A stretch of 64,000 nucleotides of DNA, from contig NW_027591235.1 of the NCBI RefSeq assembly GCF_964213995.1, positions 1 to 64,000 on the forward strand, given 5' to 3'. Positions 1 through 64,000 of this stretch are shown here, in pieces. Each line of letters opens with the position of its first letter. Within the stretch, counting starts at the first letter, position 1. Under the pieces are notes generated by a model. It was not told where the DNA came from and ran no database searches. It saw nothing but the letters and a program-made list of their open reading frames with translations. The position numbers were made by a program, and so were the translations under genes. This DNA is from Mustelus asterias (taxonomy: Eukaryota).

Positions 1-226
1 CTTTGGAAGGAATAATAGTAAAATGGAAGCTGCAATGCTGCCCCCTGTTGTTCACTTCTCCCAGTCTCAGCATTGCAGAGTGTTTAAACAAGAATGGCAC
101 ATTCAGCACCATGGAATGAGAACATTCGGACTAACTCTTCGTTATACAATTGTTCTGTTTGTATTAACAGTTCACAATCCAGGTCACAGATCTGATTCAG
201 TGAGAGGAGGTGAGAGTGCCTTTGCA

Positions 227-265
227 GGTTTTTGTACGGGCTCACTGCGCCTTTGTAACAGTGTG
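227..265 (-). other. Recombination signal sequence, 23-bp spacer
   Basis: On the minus strand: heptamer CACACTG (265..259), 23-nt spacer (258..236), consensus nonamer ACAAAAACC (235..227), directly after the CALSP codons. Confidence 0.93.
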
Positions 266-703
266 GGGCTCAGCGCACAGTGATACACGGCAGAGTCAGA
301 GACATGGACCCCAGTGATATTTAAAGGAACTGTTTTCTTGTCCTTGTCCAAATCAGCAGAAAACCGGTCAGGGAAATCTGGAGACTTTTCTCCGCCCCCC
401 GTGCTATATTTCTGCAGTAAATATCTCGGAGCTTCCCCGGGATACTGGATGTACCAGAAGAGATTTGGAAAAGCATCCGTTGTTGTGTAATTACAATTCA
501 CTATTACGTTCAATCCTTCCTGAACCGTTAATTCAGCCGGGTCCTGGGAAACTGAATCTTGGCCATTGATTCCTGCAACAAAATGTAGAATGTGTGAGAA
601 ATCTGTGAACAAATATAACCCATGAAACACACACTGAGGATCTGAGCTCAGACTCACCGGGCAGCGTGGTCATTGTTATCAGTAAAGCACACAGGAGATA
701 CAT
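266..703 (-). CDS. TRAV: T-cell receptor alpha/delta-type variable gene segment (leader exon 703..658, intron 657..573, V exon 572..266)
   Basis: Leader MYLLCALLITMTTLP ends at a phase-1 donor G|GTGAGT. Acceptor is TGTTGCAG|GA. The V domain QDSVSQ...VNCNY...LFWYIQYPGEAPRYLL...DSAVYHCALSP has both Cys and the Trp, has no stops, and abuts an RSS. Confidence 0.92.
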
Positions 704-853
704 GGTTCCTGATTGGACAGTAAGCAGCGACAATGTTTACAATAAGTTGCTGCCTCTAGTCTTATATCACAGAGTGAACTCAGATCAGAGGCAGCTTCAA
801 GTATTCAGAAACAGGGAGGCGTTTCTCAGTGCTGCGATTGGCTCATCTCCCTG

Positions 854-867
854 AGCTGACGTCAGCT
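854..867. promoter_or_regulatory. CRE palindrome in the V-gene promoter
   Basis: AGCTGACGTCAGCT is a perfect 14-bp palindrome containing TGACGTCA, about 150 bp upstream of the leader ATG. CRE-type elements are typical of TCR V promoters. Confidence 0.6.
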
Positions 868-870
868 GCG

Positions 871-1193
871 AATCATAAAATCCCTGCAGTGCAGAAGGAG
901 GCCATTCGCCCCATCGAGTCTATACCGGTCACAATACCACCCAGGCTCCACTCCCGCAACTCCATGTATTTACCCTGCGTATCCCCTGACGCTCGGGTCA
1001 ATTTAGCATGGCCAATCAACCTAACCTGCACATCTTTGGACTGTGGGAGGAAACAGGAGAACCCGAAGGGGACCCACGTAGACACTGGGAGAACATGCAA
1101 ACTCAGACAGAAAGTGATCCGAAGCCGGAATTGAACCCGGGTCCCTGACACTGTGAGACAGCAGCGCTGACCATTGTGGCATCATGCCGCCCC
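871..1193 (-). mobile_element. tRNA-derived V-SINE (HE1-like)
   Basis: Reverse complement has a tRNA-like head (GGGACCCGGGTTCAATTCC B box), a central CCTCCCACAGTCCAAAGATGTGCAGGTTAGG domain and a CR1-type tail. Confidence 0.85.
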
Positions 1194-1418
1194 GTAACCA
1201 GTGAACCAATCACTGTTAGTTAATGATTTAATATAGCTGGCACTTTCCAATCACATTCCTTCCCTGGCCGTAAACTTATTTCTAAAGTCTTTGCTCTCTC
1301 TCTGCTCTCTCCCACATCATCACTTATTCTGTCTCATTAACTGGTTAACTCGCTTTCCTCAGAACTCAGTCCATCAATCTTTCTTAAGGCAGATCCTTTT
1401 TTCTAATTTAATCATTTA

Positions 1419-1723
1419 TGGGTGACACGGTGGCGCAGTGGTTCGCATTGTTGCCTCACAGCCCCAGGGACACGGGTTCGATTCCAGCCTCGGGTCACTG
1501 TCTCTGTGGAGTTTGCACTTTCTCACCGTGTCTGCGTGGGTTTCCTCAGGTGCTCCAGTTTCCCTCCACATTCCTAAACTGTGCAGGTTTGCTGGATTGG
1601 CCACGCAAAATTACCCTAAGTGTCAGGGGATAGCAGGGTAAATATGTGGGTTACGGGGATAGGGCCTGGGTGGGATTGTTGTCGGGACAGGCTCCATCCT
1701 GCATTGTCGGGATTCAATGATTC
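1419..1723 (+). mobile_element. tRNA-derived V-SINE (HE1-like)
   Basis: GGTGGCGCAGTGG A box, GGTTCGATTCC B box, V-domain, and a GATTC-type tail. Confidence 0.85.
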
Positions 1724-1849
1724 AGCAGCCTAACGTACAGGGATTAATGAGTAGCATCCAGGACTCAACATAATTAATAGTTAGTGCTGTAAGTATACCG
1801 GGGATAAGTAGTCACTCAACTCTGCACCAGGAAATATTTCACGGACTCA

Positions 1850-2300
1850 TAACATAGAAACTAGAAGCAGGAGCCTTCTCCGCCATTCATCGTAATCATA
1901 GCTGATCATGGAATTCAATATCCTGATCCTCCTTCCCCCTCGACCCCTTTAGCCCCAAGAGCTATATCAAATTTCTTCTTGAAATCAGACAACGTTTTGG
2001 CCTCAACTACATTCGGTGGTATTGAATTCCATACATTCAACACTCTCTGGATGAAGGAATTTCCCTTCACCTCAGTTTTTCCCTTATCTTCAAAAGATGA
2101 CCCATGGTTCTGGATTCCACCATTGGGAACAGTCTTCTGGATCTACCCTGTCGAACCCTGTTAGAATTTTATAAGTTTCTATGAGACCCCCTCTCACTAT
2201 TCGAAACCGCAGTGAATATAATCCTAACGGATTTAATCTCTCCTCATATGACAGAGCTGCCATCCCAGGAATCAGCATAGTAAATCTTCACTGTACCCCT
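1850..2300 (-). mobile_element. CR1 LINE 3' fragment
   Basis: Decayed MLIPGM..LSYEERL..LGLYSL..GGLIETYKIL (CR1 ORF2 C-terminus) plus 3' tail. Confidence 0.8.
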
Positions 2301-3377
2301 CTATTCCCCAAATAGAAAAGCTCTGATTTCAATCAGTTATTATTTCTGCTCCACGGACTTGAAAATGGAACAATTCTGAGGCTGCATTTGATAATAGATC
2401 ACTTTTAAAATGTGTCGCCGGGCAGATAGGCACCGAATCCAGAATTTTTCTAAGTACAGATTAAGGAAGTTATTCACCCGGGGTAATCTGCAGATTTTGT
2501 GCGGATGGGATCGGAGAATGGTTGGATTTGATCCGGGAATAATAGGATGGCAAATGTGACATTTCACAACACTGACAATGGCTGAGCTCAGTGGGGGAAT
2601 ATTATTCAGCTGGGGCTGTATTGTGGCCTTCATTTCCTGCGCATTTTCGTTGAGATCCGACTCTTTTTCTCTGACCCTGAAACGTCTGCGTCACTTTTTG
2701 TATGAGGCCCGCGGGAGCCTCATTCACTGTGGGTCTCAGTGGGAATCAAATTGTTGTCTAATTGTCCCAGCAGATAACAGGTTCCTTTGAACTCTCCAGC
2801 TGCTACTTTAATGCAGACTTTAACCAATTTATTTTGAGCTGGTTTCTGTTCAATAAACTGGCACTGACACACAAACACATTAAAATATTTTAGACTTTTC
2901 TGCATTTTCAGTCTGGAAATCTAATCCTGCCATTTCACTCTCAGTCAGGAACAGATCCCAGTTTTGCACCAATCTCTGATTTAGCAGCATGCTTCCAGCA
3001 TTCACTGTTGTTCTTCCTGACTCTAAACACAGTTGTAAAGGAACTTCTGTTCCTGGTCTAGGAGCGCTGAAACATAGAAGGGAGTGACTGAGATTCTTGC
3101 ACATCTCAGGATTAAACCACACGGGTACTTTGCTGTCGTGAAGAGAGACGAGGAAGAGCAAAGTGCTGTTTGTCCCTCTGTGACCCTGAAGGACTGCGTC
3201 CTGTTTGCCATATGATCCACCCCCGATTGTCTTTTCTGAGCTCCAGCCTGGTGATGTTAAACAGTCAGGTGGGAAAGACAAAAATCTACAACAATTTTAA
3301 AAAACAAAGCTGGTCTATTTCATATTTATTCAGAATATTAAACCTCAACGGATGAAGACTGTCAGAGTGAACACGAT

Positions 3378-4358
3378 TCAGTCCTGGATATGATTAACAG
3401 CATCATTAAGAGTAGAATCCAAACCTTGCAGTCGTTTGTGAACTCGCTGGTGTGTTAGCAGGTGGGATGACTGAATAAATCCCTTTCCACAGACATTACA
3501 GGTGAACGGCCTCTCCCCAGTGTGAACTCGCTGGTGTTTCAGAAGATAAGATAAATGAGAAAATCCCTTCCCACAGACAGAGCAGGTAAGTGGCCTCTCC
3601 GCACTGTGAACTTTCTGGTGTGTCAGCAGGTTGGATGACTGACTGAATCCCTTCCCACACACAGAGCAGGTGAACGGCCTCTCCCCAGTGTGAACTCGCT
3701 GGTGATTCAATAAGTTGGATGAACGAGTGAATCCCTTCCCACAGTCTGAGCAGGTGAAGGGCCTCTCCCCAGTGTGAATTCTCTGGTGGTTCAATAGGGC
3801 AGATGGACGGCTGAATCCCTTCCCACACACACAGCAGGTGAATGGCCTCTCCCCAGTGTGAGCATATTGGTGCGTTAGCAGATCCTTTTTACTTTTAAAG
3901 CTCTTCGCACAGTGGGAACAATTAAAAAGTTTGTTATCAGAGTGAACAAGTTGATGTGTCTGCAAGTGGGATGACTGAATGAATCCTTTCCCACACACAG
4001 AGCAGGTGAACGGTCTCTCCCCAGTGTGAATTCGTTGGTGTGTCAGCAGATCCTTTTTGCATTTAAAACTCTTCTCACAGTCAGAACATGTAAACATTCT
4101 CTCATCAGTGTGAACAAGTTGGTGTGTCACAATGTGGGATGAGCGAGTGAATCCCTTCCCACACACAGGACAGGTGAACGGCCTCTCCCCAGTGTGAACC
4201 CGTTGGTGAGTCAGAAGGTTGTATGAATGGGTGAATCCCTTCCCACAGACGGAGCAGGTGAACGGTCTCTCCCCAGTGTGACTGCGCCGATGAACTTCCA
4301 GTTGTGATGGGAAACCGAATCCCTTCCCACAATCCACACATTTCCACGGTTTCTCCAT
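3378..4358 (-). CDS. C2H2 zinc-finger protein, 11 fingers, no visible effector domain
   Basis: 326-aa ORF MEKPWKC... with 11 CxxC...HxxxH fingers and TGERP linkers; ATG in CACCATGG context. Confidence 0.9.
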
Positions 4359-5339
4359 GGTGCGGGTGTCCTTGTGTTTCTCCAGGTTGGATGATCAGTT
4401 CAAGCCTCATCCACACACACAACATACACGTAGTTTCACCCTGCTGTGAACTGTGATGTTTTTTCAGGCTGTGTAACTGGTTAAAGCTCTTTCCACATTC
4501 AGTTCACTGGAACACTCTCACTCGGGTGTGTGTTTGTCTCGATGCTTTTCCAGTCACAGTGATGTTTAATTTCTTTGCCCACAGGCAGAACAGACAAATA
4601 TTTCTCTTTCTATATTCAAAGACCAATGATATTCAGCTCCGAAGGAACTGAATGACTTTGTCAGATGTGATGTCCGGTTTGAATTTTCTGTCTGCCAATC
4701 TTTCACTTCCAATATCCTGTAAAAACAGTTTAGAAAAGTCATCACTGTCAGAACACGATACAAACTCTGAACAGACAATTCTAGTTCGTCTGGAACATTT
4801 TTTCCTCTCTTGTTCCCCCAAATCTGTAAATCTCCGTCCCACACACTCTCCCTCTTCCCTGGGCTGAAATCCAAACCCATCTCTACCATTTCTTTCCTCC
4901 ACTCCCAGTTTTCTCCCTCCCTCTCCTCTGTCTGGGTTCAGTTCTCCAGCTCCTGTCTGCAGACTGACAATAAAACCAATGGGTCTTATTGGGGATGTTG
5001 GGGCCTCCAGCGGGTGTTTGTGAATCCTTCCCGCCCACCTCCCAGGGTTTCCTTCCTTCCCAGAGATCAGAACCCTCATTGATTTGAGGCCAAAGTGTAA
5101 CCTCTTATTTATTGTCCCCCTCCCCCATCCTCTGATGTGAACCATCCTCCAGTGGCTGAGCCAGGATGGGGCCGCTAACCTGGGCCTGTTCCCGGGAGGG
5201 AGGGAGGGAGAAGCCCCGCAGCTGCAAACCAGGGAGCTGACAATGATTCTGAAGGGTTTGCGGATCCACAAAGTGTTTCCAAATCCTCCCAGCCACCGCC
5301 GAACGCTGACTCCGCTTCTCCGGGACAAACAAGCGCCAA

Positions 5340-5613
5340 GGCCAGCAATGACACTGCGCATGCTCCACATCACAATGCCCGGGAGCTGATTGACGCCAGC
5401 TCCGGACCAATAGGAAGAGGGGGCGGGACTGGAGGACCGAGCGGGAGCGGCTGGTCCTCCAACCAATCGGAGTGAATGAGGGGCGGGACCTGAAGCATGC
5501 GCAGTGCGGGTAATGGCGGCGGCGGCGGCGGACGGACGGTTTCAACTTGGAAGCGAGAACAATACAAGGTAGAGGGCGGCGCGCGGGGAATGATAAATGT
5601 GGCGGGTGGGTGG
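5340..5613. promoter_or_regulatory. CpG-island promoter module (copy 1)
   Basis: Inverted NRF1-like sites CACTGCGCATGCT (5352..5364) and AGCATGCGCAGTG (5494..5506) enclose two CCAAT and two GGGGCGGG boxes; a YY1-like AATGGCGGC follows. Paralogs lie at about 14100 and 48000. Confidence 0.75.
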
Positions 5614-6465
5614 CCTTCAAAAAGAATACGGCCCGGCCGTACATCTTAGAGGCCGCGACAATGGCTGAGGGGCCGACAACCCCAGCCATTGCCTTGACAC
5701 AGGCCTCGATGGACATGTCGGGGTGGGCGTAGCACTTAACCCCGAGCTGCCGCGTGAGCAACGAAAAAGGTGGCAGGGCCTTGGGAGCGGCGGGGGCTCT
5801 GGCAGCCGCCACGCCCGCATAGGTGGGCCGAGAAGGCTCTGCCACGGCAGGACGTATAAGAGGAGGGAAAAATAAGGGAGGGCAGGGTAGGTGGATGGGG
5901 ATCTAGGTGCTCTCTCCCCGGAGCGAGAGAGGAGAGAGGAGGAGCAGGAGGGAGGACGAGGGACAAGGCACGGAGGGGGGCCGGTGCCCCAGTCAGGGGG
6001 AAAGAGGGGAGGGGGTGCCGGTGTTGGGGGCGCCGGTGTTGGGGGCAGCAGCAGTGGGTGGGGGACTTTACTCCTCCAGCCCTTTTGGGCGCAAACAGTT
6101 CAAGTCCGGGGTGTCTTCACCGCCGCCCCCCCCCCCAGATGGAAAAAACAGTCTGAATTTACTTCACCCCCCCCATCCCTTTCAGGCACCGACCTTCTGA
6201 TGATGAGGGCACCAGCCCAACCACTCAGTCCCTCGATGTTGAAACGTGCAGTCCTCCCTCCCATAGATGGAAAGAAAAAAGAAAGAAAGTCACTCCGTGT
6301 CCTCTCTCCCTCCAGGGAGAGAGCACCCTCCAGTGGGCGGACGGACGGAAGACAGGCAGGCCAGACGGCAGGCAGGCCAGACGACAGGCAGGCAGGCAGG
6401 CCGGACAGCAGGCAGGCAGGCAGGCAACAGCTCACCTTCCTCCCCCTTCCCACTTTGATGCTGGA
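5614..6465 (-). mobile_element. Tx1-clade LINE 5' fragment (5' UTR plus ORF1 N-terminus), 3'-truncated
   Basis: Peptide TYAGVAA...LTRQLGVKC...SIEACVKAMAGVVGPSAIVAASKMYGRAVFFLK resembles Tx1 ORF1 (recalled similarity). The segment is absent from the paralogous promoters. GGCA repeats lie at about 6345..6428. Confidence 0.75.
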
Positions 6466-6599
6466 ATTAACAAATTAACATTCCTGCCCGGTTCTGACCC
6501 GGGGACCTTTCGCGTGTCAGGCAAACGTGACAACCACTTCACTACAGAAACAACCTCTCTGATGTTGGAGACAGGAGGAAGTTTCAGTCTGTCTGAAGC

Positions 6600-7010
6600 T
6601 CAATCTTCATTCACGCAAAGCCCGCGCTCTGATCAGCTGGAGGACCAGAGTCCTTCCGGTCCTTCAACTCTTCCTATTAATCAACACCTCAGAAGGTCAG
6701 GGGGCAGGATCTGCCCTGCAATTCGCAGCTTCCCCCTCTCTTGGACATGCGCAGTCCCGGGCCGGGGGGAGGGGGAGATTACCGAGCAGCTTCTCGCTCT
6801 GGCCGGAGCCGCCAGCCGGTTGCCTGGAAACCTTGGCTCGATGTGGTGCAGGGGGAGGGGAACAATGGGTGGGGGTGGGGCTCCCGGGTCCGTGCGCCCG
6901 GGCCTGAGCACTGGAACCCAGAGACGTCACCGCGGAGCAGAGTGATTCCTATTGGCTGATTCAGGCAGGACTCCATTGTGACATCACAAAGGGGAAGTTG
7001 GCCAATGATG
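6600..7010. promoter_or_regulatory. Second CpG-rich promoter-like segment
   Basis: CpG-rich, with CATGCGCAG, ATTGG/CCAAT boxes, GACGTCA and a single CCATTGTGACATCAC monomer of the 28-bp minisatellite. Confidence 0.45.
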
Positions 7011-7029
7011 ATGTAATTTAAACAATGCC

Positions 7030-8301
7030 TGAGATCACTTCACTTCTTGGTCAGACCCCCTTTTCAGTCCAGTGCTACTTGGAGTTTACCGTCAATTCAA
7101 CAACTATTGGGTTACAAGTCCCTCACAGTTCTGATCACAACTTCATGATAAAATAATTTAAATAATGCATGAGAACGCTTCTTACCGGACTACCTACCAC
7201 TGGTCAGACCCCCTTTTTACAGATTCGGGAATCTCAGCCACTGAACACCAGCCGGTCCTGGAATAAGTTTCATTCTCACTCATTCTGAGTAAATATTCTC
7301 ACCAGGTCCTCTGTCAGGACCCTGCTAAGCAGCTTTAATGGTTCATGATTGCAGAAACTGAGCAGTCACAGGAATGTGGTCAAGATAGTCCAGTCCCATA
7401 ATGCCGCACATTTAATCTGCAGTCCTTCAGTTATAACAGAATATGTGGCTGTATGTAGCCGCCTCGGCCACGATCAGCGCCAACACTGCCTTCCTGAACT
7501 GCTATAATGCCGAAGGTGTAAGTATACCCACAGTGCTGTTAGGGAGGGATTTCCAGCTACACATTCCACACTTCCTCTCGACTGTGGGTGGATACGCGAT
7601 TGAGACATTTCATTCAACTGCACTCAAGCTGAGTTATTCAAATCCCTTTATTGTACGGGACAATATATTCATGATTTCTTTAAAACAGAAATTAAACATT
7701 CCCATTTGATTTCAGGTATTAACATATTCTGTTAGTTTGTTCTTTATTGTCAATGTCAGGCTAGGGTTGTTCCCCTTGGAGCAAGGAGGTTGAGGGTAGA
7801 TTTGATAGAGGTGGACAAGATTCTGACAGGTTTAGATAAGATGGACAAAGAAAAGCTGTTCCCATTAGCTGACGAGAGAAGGACGAGGGGGACACAGATT
7901 TATGGTTTTGGGTCAGAGAGGAAGGGGGGATGTGAGGAAGAATATTTTGATGCAGTGAATGGTAATGACCTGGAACTCGCTGCCTACGAGGGTGGAGGAA
8001 GTGGAGACAATAAACAATTACAAAGGAAATTGGATGAGCATTTGGGAAGTTTCAAACAGAAATAGTAACTCTTAACTTCCTCACACCCTGTCACTCTGTG
8101 ATCCGTGTGAAATCTGAAACCAGGTATTCGCAACAAGACTCAAAGAGCATCAGCCCACTGGAGGCAAAGTCATGAGACCGGCCAGTCCAGCAGAAAGAAA
8201 CCCTCCGACCCTCCCCATTGACCAACTGTGAGAATGAACAAAATGCAGTCCTGGATGTAATTGAGAGCAGAAACAATAACAGCAGAATCCAACCCCTGAA
8301 A
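7030..8301 (-). repeat. Shared ZNF 3' cassette (3' UTR, CR1 relic, downstream module)
   Basis: Near-identical sequence occurs at 22891..23590, 41070..42325, 51100..52920 (interrupted), 57755..57995 (UTR only) and 62500..63514. Confidence 0.85.
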
Positions 8302-8976
8302 TCACTCATGAGCATTTTGGTGTCTCAGCAGGGCGGATGAAACTCTGAAACCCTTCCCACACTGAGAGCAGGTGAATGGTCTCTCCCCAGTGTGAACTCG
8401 CTGGTGTGTCCGCAGGGTGGATAATTGACTGAACCCCTTCCCACACTGAGAGCAGGTGAACGGTCTCTCCCCAGTGTGAACTCGCTGGTGAGTCCGCAGG
8501 GTGAATAAATCAGTGAATCCCTTCCCACACTGAGAGCAGGTGAACGGTCTCTCCCCAGTATGAAGGCGCTGGTGCGTCTGCAGGTTAGATAATTGACTGA
8601 ACCCCTTCCCGCACTGAGAGCAGGTGAACGGTCTCTCCCCAGTGTGAACTCGCTGGTGCTTCTGCAGGTTGGATAATTGACTGAACCCCTTCTCACACTG
8701 AGAGCAGGTGAACGGCCTCTCCCCAGTGTGAACTCGCTGGTGTCTCTGCAGCTGGGATACCCGAGTGAATCCCTTCCCACACTGAGAGCAGGTGAAGGGC
8801 CTCTCCCCAGTGTGAGCTCGCTGGTGTCTCTGCAGCTGGGATACCCGAGTGAATCCCTCCCCACACTGAGAGCAAGTAAATGGTCTCTCCCCAGTGTGGC
8901 TGTGCCGATGATCTTCCAGCTCTGATGGGGCTCTGTATCTCTTCCCACAGTCCCCACATTTCCATGGTTTCTCCAT
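8302..8976 (-). CDS. C2H2 zinc-finger protein, 8 fingers
   Basis: ORF from ATG 8976 (MEKPWKC) is 224 aa (8 x 28) and intact. Confidence 0.88.
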   Translation of the reverse strand: MEKPWKCGDCGKRYRAPSELEDHRHSHTGERPFTCSQCGEGFTRVSQLQRHQRAHTGERPFTCSQCGKGFTRVSQLQRHQRVHTGERPFTCSQCEKGFSQLSNLQKHQRVHTGERPFTCSQCGKGFSQLSNLQTHQRLHTGERPFTCSQCGKGFTDLFTLRTHQRVHTGERPFTCSQCGKGFSQLSTLRTHQRVHTGERPFTCSQCGKGFRVSSALLRHQNAHE

Positions 8977-10130
8977 GGTGCAGGTGTTCTTTCCTTTCTC
9001 TTCAGTTGAACACTCGTCCACACACAGAACAGTCCCCCCACCCCCGCTGTGAATGGTGTGATATTTATTGCTGTGTAACTGGTTAAAGCTCTTGAGTCAA
9101 TGCACTAGAACATACTCACTCCAGTGTTGCAGCGTGTTGGCACTTTTCCAGTCACACTGATGTTTGAAATCTTTTCAAGTCACCAGACCGGACAACCATT
9201 TCTCCTTGATTTAAAGGCCGATGATATTCAGGTCCCGAGGAATATGACTCTGTCAGATCTAGACACAACGTCTGAGATTTCGGTCTGTGATTCCTCTTTC
9301 AATTTCCTGTAAAACAAGTTTGCAGAGGTCATCAGTGTCAGTGCAGGATAGAAATTCAGAACAGACAATTCTAATTTCTATGGAACATTCTTTCCTCCCT
9401 CCAGACTCGAAACATTGGCTCTATTCTCTCTCTATCTGGGGGATAGCGTGGGAAATGATGCTGCGGTAGATCAGCCAATTCTCAATGAATGGTTGAGGCA
9501 GTTCGATGGGCTGAATGGCCAACCGCAGCTCCTGTTTCTTATGATTTGTGTGTGGTGGACAGGAAGCAGTGAGCATGGATCTGTCAATCAGCCTCAATCA
9601 GTACCTTCAGGAGAATTGGGAGGGTGAATATTAGATACAGCAGAGTGAGAATGGAGGGAGAGGGTGTGGGATGGAGATTCACAGCTTTGGGGATGAGAGA
9701 GGAAAGAATGTTCATTGGAAATTAGAATTGTCTGTTCTGAATTTCTATCCTGTGCTGACATTGATGATGTTTGTAAATTCCTTTTGCAGGATATCAGAAG
9801 GTGAAGATTTAAAGACGAATATCAAACCAAACCTCACATCAAAATCTAACATAGTCACTCAGTTCATTGGGACCTGAATATCATCGAGCTTTGAATCTAG
9901 AATGGAAATGTTTCTCTGCTCTGTCTGCTTCAGGAGATTTTAAACATCAGTGTGACTGGAAAAGCACCGAGACACACACACACTGAAACATGCACACACC
10001 TGAGTGACTGTGGAAAGAACTTTAACCAGTTAAACAGCCTGAAAATACATTGCAGCAGAGAGACCGCACCCATGTTATGTTGTAACTGAACTAATTGTCA
10101 AGCCTGGAGAGTCACAAGGACACCCGCACC

Positions 10131-10722
10131 ATGGAGAAATTGTGTAAATGTGGGGACTGTGGGAAAGGATTCAGGTTCCCATCTGCACTGGAAACTCATC
10201 GGCGCAGTCACACTGGAGAGAGACCATTCACCTGCTGTGTGTGTGGGAAGAGATTCACTCAGTTATCCCATTTACAAACACACCAGGGAGTTCACACTGG
10301 GGAGAGACCATTCACCTGCTGTGTGTGTGGGAAAGGATTCACTCGGTTAAACAATCTGCTGACCGACCAGCGCATTCACACCGGGGAGAGACCGTTCACC
10401 TGCTGTGTGTGTGGGAAGGGATTCACTCAGTTGCCCAACCTGTTGAGCCACAAGGTCACTCACACCCAAGACAGACCCTTTAAATGCTCTGACTGTGGGA
10501 GTGGCTTCAAAAGCTCTCGAGAACTGATGGTCCACCAACCCATTCACACTGACGAGAGACTGCTTAGCTGCTCTCACTGCACAAAGAGGTTTAGGAGGTC
10601 ATCCACATGGCAGAGACACCAGCGAGTTCACACTGGGGACAGACCGTTCACCTGCTCTGTGTGTGGGAAATGGATTCAATCGGTCATCCAACCTGCAGCG
10701 ACACCAACAAGTTCACAAGTGA
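10131..10722 (+). pseudogene. C2H2 zinc-finger gene, 7 fingers, damaged
   Basis: Starts MEKLCKC. Finger 3 has His>Asp, and a frameshift in finger 7 (GGGAAATGGATTC) precedes the family stop CAAGTGA. Confidence 0.75.
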
Positions 10723-10740
10723 TTGCAGGGGTTGGATTCT

Positions 10741-10773
10741 TTCTCTCTCAATCTTTCTCTCTCTCTCTCTCTC
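10741..10773. repeat. (CT)n microsatellite at a tail-to-tail ZNF junction
   Basis: TTCTCTCTCAATCTTTCTCTCTCTCTCTCTCTC joins two convergent ZNF remnants. Confidence 0.8.
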
Positions 10774-10919
10774 AGCAGATTCGATGAATGATTGAATCCC
10801 TTCCCACAAGTGGAGCATATGAACGGTCTCTCCCCGGTGTGACTGCGTCGATGAGATTCCACCCCAGATGGGGCTCTGAATCCCTTCCCACAGTCTCCAC
10901 ATTTCCATGGTTTCTCCAT
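10774..10919 (-). pseudogene. Truncated C2H2 zinc-finger gene (1.5 fingers)
   Basis: [48 protein letters not shown] breaks at the microsatellite; the 5' leader is internally deleted. Confidence 0.8.
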
Positions 10920-11474
10920 GGTGTCGGAGTCCTTGTGTCTCTCCACAATCAGTGCACTGGAACACTCTGATACGGGTGTGAGAATCTCAGTGCTTTTCCA
11001 GTCAAAACCTCTCCTTCCAATATCCACTGAAAGGAGTTTACAAAAATCATCACTGTCAGCACATGATAGAAATTCAAAACAGACAATTGTAGTTTCTATG
11101 GAACATTCTTTAAATCTCCACCCACGCCCCTCACACATACACTCTCTCTCTCATTCCATTTAGCATTCTGCGGCACGGTGGCACAGTGGTTAGCACCATC
11201 AGCTCCAAGTTCCCCTCCAACCCACACACCATCCTGACTTGTCTGACATCCAGGACTAAGAGAACAGAAATGTTTTCCATATAAATACTGGGAAGTCTGA
11301 ACCCATTGTCTTCAGTCCCCACGACAAACTCCACTCCCTGTCGGAGCCGGAACCAGGCTGTTCACAACCATGGTGAAATATTTCACTCCAGGATGAGCTT
11401 CCAGCCACATCATCATCAAGACTGCCTATTTCCACCTCAGTGACATCGTCCGACGCCACCCAGTCTCAACTCAT

Positions 11475-13355
11475 TAGACCATAAGACACAGTAACAGAAT
11501 TAGGCCACTCGGCCCATCGAGTCTGCTCCGCCATTCAATCTTGGCTGATATTTTTCTCATCCCCATTCTCCTGCCTTTTCCCCATAATCCCTGATCCCCT
11601 CATTAATCAGGAACCTATCTATCTCTGTCTTAAAGACACTCAATGACCCGGCCTCCACAGCCTTCTGCAGCAAAGAGTTCCACAGATTCACCATTCTCTG
11701 GCTGAAGAAATTCCTCCTCATCTCTGTTTCAGAGGATCGTCCCTTTAGCCTGAGGTTGTGCCCTCTATTTCTAGCTGTTCCTACTAGTGGAAACATTCTC
11801 TCCACGTCCACTCTATCCAGGCCTCGCCGTATCCTGTAAGTTTCAATAAGATCCCCCCTCATCCTTATAAACTCCGATGAGTACAGATCCAGAGTCCTGA
11901 ACTGTTCCTCATAGAACAAGCTCTTCATTCCAGGGATCATTCTTGTGAACCTCCTCTGGACCTTTTCCAAAGCCAGCACATCCTTCCTTAGATATGGGGA
12001 CCAAAACTGCTCACAACAGTCCAAATGGGGGCTGACCAGAGCCTTACGCAGCCTCAGAAATATATCCCTGCTCTTGTATTCCAGGCCTATCGACATGAAT
12101 GCTAACATTGCATTTGCCTTCCTAACTGCCAACTGAACCTGCACGTTAACTTTAAGAGAATCTTGAACAATGACTTCCAGGTCCCTTTGTGTTTCTGATT
12201 TCCTCAGCATTTCCCCATTTAGAAAATAGTCTGTGCCTCCATTCCTCCTTCCAAAGTGCATAACCTCACACTTCTCCACATTGTATTCCATCTGCCGCTT
12301 CTTTGCCCATTCTCCTAACCTGTCCAAGTCCTTCTGCAGCCCCCCTGCTTCCTCGTTACTACCTCTCCCTCTACATATCTTTGTATCATCTGCAAACTTA
12401 GCAACAGTGCCTTCAGTTCCTTCCTCCAAATCGTTAATGTATATTGTGAAAAGTTGCGGTCCCAACACTGACCCCTGAGGCACACCACTGGTCACCGGCT
12501 GCCATCCTGAGAAAGACCCCTTTATCCCCACTCTCTGCCTTCTGCCAGCCAATCCTCTATCCATGCCAGGATCTTACCCTTAACACCATAGGCACTTAAC
12601 TTATTTAACAGTTTCCTCTGCACCACCTTGTCAAAGGCCTTCTGGAAATCTAAATAAATCAGGTCCACTAGTTCTCTTTTATCTAACTTCTTTGTTACCA
12701 GATATGATCTAAGGAGATCCATCAAAGATGCCAAAAGACAATACTGGACCAAGCTAGAGTCCCAGGCTAGCCACACCAATCCCCGCTGACTATGGCAAGG
12801 TCTGCAAGACATAACAGTCTCCAAGGTGAAGATATGTAAAATCGCCGGCTCCAACGCTCCTCTCCCTGATGAGCTCAATGCATTCGTTTTGAGCAAGAGG
12901 TCAGCGAGAGCATGCCCTCCACCCTGGAAGCCCTGGATGAACCTGTATCTGGGGTCTCCATTGCAGATGTCAGAGCAGCTTTCTTCAAGGTCAACCCACA
13001 GAAAGCAACTGGCCCGGATGGGATACCCGGATGTGCATTCAGATCCTGTGCGGATCAGCCGGCAGAGGTATTCACAGACATCTTCAACCTCTCTTTACAA
13101 CAATCTGAGGTCCCTATGTTTTCTCTGTATAGCGCACAAGAAACAATACTTTTCACTGTATGTTAATACATGCGACAATAATAAATCAAATCAAATCAAA
13201 AGCTCCTCAAAGAACTCTAACAGATTTGTCAGACATGACCTCCCCTTGACAAAGCCGTGCTGACTCAGTCCTACTTTATCCTGCACTTCCAAGTACTCTG
13301 CGATCTCAGCTTTAATAATGGACTCGAAAATCTTGGCAATGACCGAAGTCGGGCA
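11475..13355 (-). mobile_element. 5'-truncated CR1 LINE (RT C-terminal half), interrupted at 12699..13200
   Basis: SGVPQGSVLGP...YINDL...KFADDTK...WNSL. CR1 sequence resumes at 13201 after the insert. Confidence 0.9.
12699..13200 (+). mobile_element. Rex1/Babar-type LINE derivative, internally deleted
   Basis: LPDELNAF...KVNPQKATGPDGIPG..RSCADQ.AEVFTDIFNLSL is joined directly to a 3' UTR ending AATAAATCAAATCAAATCAAA. Confidence 0.7.
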
Positions 13356-13363
13356 AATTTGGA

Positions 13364-13588
13364 ACCCTCACCCATTCCATTGTGACCTCACACTCTCACC
13401 CATTCCATTGTGACCTCACACTCTCACCCATTCCATTGTGACATCACACTTTCACCCATTCCATTGTGACGTCACACTCCGACCCATTCCATTGTGACGT
13501 CACACCCTCACCCATTCCATTGTGACATCACACACTCACACATTCCATTGTGACGTCACACCCTCACCCATTCCATTGTGACATCACT
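13364..13588. repeat. 28-bp minisatellite, 8 copies
   Basis: Unit CCCTCACCCATTCCATTGTGACNTCACA; TGTGAC recurs at 13381, 13409, 13437, 13465, 13493, 13521, 13549 and 13577. Confidence 0.95.
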
Positions 13589-13636
13589 CCCCGATCACAA
13601 TCCCTGCCGGCCTCCCACATGCAGCCTCAATGGCGG

Positions 13637-13888
13637 TGATGCACTATCTATCAATCAAGTAAAGACTAGTTTGTTTGCAAGAACAAATCGGCTTTTATTC
13701 GCAAAAGACTTGGAGCACACACCCATGCTGATGAACTGGTCCAGCAACTGAGGCAGGAGGGTGGGGAGCAGTCACCTTCATACCTGGACGGGGGGGGGGG
13801 GGGGGAGGAGTCTCATGCAGGGCTGGCATGGGCATGCCCAGACATGTCACACACACACAGGCAATAAGCTTAACAGTGGTTTACCACA
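13637..13888 (-). mobile_element. Solo LTR (252 bp) with 5-bp TSD
   Basis: TG...CA termini; GGCGG duplicated at 13632..13636 and 13889..13893; AATAAA on the minus strand; the paralog near 48375 shows the empty site. Confidence 0.85.
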
Positions 13889-14004
13889 GGCGGCAGTCAG
13901 CCTGGGTCTAACACTACAAGCTGCTGCTCCATTTGGTACAAATGGGGGGACCGGGAAGTTCATTTCCGGGGTTTGGGTTGGAACAACATGTTTATGAAGC
14001 CTCT

Positions 14005-14280
14005 CCACCCACCCGCCACATTTAGCATTCCCCGCACGCCGCCCTCTACCTCGGATTGATCTCGCTTCCAGGTTAAAACTGTCCGTCTGTCCGTCGCCAT
14101 TACCCGCACTGCGCATGCTTCAGGTCCCGCCCCTCATTCACTCCGATTGGTTGGAGGTCCAGCCGCTCCAGCTCGGTCCTCCAGCCCCGCCCCCTCATCC
14201 TATTGGCCCGGAGCTGCCGTCAATCAGCCCCCGGGCATTGTGATGTGGAGCATGCGCAGTGTCATTGCTGTCCTTGGCGC
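14005..14280. promoter_or_regulatory. CpG-island promoter module (copy 2, inverted)
   Basis: Reverse complement of 5340..5613 with the same NRF1-like, CCAAT and GC boxes. Confidence 0.75.
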
Positions 14281-15249
14281 TTGTTTGTCCCGGAGAAGCG
14301 GAGTCAGCGTTAGGCGGTGGCTGGGAGGATTTGGAAACACTTTGTGGATCCGCAAACCCTTCAGAATCATTGTCAGCTCCCTGGTTTGCAGCTGCGGGGC
14401 TTCTCCCTCCCGGGAACAGGCCCAGGTTAACGGCCCCATCCTGGCTCAGCCACTGGAGGATGGTTCACATCAGAGGATGGGGGAGGGGGACAATAAATAA
14501 GAGGTTACACTTTGGCCTCAAATCAATGAGGACTCTGATCTCTGGGAAGGAAGGAAACCCTGGGAGGTGGGCGGGGAGGATTCACAAACACCCGCTGGAG
14601 GCCCCAACACCCCCAGTAAGACCCATTGGTTTTATTGTCAGTCTGCAGACAGGAGCTGGAGAACTGAACCCAATCAGAGGAGAGGGAGGGAGAAAACTGG
14701 GAGTGGAGGAAAGAAATGATGCAGATGGTGAGATGGGTTTAAGCCCAGGGAGAAGGGAGAGTGTGTGGGACGGGGATTTACAGATTTTGGGGAACAAGAG
14801 AGGAAAAAATGTTCCGGAGAAACTAGAATTGTCTGTTCAGGATTTCTATTCCGGACTGACAGTGATGACTTTTCCAAATTTTTTTTTACAGGATATTGGA
14901 AGTGGAGGATTGGTAGACAGAAAACTCAAACGAACATCATGACTGGCAAAGTCACTTTGTTCATTCAGAGCTGAAGATCATTGGTCTTTGAATGTGGGAG
15001 GAGAAATGTTTGACTCTTCTGTCTGTCGGCAAAGATTTTAAACATCAGTGTGACCGGAAAAGCATTGAAACAAACACACACCCGATTGAGAGTGTTCCAG
15101 TGAACTGACTGTGGAAAGAGCTTTAACCAGTCCACAGCCTGAAGAAACATCACACAGTTCACAGCAGGGTGAAACTACATGTATGTTGTGTGTGTGGACG
15201 AGGTTTCAACTGATCATCCAACCTGGAGAAACACAAGGGCACCAGCACC

Positions 15250-16309
15250 ATGGAGAAACCGTGGAAATGTGTGGATTGTGGGAAAGGATTCAGTTTCCCA
15301 TCACAACTGGAAGTTCATTGGTGCAGTCACACTGGGGAGAGACCATTCACCTCCTCCGTTTGTGGGAAGGGATTCACCCATTCATACAACCTTCTGACTC
15401 ACCAAAGGGTTCACACTGGGGAGAGGCCGTTCACCTGCCCTGTGTGTGGGAAGGGATTCACTCGCTCATCCCACATTGTGACACACCAACTTGTTCACAC
15501 TGATGAGAGAATGTTTCCATGTTCTGACTGTGGGAAGAGTTTTAAATGCAAAAAAGATCTGCTGACACACCAACGTATTCACACGGGAGAGACCATTCAC
15601 CTGCTCTGTGTGTGGGAAAGGATTCATTCAGTCATCCCACCTGCAGACACATCAACTTGTTCACTCTGACAACAAACTTTTTAATTGTTCCGACTGCGAA
15701 GAGCTTTAAAAACAAAAAGGATCTGCTGACGCACCAATATACTCACACTGGGGAGAGGCCATTCACCTGCTGTGTGTGTGGGAAGGGATTCAGCCGTCCA
15801 TCTGCCCTACTGAACCGCCAGAGAATTCACACTGGGGAGAGGCCTTCACCTGCTCAGACTGTGGGAAGGGATTCATTAATTCATCCAACCTTCTGACACA
15901 CCAGCAGGTTCACAGTGAGGAGAGGCCATTCACTTGCTCCGTGTGTGGGAAGGGATTCACTCTTTCATCCAACTTATTGAACCACCAGCGGGTTCACACT
16001 GGGGAGAGGCCGTTCACCTGCTCCATGTGTGGGAAGGGATTCAGTCAGTCATCCAACCTGCTGACACATCAGAGAGTTCACAGTGCGGAGAGACCATTTA
16101 CCTGCTCTGTCTGTGGGAAGGGATTTTCTCATTTATCTTATCTTCTGAAACACCAGCGAGTTCACACTGGGGAGAGGCCGTTCACCTGTAATGTCTGTGG
16201 AAAGGGATTTATTCAGTCATCCCACCTGCTAACACACCGGCGAGTTCACAAGGGACTGCAAGGTTTGGATTCTACACTTATCGATGCTGTTAATCATATC
16301 CAGGACTGA
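15250..16309 (+). pseudogene. C2H2 zinc-finger pseudogene, 12 fingers; inverted paralog of 3378..4358
   Basis: Same finger series and the same [14 protein letters not shown] tail, with frameshifts near 15586, 15692 and 15843. Confidence 0.88.
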
Positions 16310-17214
16310 ATCATGTTCACTCTGACTTTTTTCTTCTGTTGAGGTTTGATATTCTGAATAAATGTGAAATAGACATTTGATTGAATCATTGTTGTAGATT
16401 TTTGTCTTTTCCATTTGAGTGTTTAACGTCACCAGGCTGGAGCTCAGAAAGGGCAATCTGAGGGAGGATACAGTAGGAACAGAACTTCATTCTAGACCCA
16501 GTCCTTCAGGGTCACGCTGAGAGGGACAAACAGCACTTTGGTCTTTTTCGTCACTTTTCACTGACAGCAAAGTCCCCGTGTGGGTGAATCCTGAGGTGTG
16601 AAAAAAATGTGTCCCAGCCGCTCTTTTCCATGGTTCCGAGCTCCCAGACATGGAACAGAAGCTCCTTTACAACTGTGTTTAGAGTCAGGAAGAACAATGG
16701 TGAATGCTGGAAACGTGCTGTCAAAGATTGGTGTAAAACTGGGATCTATTCCTGACTGAGAGTGAAACGGCAGGTTTAGGTTTCCAGACTAAAAATGCAA
16801 AAAAGTCTAAAACATTTTAATGTGTGTGTGTCAGTCCTGGTTTATTGAACAGAAACTGGCTTCAAATAAATTGGTTGAAGTCTGCATTAAAGTAGCAGCT
16901 GGAGACGTTCAAAGGAGCCTGTTAACTGCTGGGACAATGAGACAACAATTTGATTCCGAGATAGAGAAGGAGCTGCAGTGTGTGTCCAAGAATTCTCAGT
17001 TTTGTTGATGTGTGCTTCCCATACACTATCCTTCTAAATAAACCTCACTCCTATCAGCCTTTAACCATTATAAACAGAACAGAGAGAAGCTGAGCAGCAT
17101 CAGAGCCCTGACTGACCATTTGAGAATGAGTGATGTGTTCAGCTGAAGTTTCCTGTTGGTAGTTTTCTGGGTGATCTCCTTATTTTGATCATTCTCAGTG
17201 ACCCCTGGGTGTGA

Positions 17215-17730
17215 ACCTGCTCTCCTCTCTTTTAGACATTCACTCACTTAACATCTCCTCTCTCTCAGAAACTCAATCACTTAACCTCTCTCATCTCTCT
17301 AACACTCACTGAACGTCTCTCTCTCTCTCTCCAGGCATTCACTCACACTTACCTCACCTTCCACCTCCCTTACACTCTAACCTCGCTCCTGTCTCACATT
17401 CACTTAACCTCTCTCCTCTCGGATACTGTGTTCATCACTTAATGTCTCTCTATCTTTCTTTCAAACACTCACTCATTTAACCTTCCTATTTCAGATAATG
17501 CTTAAACTTATTCATTGTTTTCTCTCTCTCATTACCTCTCTCTGAAAAAGCACAAACAGACTTCATCTCTCTTCGCTGTCTGAGAAAACATCTAATTGAT
17601 GGAGATTCAATCCTCTCTGTTTCTCTCTCCCACTTCCTCTGACAGGCCCTGACTCACTTTAAATCTCCTCTTTTCTAATAACCCTGTTTGGGAAAACTCA
17701 TTTGTTCTCTAATTCCTCCTCATTTCTCCC
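17215..17730. repeat. Pyrimidine-rich low-complexity tract
   Basis: Degenerate (CT)n and CACTCACTTAACCTCTC-like units. Confidence 0.6.
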
Positions 17731-18194
17731 AGTGATGACCCTCAGTCCATCTCCCAATTCAGTGAATCTGTTAAAAGTCCAAATAATCTCCTTTCTTTAT
17801 TGTTTAAAACAGGAATGGAGCTGAATGTAATGCTGAGACCAGTAGCAATCTGTGTGGTTGTTCTTGATGCTGTCAGAGTGAGTTCACCCTCACAGACAGG
17901 AAGACTGTTCACAGTGATAACATCAAACTGACGCCGGCTGTTTCATTCTCAGGTAACACAACTTCCTGTTTCTCTGCTGCCGGTTCAAAAACGCACATCT
18001 CACTTCTGAGCAGAAAATAAATCCAGGGACAACAATCTGTTGAGAACATCTGTCAATGCGGCCTATATCTGTCCACAGAGTCAGGGCAGAATCTCACAGG
18101 TCACATTGTGGTGACATTTACAAATGAGTCAGTTATTTCTGTTCAGAGTTTCCATTCACAGATATAGCCAGCTGTGTCTGTGGATCAGTTTCTA

Positions 18195-18530
18195 AATCAT
18201 AGAAACCCTACAGTGCAGGAGGAGGCCATTCGGCCCATCAAGTCTGCACCGACCACAATCCCACCCAGGCCCTACCCCCATATCCCTACATATATTTACC
18301 CGCTAATCCCTCTAACCTACACATCTCAGAACACTAAGGGGCAAATTTAGCATGGCCAATCAGCCTAACCCACACATCTTTGGAGGAAGGAAGGAGCACC
18401 CGGAGGAAACCTACGCAGACACGAGGAGAGTGTGCAAACTCCACACAGACAGCGACCCGAGCCAGGAATCGAGCTCAGGTCCCTGGAGCTGTGAAGCAGC
18501 AGTGCTAACCACTGTGCTACCGTGCCACCC
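18195..18530 (-). mobile_element. V-SINE (HE1-like)
   Basis: Same consensus as 871..1193. Confidence 0.85.
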
Positions 18531-20204
18531 ACTGAGTTCCCTCTGCTCTGATGTGGAGATGCCGACTCTGCTCCCCATAGCTGGGAACTGATAGCCTGCT
18601 CCCTTAAATTCTATATCATTCTCTCTGTATTGCTTGTTTCCTCTGTTTCTCAGCTTTTATCTTTGATTGCGTCATCTTTCTGCTTTTTAAAATCTTTCTC
18701 AATTTTTCTCTCAGTCTTTCTGTCTCTCCTTTCCTCTGTATCTCTCTCAGGCTCTGTGTGTTCCTATTTGATCAAGATGTTCAAAATCATGAAGAGTTTC
18801 TGATTGATTATAGAGGGAAAAACAGGGAGAAAAGCAGAAAAACCCGGCAGGTCCGGCGGCATCTGTTCAGAGAGTTAACATTTTGAGTCCATGTAATTCT
18901 TCAGGGCAGGAAAAACATGCGTTATCCATCTTAGATTAGGGAATGTGATGGGGAGATTTAATAGAGGTGTTTAAAATGACAAATGATTTATGATAGTGTC
19001 AATGGAGAGAAATTATCTCGCAGGAGCAGGAGGGTTTGTCGATGGAGAGAATCAATTTCCTCGGTGCAGGAGGGTCTGTAAGCAGAGGACACAGAGATTT
19101 AATATAATTGACAACAGAACTGAAGGGGGTGATAAGGAGAATTTTTTGCACAATAACTTGATATGATCTGGAATGCACAAATTGACACGTGCTAGAAGCA
19201 GGTTTAATAATAGCTTTCAAAGGGAATTGGATAAATACTTGCAGAAGGTAAATTGGCAGAGTTATGGTGAATGGGATTAATTGGACAGTTCACTCATCTT
19301 TGTGACATTCTGAATGTTTCTCTCCTAAGGTTTTAATGTTTGATCTTTTCGGTCATAATGTGTCTCAAACAGAAGATTAAAATATTGTGTTTGATGAGCA
19401 TCAGATCTCTTTCCTGTGTGTCTGTGTAACTTGCGAACTGGTGATAACCATGAGGAGGAACTGATTATTTTCAGTTCCTCTAACGGACACACCTCAGATA
19501 TCAGAAATCCCTGGAGTTTCCCATGTCCTCATTATTCTCGCCTCGAGTATAACAGCTCTCAGTCAGGCCGAGTCAGTCACATGTGTCTCTGTCATGATGT
19601 TTCCACTTGTATTTTATCACTCACCTCCCAGTGACACTCACTATAACACAGACACCTTAAAATATCATTGTTCCCTTACACTTTGTCCTCCTATTTTAAT
19701 CAAATGTTTGTTGGGCCTCTTGTCTCCCTTAATGTCAGATTATCTGCAGTTAAAATGACCTCAGAGACACTGAAACCGACCTTTGTGATTTTTATACCAG
19801 ACTCCAATCAGCCCCAGGAGCTGCAGTTGTAAAATACAGCAGAATTGGAATAACAGATAGGTTATTGTCTGATAATGACAGTGGGGCAGAGTAACACACA
19901 CCGGAATTTAAATACATTATATCAATAGACCATGACTCACTCACACTATCAAATGAAGCCGAAACTTTGGTTCTGGTGCACTAGATACTGACTGTATTAT
20001 CATTACATTGGATCTAATGCTGTGTTCACTAACATACTGCAACATGACTTATTATTTGAACAAACATTGTATTTGTTACACTCAGAGTAAGTCAGTGCTT
20101 TGCTGTGTTGTCTCTGTGCTCCATCCCCACTCTGATTGTATTGGAGCCTGTGTGTGTCATTGTTACACTGAGACTCTCTCACTATTATTATTGGACAAAC
20201 AGCA

Positions 20205-20650
20205 AGTCACCGTCACAATGTCCGGCTGATTGACGGCAGCGCGGACCAATGGGAAGAGGGGGCAGTGCTGGAGGACCGATCTGGAGCGGTCGGTCCTCCA
20301 ACCAATAGGAGCGAACGAGGGGCGGGGCCAACTTTGACTCGAGTGTGAGTAATGGCGATGGAAAACATTTATTTTGGGCCGGAAATCTGTTCGAGGTGAT
20401 TGGCGGTACGGAGAGAGCAATGGATCGTCCAGGTGGGTGGAAACGCTGTGTAAGCATGTTGTGAGAGTCGCAAAATGCGGAAGAGAGCTTCCCGGACCCA
20501 GTTTGTACCGAGCGGGGCTGCAGCTCCTCATGTTCGTTTCGGGTTAACGTTCGCCATCTTTATTGGGGCAATATGCAGCAGTGCGCATGTGCGGCCGACA
20601 TGTTTGTAGAGGGCAATGTTGTCAATCAGCGGGAGGCGCTTGTTCCCCAG
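20205..20650. promoter_or_regulatory. Diverged CpG promoter module upstream of ZNF 22048
   Basis: GGACCAATGGGAAGAGGGGGC...GGTCCTCCAACCAAT...GGGGCGGGGC is homologous to 5390..5490; CGCCATCTT (YY1-like) and TGCGCATG (NRF1-like) are present. Confidence 0.6.
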
Positions 20651-20859
20651 TGTTCAGAATGGAGACAACTTGTCCATCAAACTGCATCAACCCTCTGAGT
20701 CCCAATGTCTTATTGATGAGGCAGAGCGCTGACAGAGAAGGAAATTGAAAGGGAAATAAAAACAATAAATGCTGGAAAATCTCAGCAGATCTGACATCAT
20801 CCGTGGAGAGAGAATAGAACCAACGTTTTGAGACTGGATAACCCATAGTCAGAGCTTGT

Positions 20860-21330
20860 ACACGTGTAAACAGAGCATGAAAACTTTGACACCTCCATGT
20901 ACCCTTGTACACCTCAATCAATCTACTTTGCTCCAAGGAGAACAACCCCAAGTTATCCAGCCTAACATTGAGATGTATAAAATTCTGAGGGGCACAGATA
21001 GGGGGGATAGAAAGGAACTTTTCTCTTTAGTAGAGAGGTCAATAACCAGGAGCCTGGATTTAAGTTCAGGGGCAGGAGGATTATAGAAGATGTGAGGGAA
21101 AGCTTTTTCACTCAGATGGTGGTGGGAATCTGGAACTCACTGCATGAAAGGGTGGTAGAGGTGGGAATCATCATAACATTTAAGAAGAATTTAGGTAAGC
21201 TCTTGAAATGCCATAGCACGTAAGGTTACGCACCAAGTGTAGAAAATGGGATTAGAATAGAACGGTGCTTGATGGCCGGCACAAACACCATGGGCCGAAG
21301 GGCCTCTTTCCATGCTGTAAAACTCTATGA
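20860..21330 (+). mobile_element. CR1 3' relics (paralog of 43745..44110)
   Basis: Decayed ORF2 end (IWNSL..VVE) and GGGCCGAAGGGCCT tail; duplicated together with the ZNF cassette. Confidence 0.65.
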
Positions 21331-22047
21331 TCACCCACGTTGGCAGCAAGTTCAATATCATCAGTCACAACCCCCCTGTATCTTCACTAACCGAATCAAT
21401 CCATTTGAAACATTTTTAGTCGAGAATGTCGCTATATTTCTGTTAGACTGGCAGTCTGCATGGAGATTTTCAGCTGTGTGTGTCCAGGACAGGAAGCAGT
21501 GAGCATGGATCTGTCAATCAGCCTCAATCAGCACCTTCAGGAGAATTGGGAGGGTGAATATTAGATACAGCAGAGTGAGAATGGAGGGAGAGTGTGTGGG
21601 ATGGAGATTTACAGCTTTTGGGGAATGAGAGTGGAAAGAATGTTCCACAGAAACTAGAATTGTCTGTTCTGAATTTCTATCCTGTACTGACTGTGATGAA
21701 TTTTGTAAATTGTTTTTACAGGATATTAGAAGAGGAATCACACCGATAAATCTTAACGATCACATCTCGATCTGACAGAGTCACTCGATTCCTTGGAAAC
21801 TAAATATCCTCAGCCTCTGAATGGGAAGGAGAAATGTTTGACTGCAAGATTTTAAGCAGCAGTGTGACTGGAAAAACACCGGGACACAAACACACACCTG
21901 AGTGAGAGTGTTCCAGTGCACTGACAGTGGAAAGAGCTTTAACCAGTGACACAGCCTGAAAATACATTGCAGCATTCACAGCAGGGAGAGACCATACCGT
22001 GTTCTCTGTGTGGACAAGGTTTCAAATGATACAAGGAGACTGAAAAT

Positions 22048-22890
22048 ATGGAAAAACCATGGAAATGTGAGGACTGTGGGAAGAGATACAAAGCGCCCTC
22101 TCTACTGGAAGCTCATCGGCACAGCCACACTGGGGAGAGGCCGTTCACCTGCTGGGTGTGTGGGAAGGGATTCATTGATTCATCCACTCTGCAGAGACAC
22201 CAGCAAGTTCACACTGGTGAGAGTGCATTCACCTGCTGTCAGTGTGGGAAGGGATTTACTCAGATATCAAGCCTGCAGACACACCAGCGAGTTCACACTG
22301 GGGAGAGGCCATTCACCTGCTCTCAGTGTGGGAAGGGATTCAGTAAGTCATCCAACCTACAGAAACACCAGCGAGTTCACACAGGAGAGAGGCCATTCGG
22401 CTGCTCTGCATGTGGGAAAAGATTCACTCAGTTATCTCAGCTGCGGGCACACCAGCGAGTTCACACTGGGGAGAGACCATTCACCTGCTCTCAGTGTGGG
22501 AAGGGATTCACTCAATTGTACAGCCTGCAGACACACCAGCGCAATCACACTGGGGAGAGGCCATACAGTTGCTTTCAGTGTGGGAAGGGATTCATTCATT
22601 TATCAAACCTGCAGACACACCAGCGAGTTCACACTGGGGAGAAGCCATTCACCTGCTCTCAGTGTGGAAAGGGATTCACTCAGTTATCTAATCTGCGGAG
22701 ACACCAGCGAGTTCACTCTGGAGAGAGGCCGTTCACCTGCCCCGTGTGTGGGAAGAGATTCACTCGGTTATCCACCCTGCAATCACACCAGCGAGTTCAC
22801 ACCGGGGAGAGACTGTTCATCTGCTCTCAGTGTGGGAAGGGATTCTGTGATTCATCCACCCTGCTGAAACACCAACAAGTTCACAAGTGA
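22048..22890 (+). CDS. C2H2 zinc-finger protein, 10 fingers
   Basis: Intact 280-aa ORF MEKPWKC...HQQVHK. Confidence 0.9.
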
Positions 22891-23593
22891 ATATGGGGAT
22901 TAAATTCTGCTGTTATTGTTTCTGCTCTCAATTACACCCAGGACTGCATTTTGTTCATTCTCACAGTTGGTCAATGGGGAGGGTCGGAGGGTTTCTTTCT
23001 GCTGGACTGGCCGGTCTCACGACTTTGCCTCCAGTGGGCTGATGCTCTTTGAGTCTTGTTGTGAATACCTTGTTTTAAATTTCACAAGGATCACAGAGTG
23101 ACAGGGTGTGAGGAAGTTCAGAGATATTTAGTCAGCATTTCTGTTTGAAACGCCCCAAATGCCCATCCAATTTCCTTTGTAATTGTTTATTGTCTCCACT
23201 TCCTCCACCCTCGTAGGCAGCGAGTTCCAGGTCATTACCATTCGCTGCATCAAAATATTTTTCCTCATATCCCCCCACCGCATCTCTGACCCAAAACCTT
23301 AAATCTGTGTCCCCCCTCGTCCTTGTCCCATCAGCTAATGGGAACAGCTTTTCTTTGTCCACCTTATCTAAACCTGTCAGAATCTTGTCCACCTCTATCA
23401 AATCTCCCCTCAACCTCCTTTGCTCCAAGGGGAACAACCTCAGCCTGACATCGACAATAAAGAACAAACTAACAGAATATGTTAATACCTGAAATCAAAT
23501 GGGAATGTTTAATTTCTGTTTTAAAGATACTGTGAAGATATTGTCCTGGACAATAAAGGAATTTGAATAACTCACCTTGAGCGTGGTTAAACA

Positions 23594-24654
23594 TGTTGTG
23601 ACCCAGGTCAGAAACTCCAAAGTGTTTTACAAAGTCAGCGGAGCCAGAAGTTTTGCACTTTGATTTTGGCATGGGTGAGCATAAATATTTCACTCCAGGT
23701 ACGATTCAAGTGAGCCACTAGGAAGCTTTTATCAAACAAAGTGTATTTAAGAACACAGTTAAAGTATAAGAAGAAAAATTAGCATAACTTTTACCAATTG
23801 CAATAAAAAGCAACCATGATCTTGTATCAACCAGTACAGCTAAGTATACAGTTGCAAATCAAATAATCCCTTCAAACATACACCCCGTTCTAGGCTTTGC
23901 CCAGAAAGCAGGTATGCTCACATGATGCTGGATTTGGCAGCTTTTTAACACCTGTTGTGAATTAGTCCTTTAAATGTTGAATTCAAACTTTGACTTCCCA
24001 GTCTGCAGTCCAAAGAGCTTGTTACGAAAGAAAACTAAAATCTTTCTCCTGTTTAAAAAAAATGTCCAAAGAGAGCACTGACCTTTCAATCAGGCTCCAC
24101 CCAACAATTCCAAAAGGGTCATAAAACTCCAGGTCACTGTATTAGCCCAGGCTGAAAATCAACAAGATGCCCATTATATTGCTTCATTATATTCATAGAA
24201 TAGAATCCCGATAGCACAGAAGGAGGCCATTTGGCCCATCAAGCCTGCACTGACAACAATCCCAGCCTATATCCGTAACCCCACATATTTACCCTGCTAA
24301 TCCCCCAGAAACTAGGGTCAATTTAGCACAGCCAATCAACCTAATCCACACAGCTTTGGACTGCAGGAGGAAACCGGAGCATCCGGAGGAAACTCATGCA
24401 GACACGGGGAGAATGTGCAAACTCCACACAGACAGTAACCCAAGCCAGGAATCAAACCTGGATCCCTGGTGCTGTGAGGCAGCAGTGCTAACCACTGCGC
24501 CACCGTGCCGCCATATTGTACTTTGTATTAGTGGAGTTGTAAATCAGTGAAGGCCAGCATAATACTTGGTCTGCGACACACTCCGCCATCCATGAACTTT
24601 GTTTTAAAGAAATCTACATTTGAAAGCCCGGTCATTGCATGAAATATCAGACAA
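23594..24654. mobile_element. Possible LTR-like insertion that truncates the 3' cassette
   Basis: Cassette homology stops at about 23590, where TGTTGTGA begins. A possible end is TCAGACA; no convincing TSD. Confidence 0.3.
24192..24511 (-). mobile_element. V-SINE (HE1-like)
   Basis: Same consensus as the other copies. Confidence 0.85.
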
Positions 24655-26339
24655 TAACGGGGAGATAAGAAAGACAGACACTCACTTTGATCTTTTCGTC
24701 AGCACATCTGAGAGTTAAGAATGTGTGACATGATTTTGGGATACCGGAGTGAGTGTACAGATGTGATTTGTTACATGTGAAAAATAACAAGCCTAAATTC
24801 ATGGTGAGATGGAGTGAAGAGCGGGCCCCAAACACACACAGCTACTTGAGACACAGCAGGAGATGAAATGGTTAATGTGGCCAGGGGATTGAGACAACAT
24901 TGTGACATCATCAAGGCACTGACACACACTCCAGAGAGAAACTGAGTTCAAAACAATCAGGATCCAATTAAACACACTGCACAGGGACAGAAAGTGAGGA
25001 AAATTACAGTAAAATGGATAATATTCTAGATTGGGACAATTAAGGGCTTGGGGGAAATAACACAGAGTAAGAACTGTCCACAACTTGGATAGGGGTAAAG
25101 AGAGAGCTGGAGAATCTTTTACATCCATGCTTGATCTGTTGCTTGAAGCATCTGTCCTTATGTACGAGTAACCTAGAACTCACGGTGCTCCTTCAGGAGA
25201 AGAAAAGATCGAGTAGATGTTACCCCAGGCGGGACCAGAACAGAACTGGAAAATAACGGAGTGAAGTTGAGTGAGGGGTCAGAGAGAGAGCATGTTTAAC
25301 AGCTCTCTTGAAAGCCCAGCATGTTAAAGAGCCTGCCAACCCCTCACCCACTTTCCCTAAAGTGCATCAATCTCTGCAGGAAATGTCCAGAAAAATCAAA
25401 TATTTTTACTGATAAAAGTTTATTAATGAAACAGAACATGGTTAAAACAAACAGAAAATGACTTGAGGATCAAAGACAACCAGAGTAAAGGGATGTTCAC
25501 AATGTTCTGGACACAAATGGTTTCTCTTCAGCTCCTCTGTACCCTGTTCCTGTGACTCCCCGCTTTGGACACAGGGACACTGAACCCCGGGGGTCACCCC
25601 ACCATCAGCCTCGGTCACCCCCTCCCATGTCCTGATTGGTTGGAGGCCCATTTCCCACTCCAGTACCTTCCCATCTCTCTAACAGTGCAGTTTCCCAACT
25701 GGGGCGCAGGCCCCGTTATTCTCAGCTAAATTCAGCCCTCAGCTCCGTCGCCTGGCTGTCATTGACATGAGCAATAGAGAGACAGAAAGGGAAGTCGAAA
25801 CTTGTGTCTCTAAGCCAACGTTTCAACATTTGTGAGTCAAATCCATGTTATTTACACTGGGGGTTTTTATGATGAGATTAATTGAAGTGTTCGGCGAGTC
25901 AGCAAGCTCGAGAAGCACTGATTCCAGATTGTTCAATACTTCTGTCTTGAATCACAAAAGCTTCTCACTTTATCCCCTTCCTGAACTGAATTCCATCATC
26001 CTGAGCAGCTGTGGGTGTCACCCCTCTGTGTAAACTCCTGCCCCTTTTTATAAGGCTCTCTCATTCCTTATTGTGGGTCAATTCTTTAATGGTTGAGGAT
26101 CGCTCTGTGATGTAGTGTTTATCCGGTCAATCAATGTTTCTGATGTCAGTCAGAATGTCCATCGTTACTTTTCACCTGTTTCTTACTCTGTGTTTTATAA
26201 AAATAAAGTTTATAAACTTTTACAGAATGGTCAGCTTTAAGGTTTCTGTAGTTGGTGATGAGGTCAGCCAAAGGTCAAAGCCTCTCTCTTTTCTCCTTCC
26301 TGTTTAACTAAGGGGTTGTGTGGAATATTCCATTCAGGG

Positions 26340-26730
26340 GGAGGTGTTGGGATAGTGGGAATGTCTCTGGCCGAGTAATGCAGAAACCCAGCAAAGGATC
26401 TGGGGACAGGCAGCCGGTGGGATTTGAATTCAGTGAATCAATCTGGAATTATATAAAGTTAGTGTCAGAAACGGTGACCATGAAACTATCGACTGTTGTA
26501 AAAACCCGTCCAGTTCACCCGATTAATACCCCCTATTAGGGAGGGAAATCTGCCATCCTTACCCGGTCTGGCCGACATGTGAATCCAGACCCACACAGCG
26601 ATGTGGGTGACTCTTAACTGTCCCTCTGAAATGGCCGAGCAAGTCACTCCATTCAGGGGCAATTAGGAGCTGAGCAACGTGTGCTGGGGCTTTGCCAGCA
26701 GTGTCCACATCCCAGGAAAGAATAAAGAAT
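26340..26730 (+). mobile_element. Second SINE family, diverged copy
   Basis: AGGGAGGAAATCTGCCATCCTTACCCGGTCTGG...GGGCAATTAGG...GCCAGCAGTGTCCACATCCC matches 31919..32310. Confidence 0.7.
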
Positions 26731-27369
26731 ATTCCACGGAAAGTGATGGGTGATTTGAAATGAATTGAAAGTAGGTCAGGAGGTGCTCGTATCGTCCAGA
26801 GCTGCTTTTCAATGGATCCTCCTGTTTAAAATAAAAACACATCACTGTGCCCCTTTCCCAGACACACTGACCTTGGAATATCACAATGCTGTTTTTAAAC
26901 ATTCCTTTGTTAAAGAATCAGTCATTTAGAATTGTGAAACAGACAGAAATTAAATGTTCCGTTTTTCCTGGGATCCTCCTGTGCCTGGCACTGGTGTCCT
27001 GAACAAGGTTATTAACATTCTCTGGGTTAAAGGTTCCTCCTGGTTCTTGCTGTCTGTTGTGTCCTTTCTCACAGTCGGTACCAGGACATTTCTATTGAAA
27101 GGTTGTTAAGAAATTCCAGTGAATTCCAGCCCCTTGTGTAACGTTCCATTTGGTGTGTGTCAGATTCAGAGATGTCCACGTGTGTGTGAAAAGGGTTCTG
27201 GGTAAGGGTTTTAACCCTTCTTTCCCCGTTAGTAACAATGAGCCCTGTATTCAATTCTAAAGTATAAAGTCCTCATTAGATATCAATTCTACCTGTTATC
27301 TACATTTCACCAACCAGTCTATATTTTCATCACAGGACTGCAGTGGGAGCACCGTCAACATCTTACTGA

Positions 27370-28545
27370 CGTGATCGATTTTATCGGGGAGGTGACGAAG
27401 GTGATCGATGAGGGTAGAGCAGTGGATGTTGTGAACATGGATTTTAGTAAGGCTTTCGACAAGGTCCCTCATGGTCGGCTCATCCAGAAGATTAAGATGC
27501 ATGGGATTCACGGTGACTTGGCCACTTGGATTCAGAATTGACTTGCCCATAGAAGTCAGGGAGTAGTGGTGGAGGGTGTTTTTCTGACTGGAGGTCCATG
27601 ACTAGTGGTGTTCTGCAGGGATCTGTACTGGGACCTGCGCTATTTGTGATATATATAAATGACTTGGATGAAAACGTGGATGGGTGGGTTAGTGAGCTTG
27701 CAGACGTCACAAAGCTAGATGGAGTTGTGGATAGTGTAGAAGTTTGTCAAAGGATACAGTGGGATGTAGATCAGCTGCAGATATGAGCGGAGAAACGGCA
27801 GATGGATTTTAATCCGGACAAGTGTGAGGTGCTGCACTTTGGGAGCTCAAATATTAAGGATAAGTATACAGTTAATGTACAGAGGGATCTTGGGGTTCAA
27901 GTCCATAGCTCCCTGAAATTAGCCCCACAAATATTTATCGGTAAAGAAGGCATATGGCATGCTTGCCTTCATTGAGTACAAGACTCAGCATGCCATGTTG
28001 CAGCTCTATAAAACTTTGTTTGGGCTGCACTTAGAATATTGTGTTCAATTCTGGTCGCCACATTACAGAAAGGATGGAGAGGTTTTGATGAAGATGCAGA
28101 AGAGGTTTCCCAGGATGCTGCCTGGATTGGAGGGTGTGAGCGACTGACAAACGGGGGTTGTTTTCTCGATAGCGGTGGAGGGTGAGGGGAGACCTGATAG
28201 CAGTCTATAAAATGAGAGACGTAGAATCTTTTTCTCAGAGTCGATATGTCTAATACCAGGGAGCATGCACTGAAGGTGAGACGGGGAAAGTTCAAAGGAG
28301 ATGTGAGAGGTAAGGTTTTTTACACAGAGAGTGGTAGGTGTCTGGAACACGCTGCTCGGAGTGGTGGTGGAGGCAGATACGATAGGGGCGTTTAAGGGGG
28401 TTTTAAATAAGCACATGAATATGCAAGGAATAGAGGAATATGGACCAAGGGCAGGCAGAAAGGAATAGTTTAATTTGGCATCATGTTCGACACAACATGG
28501 TGGGCTGAAGGGTCTGTTCCTGTGCTGTGCTGTTCTACGTTCTAT
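27370..28545 (+). mobile_element. Decayed CR1 LINE (RT and 3' end)
   Basis: DFSKAFDKVPH, SGVLQGSVLGP, YINDL and LEYCVQFWSP are recognisable, with stops and frameshifts. Confidence 0.85.
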
Positions 28546-28627
28546 TGTGATCTCCATTTAGAAAAAGGAAATAGAGGCACTGGAGAAGGGGCAAGAAAGA
28601 TTCACAAGAATAATCCCAGAACTGGAA

Positions 28628-30625
28628 TCACTTGTGAACTCACTGGTGTTTCACCAAGTTTGCTGACTGAGTGAATCCCTTCCCAGTCAGAGCAGGTGAC
28701 CAGCCTCTGCCTGGTGTGAACTCACTGGTGGGACATTAGTTCCCAAGAGCTTTTGAAGCCACGCCCACATTTAAAGGGTCTCTCCTGGGTGTGATGATGT
28801 TGTGTCTGGGCAGGCTGGATAACCGAGTAAATCCTTTCGCACACACCGAGCAGGTGAATGGTTTCTCCCCGGTGTGAACTCACTGGTGTTTCAGCAGTGT
28901 TGATGATATTCTAAACCTCCTTGAACAGTGAGAGCAGCTGAACGGCCTCTCCCCGGTGTGAATGTGCTCGGGGATCATCAGTTCCTGAGAGCTTCTGAAG
29001 CCGGCCTCTCAGGCAGAGCATTTAAAGGGGCTCTCCTTGGAGTGAGTGGCTTTGTGTCTCAGCAGGCTGGATGAAGCAGTGAATCCCTTCCCACACACAG
29101 AGCAGGTGAATGGTCTCTCCCCGGTGTGAACTCGCTGATGTTCCCCCAGACTGGATGACCTTTTAAATCTCTTTGTTCAGTGAGAGCAGCTGAATGGTCT
29201 CTCCTCAGTGTGAGTGCGCTGGTGGGACACCAGGTCCTGAGAGCTTTTGAATCCGCTCCCACAGTCAGAGCATTTAAATGGTCTCTCATTAGCGTGAGTG
29301 ACTTTGTGTCTGAGCAGGCTGGATGACTGAGTGAATCCCTTCCCACACACAGAGCAGGTGAACGGCCTTTCCCCGGTGTGAACTCGCTGGTGTGTCTGCA
29401 GGTTGTATAATGTTCTAAATCTCTTTGTGCAGTGAGAGCAGCTGAACGGTCTCTCCTCAGTGTGAATGCGCTGGTGGGACACCAGATCCTGAGAGCTTTT
29501 GAATCCACTCCCACAGTCAGAGCATTTAAACGGTTTCTCATTGGTGTGAGTGGCTTTGTGTTTCTGCAGGCTGGATGACTGAGTGAATCCCTTCCCACAC
29601 ACAGAGCAGGTGAATGGTCTCTCCCCAGTGTGAACTCGCTGATGTTCCCACAGGCTGGATGACCTTTTAAATCTCTTTGAGCAGTGAGAGCAGCTGAACG
29701 GTCTCTCCTCAGTGTGAATGCGCTGGTGGGACACCAGATCCTGAGAGCTTTTGAATCCGCTCCCACAGTCAGAGCATTTAAATGGTCTCTCATTGGTGTG
29801 AGTGACTTTGTGTGTGTGCAGGTTTGATGAATGAGTGAATCCCTTCCCACACACTGAGCAGGTGAACGGTCTCTCCCCGGTGTGAACTCGCTGGTGTCTC
29901 CGCAGGTCAGATGAAGTTCTAAATTTCTTTGAGCAGTGAGAACAGCTGAACGGTCTCTCCTCAGTGTGAATGCGCTGGTGGATCATCAGTTCCCCAGAGC
30001 TTTTGAAACCACTCCCACAGTCAGAGCATTTAAATGGTCTCTCATTGGTGTGAGTGAGATTGTGTTTCAGCAGGTGGGATAACTGAGTGAATCCCTTCCC
30101 ACACACAGAGCAGGTGAATGGTCTCTCCCCAGTGTGAACTCCCTGGTGTGTTTGTAAATGGGATGACTGAGTGAATCCCTTCCCGCACACAGAGCAGGTG
30201 AATGGTCTCTCCCCAGTGTGAACTCGCTGGTGTATCTTCAGGTTGGATGAAGTTCTAAATTTCTTTGTGCAGTGAGAGCAGGTGAACGGTCTCTCCTCAA
30301 TGTGAGTGCGCTGGTGGGACACCAGTTCCCCAGAGCTTTTGAAGCCACTCCCACAGTCAGAGCATTTAAATGGTCTCTCAATGGTGTGAGTGAGATTGTG
30401 TTTCTGCAGGCTGGGTAACTGACTGAATCCCTTCCCACACACAGAGCAGGTGAATGGCCTCTCCCCAGTGTGAACTCGTTGGTGTCTCTGCAGATTAGGT
30501 AAGTCAGTGAATCCCTCCCCACACACAGAGCAGGTGAATGGCCTCTCCCCAGTGTGACTGCGTTGATGAATTTCCAGAAGAGATGGGAACATGAATCTCT
30601 TCCCACATTTCCATGGTTTCTCCAT
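28628..30625 (-). CDS. Long C2H2 array: 16 intact fingers before a premature TGA (29177..29179); decayed fingers continue to the ancestral stop at 28628
   Basis: ATG at 30625. Finger 1 has lost three codons (WKCGKRF). TGC>TGA occurs in finger 18, and finger-like sequence continues beyond it. Either a truncated gene or a pseudogene. Confidence 0.8.
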
Positions 30626-31409
30626 GGTGCGGGTGTCCTTGTGACTCTCCAGGTTAAACAATCAGTTAAATCTCACACAGAACACGGGTACAGTCTCTCC
30701 CTGCTGTGAATGCTGCGATGTATTTTCAGGCTGTGTAACTGGTTAAAGCTCTTTCCACACTCAGTGCACTGGAACACTCTCACTCTGGTGTGTGTATTTC
30801 ACTGCATTTCTCGTAAAAGTGATGTTTACAATCTTTTGAAGCCAAGAGGCCAAACAAACATTTCTCCTGCTAGCTTCAAAGGCCGATGATATTCAGGTCT
30901 CAAGAAGTCGAGTCACTCTGTCAGATCTAGATGTGATGTTGGAGATTTCTGTCTGATTTCTCCTTGTCTAATATCCTGTAAATCAATTTAGAAAAAAAAT
31001 CACAATTCAGAATACGATCAATATTCAAATCTACATTGCTAGTTTATGGAGCGTTCATTAAAGACACAGTCATGGAGCATTAAACTTGCCGAGCAGGGCC
31101 TCCCGTATCAGCACACAGGCAGCTGCTTTGTGAGACTGCCGGCAGTACAGACAAGTCAGAGATAAGGGTGTCCTCAGAAGTGGGATTCATTGTGAAAGCT
31201 CAGGGACGGTTGATAAGATGCAGCAATTCTATGATTCTAATGAACATTCTTTCCTCTCCCATTCCCCAAAAGCTGTAAATCTCCATCCCACACACTCTCC
31301 CTCCATTCTCACTCTGCTGTATCTAAGATTCACCCTCCCAATTCTCCTGAAGGTGCTGATTGAGGCTGATTGACAGATCCATGCTCACTGCTTCCTGTCC
31401 AGCACAGAA

Positions 31410-31770
31410 ATCAGAACAAATAGGAGCCGCAGTCAGCATTCGGCCCATCGAGTCTGCTCAACCATTCATTCAGATTATTGGTTGATCTACCTCTGCATTA
31501 TTTTCACCACACTGTCCCCCATATCCATCGATATCTTCAATATCTAGAAACCTATCAATCCCTCTCTTGAAAATTCTTGATGACTGAGGCTCTATAGTCC
31601 TCTGGGGTAGAGAATCCAAAACATCACCACATCCTTGAGTGAAGAAATCCTTCCTCATCTGAGCTTTCTCTCCATTTTCCAGCCTGTCCCCAATAATTAT
31701 TGACTCCCTTGTCATTCAAAAACGGTCTAACTCATCCTTGAATATATTCAATCCCTCCACTGGTCCCTAT
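31410..31770 (-). mobile_element. CR1 3' relic
   Basis: MRKDFFTQ...DSLPQRTIE...FKRGIDRFL plus tail. Confidence 0.6.
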
Positions 31771-31918
31771 GGAAGAGAAATCTAACAATTCTCTGAGGGA
31801 AGAGATTGTTGGAAATATATAATATAGCTGCAGTCCAAAATTACACAGCCAGGTATAATAAGTGTATTTTATTACAGAGCTATAAATAATATATCTAATC
31901 TGTACCATATAACAACAG

Positions 31919-32310
31919 GGGAGCTGATAGCCTCGTGGTATTATCGCTAGACTATTAATCCAGAAACTCAGCTGATGTTCTGGGGACCCGGGTTCGAATC
32001 CCACCACGGCAGATGGTGGAATTTGAATTTAAAAACAAAATCTAGAATTAAGAATCTACTGATGACCATGAAACCATTGTCGATTGACCAAAAAACCCAT
32101 CTGGTTCATTAATGTGCTTTAGGGAAGGAAATCTGCCGTCCTTACCCAGTCTGGCCTACATGTGACTCCAGAGCCACAGCAATGTGGTTGACTCTCAGCC
32201 AGCTTCTGAAATGGCCCAGCGAGCCACTCAGTTCAAGGGGCAATTAGGGATGGGCAATAAATGCTGGCCCAGCCGGCAATGCCCGTGTCCCAAGGATGAA
32301 TTAAAAACAA
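31919..32310 (+). mobile_element. Second tRNA-derived SINE family
   Basis: GGGTTCGAATCCC B box and an AATAAATGCTGGCC...GAATTAAAAA tail; an inverted copy lies at 32960..33400. Confidence 0.75.
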
Positions 32311-32959
32311 CATCAGACACGTCTCTGTCCGATATTAGTTTACTGTCCCCTTTAATATATTTCAGAAATTAGATGGGCACATGAAGGAAATAAAGTTGCA
32401 GGGGAAAGGGAATATAGAAAGGGAATGGGACTGACTGGATTGTTCTACAGAGAGTCGGCACGGATTCGAGTTACTGAATGGACTCCTTCTGCGCCGTAAT
32501 GACTCAATGAGTGGAAATATATAACATAGCTTCAGTGCTACATTACAAAACGAGAAATAATAATAAATGTACTTTGTTACAGAACCATAAATAATATATC
32601 AAATCTACAATATAACAACACTAGGCATATCTCTGTCCTATATTAATTTATTGTTCTTTTAAATGTCAGCCATCTCCTGGGGAAACCAGCCCTTTAATTG
32701 TGAACATTAGGAAAGGGACTTTTTAGCCAGACAAATCAATGTGTCAAGCTGAGGGAGCAAAGGATGTCAATGTCTTTAAGAGAAATTGCAGTGTTAATAT
32801 AAGCCTTACTTGTGACTAATAAATAAACTTTAAACTTTAATATAAACTACCCAATTCTCCTGAAGGTGCTAATTAATGCTGATCGACACTCACCATTTCA
32901 TGTTCCTGACAGATCGTAAGAAATAGTTAGAAATTCAGCCCACCAAGCTGTTCAATTGA

Positions 32960-33400
32960 ATTTTTTTTATTCATTCATGGGACATGGATGTTGCTGGCTG
33001 GCCAGCATTTATTACCCATCCCTAGTTGCTCTTGAAGGGCAGTTGAGAGTCAACCACATTGTTGTGGCTTTGGAGTCACATGTCGGCCAGACCAGTTAAG
33101 GATGGCAGATTTCATTCCCTGAAGGACATTAGTGAACCAGATAGGTTTTTCCGACAATCGAAAGGGTTTCATGGTCATCAGTAATTTCTTAATTCCAGAT
33201 ATTTTTAATTGAATTCAAATTCCGCCAGCTGCTATGGGGTGGGATTGTTGTCGGTGCAGACTCGATGGGCTGAATGGCCTCCTTCTGTACTGTAGGATTT
33301 CTATGATTCTATGACAGGATTCAAACCCGGGTCCCCAGAACATTAGCTGAGTTTCTGAATTAATAGTCTAGCAATAATACCACAAGACCATCACCTCCCC
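32960..33400 (-). mobile_element. Second SINE family copy with an inserted V-SINE/CR1 tail (about 33234..33315)
   Basis: Reverse complement of 31919..32310, interrupted by GGGATTGTTGTCGGTGCAGACTCGATGGGC...CTATGATTCTATGA. Confidence 0.7.
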
Positions 33401-33988
33401 ATCAAGATCATGGCTGATCTGATTGTGATCTGAACTCCACTTTTCTTCCTGTCACCCTTGACTCCCTTTTCGATCAAAAATCTCTGTGTTTTGAGTATAT
33501 TTAATGATGCAGCCTCCACTGCTCTCTGGGGAAGAGAATTGCAAAGACTAACGGCCCTCTGAGGGAAGACATTTCTCCTCCTCACCATCAGAATTGGGGG
33601 ACACTTTATTTTGACAATCTGCCGACTAATTCTGGAATCCCCAACATTGGAAACATCCACTCTTCATCTATACTAATCACTACCTCACAATCTGATGTCA
33701 ATACTATGATCACCTCTAAACTCCAGTCAATACAGGCCCAAACTTTCCTCACAAAACAATGCCTTCATCCCAGGTATCAGCCTGCAGATCCTTCTCTGAA
33801 CTGACAATGACAGAGAGGTGATCAGGGAGGGCAGAGGTGAAACAAAGCAATGGATGGACATGGATTCAGATCCACAGTAACGGAGTCACACCAGCCCCAG
33901 AGACGTGGAACCAAACAAAGAACAAAGAACAGTACAGCACAGGAAACAGGCGCTTCGCCCTCCAAGCCTGTGCCGCTCCTTGGTCCAA

Positions 33989-36913
33989 CTAGACCAATCG
34001 TTTGTATCCCTCCATTCCCAGGCTGCTCATGTGACTATCCAGGTAAGTCTTAAACGATGTCAGCGTGCCTGCCTCCACCACCCTACTTGGCAGCGCATTC
34101 CAGGCCCCCACCACCCTCTGTGTAAAAAACGTCCCTCTGATGTCTGAGTTATACTTCGCCCCTCTCAGCTTGAGCCCGTGACCCCTCGTGATCGTCACCT
34201 CCGACCTGGGAAAAAGCTTCCCACTGTTCACCCTATCTATCCCCTTCATAATCTTGTACACCTCTATCAGATCTCCCCTCATTCTCCGTCTTTCCAAGGA
34301 GAACAACCCCAGTCTACCCAATCTCTCCTCATAGCTAAGACCCTCCATACCAGGCAACATCCTGGTAAACCTTCTCTGCACTCTCTCTAACGCCTCCACG
34401 TCCTTCTGGTAGTGCGGCGACCAGAACTGGACGCAGTACTCCAAATGTGGCCTAACCAGCGTTCTATACAGCTGCATCATCAGACTCCAGCTTTTATACT
34501 CTATACCCCGTCCTATAAAGGCAAGCATACCATATGCCTTCTTCACCACCTTCTCCACCTGTGTTGCCACCTTCAAGGATTTGTGGACTTGCACACCTAG
34601 GTCCCTCTGTGTTTCTATACTCCTGATGACTCTGCCATTTATTGCATAACTCCTCCCTACATTATTTCTTCCAAAATGCATCACTTCGCATTTATCCGGA
34701 TTAAATTCCATCTGCCACCTCTCCGCCCAATTTTCCAGCCTATCTATATCCTGCTGTATTGCCTGACAATGCTCTTCGCTATCCGCAATTCCAGCCATCT
34801 TTGTGTCATCCGCAAACTTGCTGATTACACCAGTTACACCTTCTTCCAAATCATTTATATATATCACAAACAGCAGAGGTCCCAGTACAGAGCCCTGCGG
34901 AACACCACTGGTCACAGACCTCCAGCCGGAAAAAGACCCTTCGACCACTACCCTCTGTCTCCTATGGCCACGCCAGTTCTCCACCCATCGAGCCACTTCT
35001 CCTTGTATCCCATGAGCCTTAACCTTCTTAACCAACCTGCCATGTGGGACTTTGTCAAATGCCTTACTGAAATCCATATAGACGACATCCACGGCCCTTC
35101 CTTCATCAACCGTTTTTGTCACTTCCTCAAAAAACTCCACCAAATTTGTAAGGCACGACCTCCCTCTTACAAAACCATGCTGTCTGTCACTAATGAGATT
35201 GTTCTGTTCTAAATGCACATACATCCTGTCTCTAAGAATCCTCTCCAACAACTTCCCTACCACGGACGTCAAGCTCACCGGCCTATAATTTCCTGGGTTA
35301 TCCCTGCTACCCTTCTTAAACAACGGGACCACATTCGCTATCCTCCAATCCTCAGGGACCTCACCCGTGTCCAAAGAAGCGACAAAGATTTCCGTCAGAG
35401 GCCCAGCAATTTCCTCTCTCGTCTCCCTGAGCAGTCGAGGATAGATGCCATCAGGCCCTGGGGCTTTGTCAGTTTTAATGTTCCCTAAAAAACCTAACAC
35501 TTCCTCTCTCGTAATGGAGATTTTCTCTAACGGGTCAACACCTCCCTCCGAGACACTCCCGGTTAACACGCCCCTCTCCTTCGTGAATACCGATGCAAAG
35601 TATTCATTTAGGATCTCCCCTATTCCCTTGGGTTCTAAGCATAATTCCCCTCCTTTGTCCCTGAGAGGTCCGATTTTCTCCCTGACAACTCTTTTGTTCC
35701 TAACGTATGAATAGAATGCCTTAGGATTCTCCTTAATCCTGCCTGCCAAGAACATCTCGTGCCCTCTTTTTGCCCTTCTAACTCCCCGTTTGAGATCTTT
35801 CCTACTCTCTCTGTATTCCTCCAGAGCTCCATCTGTTTTCAGTTGCCTGGACTTAACGTACGCCTCCCTTTTCATTTTAATCAGATCCTCAATTTCCCTG
35901 GTTATCCACGGCTCTCGAATCCTACCTTTCCTATCTTTCCTTTTTACAGGCACATGCCTATCCTGCAGCCTTATCAATAGTTCCTTAAAAGACTCCCACA
36001 TGCCAGACGCGGACTTACCCTCGAACATCCTCTCCCAATCAACATCCACCAATTCCTGCCTAATCCGGCTATAGTCAGCCTTCCCCCAATTTAGCACCCT
36101 GCCCGTAGGACAGCACTCATCCTTGTCCATTACTATCCTAAAGTTAACAGAGTTGTGGTCACTATTTGCCACATGTTCCCCTACCGAAACTTTGACGACC
36201 TGACCGGGCTCATTTCCCAGAACTAGGTCCAGTATAGCCCCCTCTCTAGTCGGGCTATCTACATACTGTTCCAAAGAACCTTCCAGTACGCATTTTTCAA
36301 ATTCCTCCCCGTCCGGTCCCCCAGCTCTAAGCACTTTCCAGTCTGTGCCAGGGAAATTAAAGTCCCCCACTACAACAACCCTATTTTTTCTGCACCTATC
36401 CAGAATCTCCTGACATATCCTTTCCTCCACTTCCCGTGGGCTGTTGGGTGGTCTGTAGTACACCCCCAGCATAGTGACTGCACCCTTCCTGTTTCTGAGT
36501 TCCACCCACAGCGACTCAGTACATGACCCCTCTAAGTTGTCTACCCTCTGCACCGCGGTAATATGCTCCTTAACTAATATCGCTACTCCCCCACCTTTTT
36601 TAGCCCCTCCTCTGTCTCGCCTAAAACACTGATACCCCGGAATATTCAGCTGCCAGTCCTGTCCTTCTTTTAACCAAGTTTCCGTCACCGCAACCACATC
36701 CAAATTCCGCACAAGCATTAAGGCCCTAAGTTCGTCTGTTTGACCCGTTACACTCCTCGCATTGAAGCAGATGCACTCCAGACCTCCAGGCCCAGTCAGG
36801 TCCTCCTCCTCCAGAGTGCTCCTCTTCTTAGCTAGCCTTGCCCTGGCCCCCAGCTCGACCCCAGCCTCAGTATTTACTGACCTCCTGTTTTGTTCCCCAC
36901 CCCCCTGCCACAC
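33989..36913 (-). CDS. CR1 ORF2 (APE endonuclease plus reverse transcriptase), about 974 aa
   Basis: NARS, VTETWL, YRPP, GDFN and SDH endonuclease motifs; DFSKAFD, GVPQGSVLGP and FADD RT motifs. No stops; begins at the TAGTG overlap with the ORF1 stop. Confidence 0.95.
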   Translation of the reverse strand: MWQGGGEQNRRSVNTEAGVELGARARLAKKRSTLEEEDLTGPGGLECICFNARSVTGQTDELRALMLVRNLDVVAVTETWLKEGQDWQLNIPGYQCFRRDRGGAKKGGGVAILVKEHITAVQRVDNLEGSCTESLWVELRNRKGAVTMLGVYYRPPNSPREVEERICQEILDRCRKNRVVVVGDFNFPGTDWKVLRAGGPDGEEFEKCVLEGSLEQYVDSPTREGAILDLVLGNEPGQVVKVSVGEHVANSDHNSVNFRIVMDKDECCPTGRVLNWGKADYSRIRQELVDVDWERMFEGKSASGMWESFKELLIRLQDRHVPVKRKDRKGRIREPWITREIEDLIKMKREAYVKSRQLKTDGALEEYRESRKDLKRGVRRAKRGHEMFLAGRIKENPKAFYSYVRNKRVVREKIGPLRDKGGELCLEPKGIGEILNEYFASVFTKERGVLTGSVSEGGVDPLEKISITREEVLGFLGNIKTDKAPGPDGIYPRLLRETREEIAGPLTEIFVASLDTGEVPEDWRIANVVPLFKKGSRDNPGNYRPVSLTSVVGKLLERILRDRMYVHLEQNNLISDRQHGFVRGRSCLTNLVEFFEEVTKTVDEGRAVDVVYMDFSKAFDKVPHGRLVKKVKAHGIQGEVARWVENWRGHRRQRVVVEGSFSGWRSVTSGVPQGSVLGPLLFVIYINDLEEGVTGVISKFADDTKMAGIADSEEHCQAIQQDIDRLENWAERWQMEFNPDKCEVMHFGRNNVGRSYAINGRVIRSIETQRDLGVQVHKSLKVATQVEKVVKKAYGMLAFIGRGIEYKSWSLMMQLYRTLVRPHLEYCVQFWSPHYQKDVEALERVQRRFTRMLPGMEGLSYEERLGRLGLFSLERRRMRGDLIEVYKIMKGIDRVNSGKLFPRSEVTITRGHGLKLRGAKYNSDIRGTFFTQRVVGAWNALPSRVVEAGTLTSFKTYLDSHMSSLGMEGYKRLV

Positions 36914-37941
36914 TAGTTTAAATCCTGCCGAAACACTCTAGCAAAACTCCCAGCCAGGATATTTGCTCCCTTCCAGTTAAGGTGTAACCCATCCTTTCTG
37001 TACAGTTGCCATCCTGACTTGAAGATTTCCCAGTTATCTATGAATTTAAAACCCGCCCTCTTGCACCAGTCCTTTAGCCACGCGTTCAACTGTAGAATCT
37101 CCCTGTTCCGAGCCTCACTTGCACTAGACACCGGGAGCAGTCCAGAGATTGCTACCCTGGAGGCCTTACTTTTTAGCCTAGCACCCAACTCCCTGAATTT
37201 CTCTCGTATGACCCCCCTGCTCTTCCTACCTACATCATTTCCCCCAATGTGTACAATCACATCCGTTTGACTACCTTCCTTTTTAAATATGCTTCCTACC
37301 CTCTCGGAGACATCCAGTACCCCGGCACCAGGGAGGCAGACTACCATCCTGGATTCTCGTTCAGTCCCACAGAAGCGCCTGTCCGTGCCTCTAACCATTG
37401 CGTCCCCCACAACTATCGCTCTCCTAAACCCCTTCTTTCCCTTCCGGACCCCTGAGCCTGTCTCCGTGGAGGCGATCTGGTCCTCGTGGCTTACCCCTGG
37501 AGGGTCATCCCCCTCCACAGAATCCAAAACAATATACCTATTGTGGAGGGGGACAACCACAGAGGATCCCTCCACAGACTGCTCACTCCCTTCCCTTCTC
37601 CCATCTGTTGCCCATCCCTTTCTCTTATGGGAGACTGCCACTGGGGTGCTTTCTGGCACATCACCCTTCTGACTATTACCCCTCCTAACCGTGACCCACG
37701 TGTCTTCCTTCCGAGACCCTGGTGTCACTACCTGACTATAACTTTTATCTATGACTCTCTCATTTTCCCTAACTAAACTGAGTTCATCGAGCCTCAGCTC
37801 CAGCTCCCTTACACGATCCTTCAGGAGATGCAGTTCCACACATCTGGCACAGATATGGACTTCCGGGAGGCAAGTTGTCTCCAGGAACTCCCACATCCCA
37901 CACCGAATGCAGTATACTGGCCTCCCACTCATACCAGCCAT
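36913..37941 (-). CDS. CR1 ORF1 (zinc-finger/leucine-zipper plus SGNH-esterase domain), 342 aa
   Basis: CIRCGMW...CARC, LKDRVRELELRLDEL, IVVGD(A)MVR, HIGGND and DGLH motifs; first ATG at 37941. Confidence 0.88.
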   Translation of the reverse strand: MAGMSGRPVYCIRCGMWEFLETTCLPEVHICARCVELHLLKDRVRELELRLDELSLVRENERVIDKSYSQVVTPGSRKEDTWVTVRRGNSQKGDVPESTPVAVSHKRKGWATDGRREGSEQSVEGSSVVVPLHNRYIVLDSVEGDDPPGVSHEDQIASTETGSGVRKGKKGFRRAIVVGDAMVRGTDRRFCGTERESRMVVCLPGAGVLDVSERVGSIFKKEGSQTDVIVHIGGNDVGRKSRGVIREKFRELGARLKSKASRVAISGLLPVSSASEARNREILQLNAWLKDWCKRAGFKFIDNWEIFKSGWQLYRKDGLHLNWKGANILAGSFARVFRQDLN

Positions 37942-38587
37942 GTCCTTTTTAGTTTTGGGGATAAAACAAAAAGGGGCTGTAACCAAAGAAAAACAAACAA
38001 ACAACCTTCCTCGCCGAAGCCCTGTGAGCCAAAGCCCTTTTAGCTCTCACTCTGTCCCCTGCTCACTCCACTGCCCGCTAACGACGCTGCCCGCTCAAAG
38101 GTGCGGCCTACTTTTAAACCCTCCAAAATCTTCCCAGGCTGCTGCTGGGCCTATTTCCTGTTTAGAAAAAAAACCTCTGATTTTTTTCACTAATTTAACT
38201 GAAAAATAATTAAATAAATTAGTGCACAAACAAGCTCCCTTACCCTCAGCCTGCTCCTGTGGAACAATGAGGCTGAAACCTCCAAGTTAAGCACTTTTAA
38301 CCAGAGTACAGATAACAGAGCACAGCACGAAAATTCAAAATTATAGGTAAATGTTCAACAATACTCACCTCTGAAACAATTTCACTGTTTTCTAATTTGA
38401 AACCTGCGGCTGGAAAGATGTCAGAAGCACTGGAATCAGAGAAAAATTGCAATCTTCAAATATTCTAACTCCCTGCAAAAGATTACAAGAGTCATGTGTT
38501 AATTGTGGCTTGAAATTAAGAGATACACATTTTTTGGGGGTTTGAGATTGCTTGAAAATGCTCTTCTTCTAACCAAGGAGATTCCAA

Positions 38588-38935
38588 AATCACAGAATTT
38601 CTGTAGTGCAGAAGGAGGCCTTTTAGGCCATTGAGTCTGCACCAAGTTTCTAACAGAGCACCTTTACTCAGGCCCTATCCCTGTAACCTGATATACGTAC
38701 ATCACTAATCCTCCCCTTTCCTTCCCCCTCATCTTGGGACACAAAGGGACAATTTAGCACTGTCGATCAACCTAACCTGCACATCTTTGGAGTGTGGGAG
38801 GAAACCAGAGCACCCAGAGGAAACCCACATGGACAGAGGGAGAATGTGCAAAGTCCAGACAGACAATCAGCCGAGGCTGGAATTGAACCGGGTCTCTGGC
38901 ACTATGAGACAGAAGTGCTAACCACTGTGTCACCC
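38588..38935 (-). mobile_element. V-SINE (HE1-like), diverged
   Basis: CCTAACCTGCACATCTTTGG..TGTGGGAGGAAACC core and B box. Confidence 0.8.
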
Positions 38936-39009
38936 CCAACAGTCATTTGTAGTCCTGAATATAAATCCATAACATTCTCCCCTCCTGTTTTCTAGCATAA
39001 GATTACTTA

Positions 39010-39500
39010 AAATGGAATATACTTACATTGGAAGCAATTCAGACAAGGTTCACTCGCTGATTTCGGGCATGAAGGGGTCTGTTTTATAAGGAAAGGATAG
39101 GCAGGGTGCATCTATGCTCATTGGATTTTAGATAAATGAGATGTGATCTTTCTGAAACATATGAGATTCTGAGGGTGCTTGACAGAGCGAATGCTGAAAG
39201 GGTTTACCCCTCAACAGGGAATCTGGAACTGCGAGAACAATTTAAAAATAATGATCTAAGACAGAGATGAGGAGAAATTGCTTCTCTCAGAAGTTCAGTA
39301 AGCTGTGAAATTCTCTCCCTCATTGAACAGTAGAGGCCGGCTCATTGAGTATATTCAAAACTGTGTTATATACCATTTTACCTACCAGGAGGTGATGACT
39401 TAGAGAGGTTGGGGCTGGAGGAAAATTGAGTTAAGCCATGTGTTTACTGAATGGCAGAGCAGCCTCGATGGGTCTAGATGCCCCCTCCTGCTCCTAATTT
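39010..39500 (+). mobile_element. Old CR1 3' relic
   Basis: Decayed ORF2 end (GAGATGAGGAGAAATTGCTTCTCTCAG...AATTCTCTCCCT). Confidence 0.6.
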
Positions 39501-39599
39501 TGATCATGTTTTTATTCTGTTATTCGAATGGCCGCACATTCCCCCTGCAGCACCTTCCCCCGGGAAAGGCAGCATCCATTAACCCGGCCTGTCAGTCAA

Positions 39600-39960
39600 T
39601 GACTCAAACATTGTCTCTCCTGGTCACCCAAATCCTGAAGCTCCACCCACTGGTCGCGCATGCGCTCTGCTCCCCGCTAAACAAAAATGGCGGCCGCGGC
39701 ACTGGGCCTGATCCCGGATAAAATCCCCGGAGCTGCAAACCCGGAACCGGAAGGCTCTTATTCAGGCCTTGCGGCCTACAGCAGATGTTTGTGAAGCCTG
39801 TGTTCCCTCCTCACCCCGACTCCCGGCTCCATTCCTCCCGCCGCCCTACCGATTCTCACCCCTTGAAACAAGTGTCTCCCGCACTCGTAGGCCTCCGAGC
39901 AAAGTGGCACTGCGCATGCCCCAGATACAGCGCTGCGCCTGCGCACTGGGCTCCTGTGGA
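39600..39960. promoter_or_regulatory. CpG-island promoter, probably for the ZNF at 28628..30625
   Basis: GCGCATGCGC, ACTGCGCATGC and GCGCCTGCGCA (NRF1-like); AAAATGGCGGC (YY1); CCGGAACCGGAAG (ETS). Confidence 0.6.
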
Positions 39961-40133
39961 GTGAATAGGGCACTTTCACACCCGCAGCGAATGCTGGGTA
40001 ATAACCGCCATTGAAACCTCATACAGTTAATTCAAAATAACATTGTTAGCATTTGAGGTAAATTAATGAAATATTGAGAATTGGTACATTGCTGTGCTCC
40101 ATTTCTCAATGTTCTGCTGCAGGACCATGCAAT

Positions 40134-40480
40134 GGGCAGCACGGTGGTTAGCACTGCTGCTTCACAGCTCCAGGGTCCTGGGTTCGATTCCCAGCTTGGG
40201 TCACTGTCTGTGTGGAGTTTGCACATTCTCCTCGTGTCTGCGTGGGTTTCCTCCGGGTGCTCCGGTTTCCTCCCACAGTCCAAAGATGTGCGGGTTAGGT
40301 TGATTGGCTATGCTAAAATTGCCCTTAGTGTCCTGGGATGCGTAGGTTAGAGGAATTAGTGGGTAAATATGTAGGGATATGGGGGTAGGGCCTGGGTGGG
40401 ATTGTGGTCGGTACAGACTCGATGGGCTGAATGGCCTCTTTCTGTGCTGTAGGGTTTCTAAGATTTCCTAAGATTTCAAT
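40134..40480 (+). mobile_element. V-SINE (HE1-like)
   Basis: Near-consensus head, V domain and tail. Confidence 0.88.
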
Positions 40481-40761
40481 GGTTTCAAAGCTTTTACACC
40501 GTTTCCCTCTCACTCCTCCCTTTATGGTGCTGATTCTGGCTGGGTTCAATCGCACAGTCACTGGTTCTTCTGTCTGTCCCTGATACTGAATATTCACTCT
40601 TTTAGAGAATGATACAGCATAAATAGAAATCATTTGGCCCATTATGTCTCTGCTGGCTCTCTGGAAGATCTATCCAATTAATTCCACACCCGGCTGGTAG
40701 AGTCAGAACAATGCGGGAGGGTCGTGGGGATTCCAATCAGACTGAATCATTTTATCATAAA

Positions 40762-40937
40762 AGTGAAATACTGTGGATGCTGGAATCTGAAAACCCCCCC
40801 AGAAAATGCTGGAAAATCTCAGCGGGTCTGATAGCATCTGTGGAGAGGGAATAGAGCCAATATTTCGAGTCTAGATGTCCCTTCATGAGAGCTCTTATGA
40901 AGTGTCATTCAGACTTGAAACGTTGGCTCTATTCTCT
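40762..40937. mobile_element. Penelope-derived palindromic element with two degenerate hammerhead motifs
   Basis: GATGCTGGAATCTGAAA...GCATCTGTGGAGAG arm followed by an inverted repeat centred on AGAGCTCT. Relatives lie at about 18830, 20755, 49250, 9401 and 46043. Confidence 0.6.
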
Positions 40938-42325
40938 AATTATTTTATCAATATGTTTCTTGTTCTTAGTTTCCAAATGGCAGGTAAGAGACCTGTCCGG
41001 TCCCCACTTAAGCTCTGATTTTTCACTGACCATGCTTGGGTAGGATTATAACCATTAGAATCGACTCTCAGAGGTCTGCTTTTCAGTCCAGTGCTACTTG
41101 GAGGATACCGTCACCTCAGCGACTAACGGGTCACAAGTCCCTCACAGTTCTTATCACAAATTTATGATAAAATAATTTAAACAATGCCTGAGAACGCTTC
41201 TTCACTTCTTAACCGACTACCTACCATGGTTTGTTGATTGGTCAGACCCTCTTTTTACAAATTCGGGTATATCAGCTGCTGAACATCAGCCAGTGTTCTG
41301 GAATAAGTTTAATTCTAACTCATTCTGAGTAAATATTCTCACCACGTCCTCTATCGGGGCCCTGCTAAGCAGCTTTAATGGTCCATGATTGCAGAAACTG
41401 AGCAGTCACAGGAATGTGGTCAAGATAGTCCAGTCCCATAATGCCTCACAGTCCTTCAATTACAACAATATGTGGCTGTATGTAGCTGCCTCGGCCATGG
41501 TCAACCCCAACACTGTCTTCCTGAACTGCTACAATGCCTGAGGTGTAAGTACACCCACAGTGCTGTTAGGGAGGGATTTCCAGCTACACATTCCAGACTT
41601 TCACTGGACTGTAGATGGATACCAGATTGATATATTCCATTCAACCACACCCAAGGTGAGTTGTTCAAATTCCTTGATTGTCCAGGACAATATATTCACA
41701 ATATCTTTAAATTAGAAATTAAACATTCCCATTTGATTTCAGGTATGAACATATTCTATTAGTTTGTTCTTTATTGTCAATGTCAGGCTGGGGTTCTCCT
41801 TGGAGCAAAGGAGGTTGAGGGAGATTTGATAGAGGTGGACAAAATTCTGGCAGGTTGAGATAAGGTGGACAAAGAAAAGCTGTTCCCATTAGCTGATGGG
41901 ACAAGGATGAGGGGGACACAGATTTATGGTTTTGGGTCAGAGATGCAGGGGGGGATGTGAGGAAGAATATTTTGATGCAGCGAATGGTAATGTTCTGGAA
42001 CTCGCTGCCTACGAGCGTGGAGGAAGTGGAGACAATAAACAATTACAAAGGAAATTCGATTGGCATCTGGGGGAGTTTCAAATAGAAATGCTGACTGAAC
42101 ATGTCTTAACTTCCAATCGCCCTGTCACTCTGTGATCCGTGTGAAATTTGAAACCAGGTATTCGCAACAAGACTCAGCCCACTGGAGGCAAAGTCATGAG
42201 ACCAGCCAGTCCAGCAGAAAGAAACCCTCCGACCCTCCCCAATGACCAACTGTGAGAATGAACAAAATGCAGTCCTGGGTGTAACTGAGAGCAGAAACAA
42301 TAACAGCAGAATCCAACCCCTGGAA

Positions 42326-43000
42326 TCACTCGTGAATTGGTTGGTGTCTCAGCAGGGTGGATGAAGCTCTGAAACTCTTCCCACACTGAGAGCAGGTGAA
42401 TGGTTTCTCCCCAGTGTGAACTCGCTGATGTGTCTGCAGGGCGGATGACTGAGTGAATCCCTCCCCACACTGAGAGCAGGTGAATGGTCTCTCCCTGGTG
42501 TGAACTCGCTGGTGTCCTCGCAGGCTGGATAAGTCAGTGAATCCCTTCCCACACACAGAGCAGGTGAACGGTCTCTCCCCAGTGTGAATTCGCTGGTGTC
42601 CTCGCAGGCTGGATAAGTCAGTGAATCCCTTCCCACACACAGTGCAGGTGAACGGTCTCTCCCCAGTGTGAACTCGCTGGTGTGTTCGCAAGTGGGATGT
42701 CTGAGTGAATCTCTTCCCACACTGAGAGCAGGTGAACGGTCTCTCGCCAGAATGAACTTGCTGATGTGTCTGCAGGCTGGATAACCAAGTGAAACCCTCC
42801 CCACAGTGAGAGTAGGTGAAAGGCCTCTCCCCAGTGTGAACTCGCTGGTGTGTCCGCAGATTCGATAACTGACTGAATCCCTTGCCACAGACACAGCAAG
42901 TGAATGGTCTCTCCCCAGTGTGACTGCGCCGATGAGCTTCCTGCTGAGATGGGGATATGAATCCCTTCCCACAGTCCCCACATTTCCACGGTTTCTCCAT
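42326..43000 (-). CDS. C2H2 zinc-finger protein, 8 fingers (finger 3 Cys>Tyr)
   Basis: Open 224-aa ORF from ATG 43000; same flanks as the gene at 8302..8976. Confidence 0.85.
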
Positions 43001-44439
43001 GATGCGGGCATCCTTGTGACTCTCCAGGTTAAACAATCAGTTAAATCTCACACAGAACACGGGTACAGTCTCTCCCCGCTGTGAATGCTGCGATGTATTT
43101 TCAGGTAGTGTAACTGGTTAAAGCTCTTACCACTCTCAGTGCACTGGAACACTGTCACTCGGGTGTATCTGTGCCTTGGTGCTTTTCCAGTCACACAAAT
43201 GATTAAAGTTTTTGAAGCAGACAGAACAGGAAAACATTTCTCCTTCGAGAATCAAAGATCGATATATTCAGATCCCGATGAATTGAGTGAGGATGTCAGA
43301 TGTTGATGTGACATTAGATTTGAGATTTCTGTCTGTAAATCCTACCCTTCCAATATCCTGTAAAAGGAGTTTACAGAAGTGATCAGTGTCAGTACAGGAT
43401 AGAAATTCAGAACAATTCTAGTTTCTCTGGAACATTCTTTCCTCTCTCATTCTCCAAAAGCTGTGAATCTCCATCCCACACACTCTCCCTCCATTCTCAC
43501 TCTGCTGTATCTAATATTCACCCTCCCAATTCTCCTGAAGGTGCTGATTGAGGCTGATTGACAGATCCATGCTCACTGCTTCCTGTTCTGGACACACACA
43601 GCTGGAAATCTCCATGCAGGCTGCAGCCTAACAGAAATATGGCTACATTCCTCGACTCAAAATGTTTTAAATGGATTGTTTCAGTTAGTGAAGATGCAGG
43701 GGGTTGTGACTGATGATGATATTGAACTTGCTGCCAATGTGGGTGATCATAGAGTTTTACAGCATGGAAAGAGGCCCTTCGGCCCATCGTGTTTGTGCTG
43801 GCCATCAAGGACCGTTCTATTCCAATCCCATTTTCCACTCTGTGTGCGTAACCTTGTATGCCATGGCATTTCAAAAGCTTAACTAAATTCTTCTTAAATG
43901 TTGTGAAGGTTCCCACCTCTACTACTCTTTCAGGCACTGAGTTCCAGATTCCCTCCACCCTCTGGGTCAAAAGATTTCTCCTCACTTCTCCTATAAACCT
44001 CCTGCTCCTGAAATTAAATCCATGCCCCTGGTTATTGACCCCTCAACTAAAGAGAAAAGTTCCTTCCTGTCCCCCCTATCTGTGCCCCTCAAAATTTTAT
44101 ACACCTCAATCAGGTCCCCCTCACCCTTCCCTGCTCCAAGAAAAACAACGCCAGCCTATCCAGCCTCTCTTCATAGCTGAAACACTCCAGCCCAGCCAAC
44201 ACCCTGGGGAATTTCCTCTGCACCTTCCCCAGTGCAATTACATCCTTCCTATAGTGTGGCGACCAGAACTGCACACAGTACTCCAGCTGTGGCCTATCCA
44301 GTGTTTTATACAGCTCCATCATAACCTCCCTGCCCTTATATTCAATGATGTGGAGATGCCGGCGTTGGACTGGGGTAAACACAGTAAAAGTTTTAACAAC
44401 ACCAGGTTAAAGTCCAACAGGTTTATTTGGTAGCAAATG

Positions 44440-44476
44440 CCATTAGCTTTCAGAGTGCGGCTCCTTCGTCAGATGG
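44440..44476 (-). ncRNA. Minimal type I hammerhead ribozyme motif (Penelope-associated)
   Basis: CCAT-CTGACGA-A-GGAG-CCGCA-CTCT-GAA-AGCT-A-ATGG: stem I CCAT/ATGG, catalytic boxes, stem II, and a palindromic AGCT as stem III. Confidence 0.65.
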
Positions 44477-44802
44477 AGTGGATATCTGCTCTCAAACAGG
44501 GCATACAGAGGCACAAAATCAAGTTACAGAATACTGATTAGAATGTGAATCTCTACAACCATATATCCAATGCCTTGGTTAATAAAGGCAAGTATTCCAT
44601 GTGACTTCTGAACCACCTTATGTAACTGTCTTAATGTCTTCAGAGATCTATGGACATGCACACCAAGGTCCCTCTGATCCTCTGTACTTCCTAGGATCTG
44701 ACCATTCATTGTGCATTCTGTTAACTTGCTCGTCCTCCAAAAATTACCTAAACTTTTCAGGGTTGAATTCCACTTGCCACTGTTCTGCCCATCTAACTAA
44801 AG

Positions 44803-45101
44803 TTTTACGGTTTATTTACTAGTGTCACAAGTAGGCTTACATTAACACTGCAGTGAAGTTACTGTGAAAATCCCTGAGTCGCCACACTCCAGCACCTGTT
44901 TGGGTACACTGAGGGAGAATTTAGCATGACCAATGCACCTAATCAACACGTCTTTCGGACTGTGGGAGGAAACCGGAGCACCCGGAGGAAACCCACGCAG
45001 ACATGGGGAGAATGTGCAGACTCCACACAGAGGGTGACCCAAGCCGGGAATCAAACTCGGGTCCCTGGCACTGTGAGGCAGCAGTGCCTCCGTGCCACCC
45101 T
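44803..45101 (-). mobile_element. V-SINE subfamily with an alternative 3' tail
   Basis: HE1-like head and V domain with a tail ...CACAGTAACTTCACTGCAGTGTTAATGTAAGCCTACTTGTGAC; also present at 58238..58596. Confidence 0.75.
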
Positions 45102-45696
45102 GTCGATATCGTCCTGTAATCTAAGGCTTTGCTCCTCGGTTTTTAGCACATGACCAATTTTTGTGTCATCTGCAAACTTACTAATCATACCTCCTATATT
45201 CACATCCAGATCATTAACGTACACTACAAGCAACAAGCAACCCAGCACCAATCCCTGCGGAACATCACTAAACACAGGCATCCAGTCACAAACACAATTT
45301 TGGATCCGGTTTGGCAAATTGCCCCTGGATCCCATGGGCTTTTACCTTCTCCATCAGCCTCCCATGTGGGACCTTGTCAAAAGCCTGAATGAAGTCCATG
45401 TTGACTTCATCAACTGAACTACCCTAATCTACACACCAAGTCACCTCCTCAAAAATTCAACCAGATTTGTAAGGCATGATCTCTCTTTGCCAAAACCGTG
45501 CTGCCCATCCTTGATTAATCCTCACCTCCCCAAGTGGAAATTAATTCTGTCCCCAGAATTGTTTCCAATAGTTTCCCTATTGCTGAAGTTACACTCACTG
45601 GCCAGTAATTTGTTGTTTTTTTCCCTACTTCCCTTCTTGACTAGTGGTACCATATCAGCTGTCCTCCAGTCCTCTGGCACCGCTCCTGTCCCGAGG

Positions 45697-46040
45697 CAGG
45701 TACATTAGGGAGACCATGCAGATGCTACGACAACGAATGAATGAACACCGCTCGACAATCACCAGGCAGGAGTGTTCCCTTCCAGTCGAGGAACATTTCA
45801 GCAGGCACGGGTATTCAGCCTCTGATCTTTGGGTAAGCGTTCTCCAAGGCAGCCTTCACAACACACAACGCAGAATCGCTGAGCAGAAACTGATAGCCAA
45901 GTTCCACACACATGAGGATGGCCTCAACCGGGATGGCCTCAACCGGGATGGCCTCAACCGGGATGGCCTCAACCGGGATGGCCTCAACACAGTAAGAAGT
46001 CTCAGAACACCAGGTTAAAGTCCAATAAGTTTATTTGGAA
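45697..46040 (+). mobile_element. Penelope-like element fragment (GIY-YIG endonuclease C-terminus) plus inverted terminal fragment
   Basis: YIRET.Q.LRQRMNEH...PVEEHFS..G....L.VSVL....RRIAEQKLIAKF.T...GLN; 15-bp tandem repeat at 45917..45988. Confidence 0.8.
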
Positions 46041-46079
46041 TCAAAGCAAATTACTGCGGATACCGGAATTTGAAAGTAT

Positions 46080-47168
46080 AAGACCATAAGACATAGGAGC
46101 GGAAGTAAGGCCATTCGGCCCATCGAGTCCACTCCACCATTCAATCATGGTTGATTTCAACTCCATTTACCCGCTCTCTCCCCATAGCCCTTAATTCCTC
46201 GAGAAATCAAGAATTTATCAATTTCTGTCTTGAAGACGCTCAACGTCTCGGCTTCCACAGCCCTCTGTGGCAATGAATTCCACAGACCCACCACTCTCTG
46301 GCTGAAGAAATTTCTCCTCATCTCTGTTCTAAAGTGACTCCCTTTTATTCTAAGGCTGTGCCCCCGCGTCCTAGTCTCCCCTGTTAATGGAAACAACTTC
46401 CCTACGTCCATCCTATCTAAGCCGTTCATTATCTTGTAAGTTTCTATCAGATCTCCCCTCAACCTCCTAAACTCCAATGAATATAATCCCACGATCCTCA
46501 GACGTTCATCGTATGTCAGGCCTACCATTCCTGGGATCATCCGTGTGAATCTCCGCTGGACCCGCTCCAGTGCCAGTATGTCCTTCCTGAGGTGTGGGGC
46601 CCAAAATTGCTCACAGTACTCCAAATGGGGCCTAACCAGTGCTTTATAAAGCCTCAGAAGTACATCCCTGCTTTTGTATTCCAAGCCTCTTGAGATAAAT
46701 GACAACATTACATTTGCTTTCTTAATTACGGACTCAACCTGCAAGTTTACCTTTAGAGAATCCTGGACTAGGACTCCCAAGTCCCTTTGCACTTTAGCAT
46801 TATGAATTTTGTCACCGTTTAGAAAATAGTCCATGCCTCTATTCTTTTTTCCAAAGTGTACGACCTCGCACTTGCCCACGTTGAATTTCATCAGCCACTT
46901 CTTGGACCACTCTCCTAAACTGTCTAAATCTTTCTGCAGCCTCCCCACCTCCTCAATACTACCTGCCCCTCCACCTATCTTTGTATCATCGGCAAACTTG
47001 GCCAGAATGCTCCCAGTCCCGTCATCTAGATCGTTAATATATAAAGAGAACAGCTGTGGCCCCAACACTGAACCCTGCGGGACACCACTTGTCACCGGTT
47101 GCCATTCTGAGAAAGAACCTTTTATCCCAACTCTCTGCCTTCTGTCTGACAGCCAATCGTCAATCCAT
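46080..47168 (-). mobile_element. Young 5'-truncated CR1 (open RT C-terminus)
   Basis: Stop-free WLSDRRQRV...GVPQGSVLGP...FADD...WNSLP, with a TCTTATG-repeat tail. Confidence 0.9.
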
Positions 47169-47643
47169 GTTCTGTGGAACATTGTTTCCTCACTTGTTCC
47201 TGTAAAGCAGTAAATCCTCATCCTGAACACTTTCCCTCCTCCCTGTCCTGCAACCAACTCCCACATTAACCAACCATCTCATATTTCAATGGATTGTCCC
47301 ATGACTCCAGTGTGCCAGGCTGCATGGTGTATGGGCGCTGTTTCACCCATAAGATGGATCTGTGCAGCACCCTCTTCCAACTGTTCTGGCTGCCAACCAG
47401 CCCGTGCCCACCCACACAGTTCCAGCAGCACCGCACACAATACTGCTCACCTGCTCCGACAGACTCATGAAGGATGTCCTTTTATTTTCTCTGAGAGAGT
47501 TGGTCAGCCTGGCAAACCCAGTGTGAAATATCTTCACAAATCTTTTCTCCCACCCTCTATTCTGGCTGGGTTCAGTTCTTTTGTACAGAGTGAATATAAA
47601 ATCAATTATTTTCTCTCCTGGTCACTGCAGGGAGCTGCAGCTT

Positions 47644-48425
47644 CTTATTGGGGGTGTTGGGGCCTCCAGCGGGTGTTTGTGAATCCTCCCCGCCCACCTC
47701 CCAGGGTTTCCTTCCTTCCCAGAGATCAGAGTCCTCATTGATTTGAGGCCAAAGTGTAACCTCTTATTTATTGTCCCCCTCCCCCATCCTCTGATGTGAA
47801 CCATCCTCCAGTGGCTGAGCCAGGATGGGGCCGTTAACCTGGGCCTGTTCCCGGGAGGGAGGGAGGGAGAAGCCCCGCAGCTGCAAACCAGGGAGCTGAC
47901 AATGATTCTGAAGGGTTTGCGGATCCACAAAGTGTTTCCAAATCCTCCCAGCCACCGCCTAACGCTGACTCCACTTCTCCGGGACAAACAAGCGCCAAGG
48001 ACAGCAATGACACTGCGCATGCTCCACATCACAATGCCCGGGGACTGATTGACGGCAGCTCCGGACCAATAGGAAGAGGGGGCGGAGCTGGAGGACCGAG
48101 CGGGAGCGGCTGGTCCTCCAACCAATCGGAGTGAATGAGGGGCGGGACTGAAGCATGCGCAGTGCGGGTAATGGCGACCCAAAGACGGTTTTAACTCGGA
48201 AGCGAGATCAATACGAGGTAGAGGGCGGCGTGCGGGGAATGATAAATGTGGCGGGTGGGTGGAGAGCCTTTGTAAACATGTTGTTCAAACCCAAACCCCG
48301 GAAATGAACTTCCTGGTTCCCCCCTTTGTACCCAATGGAGCGGCAGCTTGTAGTGTTAGACCCGGGCTGACTGCCGCCATTGAGGCTGCATGTGGGAGGC
48401 CGGCAGGGATTGTGATCGGAGAGGG
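47644..48425. promoter_or_regulatory. CpG-island promoter module (copy 3) with flanks
   Basis: Matches 4986..5613 directly and 13590..14620 in inverted orientation, without the LTR. Confidence 0.75.
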
Positions 48426-48430
48426 AAGCC

Positions 48431-48600
48431 CTGACGTCACAATGGAATGGGTGAGAGTGTGACGTCACAATGGAATGGGTGAGAGTGTGACGTCACAATG
48501 GAATGGGTGGGAGTGTGACATCACAATGGAATGGGTGAGGGTGTGATGTCACAATAGAATGGGTGAGGGTGTGATGTCACAATGGAATGGGTGAGGGTTT
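48431..48600. repeat. 28-bp minisatellite, 6 copies
   Basis: TGACGTCA, TGACATCA or TGATGTCA at 48432, 48460, 48488, 48516, 48544 and 48572; reverse complement of 13364..13588. Confidence 0.95.
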
Positions 48601-49245
48601 TCCCACGTCGGTGGTGACATTCACGAGGGGTCATAGGTTCAAGGTGAAGGGGGGGAGTTTTAACACGGATACCAGAAGGACATATTTTACACAGAGGGTG
48701 GTGGGGGCCTGGAATGCGCTACCGGGCAAGGTGGTGGAGCGGACACACTGGGAACGTTTAAGACTTATCTAGATAGCCACATGAACGGAGTGGGAATGGA
48801 GGGATACAAAAGAATGGTCTAGTTTGGACCAGGGAGCGGCGTGGGCTTGGAGGGCTGAAGGGCCTGTTCCTGTGCTGCATTGTTCTTTGTTCTTTGGGGA
48901 CAAGTGAATCACTCTGACTATAAAAAGTGTAAGAAAATACTGAAGAGGGAAATCAGGAGGACAAAAAGAGGGTCTGATATGGATCTGGCAGGTAAGATTA
49001 AAGAAAATTCCAAGAGGTTCTATAGCTATATTAAGAGTAAAAGGGTGGCGAGAGAGAGAATAGATCCCCTTAAAAATCAGTATGGCCATCTGTGTGGGTA
49101 GCCGCAGGAGATGGGTGAGATTTTTAATGAATACTTCTCCTCTGTGTTTACTGCGGAGAGCACCATGGGTGCGAAAGAAATAAGGGAAACAAGTGGTGAT
49201 GTCTTGGGCACACGCATGTCACTTGGGAGGAGGTATCTGCAGCCT
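48601..49245 (+). mobile_element. CR1 fragments (a young 3' end to about 48895, then an internal ORF2 piece)
   Basis: FTQRVVGAWNALP with a TTCTTTG tail; then LAGKIKENSKRFYSYIKSK. Confidence 0.8.
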
Positions 49246-49249
49246 TATA

Positions 49250-49434
49250 AAAGCAAATTACTGCGGATGCTGGAATCTGAAACCAAGAGAGAAAATGCTG
49301 GAAAATCTCAGTAGGTCTGGCAGCATCTGTAAGGAGAGAAAAGAGCTGATGTTTCTTGTCTAGATGACCCTTTGTCAAAGCTCTGAAACATCAGTTCTTT
49401 TCTCTCCATGCAGATGCTGCCAGACCTGCTGAGA
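49250..49434. mobile_element. Penelope-derived palindromic element
   Basis: TCTCAGTAGGTCTGGCAGCATCTG ... CAGATGCTGCCAGACCTGCTGAGA inverted arms. Confidence 0.6.
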
Positions 49435-49920
49435 ATGGGGAGAGAGTGTGTGGGGTGGAGATTTACAGCTTTTGGGGAATGAGAGAGGAAAGAATGTTCC
49501 ATAGAAATTGTCTGTTCTGAATTTCTATCCTGTACTGACACTGATGACTTTTGGAAACTCATTTTCCAGGATATTGAAAGAGAAATCACAGACTGAAATC
49601 TCAAACGTCACGTCAAGACGTGACAGAGTCATATTCCTTGGGACCTCAATATCATCAGACTTTGAATCCAGAAGGAGAAATGATTGTCCAGTCTGTCGAT
49701 TTGAAAGGATTTGAAATGTCAGTGTGAGTGAAAAAGCATCAACACACTGCCACACTTGAGTGAGAGTGCTCCAGTGCACTGACTAAAGAGCTTTAACCAG
49801 TTACACAGTCTGAATAAATATCACACCATTCACAGCGGGTAGAGACTGTAATCTTGTTCTGTGTGTGGACGAAGTTTCAACTAATTGTCCACTCAAGAGA
49901 CAGGTAAGGACACCTGCACC

Positions 49921-51099
49921 ATGGAGAAACCATGGAAATGTGCAGACTGTGGGAAGGGATACAGATCCCCATCAGAGCTGGAAACTCATCGGCGCAGCCA
50001 CACTGGGGAGAGACCATTCATCTGCTCTCACTGTCGGGAAGGATTTAATCAGTTATCCCACCTGCAGTCACACCAGCGCGTTCACACTGAGGAGAGGCCA
50101 TTCACCTGCTCGCAGTGTGGGAAGGGATTCATTCAGTTATCCAGCCTGCAGACACACCAGCAAGTTCACACTGGAGAGAGGCCATTTACCTGCTCTCAGT
50201 GTGGGAAGGGATTCACTCGGTCATTCCACCTGCAGAGACACCAGCGAGTTCACACTGGGGAGAGGCCATTCACCTGCTCTCAGTGTGGGAAGAGATTCAC
50301 TCGGTCATCCCACCTGCAGAGACACCAGCGGGTTCACACTGGGGAGAGGCCATTCACCTGTTTTCAGTGTGGGAAGGGATTCACTCAGTCATCCAACCTG
50401 CGGACACACGAACGGGTTCACACTGGGGAGAGACCGTTCACCTGCTCTCAGTGTGGGCAAGAATTCACTCAGTTAGCCGACCTGCAGAGACACCAGCTAC
50501 GTCACACAGGGGAGAGGCCGTTCACCTGCTCTCAGTGTGGGAAGGGATTCACTCAGTCATCCCACCTGCGGATACACCAGCGAGTTCACACTGGGGAGAA
50601 ACCATTCATCTGCTCTCAGTGTGGGCAGGGATTCACTCAGTCATCTGACCTGCGGACACACCAGCGAGTTCACACAGGAGAGAGGCCGTTCACCTGCTCT
50701 CAGTGTGGGAAGGGATTCACTCGGTCAACCCACCTGCAGACACACCAGCGAGTTCACACTGTGGAGAAACCATTCATCTGCTCTCATTGTGGGAAGGGAT
50801 TCACAAACTCATCTGACCTGCTGACACACCAGCGAGTTCACACAGGGGAGAGGCCGTTCACCTGCTCTCAGTGTGGGAAGGGATTCACTCGGTCAACCCA
50901 CCTGCGGACACACCAGCGAGTTCACACTGGGGAGAGGCCATTCACCTGCCCTCAGTGTGGGAAGGGATTCACTCAGTCATCTGACCTGCGGATACACCAG
51001 CGAGTTCACACTGGCGAGAGACCATTCACCTGCTCTGTATGTGGGAAGGGATTCAGAGTTTCATCCCACCTGCTGAGACACCAACAAGTTCACGAGTGA
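49921..51099 (+). CDS. C2H2 zinc-finger protein, 14 fingers
   Basis: Intact 392-aa ORF (14 x 28) from CACCATGG at 49921. Confidence 0.9.
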
Positions 51100-51339
51100 T
51101 TCCAGGGGTTGGATTCTGCTGTTATTGTTTCTGCTCTCAGTTACATCCAGGACTGCATTTTGTTCATTCTCACAGTTGGTCAATGGGGAGGGTCAGAGGG
51201 TTTCTTTCTGCTGGACTGGCCGGTCTCAGCCTCCAGTGGGCTGATGCTCTTTGAGTCTTGTTGCGAATACCTGGTTTCAAATGTCACAAGGATCACAGAG
51301 TGACAGGGTGTTAGGAGGTTTCGAGATATTTAGTCAGAA

Positions 51340-52380
51340 GAAAACAGAGGTTGGCAGTGCAAAGGTACATTTCTGAATGGAGGGCTGTGACAAGTGGTGT
51401 TCCTCAGGGATCAGTGCTGGGACTTTTGCTGTTTGTAATATATATAAATGATTTGGAGGAAAATGTAACTGGTTTGATTGGTAAGTTTGTGGACAACACA
51501 AAGGTTGGTGGAATTGCGGATAGCGATGGGGTCCGACAGAGGATACAGCAGGATATAAATCAGTTGGAGACTTGGGCGGAGAGATGGCAGATGAAGTTGA
51601 ATCCAGACAATTGTGAGATAATGATGGGAAATATACAGTAAATGGCAGAACCCTTAAGAGTATTCATAGGCAGAGGGATGTGGGTGTACAGGTACACAGG
51701 TCATTGAAAGTGGCAACGCAGGTGGAGAAGGTAGTCAAGAAGGCACACGGCATGCTTGCCTTCATCAGCCGGGACATTGAGTTTAAAAATTGGCAAGTCA
51801 TGTTGCAACTTTATAGAACCTTAGTTAAACCGCACTTGGAATCTCGTGTTCAATTCTGGTCACCACTGTACCAGAAGGATGTGGAGGCTTTGGAGAGGGT
51901 ACAGAAAATATGTATCAGGATGTTGCCTGGTATGGAGGGCATTAGCTATGAGGAGAGGTTGAAGAAACTTGGTTGGTTCTCAGTGGAACGAAGGAGGTTG
52001 AGGGGGGCGACCTGATAGAAGTCTACAAGATTATGAGGGTCATGGACAGAGTGGATAATCAGAAGCTTTTTCCCAGGGTGGAAGAGTCAGTTACTAGGGG
52101 GCATAGGTTTAAGGTGCGAGGGGCAAGGTTTAAAGGAGATGTACAAGGCAGGTTTTTTACACAGAGGGTGGTGGGTGCCTGGAACTCGTTGCCGGGGACG
52201 GTAGTTGAAGAAGATACGACAGTGACTTTTAAGATGTGTCTTGACAAATATATGAATAGCATAGGAACAGAGGGATATGTTCCCGGAAAGGTCGGGGATT
52301 TTAGTTCAGACGGGCAGCATGGTTGCTGCAGGCTTGGAGGGCCAAAGGGCTTGTTTCTGTGCTGTAATTTTCTTTGTTCT
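51340..52380 (+). mobile_element. 5'-truncated CR1 inserted in the ZNF 3' cassette
   Basis: GVPQGSVLG, YINDL and WNSLP motifs; absent from the paralogous cassettes. Confidence 0.85.
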
Positions 52381-52920
52381 TCATTCTGTTTGGAACACCC
52401 CAAATATCCATCCAATTTCCTTTTTAATTGTTTATTGTCTCTACTTCCTCCACCCTCGTAGGCAGCGAGTTTCAGGTCATTACCATTCGCTGCATCAGAA
52501 TATTCTTCCTCACATCTCCCCCACTCCCCCCCCGCCCCCGGCCCGGTCCCCTTGCATCTTTGACCCAAAACAAGAAATCTGTGTCCCCCCTCGTCCTTGT
52601 CCCTTCAGCTAATGGGAACAGCTTTTCTTTGTCCACCTTATCTAAACCTGTCAGAATCTTGTCCACTTCTATCAAATCTCCCCTCAACCTCCTTTGCTCC
52701 AAGGAGAACAACCCCAGCCTGACATTGACAATAAAGAACAAACTAACAGAATATGTTACTGTCTGAAATCAAATGGGAATGTTTAATTTCTGTTTTAAAG
52801 ATATTGTGAATATATTGTCCTGGACAATAAAGGAATTGGAATAACTCACCTTGGGTGTGGTTGAATGGAATATATCAATCTGATATCCACCAACAGTCCA
52901 GTGAAAGTCTGAAAAATGTA

Positions 52921-55677
52921 CAAAGAACAATACAGCACAGGAACAGGCCCTTCGGCCCTCCAAGCCTGCACTGATCACGTCTTCCTAACTGGACCATCCG
53001 TTTGTATCCCTCTATTCCCAGTCTGTTCATGTGGCTATCTCAATAAGTCTTAAATGATCCTAGCGTGTCTGCCTCAACCACCTTGCTTGGTAGTGCATTC
53101 CAGGCCCCCACCACCCTCTGTGTAAAATACGTCCCCCGCATATCTGTATTGAACCTTGCCCCCTTACCTTGAACTTGTGACCCCTTGTGTTTGTCATTTC
53201 TGACCTGGGAAAAAGCTTCCAACTGTTCACCCTATCTATGCCCTTCATAATTTTACAAACTTCTATAAGGTCGCCCCCTCAACTTCCGTCTTTCCAGGGA
53301 GAACAACCCTAGTTTACTCAATCTCTCCTCATAGCTAATACCCTCCATATTTGGCAACATCCTGGTAAACCTTTTCTGCACTCTCTCCAAAGCCTCCACA
53401 TCCTTCTGGTAGTGCGGCGACCAGAACTGGACACAGTATTCCAAATGTGGCCTAACCAACGTTCTATGTAACTGCAACATCATATGCCAACTTTTATACT
53501 CTATGCCCCATCCAATAAAAGCAAGCATGCCATATGCCTTCTTCGCCCCCCCTTTCCACCTGTGTGCCACCTTTATGGTTCTGTGGACTTGCGCACCCAG
53601 ATCCCTCTGCGTGTCTCTGCTCCTGATGGTTCTGCCATTTATTGTATAGCTCCCCCCTGCATTAGATCTACCAAAATGCATCACTTCGCATTCATCTGGA
53701 ACTCCCACCTACCTGATGAAGGGGCAGCCTGTCCCGAAAGCGAGTGGCTTTTGCTACCAATTAAACCTGTTGGACTTTAACCTGGTGTTGTTAGACTTCT
53801 TACTGTGTTTCCCCCAGTCCAACACCGGCATCTCCACATCTTAAATTCTATCTGCCATTTCTCTGCCCAATTTTCCAGCCTATCTATATCCTGCTGTATT
53901 CTCTGACAGTGTACATCACTATCCGCAACTCCAGCAATCTTTGTGTCGTCCGCAGACTTGCTAATCAGCCCAGCGACATCTTCTTCCAAATCATTTATAT
54001 ATATCACAACAGCAGAGGTCCCGGTACAGAGCCCTGCGGAACACCTGAGTCATGATGTGGAGATGCCGGTGTTGGACTGGGGTAAACACAGTAAGAAGTT
54101 TAACAACACCAGGTTAAAGTCCAACAGGTTTATTTGGTAGCAAATGCCATTAGCTTTCGGAGCGCTGCTCCTTTCGACCACCTGCTCCATCTGACGAAGG
54201 AGCAGCGAACAAACAAAGAACAAAGAACAATACAGCACAGGAACAGGCCCTTCGGCCCTCCAAGCCCACGCCGCTCCCTGGTCCAAACTAGACCATTCTT
54301 TTGTATCCCTCCATTCCCACTCCGTTCATGTGGCTATCTAGATAAGTCTAAACGTTCCCCGTGTGTCCGCCTCCACCACCTTGCCTGGCAGCGCATTCCA
54401 GGCCCCCACCACCCTCTGTGTAAAATATGTCCCTCTGATATCCGTGTTAAACCTCCCCCTCCTCAGCTTGAACCTATGACCCCTCGTGAACGTCACCACC
54501 GATCTGGGAAAAAGCTTCCCACCGTTCACCCTATCTATGCCTTTCATAATTTTATACACCTCTATTAGGTCACCCCTCATCCTCCGTCTTTCCAGTGAGA
54601 ACAACCCCAGTTTACCCAATCTCTCCTCATAACTAAGCCCTTCCATACCAGGCAACATCCTGGTAAACCTCCTCTGCACTCTCTCTAAAGCCTCCACGTC
54701 CTTCTGGTAGTGTGGCGACCAGAACTGGGCGCAGTATTCCAAATGCAGCCGAACCAACTTTCTATACAACCGCAACATCAGACCCCAACTTTTATACTCT
54801 ATGCCCCGTCCTATAAAGGCAAGCATGCCATATGCCTTATTCACTACCTTCTCCACCTGTGACGTCACCTTCAAGGATCTGTGGACTTGCACACCCAGGT
54901 CCCTCTGCGTATCTACACCGTTTATGGTTCTGCCATTTATCGTATTGCTCCCCCCTACGTTAGTTCTACCAAAATGCATCACTTCGCATTTATCAGGAAT
55001 GAACTCCATCTGCCATTTCTTTGCCCAAATTTCCAGCCTATCTATATCCTTCTGTAGCCTCTGACAATGTTCCTCACTGTCTGCGCTCCGAAAGCGAATG
55101 GCATTTGCTACCAAATCAACCTGTTGGACTTTAACCTGGTGTTGTTAAAACTCTTACTGTGAACACCCTAGTCACAGACCTCCAATCAGAAAAAGACCCC
55201 TCCACTGCTACCCTCTGTCTTCTGTGGCGAAGCCAGTTCTGTACCCATCTAGCTAGTTCACCTTTGATCCCGTGAGATTTAACCTTTTGCACCAGCCTGC
55301 CATGAGGGACCTTGTCAAATGCTTTACTAAAATCCATGTAGACGACATCCACGGCCCTTCCCTCGTCAATAATTTTTGTTACCTCCTCAAAAAACTCAAC
55401 CAAATTTCCCTCGTACAAAACCATGTTGTCTATCGCTAATGAGATTATTCAGTTCTAAATGTGTATAGATCCTATCTCTAAGAATCTTCTCCAACAATTT
55501 CCCTACCACGGACGTCAAGCTCACTGGCCTATAATTGCCCGGGTTATCCTTGCTACCCTTCTTAAATAACGGGATCACATTTGCTATCCTCCAATCCTCT
55601 GGGACCTCACCTGTGTCCAATGAAGAAACAAAGATTTCTGTCAGAGGCCCAGCAATTTCATCTCTTGTCTCTCTCAG
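52921..55677 (-). mobile_element. CR1 hosting nested Penelope fragments (53701..53840; 54052..55160) and a younger CR1 (54208..55084)
   Basis: Outer CR1 RT sequence is colinear across all inserts, and the cassette module resumes at about 55680. Confidence 0.85.
54208..55084 (-). mobile_element. Young 5'-truncated CR1 inserted in a hammerhead stem-II loop
   Basis: Open ORF2 C-terminus with a TTCTTTG tail; the flanks rejoin to CTGACGAAGGAGCAGCG|CTCCGAAAGC. Confidence 0.85.
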
Positions 55678-55681
55678 TAAC

Positions 55682-56743
55682 TGGAAGTCCCTTCCTCACA
55701 GCACTGTGGGTGTACGTACACCTTAGGCATTGCAGCAGTTCAAGAAGGCACCCTTGGGGTTGACCATGGCCAAGGCAGCGACATACAGCCACATATTCTG
55801 TTATAATTGAAGGACTGCAGATTGAATGTGAGGCATTGTGGGACTGGAGTATCTTGACCATATTCCTGTGACTGCCCGGAAACTCATGTGTCTATTTTCG
55901 TTTATAATTGAGGATTTCTGGGAATAAGTTAAATGCGGAAATATTGAGTATAGCCTGGAGGAATTTGGAATAACTGAGAATTTTATCCCCAGATAAAGAA
56001 CAAAGATTTTGCTGGTGTTTGGGTGTAACGTGTTTGGGATTTTAAATCAACAAAGATTTGCCTCTAAAATCAGTCCTTGGAAGTTGGCTTAAAAAAGGTT
56101 AAGTTATAATGAAGAATCTTGTATCTTATTTTAATCAAGGAGTTGTGAGCTTGTAGTGCTCTGTCGCTTTAAGAAGCTATAGCTGCGAGAGAGAATGCTG
56201 AGGATTCATTGTTTGAAATTTACGAGCTGTGAGAATCTGTGTGTTTTGTCTGTTTTATGTGGATGTTTGTAGATGTGTTTTATCATTGTTTTGGGCTACA
56301 TTTGTTAAGGTTTATCTTTCTGGAGAATTAACCTTACCTTGAGTCTTTAATTGAAGGCATTTTTGGGAGTTTAAAAACAGGATCACAAGAACGCTTAAGT
56401 AATTAATTTTGGTTATTGTTGTTGTAAAGCACATGCTAAGTTTCTCTGTTTGTGCGTGGATGATATTTGTGGGTTGAACGCTTCAAGCTTTGAGGTTTTC
56501 TGTCTGTGATTTAAATCAAACAGATTTTTAAAAAAGGAAGTGTGATGAATAAAACTTTTGTTGTTCAGAAGTTATGAACCTGGAGCCATATTTACTGTCC
56601 AGAGACAGGATTCCAGGATATTTTACTAAACATGTGGGAATTTTAATCCAGATACAATTCACCCATGTGAGAATGAGAGTTTTAATTTGTAATGGTTATT
56701 TAAAATTTAACACATGTGAAATGATTCTGACCAATCCTGTGTT
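55682..56743 (+). repeat. Left arm of a long inverted repeat (right arm 60819..62780)
   Basis: For example, GCTTTAAGAAGCTATAGCTGCGAGAGAGAATGCTGAGG (about 56165) is the reverse complement of about 61350..61388. Confidence 0.85.
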
Positions 56744-57272
56744 GGATTGATCTTGGGTTAAACTTCCTGTCAGGTCCAAAGATTTATTCCTGACGCAAGT
56801 AACACAAAGAAAAGGAAAATTCTGGAATTGGATACTGAAGAAAAGAGTTTACAAAGAGAGAGTATTAAATAGAAATGTTCCCAGATCATGTGGTCATTCG
56901 ATTAAAACAAAGGAAGAGTGCTGACGTCCATGAGAACTTTTAATCCACCCCATTTCTAACTAAGGGAGTCTAAGTACAAAGAAAGCCCAAGAAAGACCCC
57001 CCCAAGGGGGGTCTGGAAAGCATCATGATGAGGGCACCTGTCCATGAGATGATCACAAAGCCCCATAATGCCCAGATACTAATTTTATTGAACCTATGAT
57101 GTATGTAATCTATCACCATTCTGATTGGATTGTGTCCAGCCGGGATGGGCTGAGTAACTGGATAAGAATTGATGATATTCTTTGTTGGGTGGAGTTACAC
57201 ATGGTCAGCCCCTGTGGCTTCTCCCCGCTGGCCCAGCTCAATAAACTGTTTGTCGATTGAATCAGGCACAAC

Positions 57273-57754
57273 ACACTGGGAAGAGATACAAAGTGCCCTC
57301 TCCACTGGAAGCTCATCGGCACAGCCACACTGGGGAGAGGCCGTTCACCTGCTGGGTCTGTGGGAAGGGATTCACTGATTCATCCACTCTGCAGAGACAC
57401 CAGCAAGTTCACACTGGTGAGAGTGCATTCACCTGCTGTCAGTGTTGGAAGGGATTTACTCGGATATCAAACCTGCAGACACACCAGTGAGATCACACAG
57501 GGGAGAGACCATACAGCTGCTTTCAGTGTGGGAAGGGATTTACTTGGATATGAAGCCTGCAGACACACCAGTGAGATCACACTGGGGAGAGACCATACAG
57601 CTGCTTTCAGTGTGGGAAGGGATTCAGTAAGTCATCCAACCGACAGAAACACCAGCGAGTTCACACTGGGGAGAGGCCATTCACCTGTTCTCAGTGTGGG
57701 AAGGGACTTTGTAATTCATCCACCCTGCTGAGACACCAGCGAGTTCACAAGTGA
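57273..57754 (+). pseudogene. 5'-truncated C2H2 pseudogene, paralog of 22048..22890
   Basis: [12 protein letters not shown]...[23 protein letters not shown] matches the 22048 gene; several in-frame TGA stops. Confidence 0.85.
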
Positions 57755-58237
57755 ATATGGGCATTAGAGTCTGCTGTTATTGTTTCTGCTCTCAATTACA
57801 TCCAGGACTGCATTTTGTTCATTCTCACAGTTGGTCAATGGGGAGGGTCGGAGGGTTTCTTTCTGCTGGACTGGCCGGTCTCATGACTTTGCCTCCAGTG
57901 GGCTGATGCTCTTTGAGTCTTGTTGCAAATACCTGATTTCAAATTTCACAAGAATGACAGAGTGACAGGGTGTGAGGAAGTTCAGAGATATTTAGTCAGC
58001 TGTCACCTCATTTACCTCGTCTATACTTCCCCTTTACCAGAATGTTCCATACCCGAATGTATGCATTCCTTTAAACTGCACTTTCCGGAGTTCTGGAGAA
58101 TCTTTTAAAACATGAAATATACTCATAATATCTTTAAAAAGAAACCGAACATTTCACAGTAACTTCATTGCAGTGTTAATGCAAGTCTAGTTGTGACACT
58201 AATAAATAAACTTTAAAAACTTTAAGAATATTTGAAG

Positions 58238-58596
58238 TCAAAGTTTATTCATTAGTCACAAGTAGGCTTACATTCACACTGCAATGAAGTTACTGCGAAA
58301 ATCCCTTAGTCGCCACACTCCGGCGCCTGCTCTGACACACTGCGGGAGAATTTAGCCTAGCCAATGCACCTAACTAGCACGTCTTTTTGACTGTGGGAGG
58401 AAACTGGAGCAGCCGGAGGAAATCCACGCAGACACGGAGAACGTGCAGACTCCGCCCAGACAGTGACCCAAGTCAGGAATCGAACCGGGTCCCTGGCCTA
58501 TTTGCTACCAAATAAACCTGTTGGACTTTAACCTGGTGTTGTGAGACTTCTTACTGTGAGACAGCCATGAGAACCATTGTGCCACAGTGCTGCCCC
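58238..58596 (-). mobile_element. V-SINE (alternative tail) with a Penelope fragment inserted at about 58499..58552
   Basis: The SINE head is split by TTTGCTACCAAATAAACCTGTTGGACTTTAACCTGG. Confidence 0.75.
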
Positions 58597-60264
58597 AAAT
58601 TTGTGTTTGATTCCAGGCATTATCAACTTTGTTCTTTCCCTTAAACAACAGGTGATTTCCATTTTCAATGCTTGAAATAGCAACTCACATCAGATGTTTA
58701 TCAATTCCAGTATCCTAAGCAGGCTTGGTGGTTTTCTGAAAAGTAAAGTCTTTTATTCTCTGCTTTAATTCTCAAAACTGTTGACTTCACTCAGAGCTGG
58801 AAACCATCATCACCTGTTTAAAAAACACAAACAATCCATCTGGCTCTGGCCAAGATCCCAGTGAGTTAATGTGTCCAATCACAGGTTACATTAAAAAACA
58901 AAGGCTGTGTGGAGATTTATAACAATCAACTGTCTGCTGAAAGTGTTAACTTCTCTGTGGAACCGAGAGAGGCGGGGAGTGGGCAGAGGAAACTTGGCAA
59001 TTGCATCAACTTACATAATTTAAAAAACTTCTCTCGTGTTATTTTCTTCAATTTTGTTCCAATTTCATCTCTTTTATCGATCCTTTTTTGAACACCAATT
59101 TCAACTTTCAATATTTTCCACTTAATCAAAGTTGAAAGAAATACTTTGTGAAATATGTTGTTAACCGAATCTCAACAATTTTAACTCAGATGTTTAGGAA
59201 AGTTGGAACTGGTTTGCTGCCAAACTGCAGCCTGATCTTTGTGTTTTGGGAGCAAATTGGCCTTCACAATTCTAACCTTGAACAACTTAATTTCAAACCC
59301 AAATACATTCCTTTCACATTTTAGTACAGTCTGAATTTATTTCAAACAGAAACACACGGCAGTTCAAATTAAATTAATTTTTATTCCCTTTCCAAACTAA
59401 TTCTTCGAATCTGTGATGCTTTCAAACAACACCCTGCTTCAACAATTATGACTCAAATGTACAGCATTCCTTCAACTGGGCAAACCAACTTGGAGTAAGC
59501 GTTGTGGATCATGATGGTGCAGAAGTCATGGCTAATCACACACACCTGCATTCCCTTATCACACAGGAGAGGCAGAGGAGAAGGGGGAGTGCTTTCAGTG
59601 ATTCTTTTTTTGGAGAAAACAACTACATCTGCTCACTGGTGACTGATTTGTGTCTCAGGTTGTTTGATGTTAGCTAAACACAGGGAGTGGTCTGCTTCAG
59701 GGGAGGTGTCACTTTGTGGCTGAATTAACTTCCTCAAAGTCCCCACGGCATTTTCTAACTCTTCACTTGATCTGATATTTTCTGACTGGAAATCAATATC
59801 TTGTTCCAGAGTTTGGCCGAACAGCAGTAGATTTTTCTGAGCTCCACTTACCCTATCATCTGCCCCCTGTTCTCAATGTAACTGATTGTCCAGGTGAGAC
59901 GTGCTCTCCTGCCAGCAATCAGCTCCATTCTGCAGCTTATCCACCAGTTCCCTCAACTCTTTATATTTTGTACTCAGCTGTGAGGCACAGGTTTCCAATG
60001 TAACTGTAAATTAATTTATTCTGGACTTTTTCCAACTTGCTGCTTCCTTTCTGAATCTCTTTAGAAAACCAATCAAGGACCCGCACGTAATCTCCGTCGC
60101 ATTCTTCTCCACCTCCCAGGGTATCTTTTGCTCCTGATGCCCTTGACTCCGTTGTCAATCTGTCAGTCACATTGTAGCAGATGCCAAAGCCATTGTTGTA
60201 TTTGCTTTTTTGAGGCAGCAGTGCTAACCACTGTGCCACTGGATGGAATGCTGGCCCAGTGGAG

Positions 60265-60817
60265 AGAAACATAGAAACTAGAAGCAGGAGTAGGCCATTC
60301 GGCCCCTTGAGCCTGCTCCACCATTCATCTTGATCATGGCTGATCATTGAATTCAATTTCCTGATTCGCCCCTTCCTTCCATATCCCTTGATCCCTTTAG
60401 CCCCAAGAGTATATCTCATATCTTCTTGAAATCAGGCAATGTTTTGGCCTCAACTATCGGGTGACATGGTGGCACAGTGGTTAGCACTGCTACCTCACAG
60501 CGTCAGGCATTTAATTCCAGCCTTGGGTGAGTGTCTGTTTGGAATTTGCATGTTCTCCCTGTGTCTGCGTGGGCTTCCTCCGGGTGCTCCAGTTTCCACC
60601 CACAGACCAAAGATGCCCAGATTCAGTGGATTTGCAATGTTGAATTCCCTCTTCGTCTCCCAAGCTGTGTGGGTTAGATAGGTTAGCCATGGTAAATGTG
60701 TGAGATTACAGGGATAGGGCAGGGGAGAGGGCCTGGGTAAGGTGCTCTGTTAGAGAGATGGTGCAGACTCGATGGTCCGAATGGTCCCTTCTGCACTGGA
60801 GGGATTCTATGATTCAA
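60265..60817. mobile_element. CR1 3' end (60265..60455, minus) and V-SINE (60459..60817, plus)
   Basis: The CR1 tail matches the one at 1850..2010; SINE A box GGTGGCACAGTGG. Confidence 0.75.
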
Positions 60818-61403
60818 TGAACACAGGAATGGTCAGAATTATTTCACATGTCCCAAATTTTAAATAACCATTACAATTAAAACTCTCTCATACTCATATG
60901 TGTGAGTTTGAATCTGGATTAAAATTCCCACAAGTTTAGCAAAGTTTCCTGGAATCATGTCTCTGGCCAGTAAATGTGGCTCCAGGTTCACAACTTTTAT
61001 GAAAAAAAGCTTTATTAATTACACGTCCTTTATTTAAATGTTTGATTTAAATCACAGACAGAAAACCTGAAAGCTTGAAGCATTCAACAAATATCATCCA
61101 CACACAAACAGAGAAACATAGCATGTGCTTTACAACAATAAACAAAATTAATTCCTTAAGCGTTCTTGTGGTTCTGTTTCTAAACTTCCAGAAATGCCTT
61201 TAATTAAAGACTCAAGATAAGGTTAATTCCCCAGAAAGATAAACCTTAACAAATGTAGCCCAAAACAATAATAAAACACATCTACAAACATCCACATAAA
61301 ACAAATGAAACACACAGGTTCTCACAGCTCGTAAATTTCAAACAATGAATCCTCAGCATTCTCTCTCGCAGCTATAGCTTCTTAAAGCGACAGAGCACCA
61401 CAA

Positions 61404-62325
61404 ACGTTTCGCAATATACATTAATGATTTGGAAGATGGAACTGAAGGCATTGTTGCTAAGTTTGCAGATGATACAAAGATATGTAGAGGGGCAGGTAGT
61501 ATTGAGGAAGCAGAGGGGCTGCAGAAGGACTTTGATGGGCTAGGAGAGTGGGCAAAGAAGTGGCAGATGGAATACAATGTGGAAAAGTGTGAGATTATGT
61601 ACTTGGGGAGGAGGAATGGAGACATCGACTATTTCCTAAATGGGGAAATGTTTCAGAAATCAGAAGCACAAAGGGACTTGGGAGTCATTGTTCAAGATTC
61701 TCTTGAAGTTAACGTGCAGGTTTAGTTGGCAGTTCGAAAGGCAGATGCAATGTTAGCATTCATGTCAAGAGGGCTAGAATACAAGAGCAGCGATGTACTT
61801 CTGAGACTGTATAAGGCTCTGGTCAGACCCCATTTGGAGTATTGTGAGCAGTTTTGAGCCCCACATCTAAGGAACGATATGCTGGTCTTGGAAAGGGTCT
61901 GGAGGAGCTTCACAAGAATGATCTCTGGAATGAAGAGCTTGTCGTATGAAGAATGGTTGAGGACTCTGGGTCTGCACTCATTGGAGTTTAGAAGGATGAA
62001 GGGAGATCTTATTGAAACTTAGTGGGAAAAAACTAGAGGGCACAACCTCAGGCTAAAGGGATGATCCTTTAAAACAGAGATGAGGAGGAATTTCTTCAGC
62101 CAGAGAGTGGTGAATCTGTGGAACTCTTTGCCACAGAAGGCTGTGAAGGTCAGTTCATTGAGTGTCTGTAAGACAGAGATAGATAGGTTCTTGATTAATA
62201 AGGGGATCAGGGGTTATGTGGAAAAGGCAGGAGAATTTGGATGAGAAAAATATCAGCCATGATTGAATAGCGGAGAAGACTCGATGGGCCGAGTGGCCTA
62301 ATTCTGCTCCTGTGTCTTATGGTCT
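61404..62325 (+). mobile_element. 5'-truncated CR1 inserted in the right inverted-repeat arm
   Basis: YINDL...AKFADDTK...WNSLP; same subfamily as 11475..12698. Confidence 0.85.
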
Positions 62326-63514
62326 AAGCTCACAACTCCTTGATTAAAATAAGACACAAGATCCTTCATTCCCCTTCATTATAACTTAAACTTTTTTTAG
62401 CCAACTTCCAAGGCCTGATTTTATCGGAAACATCAAGTCTTTGTTGATTTAAAATCCCAAACATGTTGCCAGCTGCAAAATCTTTGTTTTAGCTAATTTT
62501 AGCTCATTCTGAGTAAATATTCTCACCAGGTCCTCTGTTGGGGCCCTGCTAAGCAGCTTTAATGGTTCATGATTGCAGAAACTGAGCAGTCACAGGAATG
62601 TGGTTAAGATAGTCCAGTCCCACAATGCCTCACATTCAATCTGCAGTCCTTCAATTATAACAGAATATGTGGCTGTATGTAGCTGCCTCGGCCATGGTCA
62701 ACCCCAACACTGCCTTCCTGAACTGCTACAATGCCTGAGGTGTAAGTACACCCACAGTGCTGTTAGGGAGGGATTTCCAGCTACACATTCCACACTTTCA
62801 CTAGACTGTAGGTGGATATCAGATTGAGGTATTCCATTCAACCACACCCAAGGTGAGTTATTCCAATTCTGTTATTGTCCAGGACAATATATTCACAATA
62901 TCATTAAAACAGAAATTAAACATTCCCATTTGATTTCAGGTATTAACATATTCTGTTAGTTTGTTCTTTATTGTCGATGTCAGGCTGGGGTTGTTTCCCT
63001 TGGAGCAAAGGAGGTTGAGGGGAGATTTGATAGAGGTGGACAAGATTCTGACAGGTTTAGATAAGGTGGACAAAGAAAAGCTGTTCCCATTAGCTGATGA
63101 GACAAGGATGAGGGGGACACAGATTTAAGGTTTTGGATCAGAGATGCGTGGGGGTGGGATGTGACGAAGAATATTTTGATGCAGCGAATGGTAATGAGCT
63201 GGAACTTGCTGCCTACGAGGGTGGAGGAAGTGGAGACAATAAACAATTACAAAGGAAATTGGATGGGCATTTGAGGGGATTTCAAACAAAAATAGTGACT
63301 CTTAACTTCCTCACACCCTGTCACTCTGTGATCCTTGTGAAATTTGGTAACACGACTCAAAGAGCATCAGCCCACTGGAGGCAAAGTCATGAGACCGGCC
63401 AGTCCAGCAGAAAGAAACCCTCCGACCCTCCCCATTGACCAACTGTGAGAATGAACAAAATGCAGTCCTGGATGTAATTGAGAGCAGAAACAATAACAGA
63501 AACAACCCCTGGAA

Positions 63515-64000
63515 TCACTCGTGAACTTGTTGGTGTCTCAGCAGGGCGGATGAAAGACTGAATCTCTTCTCACACACAGAGCAGCTGAACGGTCTCTCCC
63601 CAGTGTGAACTCGCTGGTGTATCTGGAGGTGGGAGGACCGAGTGAATCCCTTCGCACATTGAGAGCAGGTGAACGGCTTCTCCCCAGTGTGAACTCGCTG
63701 GTGTGTCAGCAGGCTGGATGACTGAGTGAATCCCTTCCCACACTGAGAGCAGGTGAATGGCCTCTCCCCAGTGTGAACTCGCTGGTGTATCTGCAGCTGG
63801 GATGACTGAGTAAATCCCTCCCCACATTGAGAGCAGGTGAATGGCCTCTCCCCAGTGTGAACTCGCTGGTGTGTCTGCAGGTGGGATGACCGACTGAATC
63901 CCTCCCCACATTGAGAGCAGGTGAATGGCCTCTCCCCAGTGTGAACCCGCTGGTGTGTCTGCAGGTGGGATGACTGAGTGAATCCATTCCCACACTGAGA
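63515..64000 (-). CDS. C2H2 zinc-finger gene, 3' part (about 6 fingers), running off the window
   Basis: Open frame [25 protein letters not shown]... to the stop at 63515..63517, followed by the shared 3' cassette. Confidence 0.8.

Follow-up and report, generated by a model that had tools for sequence, protein, structure and literature searches.

A large family of predicted finger-only C2H2 genes with fast-changing DNA-contact residues in the shark Mustelus asterias

The closest described system is the cyprinid FiNZ-ZNF family of zebrafish 4q. According to the excerpted text of PMC10547256, tandem C2H2 genes specific to the lineage are clustered there by the hundred, in a region rich in repeats and immune genes, each with its array in one exon, positive selection at base contacts and a conserved 28-aa N-terminal peptide, in a KRAB-free lineage; their knockdown in zebrafish derepresses transposons. 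By the same excerpts, animals with more retroelements also have more ZNF genes, in a comparison that includes sharks, and the supplement gives 475 to 3,586 multi-finger ORFs per cartilaginous-fish genome. For the KRAB-ZNF clusters of tetrapods and lobe-finned fishes, excerpts of PMC2604467, PMC11603059 and PMC10380595 describe segmental duplication, gain and loss of fingers and selection at helix positions -1, 3 and 6; by the same excerpts, reviews place TRIM28 as absent in fish, and excerpts of PMC8455134 and PMC11603059 give KRAB-ZNFs as absent from cartilaginous fishes. Finger-only tandem proteins occur in all species analysed in the excerpted part of PMC2604467, with selected expansions in fugu, zebrafish and frog. 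In these excerpts, large shark zinc-finger counts (PMC10547256 supplement) and contact-site selection in other vertebrates are already known. In the literature searched, which has subscription journals outside its coverage, we found no paper describing the gene structure reported below, and "MEKPWKC" gave 0 matches.

Here we analysed a window of 64,000 bases from Mustelus asterias (GCF_964213995.1, NW_027591235.1, positions 1 to 64,000, forward strand). It carries eleven finger loci, the number given by a sequence-only reading: five intact, one long but damaged, four broken and one cut by the window end (Table 1). As a group they belong to the tandem C2H2 (Kruppel-type poly-ZF) genes, with at least five fingers and TGEKP-type linkers. 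The reading had proposed a common architecture of a CAG|GATAT acceptor, a dead-finger leader and MEKPWKC followed by 7 to more than 20 fingers. The dead-finger leader was recovered, an ATG is present in nine of the eleven loci (MEKPWKC in eight, MEKLCKC in one, and none at the headless locus at 57270 or at 63515-64000, cut by the window end), and the acceptor is exact in seven, CAG|GAAAT in one, mutated in one and absent or cut off in two. However, only five of the eleven are intact to their natural end, with 11, 8, 10, 7 and 14 fingers, and the locus of more than 20 units has 16 in its open frame, with the lead finger deleted and a premature stop. The 3' flank common to six loci, read as a 3' UTR, was borne out at 89-97% identity. 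Identity among the leaders of the window loci is only 69-89%, so the claimed conservation of flanks does not extend to all of them.

Table 1 Features of the zinc-finger loci and neighbouring elements in the window.
Feature	Position	Strand	Description
Locus 1 ORF	3378..4358	-	Intact, starts MEKPWKC; 11 fingers in 326 aa; helices hardly vary within its clade
Locus 1 dead leader	4359..4716	-	Spacer and decayed fingers, several stops in ATG frame; main exon first base 4716
Locus 1 intron	4717..6193	-	Removed in RNA-like contigs, GT-AG joint 6193 to 4715
GC-rich promoter-like head	5190-5613	-	Inside locus 1 intron
Locus 2 3' flank type A	8066..8301	-	Five more copies in the window (listed below)
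Locus 2 ORF	8302..8976	-	224 aa, 8 fingers, intact
Locus 3	9557..10787	+	Mini-exon, acceptor at 9790, MEKLCKC ORF from 10131, 5 intact fingers; degraded
Locus 4 fragment	10713..11111	-	Acceptor mutated, leader deleted, 1 intact finger
Locus 5	13889..16957	+	Inverted frameshifted locus 1 paralogue (~90% alike), promoter-like head, ATG at 15250
Conserved non-coding block	21488..21640	+	66-base mini-exon (21488-21553) and intron start; copies at ~9557, 31400, 43590
Locus 6 ORF	22048..22890	+	280 aa, 10 fingers, intact; acceptor at 21722
Other 3' flank type A copies	22891-23136, 42090-42325, 51100-51337, 57755-58000, 63299-63514		
Locus 7	28630..30625	-	482-aa ORF (29177-30625), 16 intact fingers, more broken units
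Intact CR1-type LINE	33989..38046	-	Esterase-like ORF1, endonuclease/RT ORF2; outside cassette
Locus 8 ORF	42326..43000	-	224 aa, 7 intact fingers and 1 missing a cysteine; acceptor at 43357
Promoter-like head, third copy	47643..48378	-	~95% to 13889-14621; may serve locus 8
Locus 9 ORF	49921..51099	+	392 aa, 14 fingers, intact
Locus 10	57270..58000	+	Partial copy akin to locus 6; head missing, three stops
Locus 11	63299..64000	-	Final five fingers with 3' flank A; truncated by window end

The shark family numbers thousands of C2H2 genes. The cassette count suggested as a check gave 2,670 exact genome occurrences of the 21-base start motif, a figure that may include both haplotypes, and 0 of its reversed control. 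Among 131 complete genes of a non-random sample, 95 hold at least five fingers in an intact ORF, and contact fingerprints are distinct in all 82 arrays of the first sample. Measured against the excerpts of PMC10547256, the family shares with FiNZ-ZNF its clustered, lineage-specific tandem genes in a repeat- and immune-gene-rich region, the single array exon, positive selection at base contacts and a KRAB-free lineage, and is several times larger; unlike FiNZ-ZNF with its encoded peptide, the shark genes have non-coding upstream exons and a leader closed by stops, and transposon repression, which has been shown for FiNZ, is a conjecture for the shark family. Duplication, finger gain and loss, and selection at -1, 3 and 6 are likewise shared with the KRAB-ZNF clusters as excerpted from PMC2604467, PMC11603059 and PMC10380595, but no KRAB exon lies near the shark arrays.

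The predicted proteins of the family very probably consist of fingers only, starting at MEKPWKC behind a stop-ridden leader. This leader, made up of a decayed spacer and roughly three dead fingers, lacks codon periodicity (0.189/0.196/0.190, compared with 0.07/0.10/0.16 for finger 1), and the ATG behind it occupies the place of glycine in a TGEKP linker. A stop lies 13 codons upstream of the ATG in 75 of 119 genes, and the frame from acceptor to ATG is open in 0 of the 71 intact genes (of 95 sampled) whose acceptor was located. The median of three upstream ATGs per leader could limit translation. Since the white-shark gene model stops at GFN and the sawshark model at QTSV, which are the two leader stops of the family, the leader likely died before the sharks diverged; in a Heterodontus model the spacer and MEKPWKC recur, with the dead fingers skipped and a low-complexity N-terminus added. 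For poly-ZF genes without an N-terminal domain, the excerpted PMC2604467 left incomplete annotation possible, while the shark DNA shows a decayed leader with stops common to shark lineages. Read-through of the conserved TGA codons was rejected, with leader length modulo 3 distributed as 30/23/18, as was the single genome match to TGEKPWKC as an intact ancestral form, its gene having tandem lead-type fingers.

That KRAB, SCAN and BTB are not visible was upheld for the scanned window ORFs. None was among the Pfam matches listed for three finger ORFs (the best 25 for two of them) and six head or upstream ORFs; no Pfam family appeared in 104 further non-finger window ORFs of at least 75 aa (104 of 115 candidates, the remainder being in the other scan, over a V segment, or left out); and neither SCAN nor BTB was found upstream of the arrays in the scanned window ORFs, the window being the whole scope for BTB. 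Genome-wide, the 76 KRAB candidates scored yielded three matches, on C20, which we take by resemblance to be PRDM9-like. For SCAN, 150 of 604 genome candidates were scored; they are dispersed, with none on C71 or in the sampled C12 and C23 clusters.

A FiNZ-like coding upstream exon in frame with the array was likewise not found among the 71 genes. A small effector might still be hidden, as a FiNZ-like peptide reached through a late acceptor, as a C-terminal exon or as a peptide of a mini-exon uORF: in the excerpted PMC10547256, FiNZ is a mere 28 aa and occupies a separate exon, the mini-exon is spliced and has an ATG in 56 of 68 copies, opening a 19-aa uORF when unspliced, and a YAG with at least 9 pyrimidines of 15 follows the last in-frame stop in 16 of the 95 intact genes, so an alternative acceptor is possible in those 16. 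We consider such an effector improbable. No YAG follows the last stop in 55 of the 95 genes, and a strong donor near the ORF end was found in 0 of 95. The mini-exon was rejected as a coding effector exon, its variation being flat over codon positions with no periodicity in any frame (68 copies) and its conservation continuing into the intron. Against 1.84 billion proteins, the mini-exon/spacer frame gave five matches, namely two truncated shark models carrying no effector and three unrelated TPR proteins; word-indexed searches, weak evidence on this point, returned no longer proteins containing the spacer, and of 11 matches to the 42 N-terminal residues one came from a shark.

At locus 1, two RNA-like runs of one sample hold a GT-AG joint into the acceptor that is absent in a DNA-like run, which supports transcription. 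The joint is seen in one contig per run, with 27 letters on its short side and the run type unrecorded, and could derive from any near-identical copy; the comparison covered 14 kb of the window, with loci 6-11 outside. An in-frame effector exon, neutral contact residues and absence of expression, set down beforehand as results that would count against the sequence-only reading, were none of them observed.

We estimated selection from 18 disjoint paralogue pairs picked by non-coding identity, with 30 anchored fingers. At contact positions -1, 3 and 6, pN/pS was 2.68 (95% interval 2.15-3.32), against 0.02 at structural (zinc-binding) positions, and in 24 pairs the contact value stayed at 2.0-2.9 for kappa from 1 to 4 and when CpG sites were left out. 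Maximum likelihood gave an omega of 4.5 for contact versus 0.05 for structural positions (2dlnL 15.7 against omega 1; 51 genes, 3 codons). The proposed helix turnover therefore holds for these three contacts (pN/pS 2.7) but not for position +2, which is not diversifying (pN/pS 0.56) and whose inclusion lowers omega to 1.5, not significant; nor is it family-wide, because the helices of the locus 1 clade are almost unchanging. Paralogue recombination can inflate dN/dS, and pS reaches 0.17 in terminal fingers versus 0.06 in flanks, an excess that is a sign of non-orthologous fingers. We regard true positive selection at the contact residues as probable, and lineage-specific expansion is accompanied by its signature at -1, 3 and 6, with the locus 1 clade as the exception.

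Amplification as a unit was right insofar as copying is seen; what is copied, however, are multi-gene blocks, the arrays turn over separately, and a conserved 145-base block adjoining the leader has a history unrelated to the leader's. The multi-gene blocks are 96-98% alike at five of five places compared and have carried along a T-cell-receptor V segment, with an identical protein at 13 places. One copy of locus 2 with a 99.4% identical leader has 17 fingers where locus 2 has 8, and in the locus 9 clade the leaders are 95% alike and the arrays all different; fingers are both gained and lost between near-identical copies. Divergence of the 145-base block does not follow that of the leader (Spearman -0.01, Mantel p 0.52), and the flank modules have discordant histories. 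We infer that unequal crossover and gene conversion reshuffle the arrays and homogenise the 145-base block and the 3' flank. In the PRDM9 finger minisatellite the finger backbone is homogenised, the contact residues are hypervariable and the number of fingers changes rapidly, and the locus 9 clade resembles it in all three; unlike PRDM9, the shark genes are without KRAB or SET and number thousands rather than one.

This block copying, the co-duplicated V segment, the uncoupled histories of block and leader and the 36 of 131 complete sampled genes that are not intact would all suit a family that arose largely as a side effect of its repeat-rich, recombination-prone surroundings, with contact residues merely unconstrained. 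We think this quite unlikely, as relaxed constraint predicts a ratio near 1 where 2-4.5 was found, and the zinc ligands of intact genes hardly vary and are under purifying selection, with 1 change over 472 sites; broken genes have 6 of 48 structural changes. Mobility of each cassette, by transposition or retrotransposition, would agree with the occurrence of both orientations and of a few single copies on other chromosomes, but it is hardly credible: the clustered copies, and most of the dispersed ones looked at, retain their introns, the homology spans several genes, a multi-gene synteny that largely refutes it, and a spliced mini-exon junction, joining the mini-exon exactly to the main exon in a processed genomic fragment, occurs once against 1,442 unspliced blocks in the genome.

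The window was described as dense in CR1, Penelope and SINE copies, and this agrees with our findings, two of the labels being assumed. CR1-like protein similarity covers 15,805 of the 64,000 bases, and one ORF1/ORF2 copy is intact; an endonuclease tail at ~45640-46015, with no Pfam match, is presumably Penelope-type, and a ~320-base repeat that recurs across the window we take to be a SINE. Such density does not show targeting. By analogy, transposons may be the main targets of these predicted proteins, a prospect that we put a little short of even. The same finger-only readers might instead be directed mainly at satellites, viral DNA, their own promoters or lineage-specific regulatory DNA, which we find unlikely: contact-residue selection names no target, the stable-helix clade fits fixed host targets, and near-identical promoter-like heads and the 1,442-copy block are common to the genes, but the link between ZNF and retroelement counts and the zebrafish knockdown favour transposons, by analogy only.

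Our best overall explanation, to which we give about an even chance, is a bare-finger shark library against transposons that works with a separate co-repressor. Before the divergence of sharks, an ancestral gene would have lost its N-terminal coding part and begun again from a new ATG; the contact residues of its descendants change faster than silent sites; the family would likely be a fast-renewed library of DNA readers; and the conserved lead finger would probably recruit the co-repressor. If most members are bare arrays selected for new specificities, sequence-specific repeat control needs no fused repressor, which would bear on the origin of the KRAB and FiNZ systems. The common leader and mini-exon provide one handle for knocking down hundreds of members, as in FiNZ, so the question is testable.

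The lead finger keeps Asp in 68 of 71, Pro+1 in 68 of 71 and Glu+5 in 66 of 71 cases, all outside the search motif, and its own contact positions vary. These private residues may reflect array-edge position only, and taken by itself a role as a partner surface is a tentative and rather unlikely suggestion. More speculative, and distinctly improbable as a whole, is a picture in which sharks would own the largest vertebrate anti-transposon finger library without a fused effector, its founder restarted inside a linker, and in which the lead WKC finger would be two-sided, variable residues reading DNA and fixed Asp, Pro, Glu and Arg docking a co-repressor. The leader also contains an inverted repeat of 14 pairs, with 89% of cells pairing in 68 of 108 clade representatives; shuffles give 3.6 compensatory changes where the stem has 5 (p 0.29), folding has a median z of -1.0, and an Rfam search returned a single tRNA-like match.

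A six-frame scan found C2H2 finger arrays at eleven places in the window, nine with an ATG start and five intact to their natural end. The sequence-only reading had given these loci one shared architecture; the acceptor, the dead leader and six common 3' flanks (89-97% alike) bear this out, but the leaders match one another at just 69-89%. Similarity to CR1 proteins extends over a quarter of the window, where one CR1 copy is intact.

Coordinates of the finger loci and associated features (window positions unless a contig is given)
Feature	Position	Strand	Observation
Finger locus 1	4358	-	intact, 11 intact fingers
Finger locus 2	8976	-	intact, 8 intact fingers
Finger locus	10131	+	degraded
Finger locus	10919	-	degraded
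Finger locus	15250	+	degraded
Finger locus	22048	+	intact, 10 intact fingers
Finger locus	30625	-	482-aa frame, 16 intact fingers; lead finger deleted, early stop
Finger locus	43000	-	intact to natural end, 7 intact fingers
Finger locus 9	49921	+	intact, 14 intact fingers
Finger locus	57270	+	degraded
Eleventh (last) locus			cut by window end
V segment	227-703	-	intact; leader exon, heptamer-23-nonamer signal
tRNA-like sequence	6479-6551	-	
tRNA-like sequence plus following stretch	5620-6551	-	
Head-to-head gene pair	9306-9790		
28-base tandem repeat	13364-13636; 48374-48599		
CTGTCAATCA	21509-21518		
Leader inverted repeat	about 21860-21926		equivalents in other copies
L161-L163	G000:C20:1.60-1.72 Mb		
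L169	G000:C16:92884613-92887639		
L170	G000:C21:59923163-59926181		

Across the 3.68-Gb genome, the 21-base start motif has 2,670 matches, a count that could contain both haplotypes and that leaves out copies whose motif has changed, and its reversed control has 0. The conserved upstream block, searched with 28 of its bases, gave 1,442 matches, and the 3' flank, searched with 27, gave 852. Since 93 of the first 100 start-motif places in contig order precede contig C71, about 2,577 lie on C71 and the later, smaller contigs. Our 134 distinct genes are a non-random sample (first-listed matches, one sub-motif and neighbours), in which 95 of 131 complete genes keep an intact frame with five or more fingers. 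Named homologues occur in horn shark, white shark and sawshark. In one family member (L169), five lead-type WKC fingers stand in tandem with ACG replacing ATG, the array being otherwise open.

The family had been proposed to lack an effector. An acceptor was located in 71 of the 95 intact genes, at a median of 350 bases upstream of the ATG, and the frame from acceptor to ATG is open in none of the 71, so that an exon joined there cannot fuse to the fingers; a stop lies 13 codons upstream of the ATG in 75/119 genes. KRAB has three matches in the genome, all PRDM9-like, and the SCAN matches among those scored are dispersed. At the other end, no strong donor was seen near the ORF end (0/95 intact genes), and a plausible late acceptor occurs in 16/95. 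This minority could thus carry an extension. The three PRDM9-type KRAB exons, in tandem at about 55-kb spacing (L161-L163), suggest duplicated PRDM9-like genes on contig C20.

Since the leader reads as a spacer plus roughly three fingers in decay, with no codon periodicity, and the ATG occupies the glycine site of a TGEKP linker, we infer that a new start arose inside an old finger array. White shark and sawshark database models end exactly at the two stops typical of the family, which suggests a leader already closed in the shark ancestor. A 14-pair inverted repeat in the leader, overlapping one conserved stop, had no covariation support.

Amplification as one fixed cassette is contradicted by how the copies recur. 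All five places compared carry a copy of the window's first 9-20 kb, a stretch of two to four genes, at 92-98% identity, and in one of them the neighbouring V segment is present too. This T-cell-receptor segment, alpha/delta-like, lies 2.7 kb from locus 1; its protein is identical at 13 places, and many of the 150 relatives scored are on zinc-finger contigs. Locus 2 has 8 fingers against 17 in a copy with a 99.4% identical leader. The 145-base upstream block differs by 7.8% between copies irrespective of leader distance (mean 23%; Spearman -0.01). Strong stabilising selection is a possible cause of this uniformity; homogenisation by conversion fits better than slow inheritance. Taken together, the multi-gene copies, the changing finger number and the independent block indicate that segmental duplication, combined with an exchange of modules, is how the family spreads.

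Turnover of the DNA-contact helices was upheld at three positions. In 18 disjoint paralogue pairs picked by non-coding identity, with anchored first and last fingers, pN/pS at -1/3/6 was 2.68 (bootstrap 2.15-3.32), remaining 2.0-2.9 across transition weights and without CpG sites; other helix positions had 1.15, the remaining backbone 0.68 and structural positions 0.02. When a codon model was fitted to a leader-based tree, the three contact codons had omega 4.5 and omega 1 was rejected (2dlnL 15.7 and 14.7 under two models), in tests limited by three codons, non-independent paralogues and recombination. Position +2 did not follow (pN/pS 0.56; codon model not significant once it was added), and turnover is uneven among clades: the locus-9 clade has eleven different arrays (5-14 fingers) behind leaders 95% alike, and the locus-1 clade changes mainly by whole-finger gain and loss. 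The lead finger varies at its contact positions and keeps private residues (Asp 68/71, Pro+1 68/71, Glu+5 66/71), its Trp and Lys being fixed by the search motif and hence not counted.

PMC2604467 finds positions -1/3/6 under selection in vertebrates at large and many poly-ZF genes that have no other domain. PMC11979771 describes recently duplicated catshark zinc-finger clusters, and PMC10547256 transposon repression by zebrafish FiNZ-ZNFs and 475-3,586 multi-finger ORFs for the eight chondrichthyan assemblies looked up, with no mention of sharks in the available main text. PMC8455134 and PMC11603059 support KRAB-ZNF absence from cartilaginous fish. We found no literature description of this gene structure, a start behind a dead leader with fingers only. 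Judged from its genes, this is a genuine family of very large size, a finger-only variant of the poly-ZF expansion in vertebrates, and selection on its DNA-reading residues has been measured. By the tested features it belongs to none of the KRAB-, SCAN- and FiNZ-ZNF families; by analogy, it would likely act against transposons as one of them does.

RNA-like contigs contain a GT-AG joint from 6193 to the locus-1 acceptor that is absent in the DNA-like run (one sample, one contig per run). This donor sits in the stretch after the tRNA-like sequence, a stretch that resembles the start of a Tx1-clade ORF1 but gave no Pfam hit. In a lone processed fragment of a family transcript (L170), which lies beside a Penelope-like repeat, the 66-base mini-exon is spliced precisely onto the main exon; no coding signal was seen in the mini-exon. 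The conserved block contains CTGTCAATCA, which we take to be the reverse of a PBX/PKNOX-type site, and similar motifs occur in the promoter-like heads. The acceptors of the head-to-head pair lie less than 500 bases apart with no such head in between, so at least one of the two genes must be transcribed from farther off or be silent. Two promoter-like heads are adjoined by the 28-base tandem repeat.

What the first reader, a model, noticed from the sequence alone, without database searches (positions are those of the whole stretch)
15040..15260. Start codon apparently born from a finger linker; the 5' leader is fossil zinc fingers
Upstream of the ATG in each complete copy the DNA still reads as 2-3 decayed fingers ([24 protein letters not shown]...CSVCGRGFN*.SNLE.HKDTRT). 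The ATG sits where the Gly of a TGEKP linker would be (T-M-E-K-P), mostly as CACCATGG. The family therefore appears to descend from an N-terminally truncated ancestor that re-initiated inside its own array.
Basis: partly seen in the sequence, partly recalled or inferred. Interest (0 to 1): 0.7.

Follow-up and report, generated by a model that had tools for sequence, protein, structure and literature searches.

The report
Shark zinc-finger genes restart mid-array
About 2,300 zinc-finger gene copies in this shark genome carry an ATG where related genes have the glycine of a finger linker, with three broken fingers in front of it, so the family likely descends from one old gene that lost its front end and now makes bare DNA-binding arrays; how ribosomes reach that ATG is untested.

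Summary
Confirmed and extended. The leader before ATG 15250 holds three decayed C2H2 fingers in register with it (30 of 39 leaders score ≥10 bits; 0 of 858 controls). The ATG fills the Gly codon of a T-x-E-K-P-W-K-C linker at 2,311 of 2,509 such sites in G000. A collinear sister family ('G-type') keeps the last leader finger open (Arg/Gln where the leaders have TGA), keeps Gly/Glu in the linker, and starts 37 codons upstream. That shows the leader was once coding. The leader now evolves as non-coding DNA (pN/pS 0.74-0.98, most indels frameshift). The fingers after the ATG are under purifying selection, with fast-changing contact residues. Predicted sawshark, horn shark and white shark proteins end at the same stop positions, so the truncation likely predates the split of living sharks. 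No copy with all three fingers open was found. Not shown: re-initiation versus leaky scanning, the mutational path, and targets. The copy at 15250 itself is frameshifted. The scan reported this family before on other DNA of this genome (e1-9534447, e1-9551152). New variant of a known process; interest 0.45.

The parts
14100..14425 (+). GC-rich promoter-like region and probable non-coding exon 1; TGCGCATGC at 14110-14118 (NRF1-like label recalled); donor GT at 14426
   Evidence: Sequence. Contigs of two runs from different studies (X1, X18) leave at 14425/14426 and rejoin at ~14987 with unknown letters between, probably paralog transcripts. No Pfam family in 3 frames of 14040-15001.
14426..14891 (+). 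probable intron 1, ending TTTTTTTACAG
   Evidence: Acceptor conserved across paralogs; the exact joint at 14892 was not seen. Some contigs also cover the intron.
14892..15002 (+). spacer at the start of the last exon; shared with the G-type sister family, whose ATG is homologous to a codon near its end
   Evidence: homologous codon in M-type copies: CTA 35, GTG 12, ATG 2 of 91
15003..15079 (+). fossil finger -3; its ATG at 15006 opens an 11-codon uORF (TAA 15039-15041); family-wide TGA at 15051-15053
   Evidence: TGA in 65 of 91 non-redundant copies
15080..15162 (+). fossil finger -2 (first Cys is TGA at 15101 in this copy; 1-nt deletion near 15130)
   Evidence: (21.8 bits)
15163..15246 (+). 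fossil finger -1, in frame with the ATG; family-wide TGA at 15211-15213 (helix position -1); second His lost in this copy
   Evidence: (27.7 bits); TGA in 73 of 91 copies
15247..15270 (+). linker [11 protein letters not shown] 15250-15252 in CACCATGG at the Gly position
15250..15669 (+). 139-aa ORF, 3 intact fingers, then frameshift; finger remnants continue to ~16250 (probably a decaying copy)
3378..4720 (-). intact paralog (326 aa) with the same leader
8302..9340 (-). paralog, ATG 8976; leader more decayed (5.5 bits)
9770..10787 (+). paralog, ATG 10131
10713..11030 (-). paralog, ATG 10919; most of the leader deleted; truncated array
21700..22890 (+). paralog, ATG 22048 (context AAATATGG)
29177..30990 (-). 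paralog, ATG 30625
42326..43360 (-). paralog, ATG 43000
49560..51099 (+). paralog, ATG 49921

Best explanation
This is one copy of a shark C2H2 zinc-finger family of about 2,300 loci whose ATG occupies the Gly codon of a finger linker, behind three decayed fingers, and which likely descends from a single ancestor that lost the front of its reading frame. Shown: finger -1, the linker and the next finger are homologous to the open first and second fingers of a sister family (G-type); the leader no longer evolves as protein; the array after the ATG does. Inferred order: the linker codon became ATG in a strong ACCATGG context, the upstream fingers then took nonsense changes (CGA to TGA fits finger -1), and the truncated gene was amplified. 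The G-type likely shortened the same ancestor differently, by an in-frame deletion of about 144 nt (fingers -3 and -2), and starts at the end of the spacer. Ribosomes likely reach the ATG by leaky scanning past, or re-initiation after, a few short uORFs (untested). Intact copies would make finger-only proteins (median 8 fingers) that bind DNA with fast-changing specificity, likely against mobile elements by analogy with KRAB- and FiNZ-ZNFs (untested). The copy at 15250 is itself frameshifted.
For: Finger signal in register: 30 of 39 leaders vs 0 of 858 controls; Pfam PF00096. ATG at 2,311 of 2,509 T-x-E-K-P-W-K-C sites. Stop 13 codons upstream in 1,593 sites and Arg (CGN) in 0. G-type: 52 of the 90 loci; 14 non-redundant; codon -13 is CAA 7, CGA 4, CGC, CAG, CCA 1 each; linker Gly 8, Glu 5, Lys 1; second His CAC in 10 of 14. 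The M-type finger -1 consensus is 66% identical to G-type finger 1 against a mean of 58% (max 71%) to 771 internal fingers; the WKC finger is 78% against 57%. G-type is one side of a 100/98 branch, together with one AGG-linker locus. In 63 copies with ORF ≥150 aa, fingers -3/-2/-1 have 179 frameshifting indels of 218, and the first two coding fingers have 0 of 2 (these 63 were chosen for an open frame, so the coding count is partly built in). 0 of 100 copies have an intact open finger -1. Coding fingers in 13 paralog pairs: pN/pS 0.01 at C/H/F/L, 1.38 (CI 1.04-1.81) at contact positions. Predicted proteins end at the finger -3 stop position in Pristiophorus (P0140) and Heterodontus (P0158), and at the finger -1 stop position in Carcharodon (P0155). 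MEKPWKC N-termini occur in Pristiophorus and Chiloscyllium. These span Squalomorphii and Galeomorphii.
Against: No living copy with all three fingers open was found (32 of 37 hits inspected), so the long ancestor is reconstructed. Gly to Met needs at least two base changes and no intermediate with an open finger -1 plus ATG survives. The finger -1 identity margin is modest, and some internal fingers score as high. The introns upstream of the acceptor do not align between the two families, and the tree is unrooted. The RNA evidence is fragmentary contigs from runs only guessed to be RNA, and there is no ribosome or peptide evidence. Leaders carry about 2.5 upstream ATGs, and a position-matched count showed no clear depletion. 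Counts may include assembly duplicates: four leaders are identical. Fossil finger -2 is better conserved than pure decay predicts.
Confidence: 0.8

Rival explanations
1. Fingers -3 and -2 were inserted (about 144 nt) into a G-type gene, disrupting it, and the downstream linker ATG rescued it; only finger -1 is a fossil of the same protein.
For: The G-type lacks exactly this block and is present across sharks. A stingray record (P0114) is G-like. No open three-finger form was found.
Against: The G-type N-terminus keeps the tail of finger -2 (x-T-V-H-S-G-E-K) joined to the spacer, which looks like a deletion scar. 144 nt is not a multiple of the 84-nt unit. Other in-frame deletions from the same spacer end recur (L137 group; P0156 and P0160).
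Confidence: 0.1
2. The leader is still translated (stop read-through, or splicing onto an upstream coding exon), so the Met is internal.
For: Some database gene models extend through the last leader codons (P0006, P0014, P0119). One Scyliorhinus G-type model has an open spacer behind a long acidic N-terminus (P0118).
Against: Most leader indels shift the frame and new stops accumulate. The models' upstream parts are unrelated to each other. No Pfam domain lies upstream in two genes. The P0118 segment finds mainly the spacer in G000.
Confidence: 0.04
3. The linker first became Thr (ACG, a near-cognate start in ACCACGG) and turned into ATG repeatedly by CpG decay, so the ATG is not a single birth. 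This changes only the path to the ATG.
For: T-T-E-K-P-W-K-C forms occur in Heterodontus, Heptranchias and Pristiophorus records and in about 40 of 71 A[ACG]N sites in G000. ACG to ATG is one CpG step.
Against: In G000 the 10 non-ATG loci tested are scattered through the tree (10 changes; 500 of 500 shuffles as low), as expected of repeated ATG losses. Gene predictors extend upstream when the ATG is missing, which over-represents T forms among database proteins (inference).
Confidence: 0.06

Closest known systems
KRAB/SCAN C2H2-ZNF clusters of mammals, including effector loss (Tadepally 2008, PMC2443715; passages seen)
   Same: Clustered tandem arrays of 28-aa fingers in one 3' exon; finger gain and loss by degeneration; recurrent loss of N-terminal parts
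   Different: No KRAB or SCAN here. The loss reaches into the finger array itself, the start codon sits in a linker, and one truncated form was amplified to ~2,300 loci. The passages seen do not describe start-codon relocation ('start codon' 0 hits in the main text).
FiNZ-ZNFs of cyprinid fish (Wells 2023, PMC10547256; passages seen)
   Same: Large lineage-specific ZNF expansion outside tetrapods; dN/dS > 1 at base-contacting residues; two-exon layout
   Different: FiNZ genes encode a conserved 28-aa N-terminal domain in the upstream exon; here no coding N-terminal domain was detected. Sharks are not mentioned in that paper's main text. TE silencing is shown there and untested here.
N-terminal truncation rescued by a downstream in-frame ATG (general process; recalled, no call)
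   Same: Upstream nonsense change, downstream start, former coding DNA becomes 5' UTR
   Different: Here it founded a very large family, appears to be shared across sharks, and the repeat unit lets the lost part be read directly

Membership tests
Tandem C2H2 (Kruppel-type) ZNF genes | Tandem 28-aa C-x2-C-x12-H-x3-H units with TGEKP-type linkers | tested here: met
   Pfam PF00096 and PF13465
Tandem C2H2 (Kruppel-type) ZNF genes | Purifying selection on zinc ligands, diversification at contact residues | tested here: met
   pN/pS 0.01 and 1.38 (CI 1.04-1.81), 13 pairs
KRAB-ZNF / SCAN-ZNF | KRAB or SCAN domain N-terminal to the fingers | tested here: not met
   No Pfam family in 3 sense frames of ~960 nt upstream in 2 genes; the ORF begins at the first finger
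KRAB-ZNF / SCAN-ZNF | TRIM28-dependent silencing of targets | not testable with these tools
   Needs experiments
FiNZ-ZNF | 28-aa FiNZ domain in an upstream coding exon | tested here: inconclusive
   No FiNZ profile was searched. There is no N-terminal extension before the first finger and no Pfam hit upstream.
Start-codon relocation after N-terminal truncation | Upstream region homologous to open coding sequence in relatives | tested here: met
   Finger -1 open in the G-type family; fingers -3 and -2 not found open together with it
Start-codon relocation after N-terminal truncation | Upstream region released from protein constraint | tested here: met
   pN/pS 0.74-0.98, most indels frameshift
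Start-codon relocation after N-terminal truncation | Leader kept in the mRNA | tested here: inconclusive
   Contigs span 15090-15262 (X16) and 15110-15265 (X2); the runs are only guessed or unknown as RNA
Start-codon relocation after N-terminal truncation | Translation starts at the new ATG | not testable with these tools
   Indirect only: ATG retention and Kozak context

The most novel reading that the evidence does not exclude
The fossil fingers were exapted as a shared control element for ~2,000 genes. A short uORF starts at the Met of finger -3 and ends at or before a stop kept across shark lineages, and the DNA of finger -2 is better conserved (0.11 divergence, CI 0.10-0.12) than intron, spacer or fourfold-degenerate coding sites (0.17) without protein constraint. 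One leader would set translation or chromatin state for the whole family.
Probability: 0.2. Interest if true: 0.72.

Novelty: new variant of a known kind. Interest (0 to 1): 0.45.

Why it matters
It gives a readable case of a start codon arising inside a repeat array and founding what may be the largest gene family of a vertebrate lineage (size rank not tested). It also suggests that sharks expanded effector-less zinc-finger arrays with fast-changing contact residues. That raises the question of how such proteins act without KRAB or FiNZ. Practically, many shark gene models that extend through the leader are probably wrong at the N-terminus. I did not find this described: 9 paper searches in an open-access library only; no supplements were read, and those of PMC10547256 may hold shark ZNF counts.

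Tried and rejected
No RNA holder on record was listed; the runs laid are contigs and cannot show start, strand or level. The first laying was swamped by finger repeats. RNA structure in the leader: mean z -0.51 and +0.34 in 30 copies, no signal. Selection against upstream ATGs: 8 of 117 uATGs reach the main ATG against 21% for other triplets, but this is confounded by position; the position-matched count gave 0.75 per intact copy against 0.96 per broken copy, with control triplets at 0.46-1.65, so it is not claimed. Special conservation of the -39 TGA: retention 0.86, rank 20 of 165 triplets; high but not outstanding, and CpG decay could explain it. Coding signature in the spacer: pN/pS 0.89, 175 of 269 indels frameshift; an older upstream coding exon is not shown. 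Search for an open long form: one search returned mostly generic arrays; one search gave 37 hits, of which 29 were printed, 3 had been seen earlier, and 5 multi-stretch matches were not inspected; names were looked up for 20. Rows P0111 and P0116 were left out of the species list because independence from G000 is not shown. Two of the three focal frames gave no Pfam hit on their own. No earlier findings came up by sequence or by words. No structure or complex job was run.

Full report
1. Observation. The window is a cluster of C2H2 zinc-finger genes interleaved with LINEs. Nine copies begin M-E-K-P/L-W/C-K-C, 7 of them in CACCATGG. The genome G000 is 3.68 Gb and the closest named proteins are from sharks. 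A DNA profile made from 69 internal fingers finds finger signal (≥10 bits) in 30 of 39 leaders. It finds none in 39 intron stretches, 39 reversed leaders or 780 shuffles; the protein-level profile gives 26 of 39 against 0. The hits are in register, so the ATG falls on the second codon of the linker. Pfam PF00096 confirms finger -1 of this copy (E 2.7e-4, below the curated cut-off), finger -2 of a window paralog (E 1e-6), and all three fingers in L150, whose leader is still in one frame. In this copy finger -3 spans about 15003-15079, finger -2 15080-15162 and finger -1 15163-15246, with stops at 15051, 15101 and 15211. The copy is broken downstream by three frameshifts against its 96%-identical paralog at 3378-4358(-).

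2. Family size. T-x-E-K-P-W-K-C sites number 2,509 in G000. Of these 2,311 have ATG at x, 102 have G-N-N and 71 have A-[ACG]-N. With the ATG anchor, codon -13 is a stop in 1,593 sites and CGN in none. Counts may include assembly duplicates (four identical leaders). Of 100 sampled copies, 71 have ORFs ≥150 aa, the median finger number is 8, and none has an intact open finger -1.

3. The sister family. Many of the non-ATG sites fetched (52 of 90 loci, 14 non-redundant) belong to a G-type family that starts 37 codons upstream of the linker. Its consensus is collinear with the M-type from the acceptor through the array, except for one gap of 146 nt. The gap is 144 nt and in frame if an AC repeat is one unit shorter, as in 10 copies; 40 copies have the longer form. 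In the G-type, finger -1 is open: codon -13 is CAA or CGA in 11 of 14, the second His is kept in 10 of 14, and the linker has Gly in 8 and Glu in 5. TGA is one CpG transition from CGA. The G-type ATG corresponds to CTA or GTG in most M-type leaders. Finger -1 is closer to G-type finger 1 (66%) than to internal fingers (mean 58%, max 71%), and the WKC finger is 78% against 57%. In a tree of 69 rows (45 of 91 M-type drawn at random, 14 G-type, 10 others), G-type plus one AGG locus is one side of a 100/98 branch; the root is unknown. The G-type N-terminus keeps the tail of finger -2, which I read as a deletion scar (inference). The introns do not align beyond about 20 nt from the acceptor.

4. 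Mode of evolution. In 91 non-redundant copies the fossil fingers show pN/pS 0.98, 0.88 and 0.74, with 280 frameshifting indels of 344. The first two coding fingers show 0.57-0.61 with far fewer indels (measured against a consensus, copies not independent). In 13 disjoint paralog pairs, coding fingers have pN/pS 0.01 at C/H/F/L, 0.50 elsewhere and 1.38 (CI 1.04-1.81) at helix positions -1, 2, 3 and 6. One result does not fit plain decay: finger -2 diverges 0.109 at non-CpG sites against 0.167 (intron), 0.169 (spacer) and 0.175 (fourfold sites). It shows no codon pattern and no RNA-fold signal. Gene conversion, local mutation rate or a nucleic-acid-level role could each explain it.

5. Age. MEKPWKC starts occur in Pristiophorus and Chiloscyllium, and the same linker occurs in Heterodontus. 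A profile of the spacer gave 37 hits. Predicted proteins from Pristiophorus and Heterodontus end exactly at the finger -3 stop position, and one from Carcharodon ends at the finger -1 stop position. Since these span Squalomorphii and Galeomorphii, the truncation likely predates the split of living sharks (over 200 million years; recalled). G-type records occur in Cetorhinus, Stegostoma, Chiloscyllium, Heterodontus, Carcharodon and Scyliorhinus. A stingray record is G-like. No open three-finger form was seen in the 32 hits inspected, and no chimaera name appeared.

6. Transcript. No run is on record as RNA. Contigs of two runs from different studies leave at the GT of 14426 and rejoin in the leader, and contigs span the -39 stop and the ATG. 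This fits a non-coding exon 1 spliced to a last exon that keeps the leader (358 nt here), but the joints have unknown letters between them and the intron is also covered. No Pfam domain lies upstream in two genes. Leaders hold about 2.5 upstream ATGs, mostly short uORFs (median 8 codons); the finger -3 ATG region has one in 33 of 46 intact copies. Leaky scanning or re-initiation would both work; neither is tested. This copy has two overlapping out-of-frame ATGs near 15180.

7. Comparison. It works like the clustered KRAB- and FiNZ-ZNF expansions (PMC2443715, PMC10547256; passages only), but it fails the KRAB/SCAN test and shows no N-terminal domain. The whale shark paper reports KRAB families among those lost in cartilaginous fishes (PMC8455134, passages). 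Effector loss and finger degeneration are known. A linker-derived start with fossil fingers as UTR was not found in nine searches (listings only for the other papers; no supplements read). The scan's own notes e1-9534447 and e1-9551152 give the same reading for other pieces of this genome; I saw them after forming mine, and they are not independent support.

8. Verdict. New variant of a known kind; interest 0.45. The boldest reading, an exapted regulatory leader, has probability 0.2.

Noticed in passing
window 33989-37941 (-): Apparently intact two-ORF LINE: 909-aa ORF with RVT_1 and Exo_endo_phos, and a 342-aa ORF with a GDSL/SGNH esterase domain; other RT-like fragments at 11557-12564, 46157-47266, 53253-55009.
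   Followed up: partly
window 14040-16300(+) vs 3378-5580(-); 47622-48029(-): Inverted near-duplicate of the whole gene (96% in the CDS) and a third copy of its exon 1 and intron start.
   Followed up: partly
window 14040-14942 (+): A 300-codon stop-free frame runs through promoter, exon 1 and intron. The paralog has a similar long frame with a frameshift; no Pfam hit; probably a GC-rich chance frame.
   Followed up: partly
L137, L138, L140, L142, L143, L145: A third start type: the G-type ATG joined directly to the WKC linker 9 codons upstream, finger -1 deleted.
   Followed up: no
L062/L095/L122, L096, L098: The first (WKC) finger is tandemly duplicated, giving internal T-G-E-K-P-W-K-C linkers behind an M-type leader.
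   Followed up: no
family leader, -171..-87 from the ATG (window 15080-15162): Fossil finger -2 is more conserved than intron or synonymous sites, without a protein or RNA-fold signal. Unexplained.
   Followed up: partly
P0118 (Scyliorhinus torazame): G-type gene model with an open spacer behind a long acidic N-terminal region; could be a real longer form or a prediction artefact.
   Followed up: partly
window 13370-13590: Tandem repeat of about 24 nt upstream of the promoter.
   Followed up: no
window 57350-57748(+), 63521-63919(-), 28874-29104(-): Further finger arrays, some with stops, without a matched M-type start in the window.
   Followed up: no
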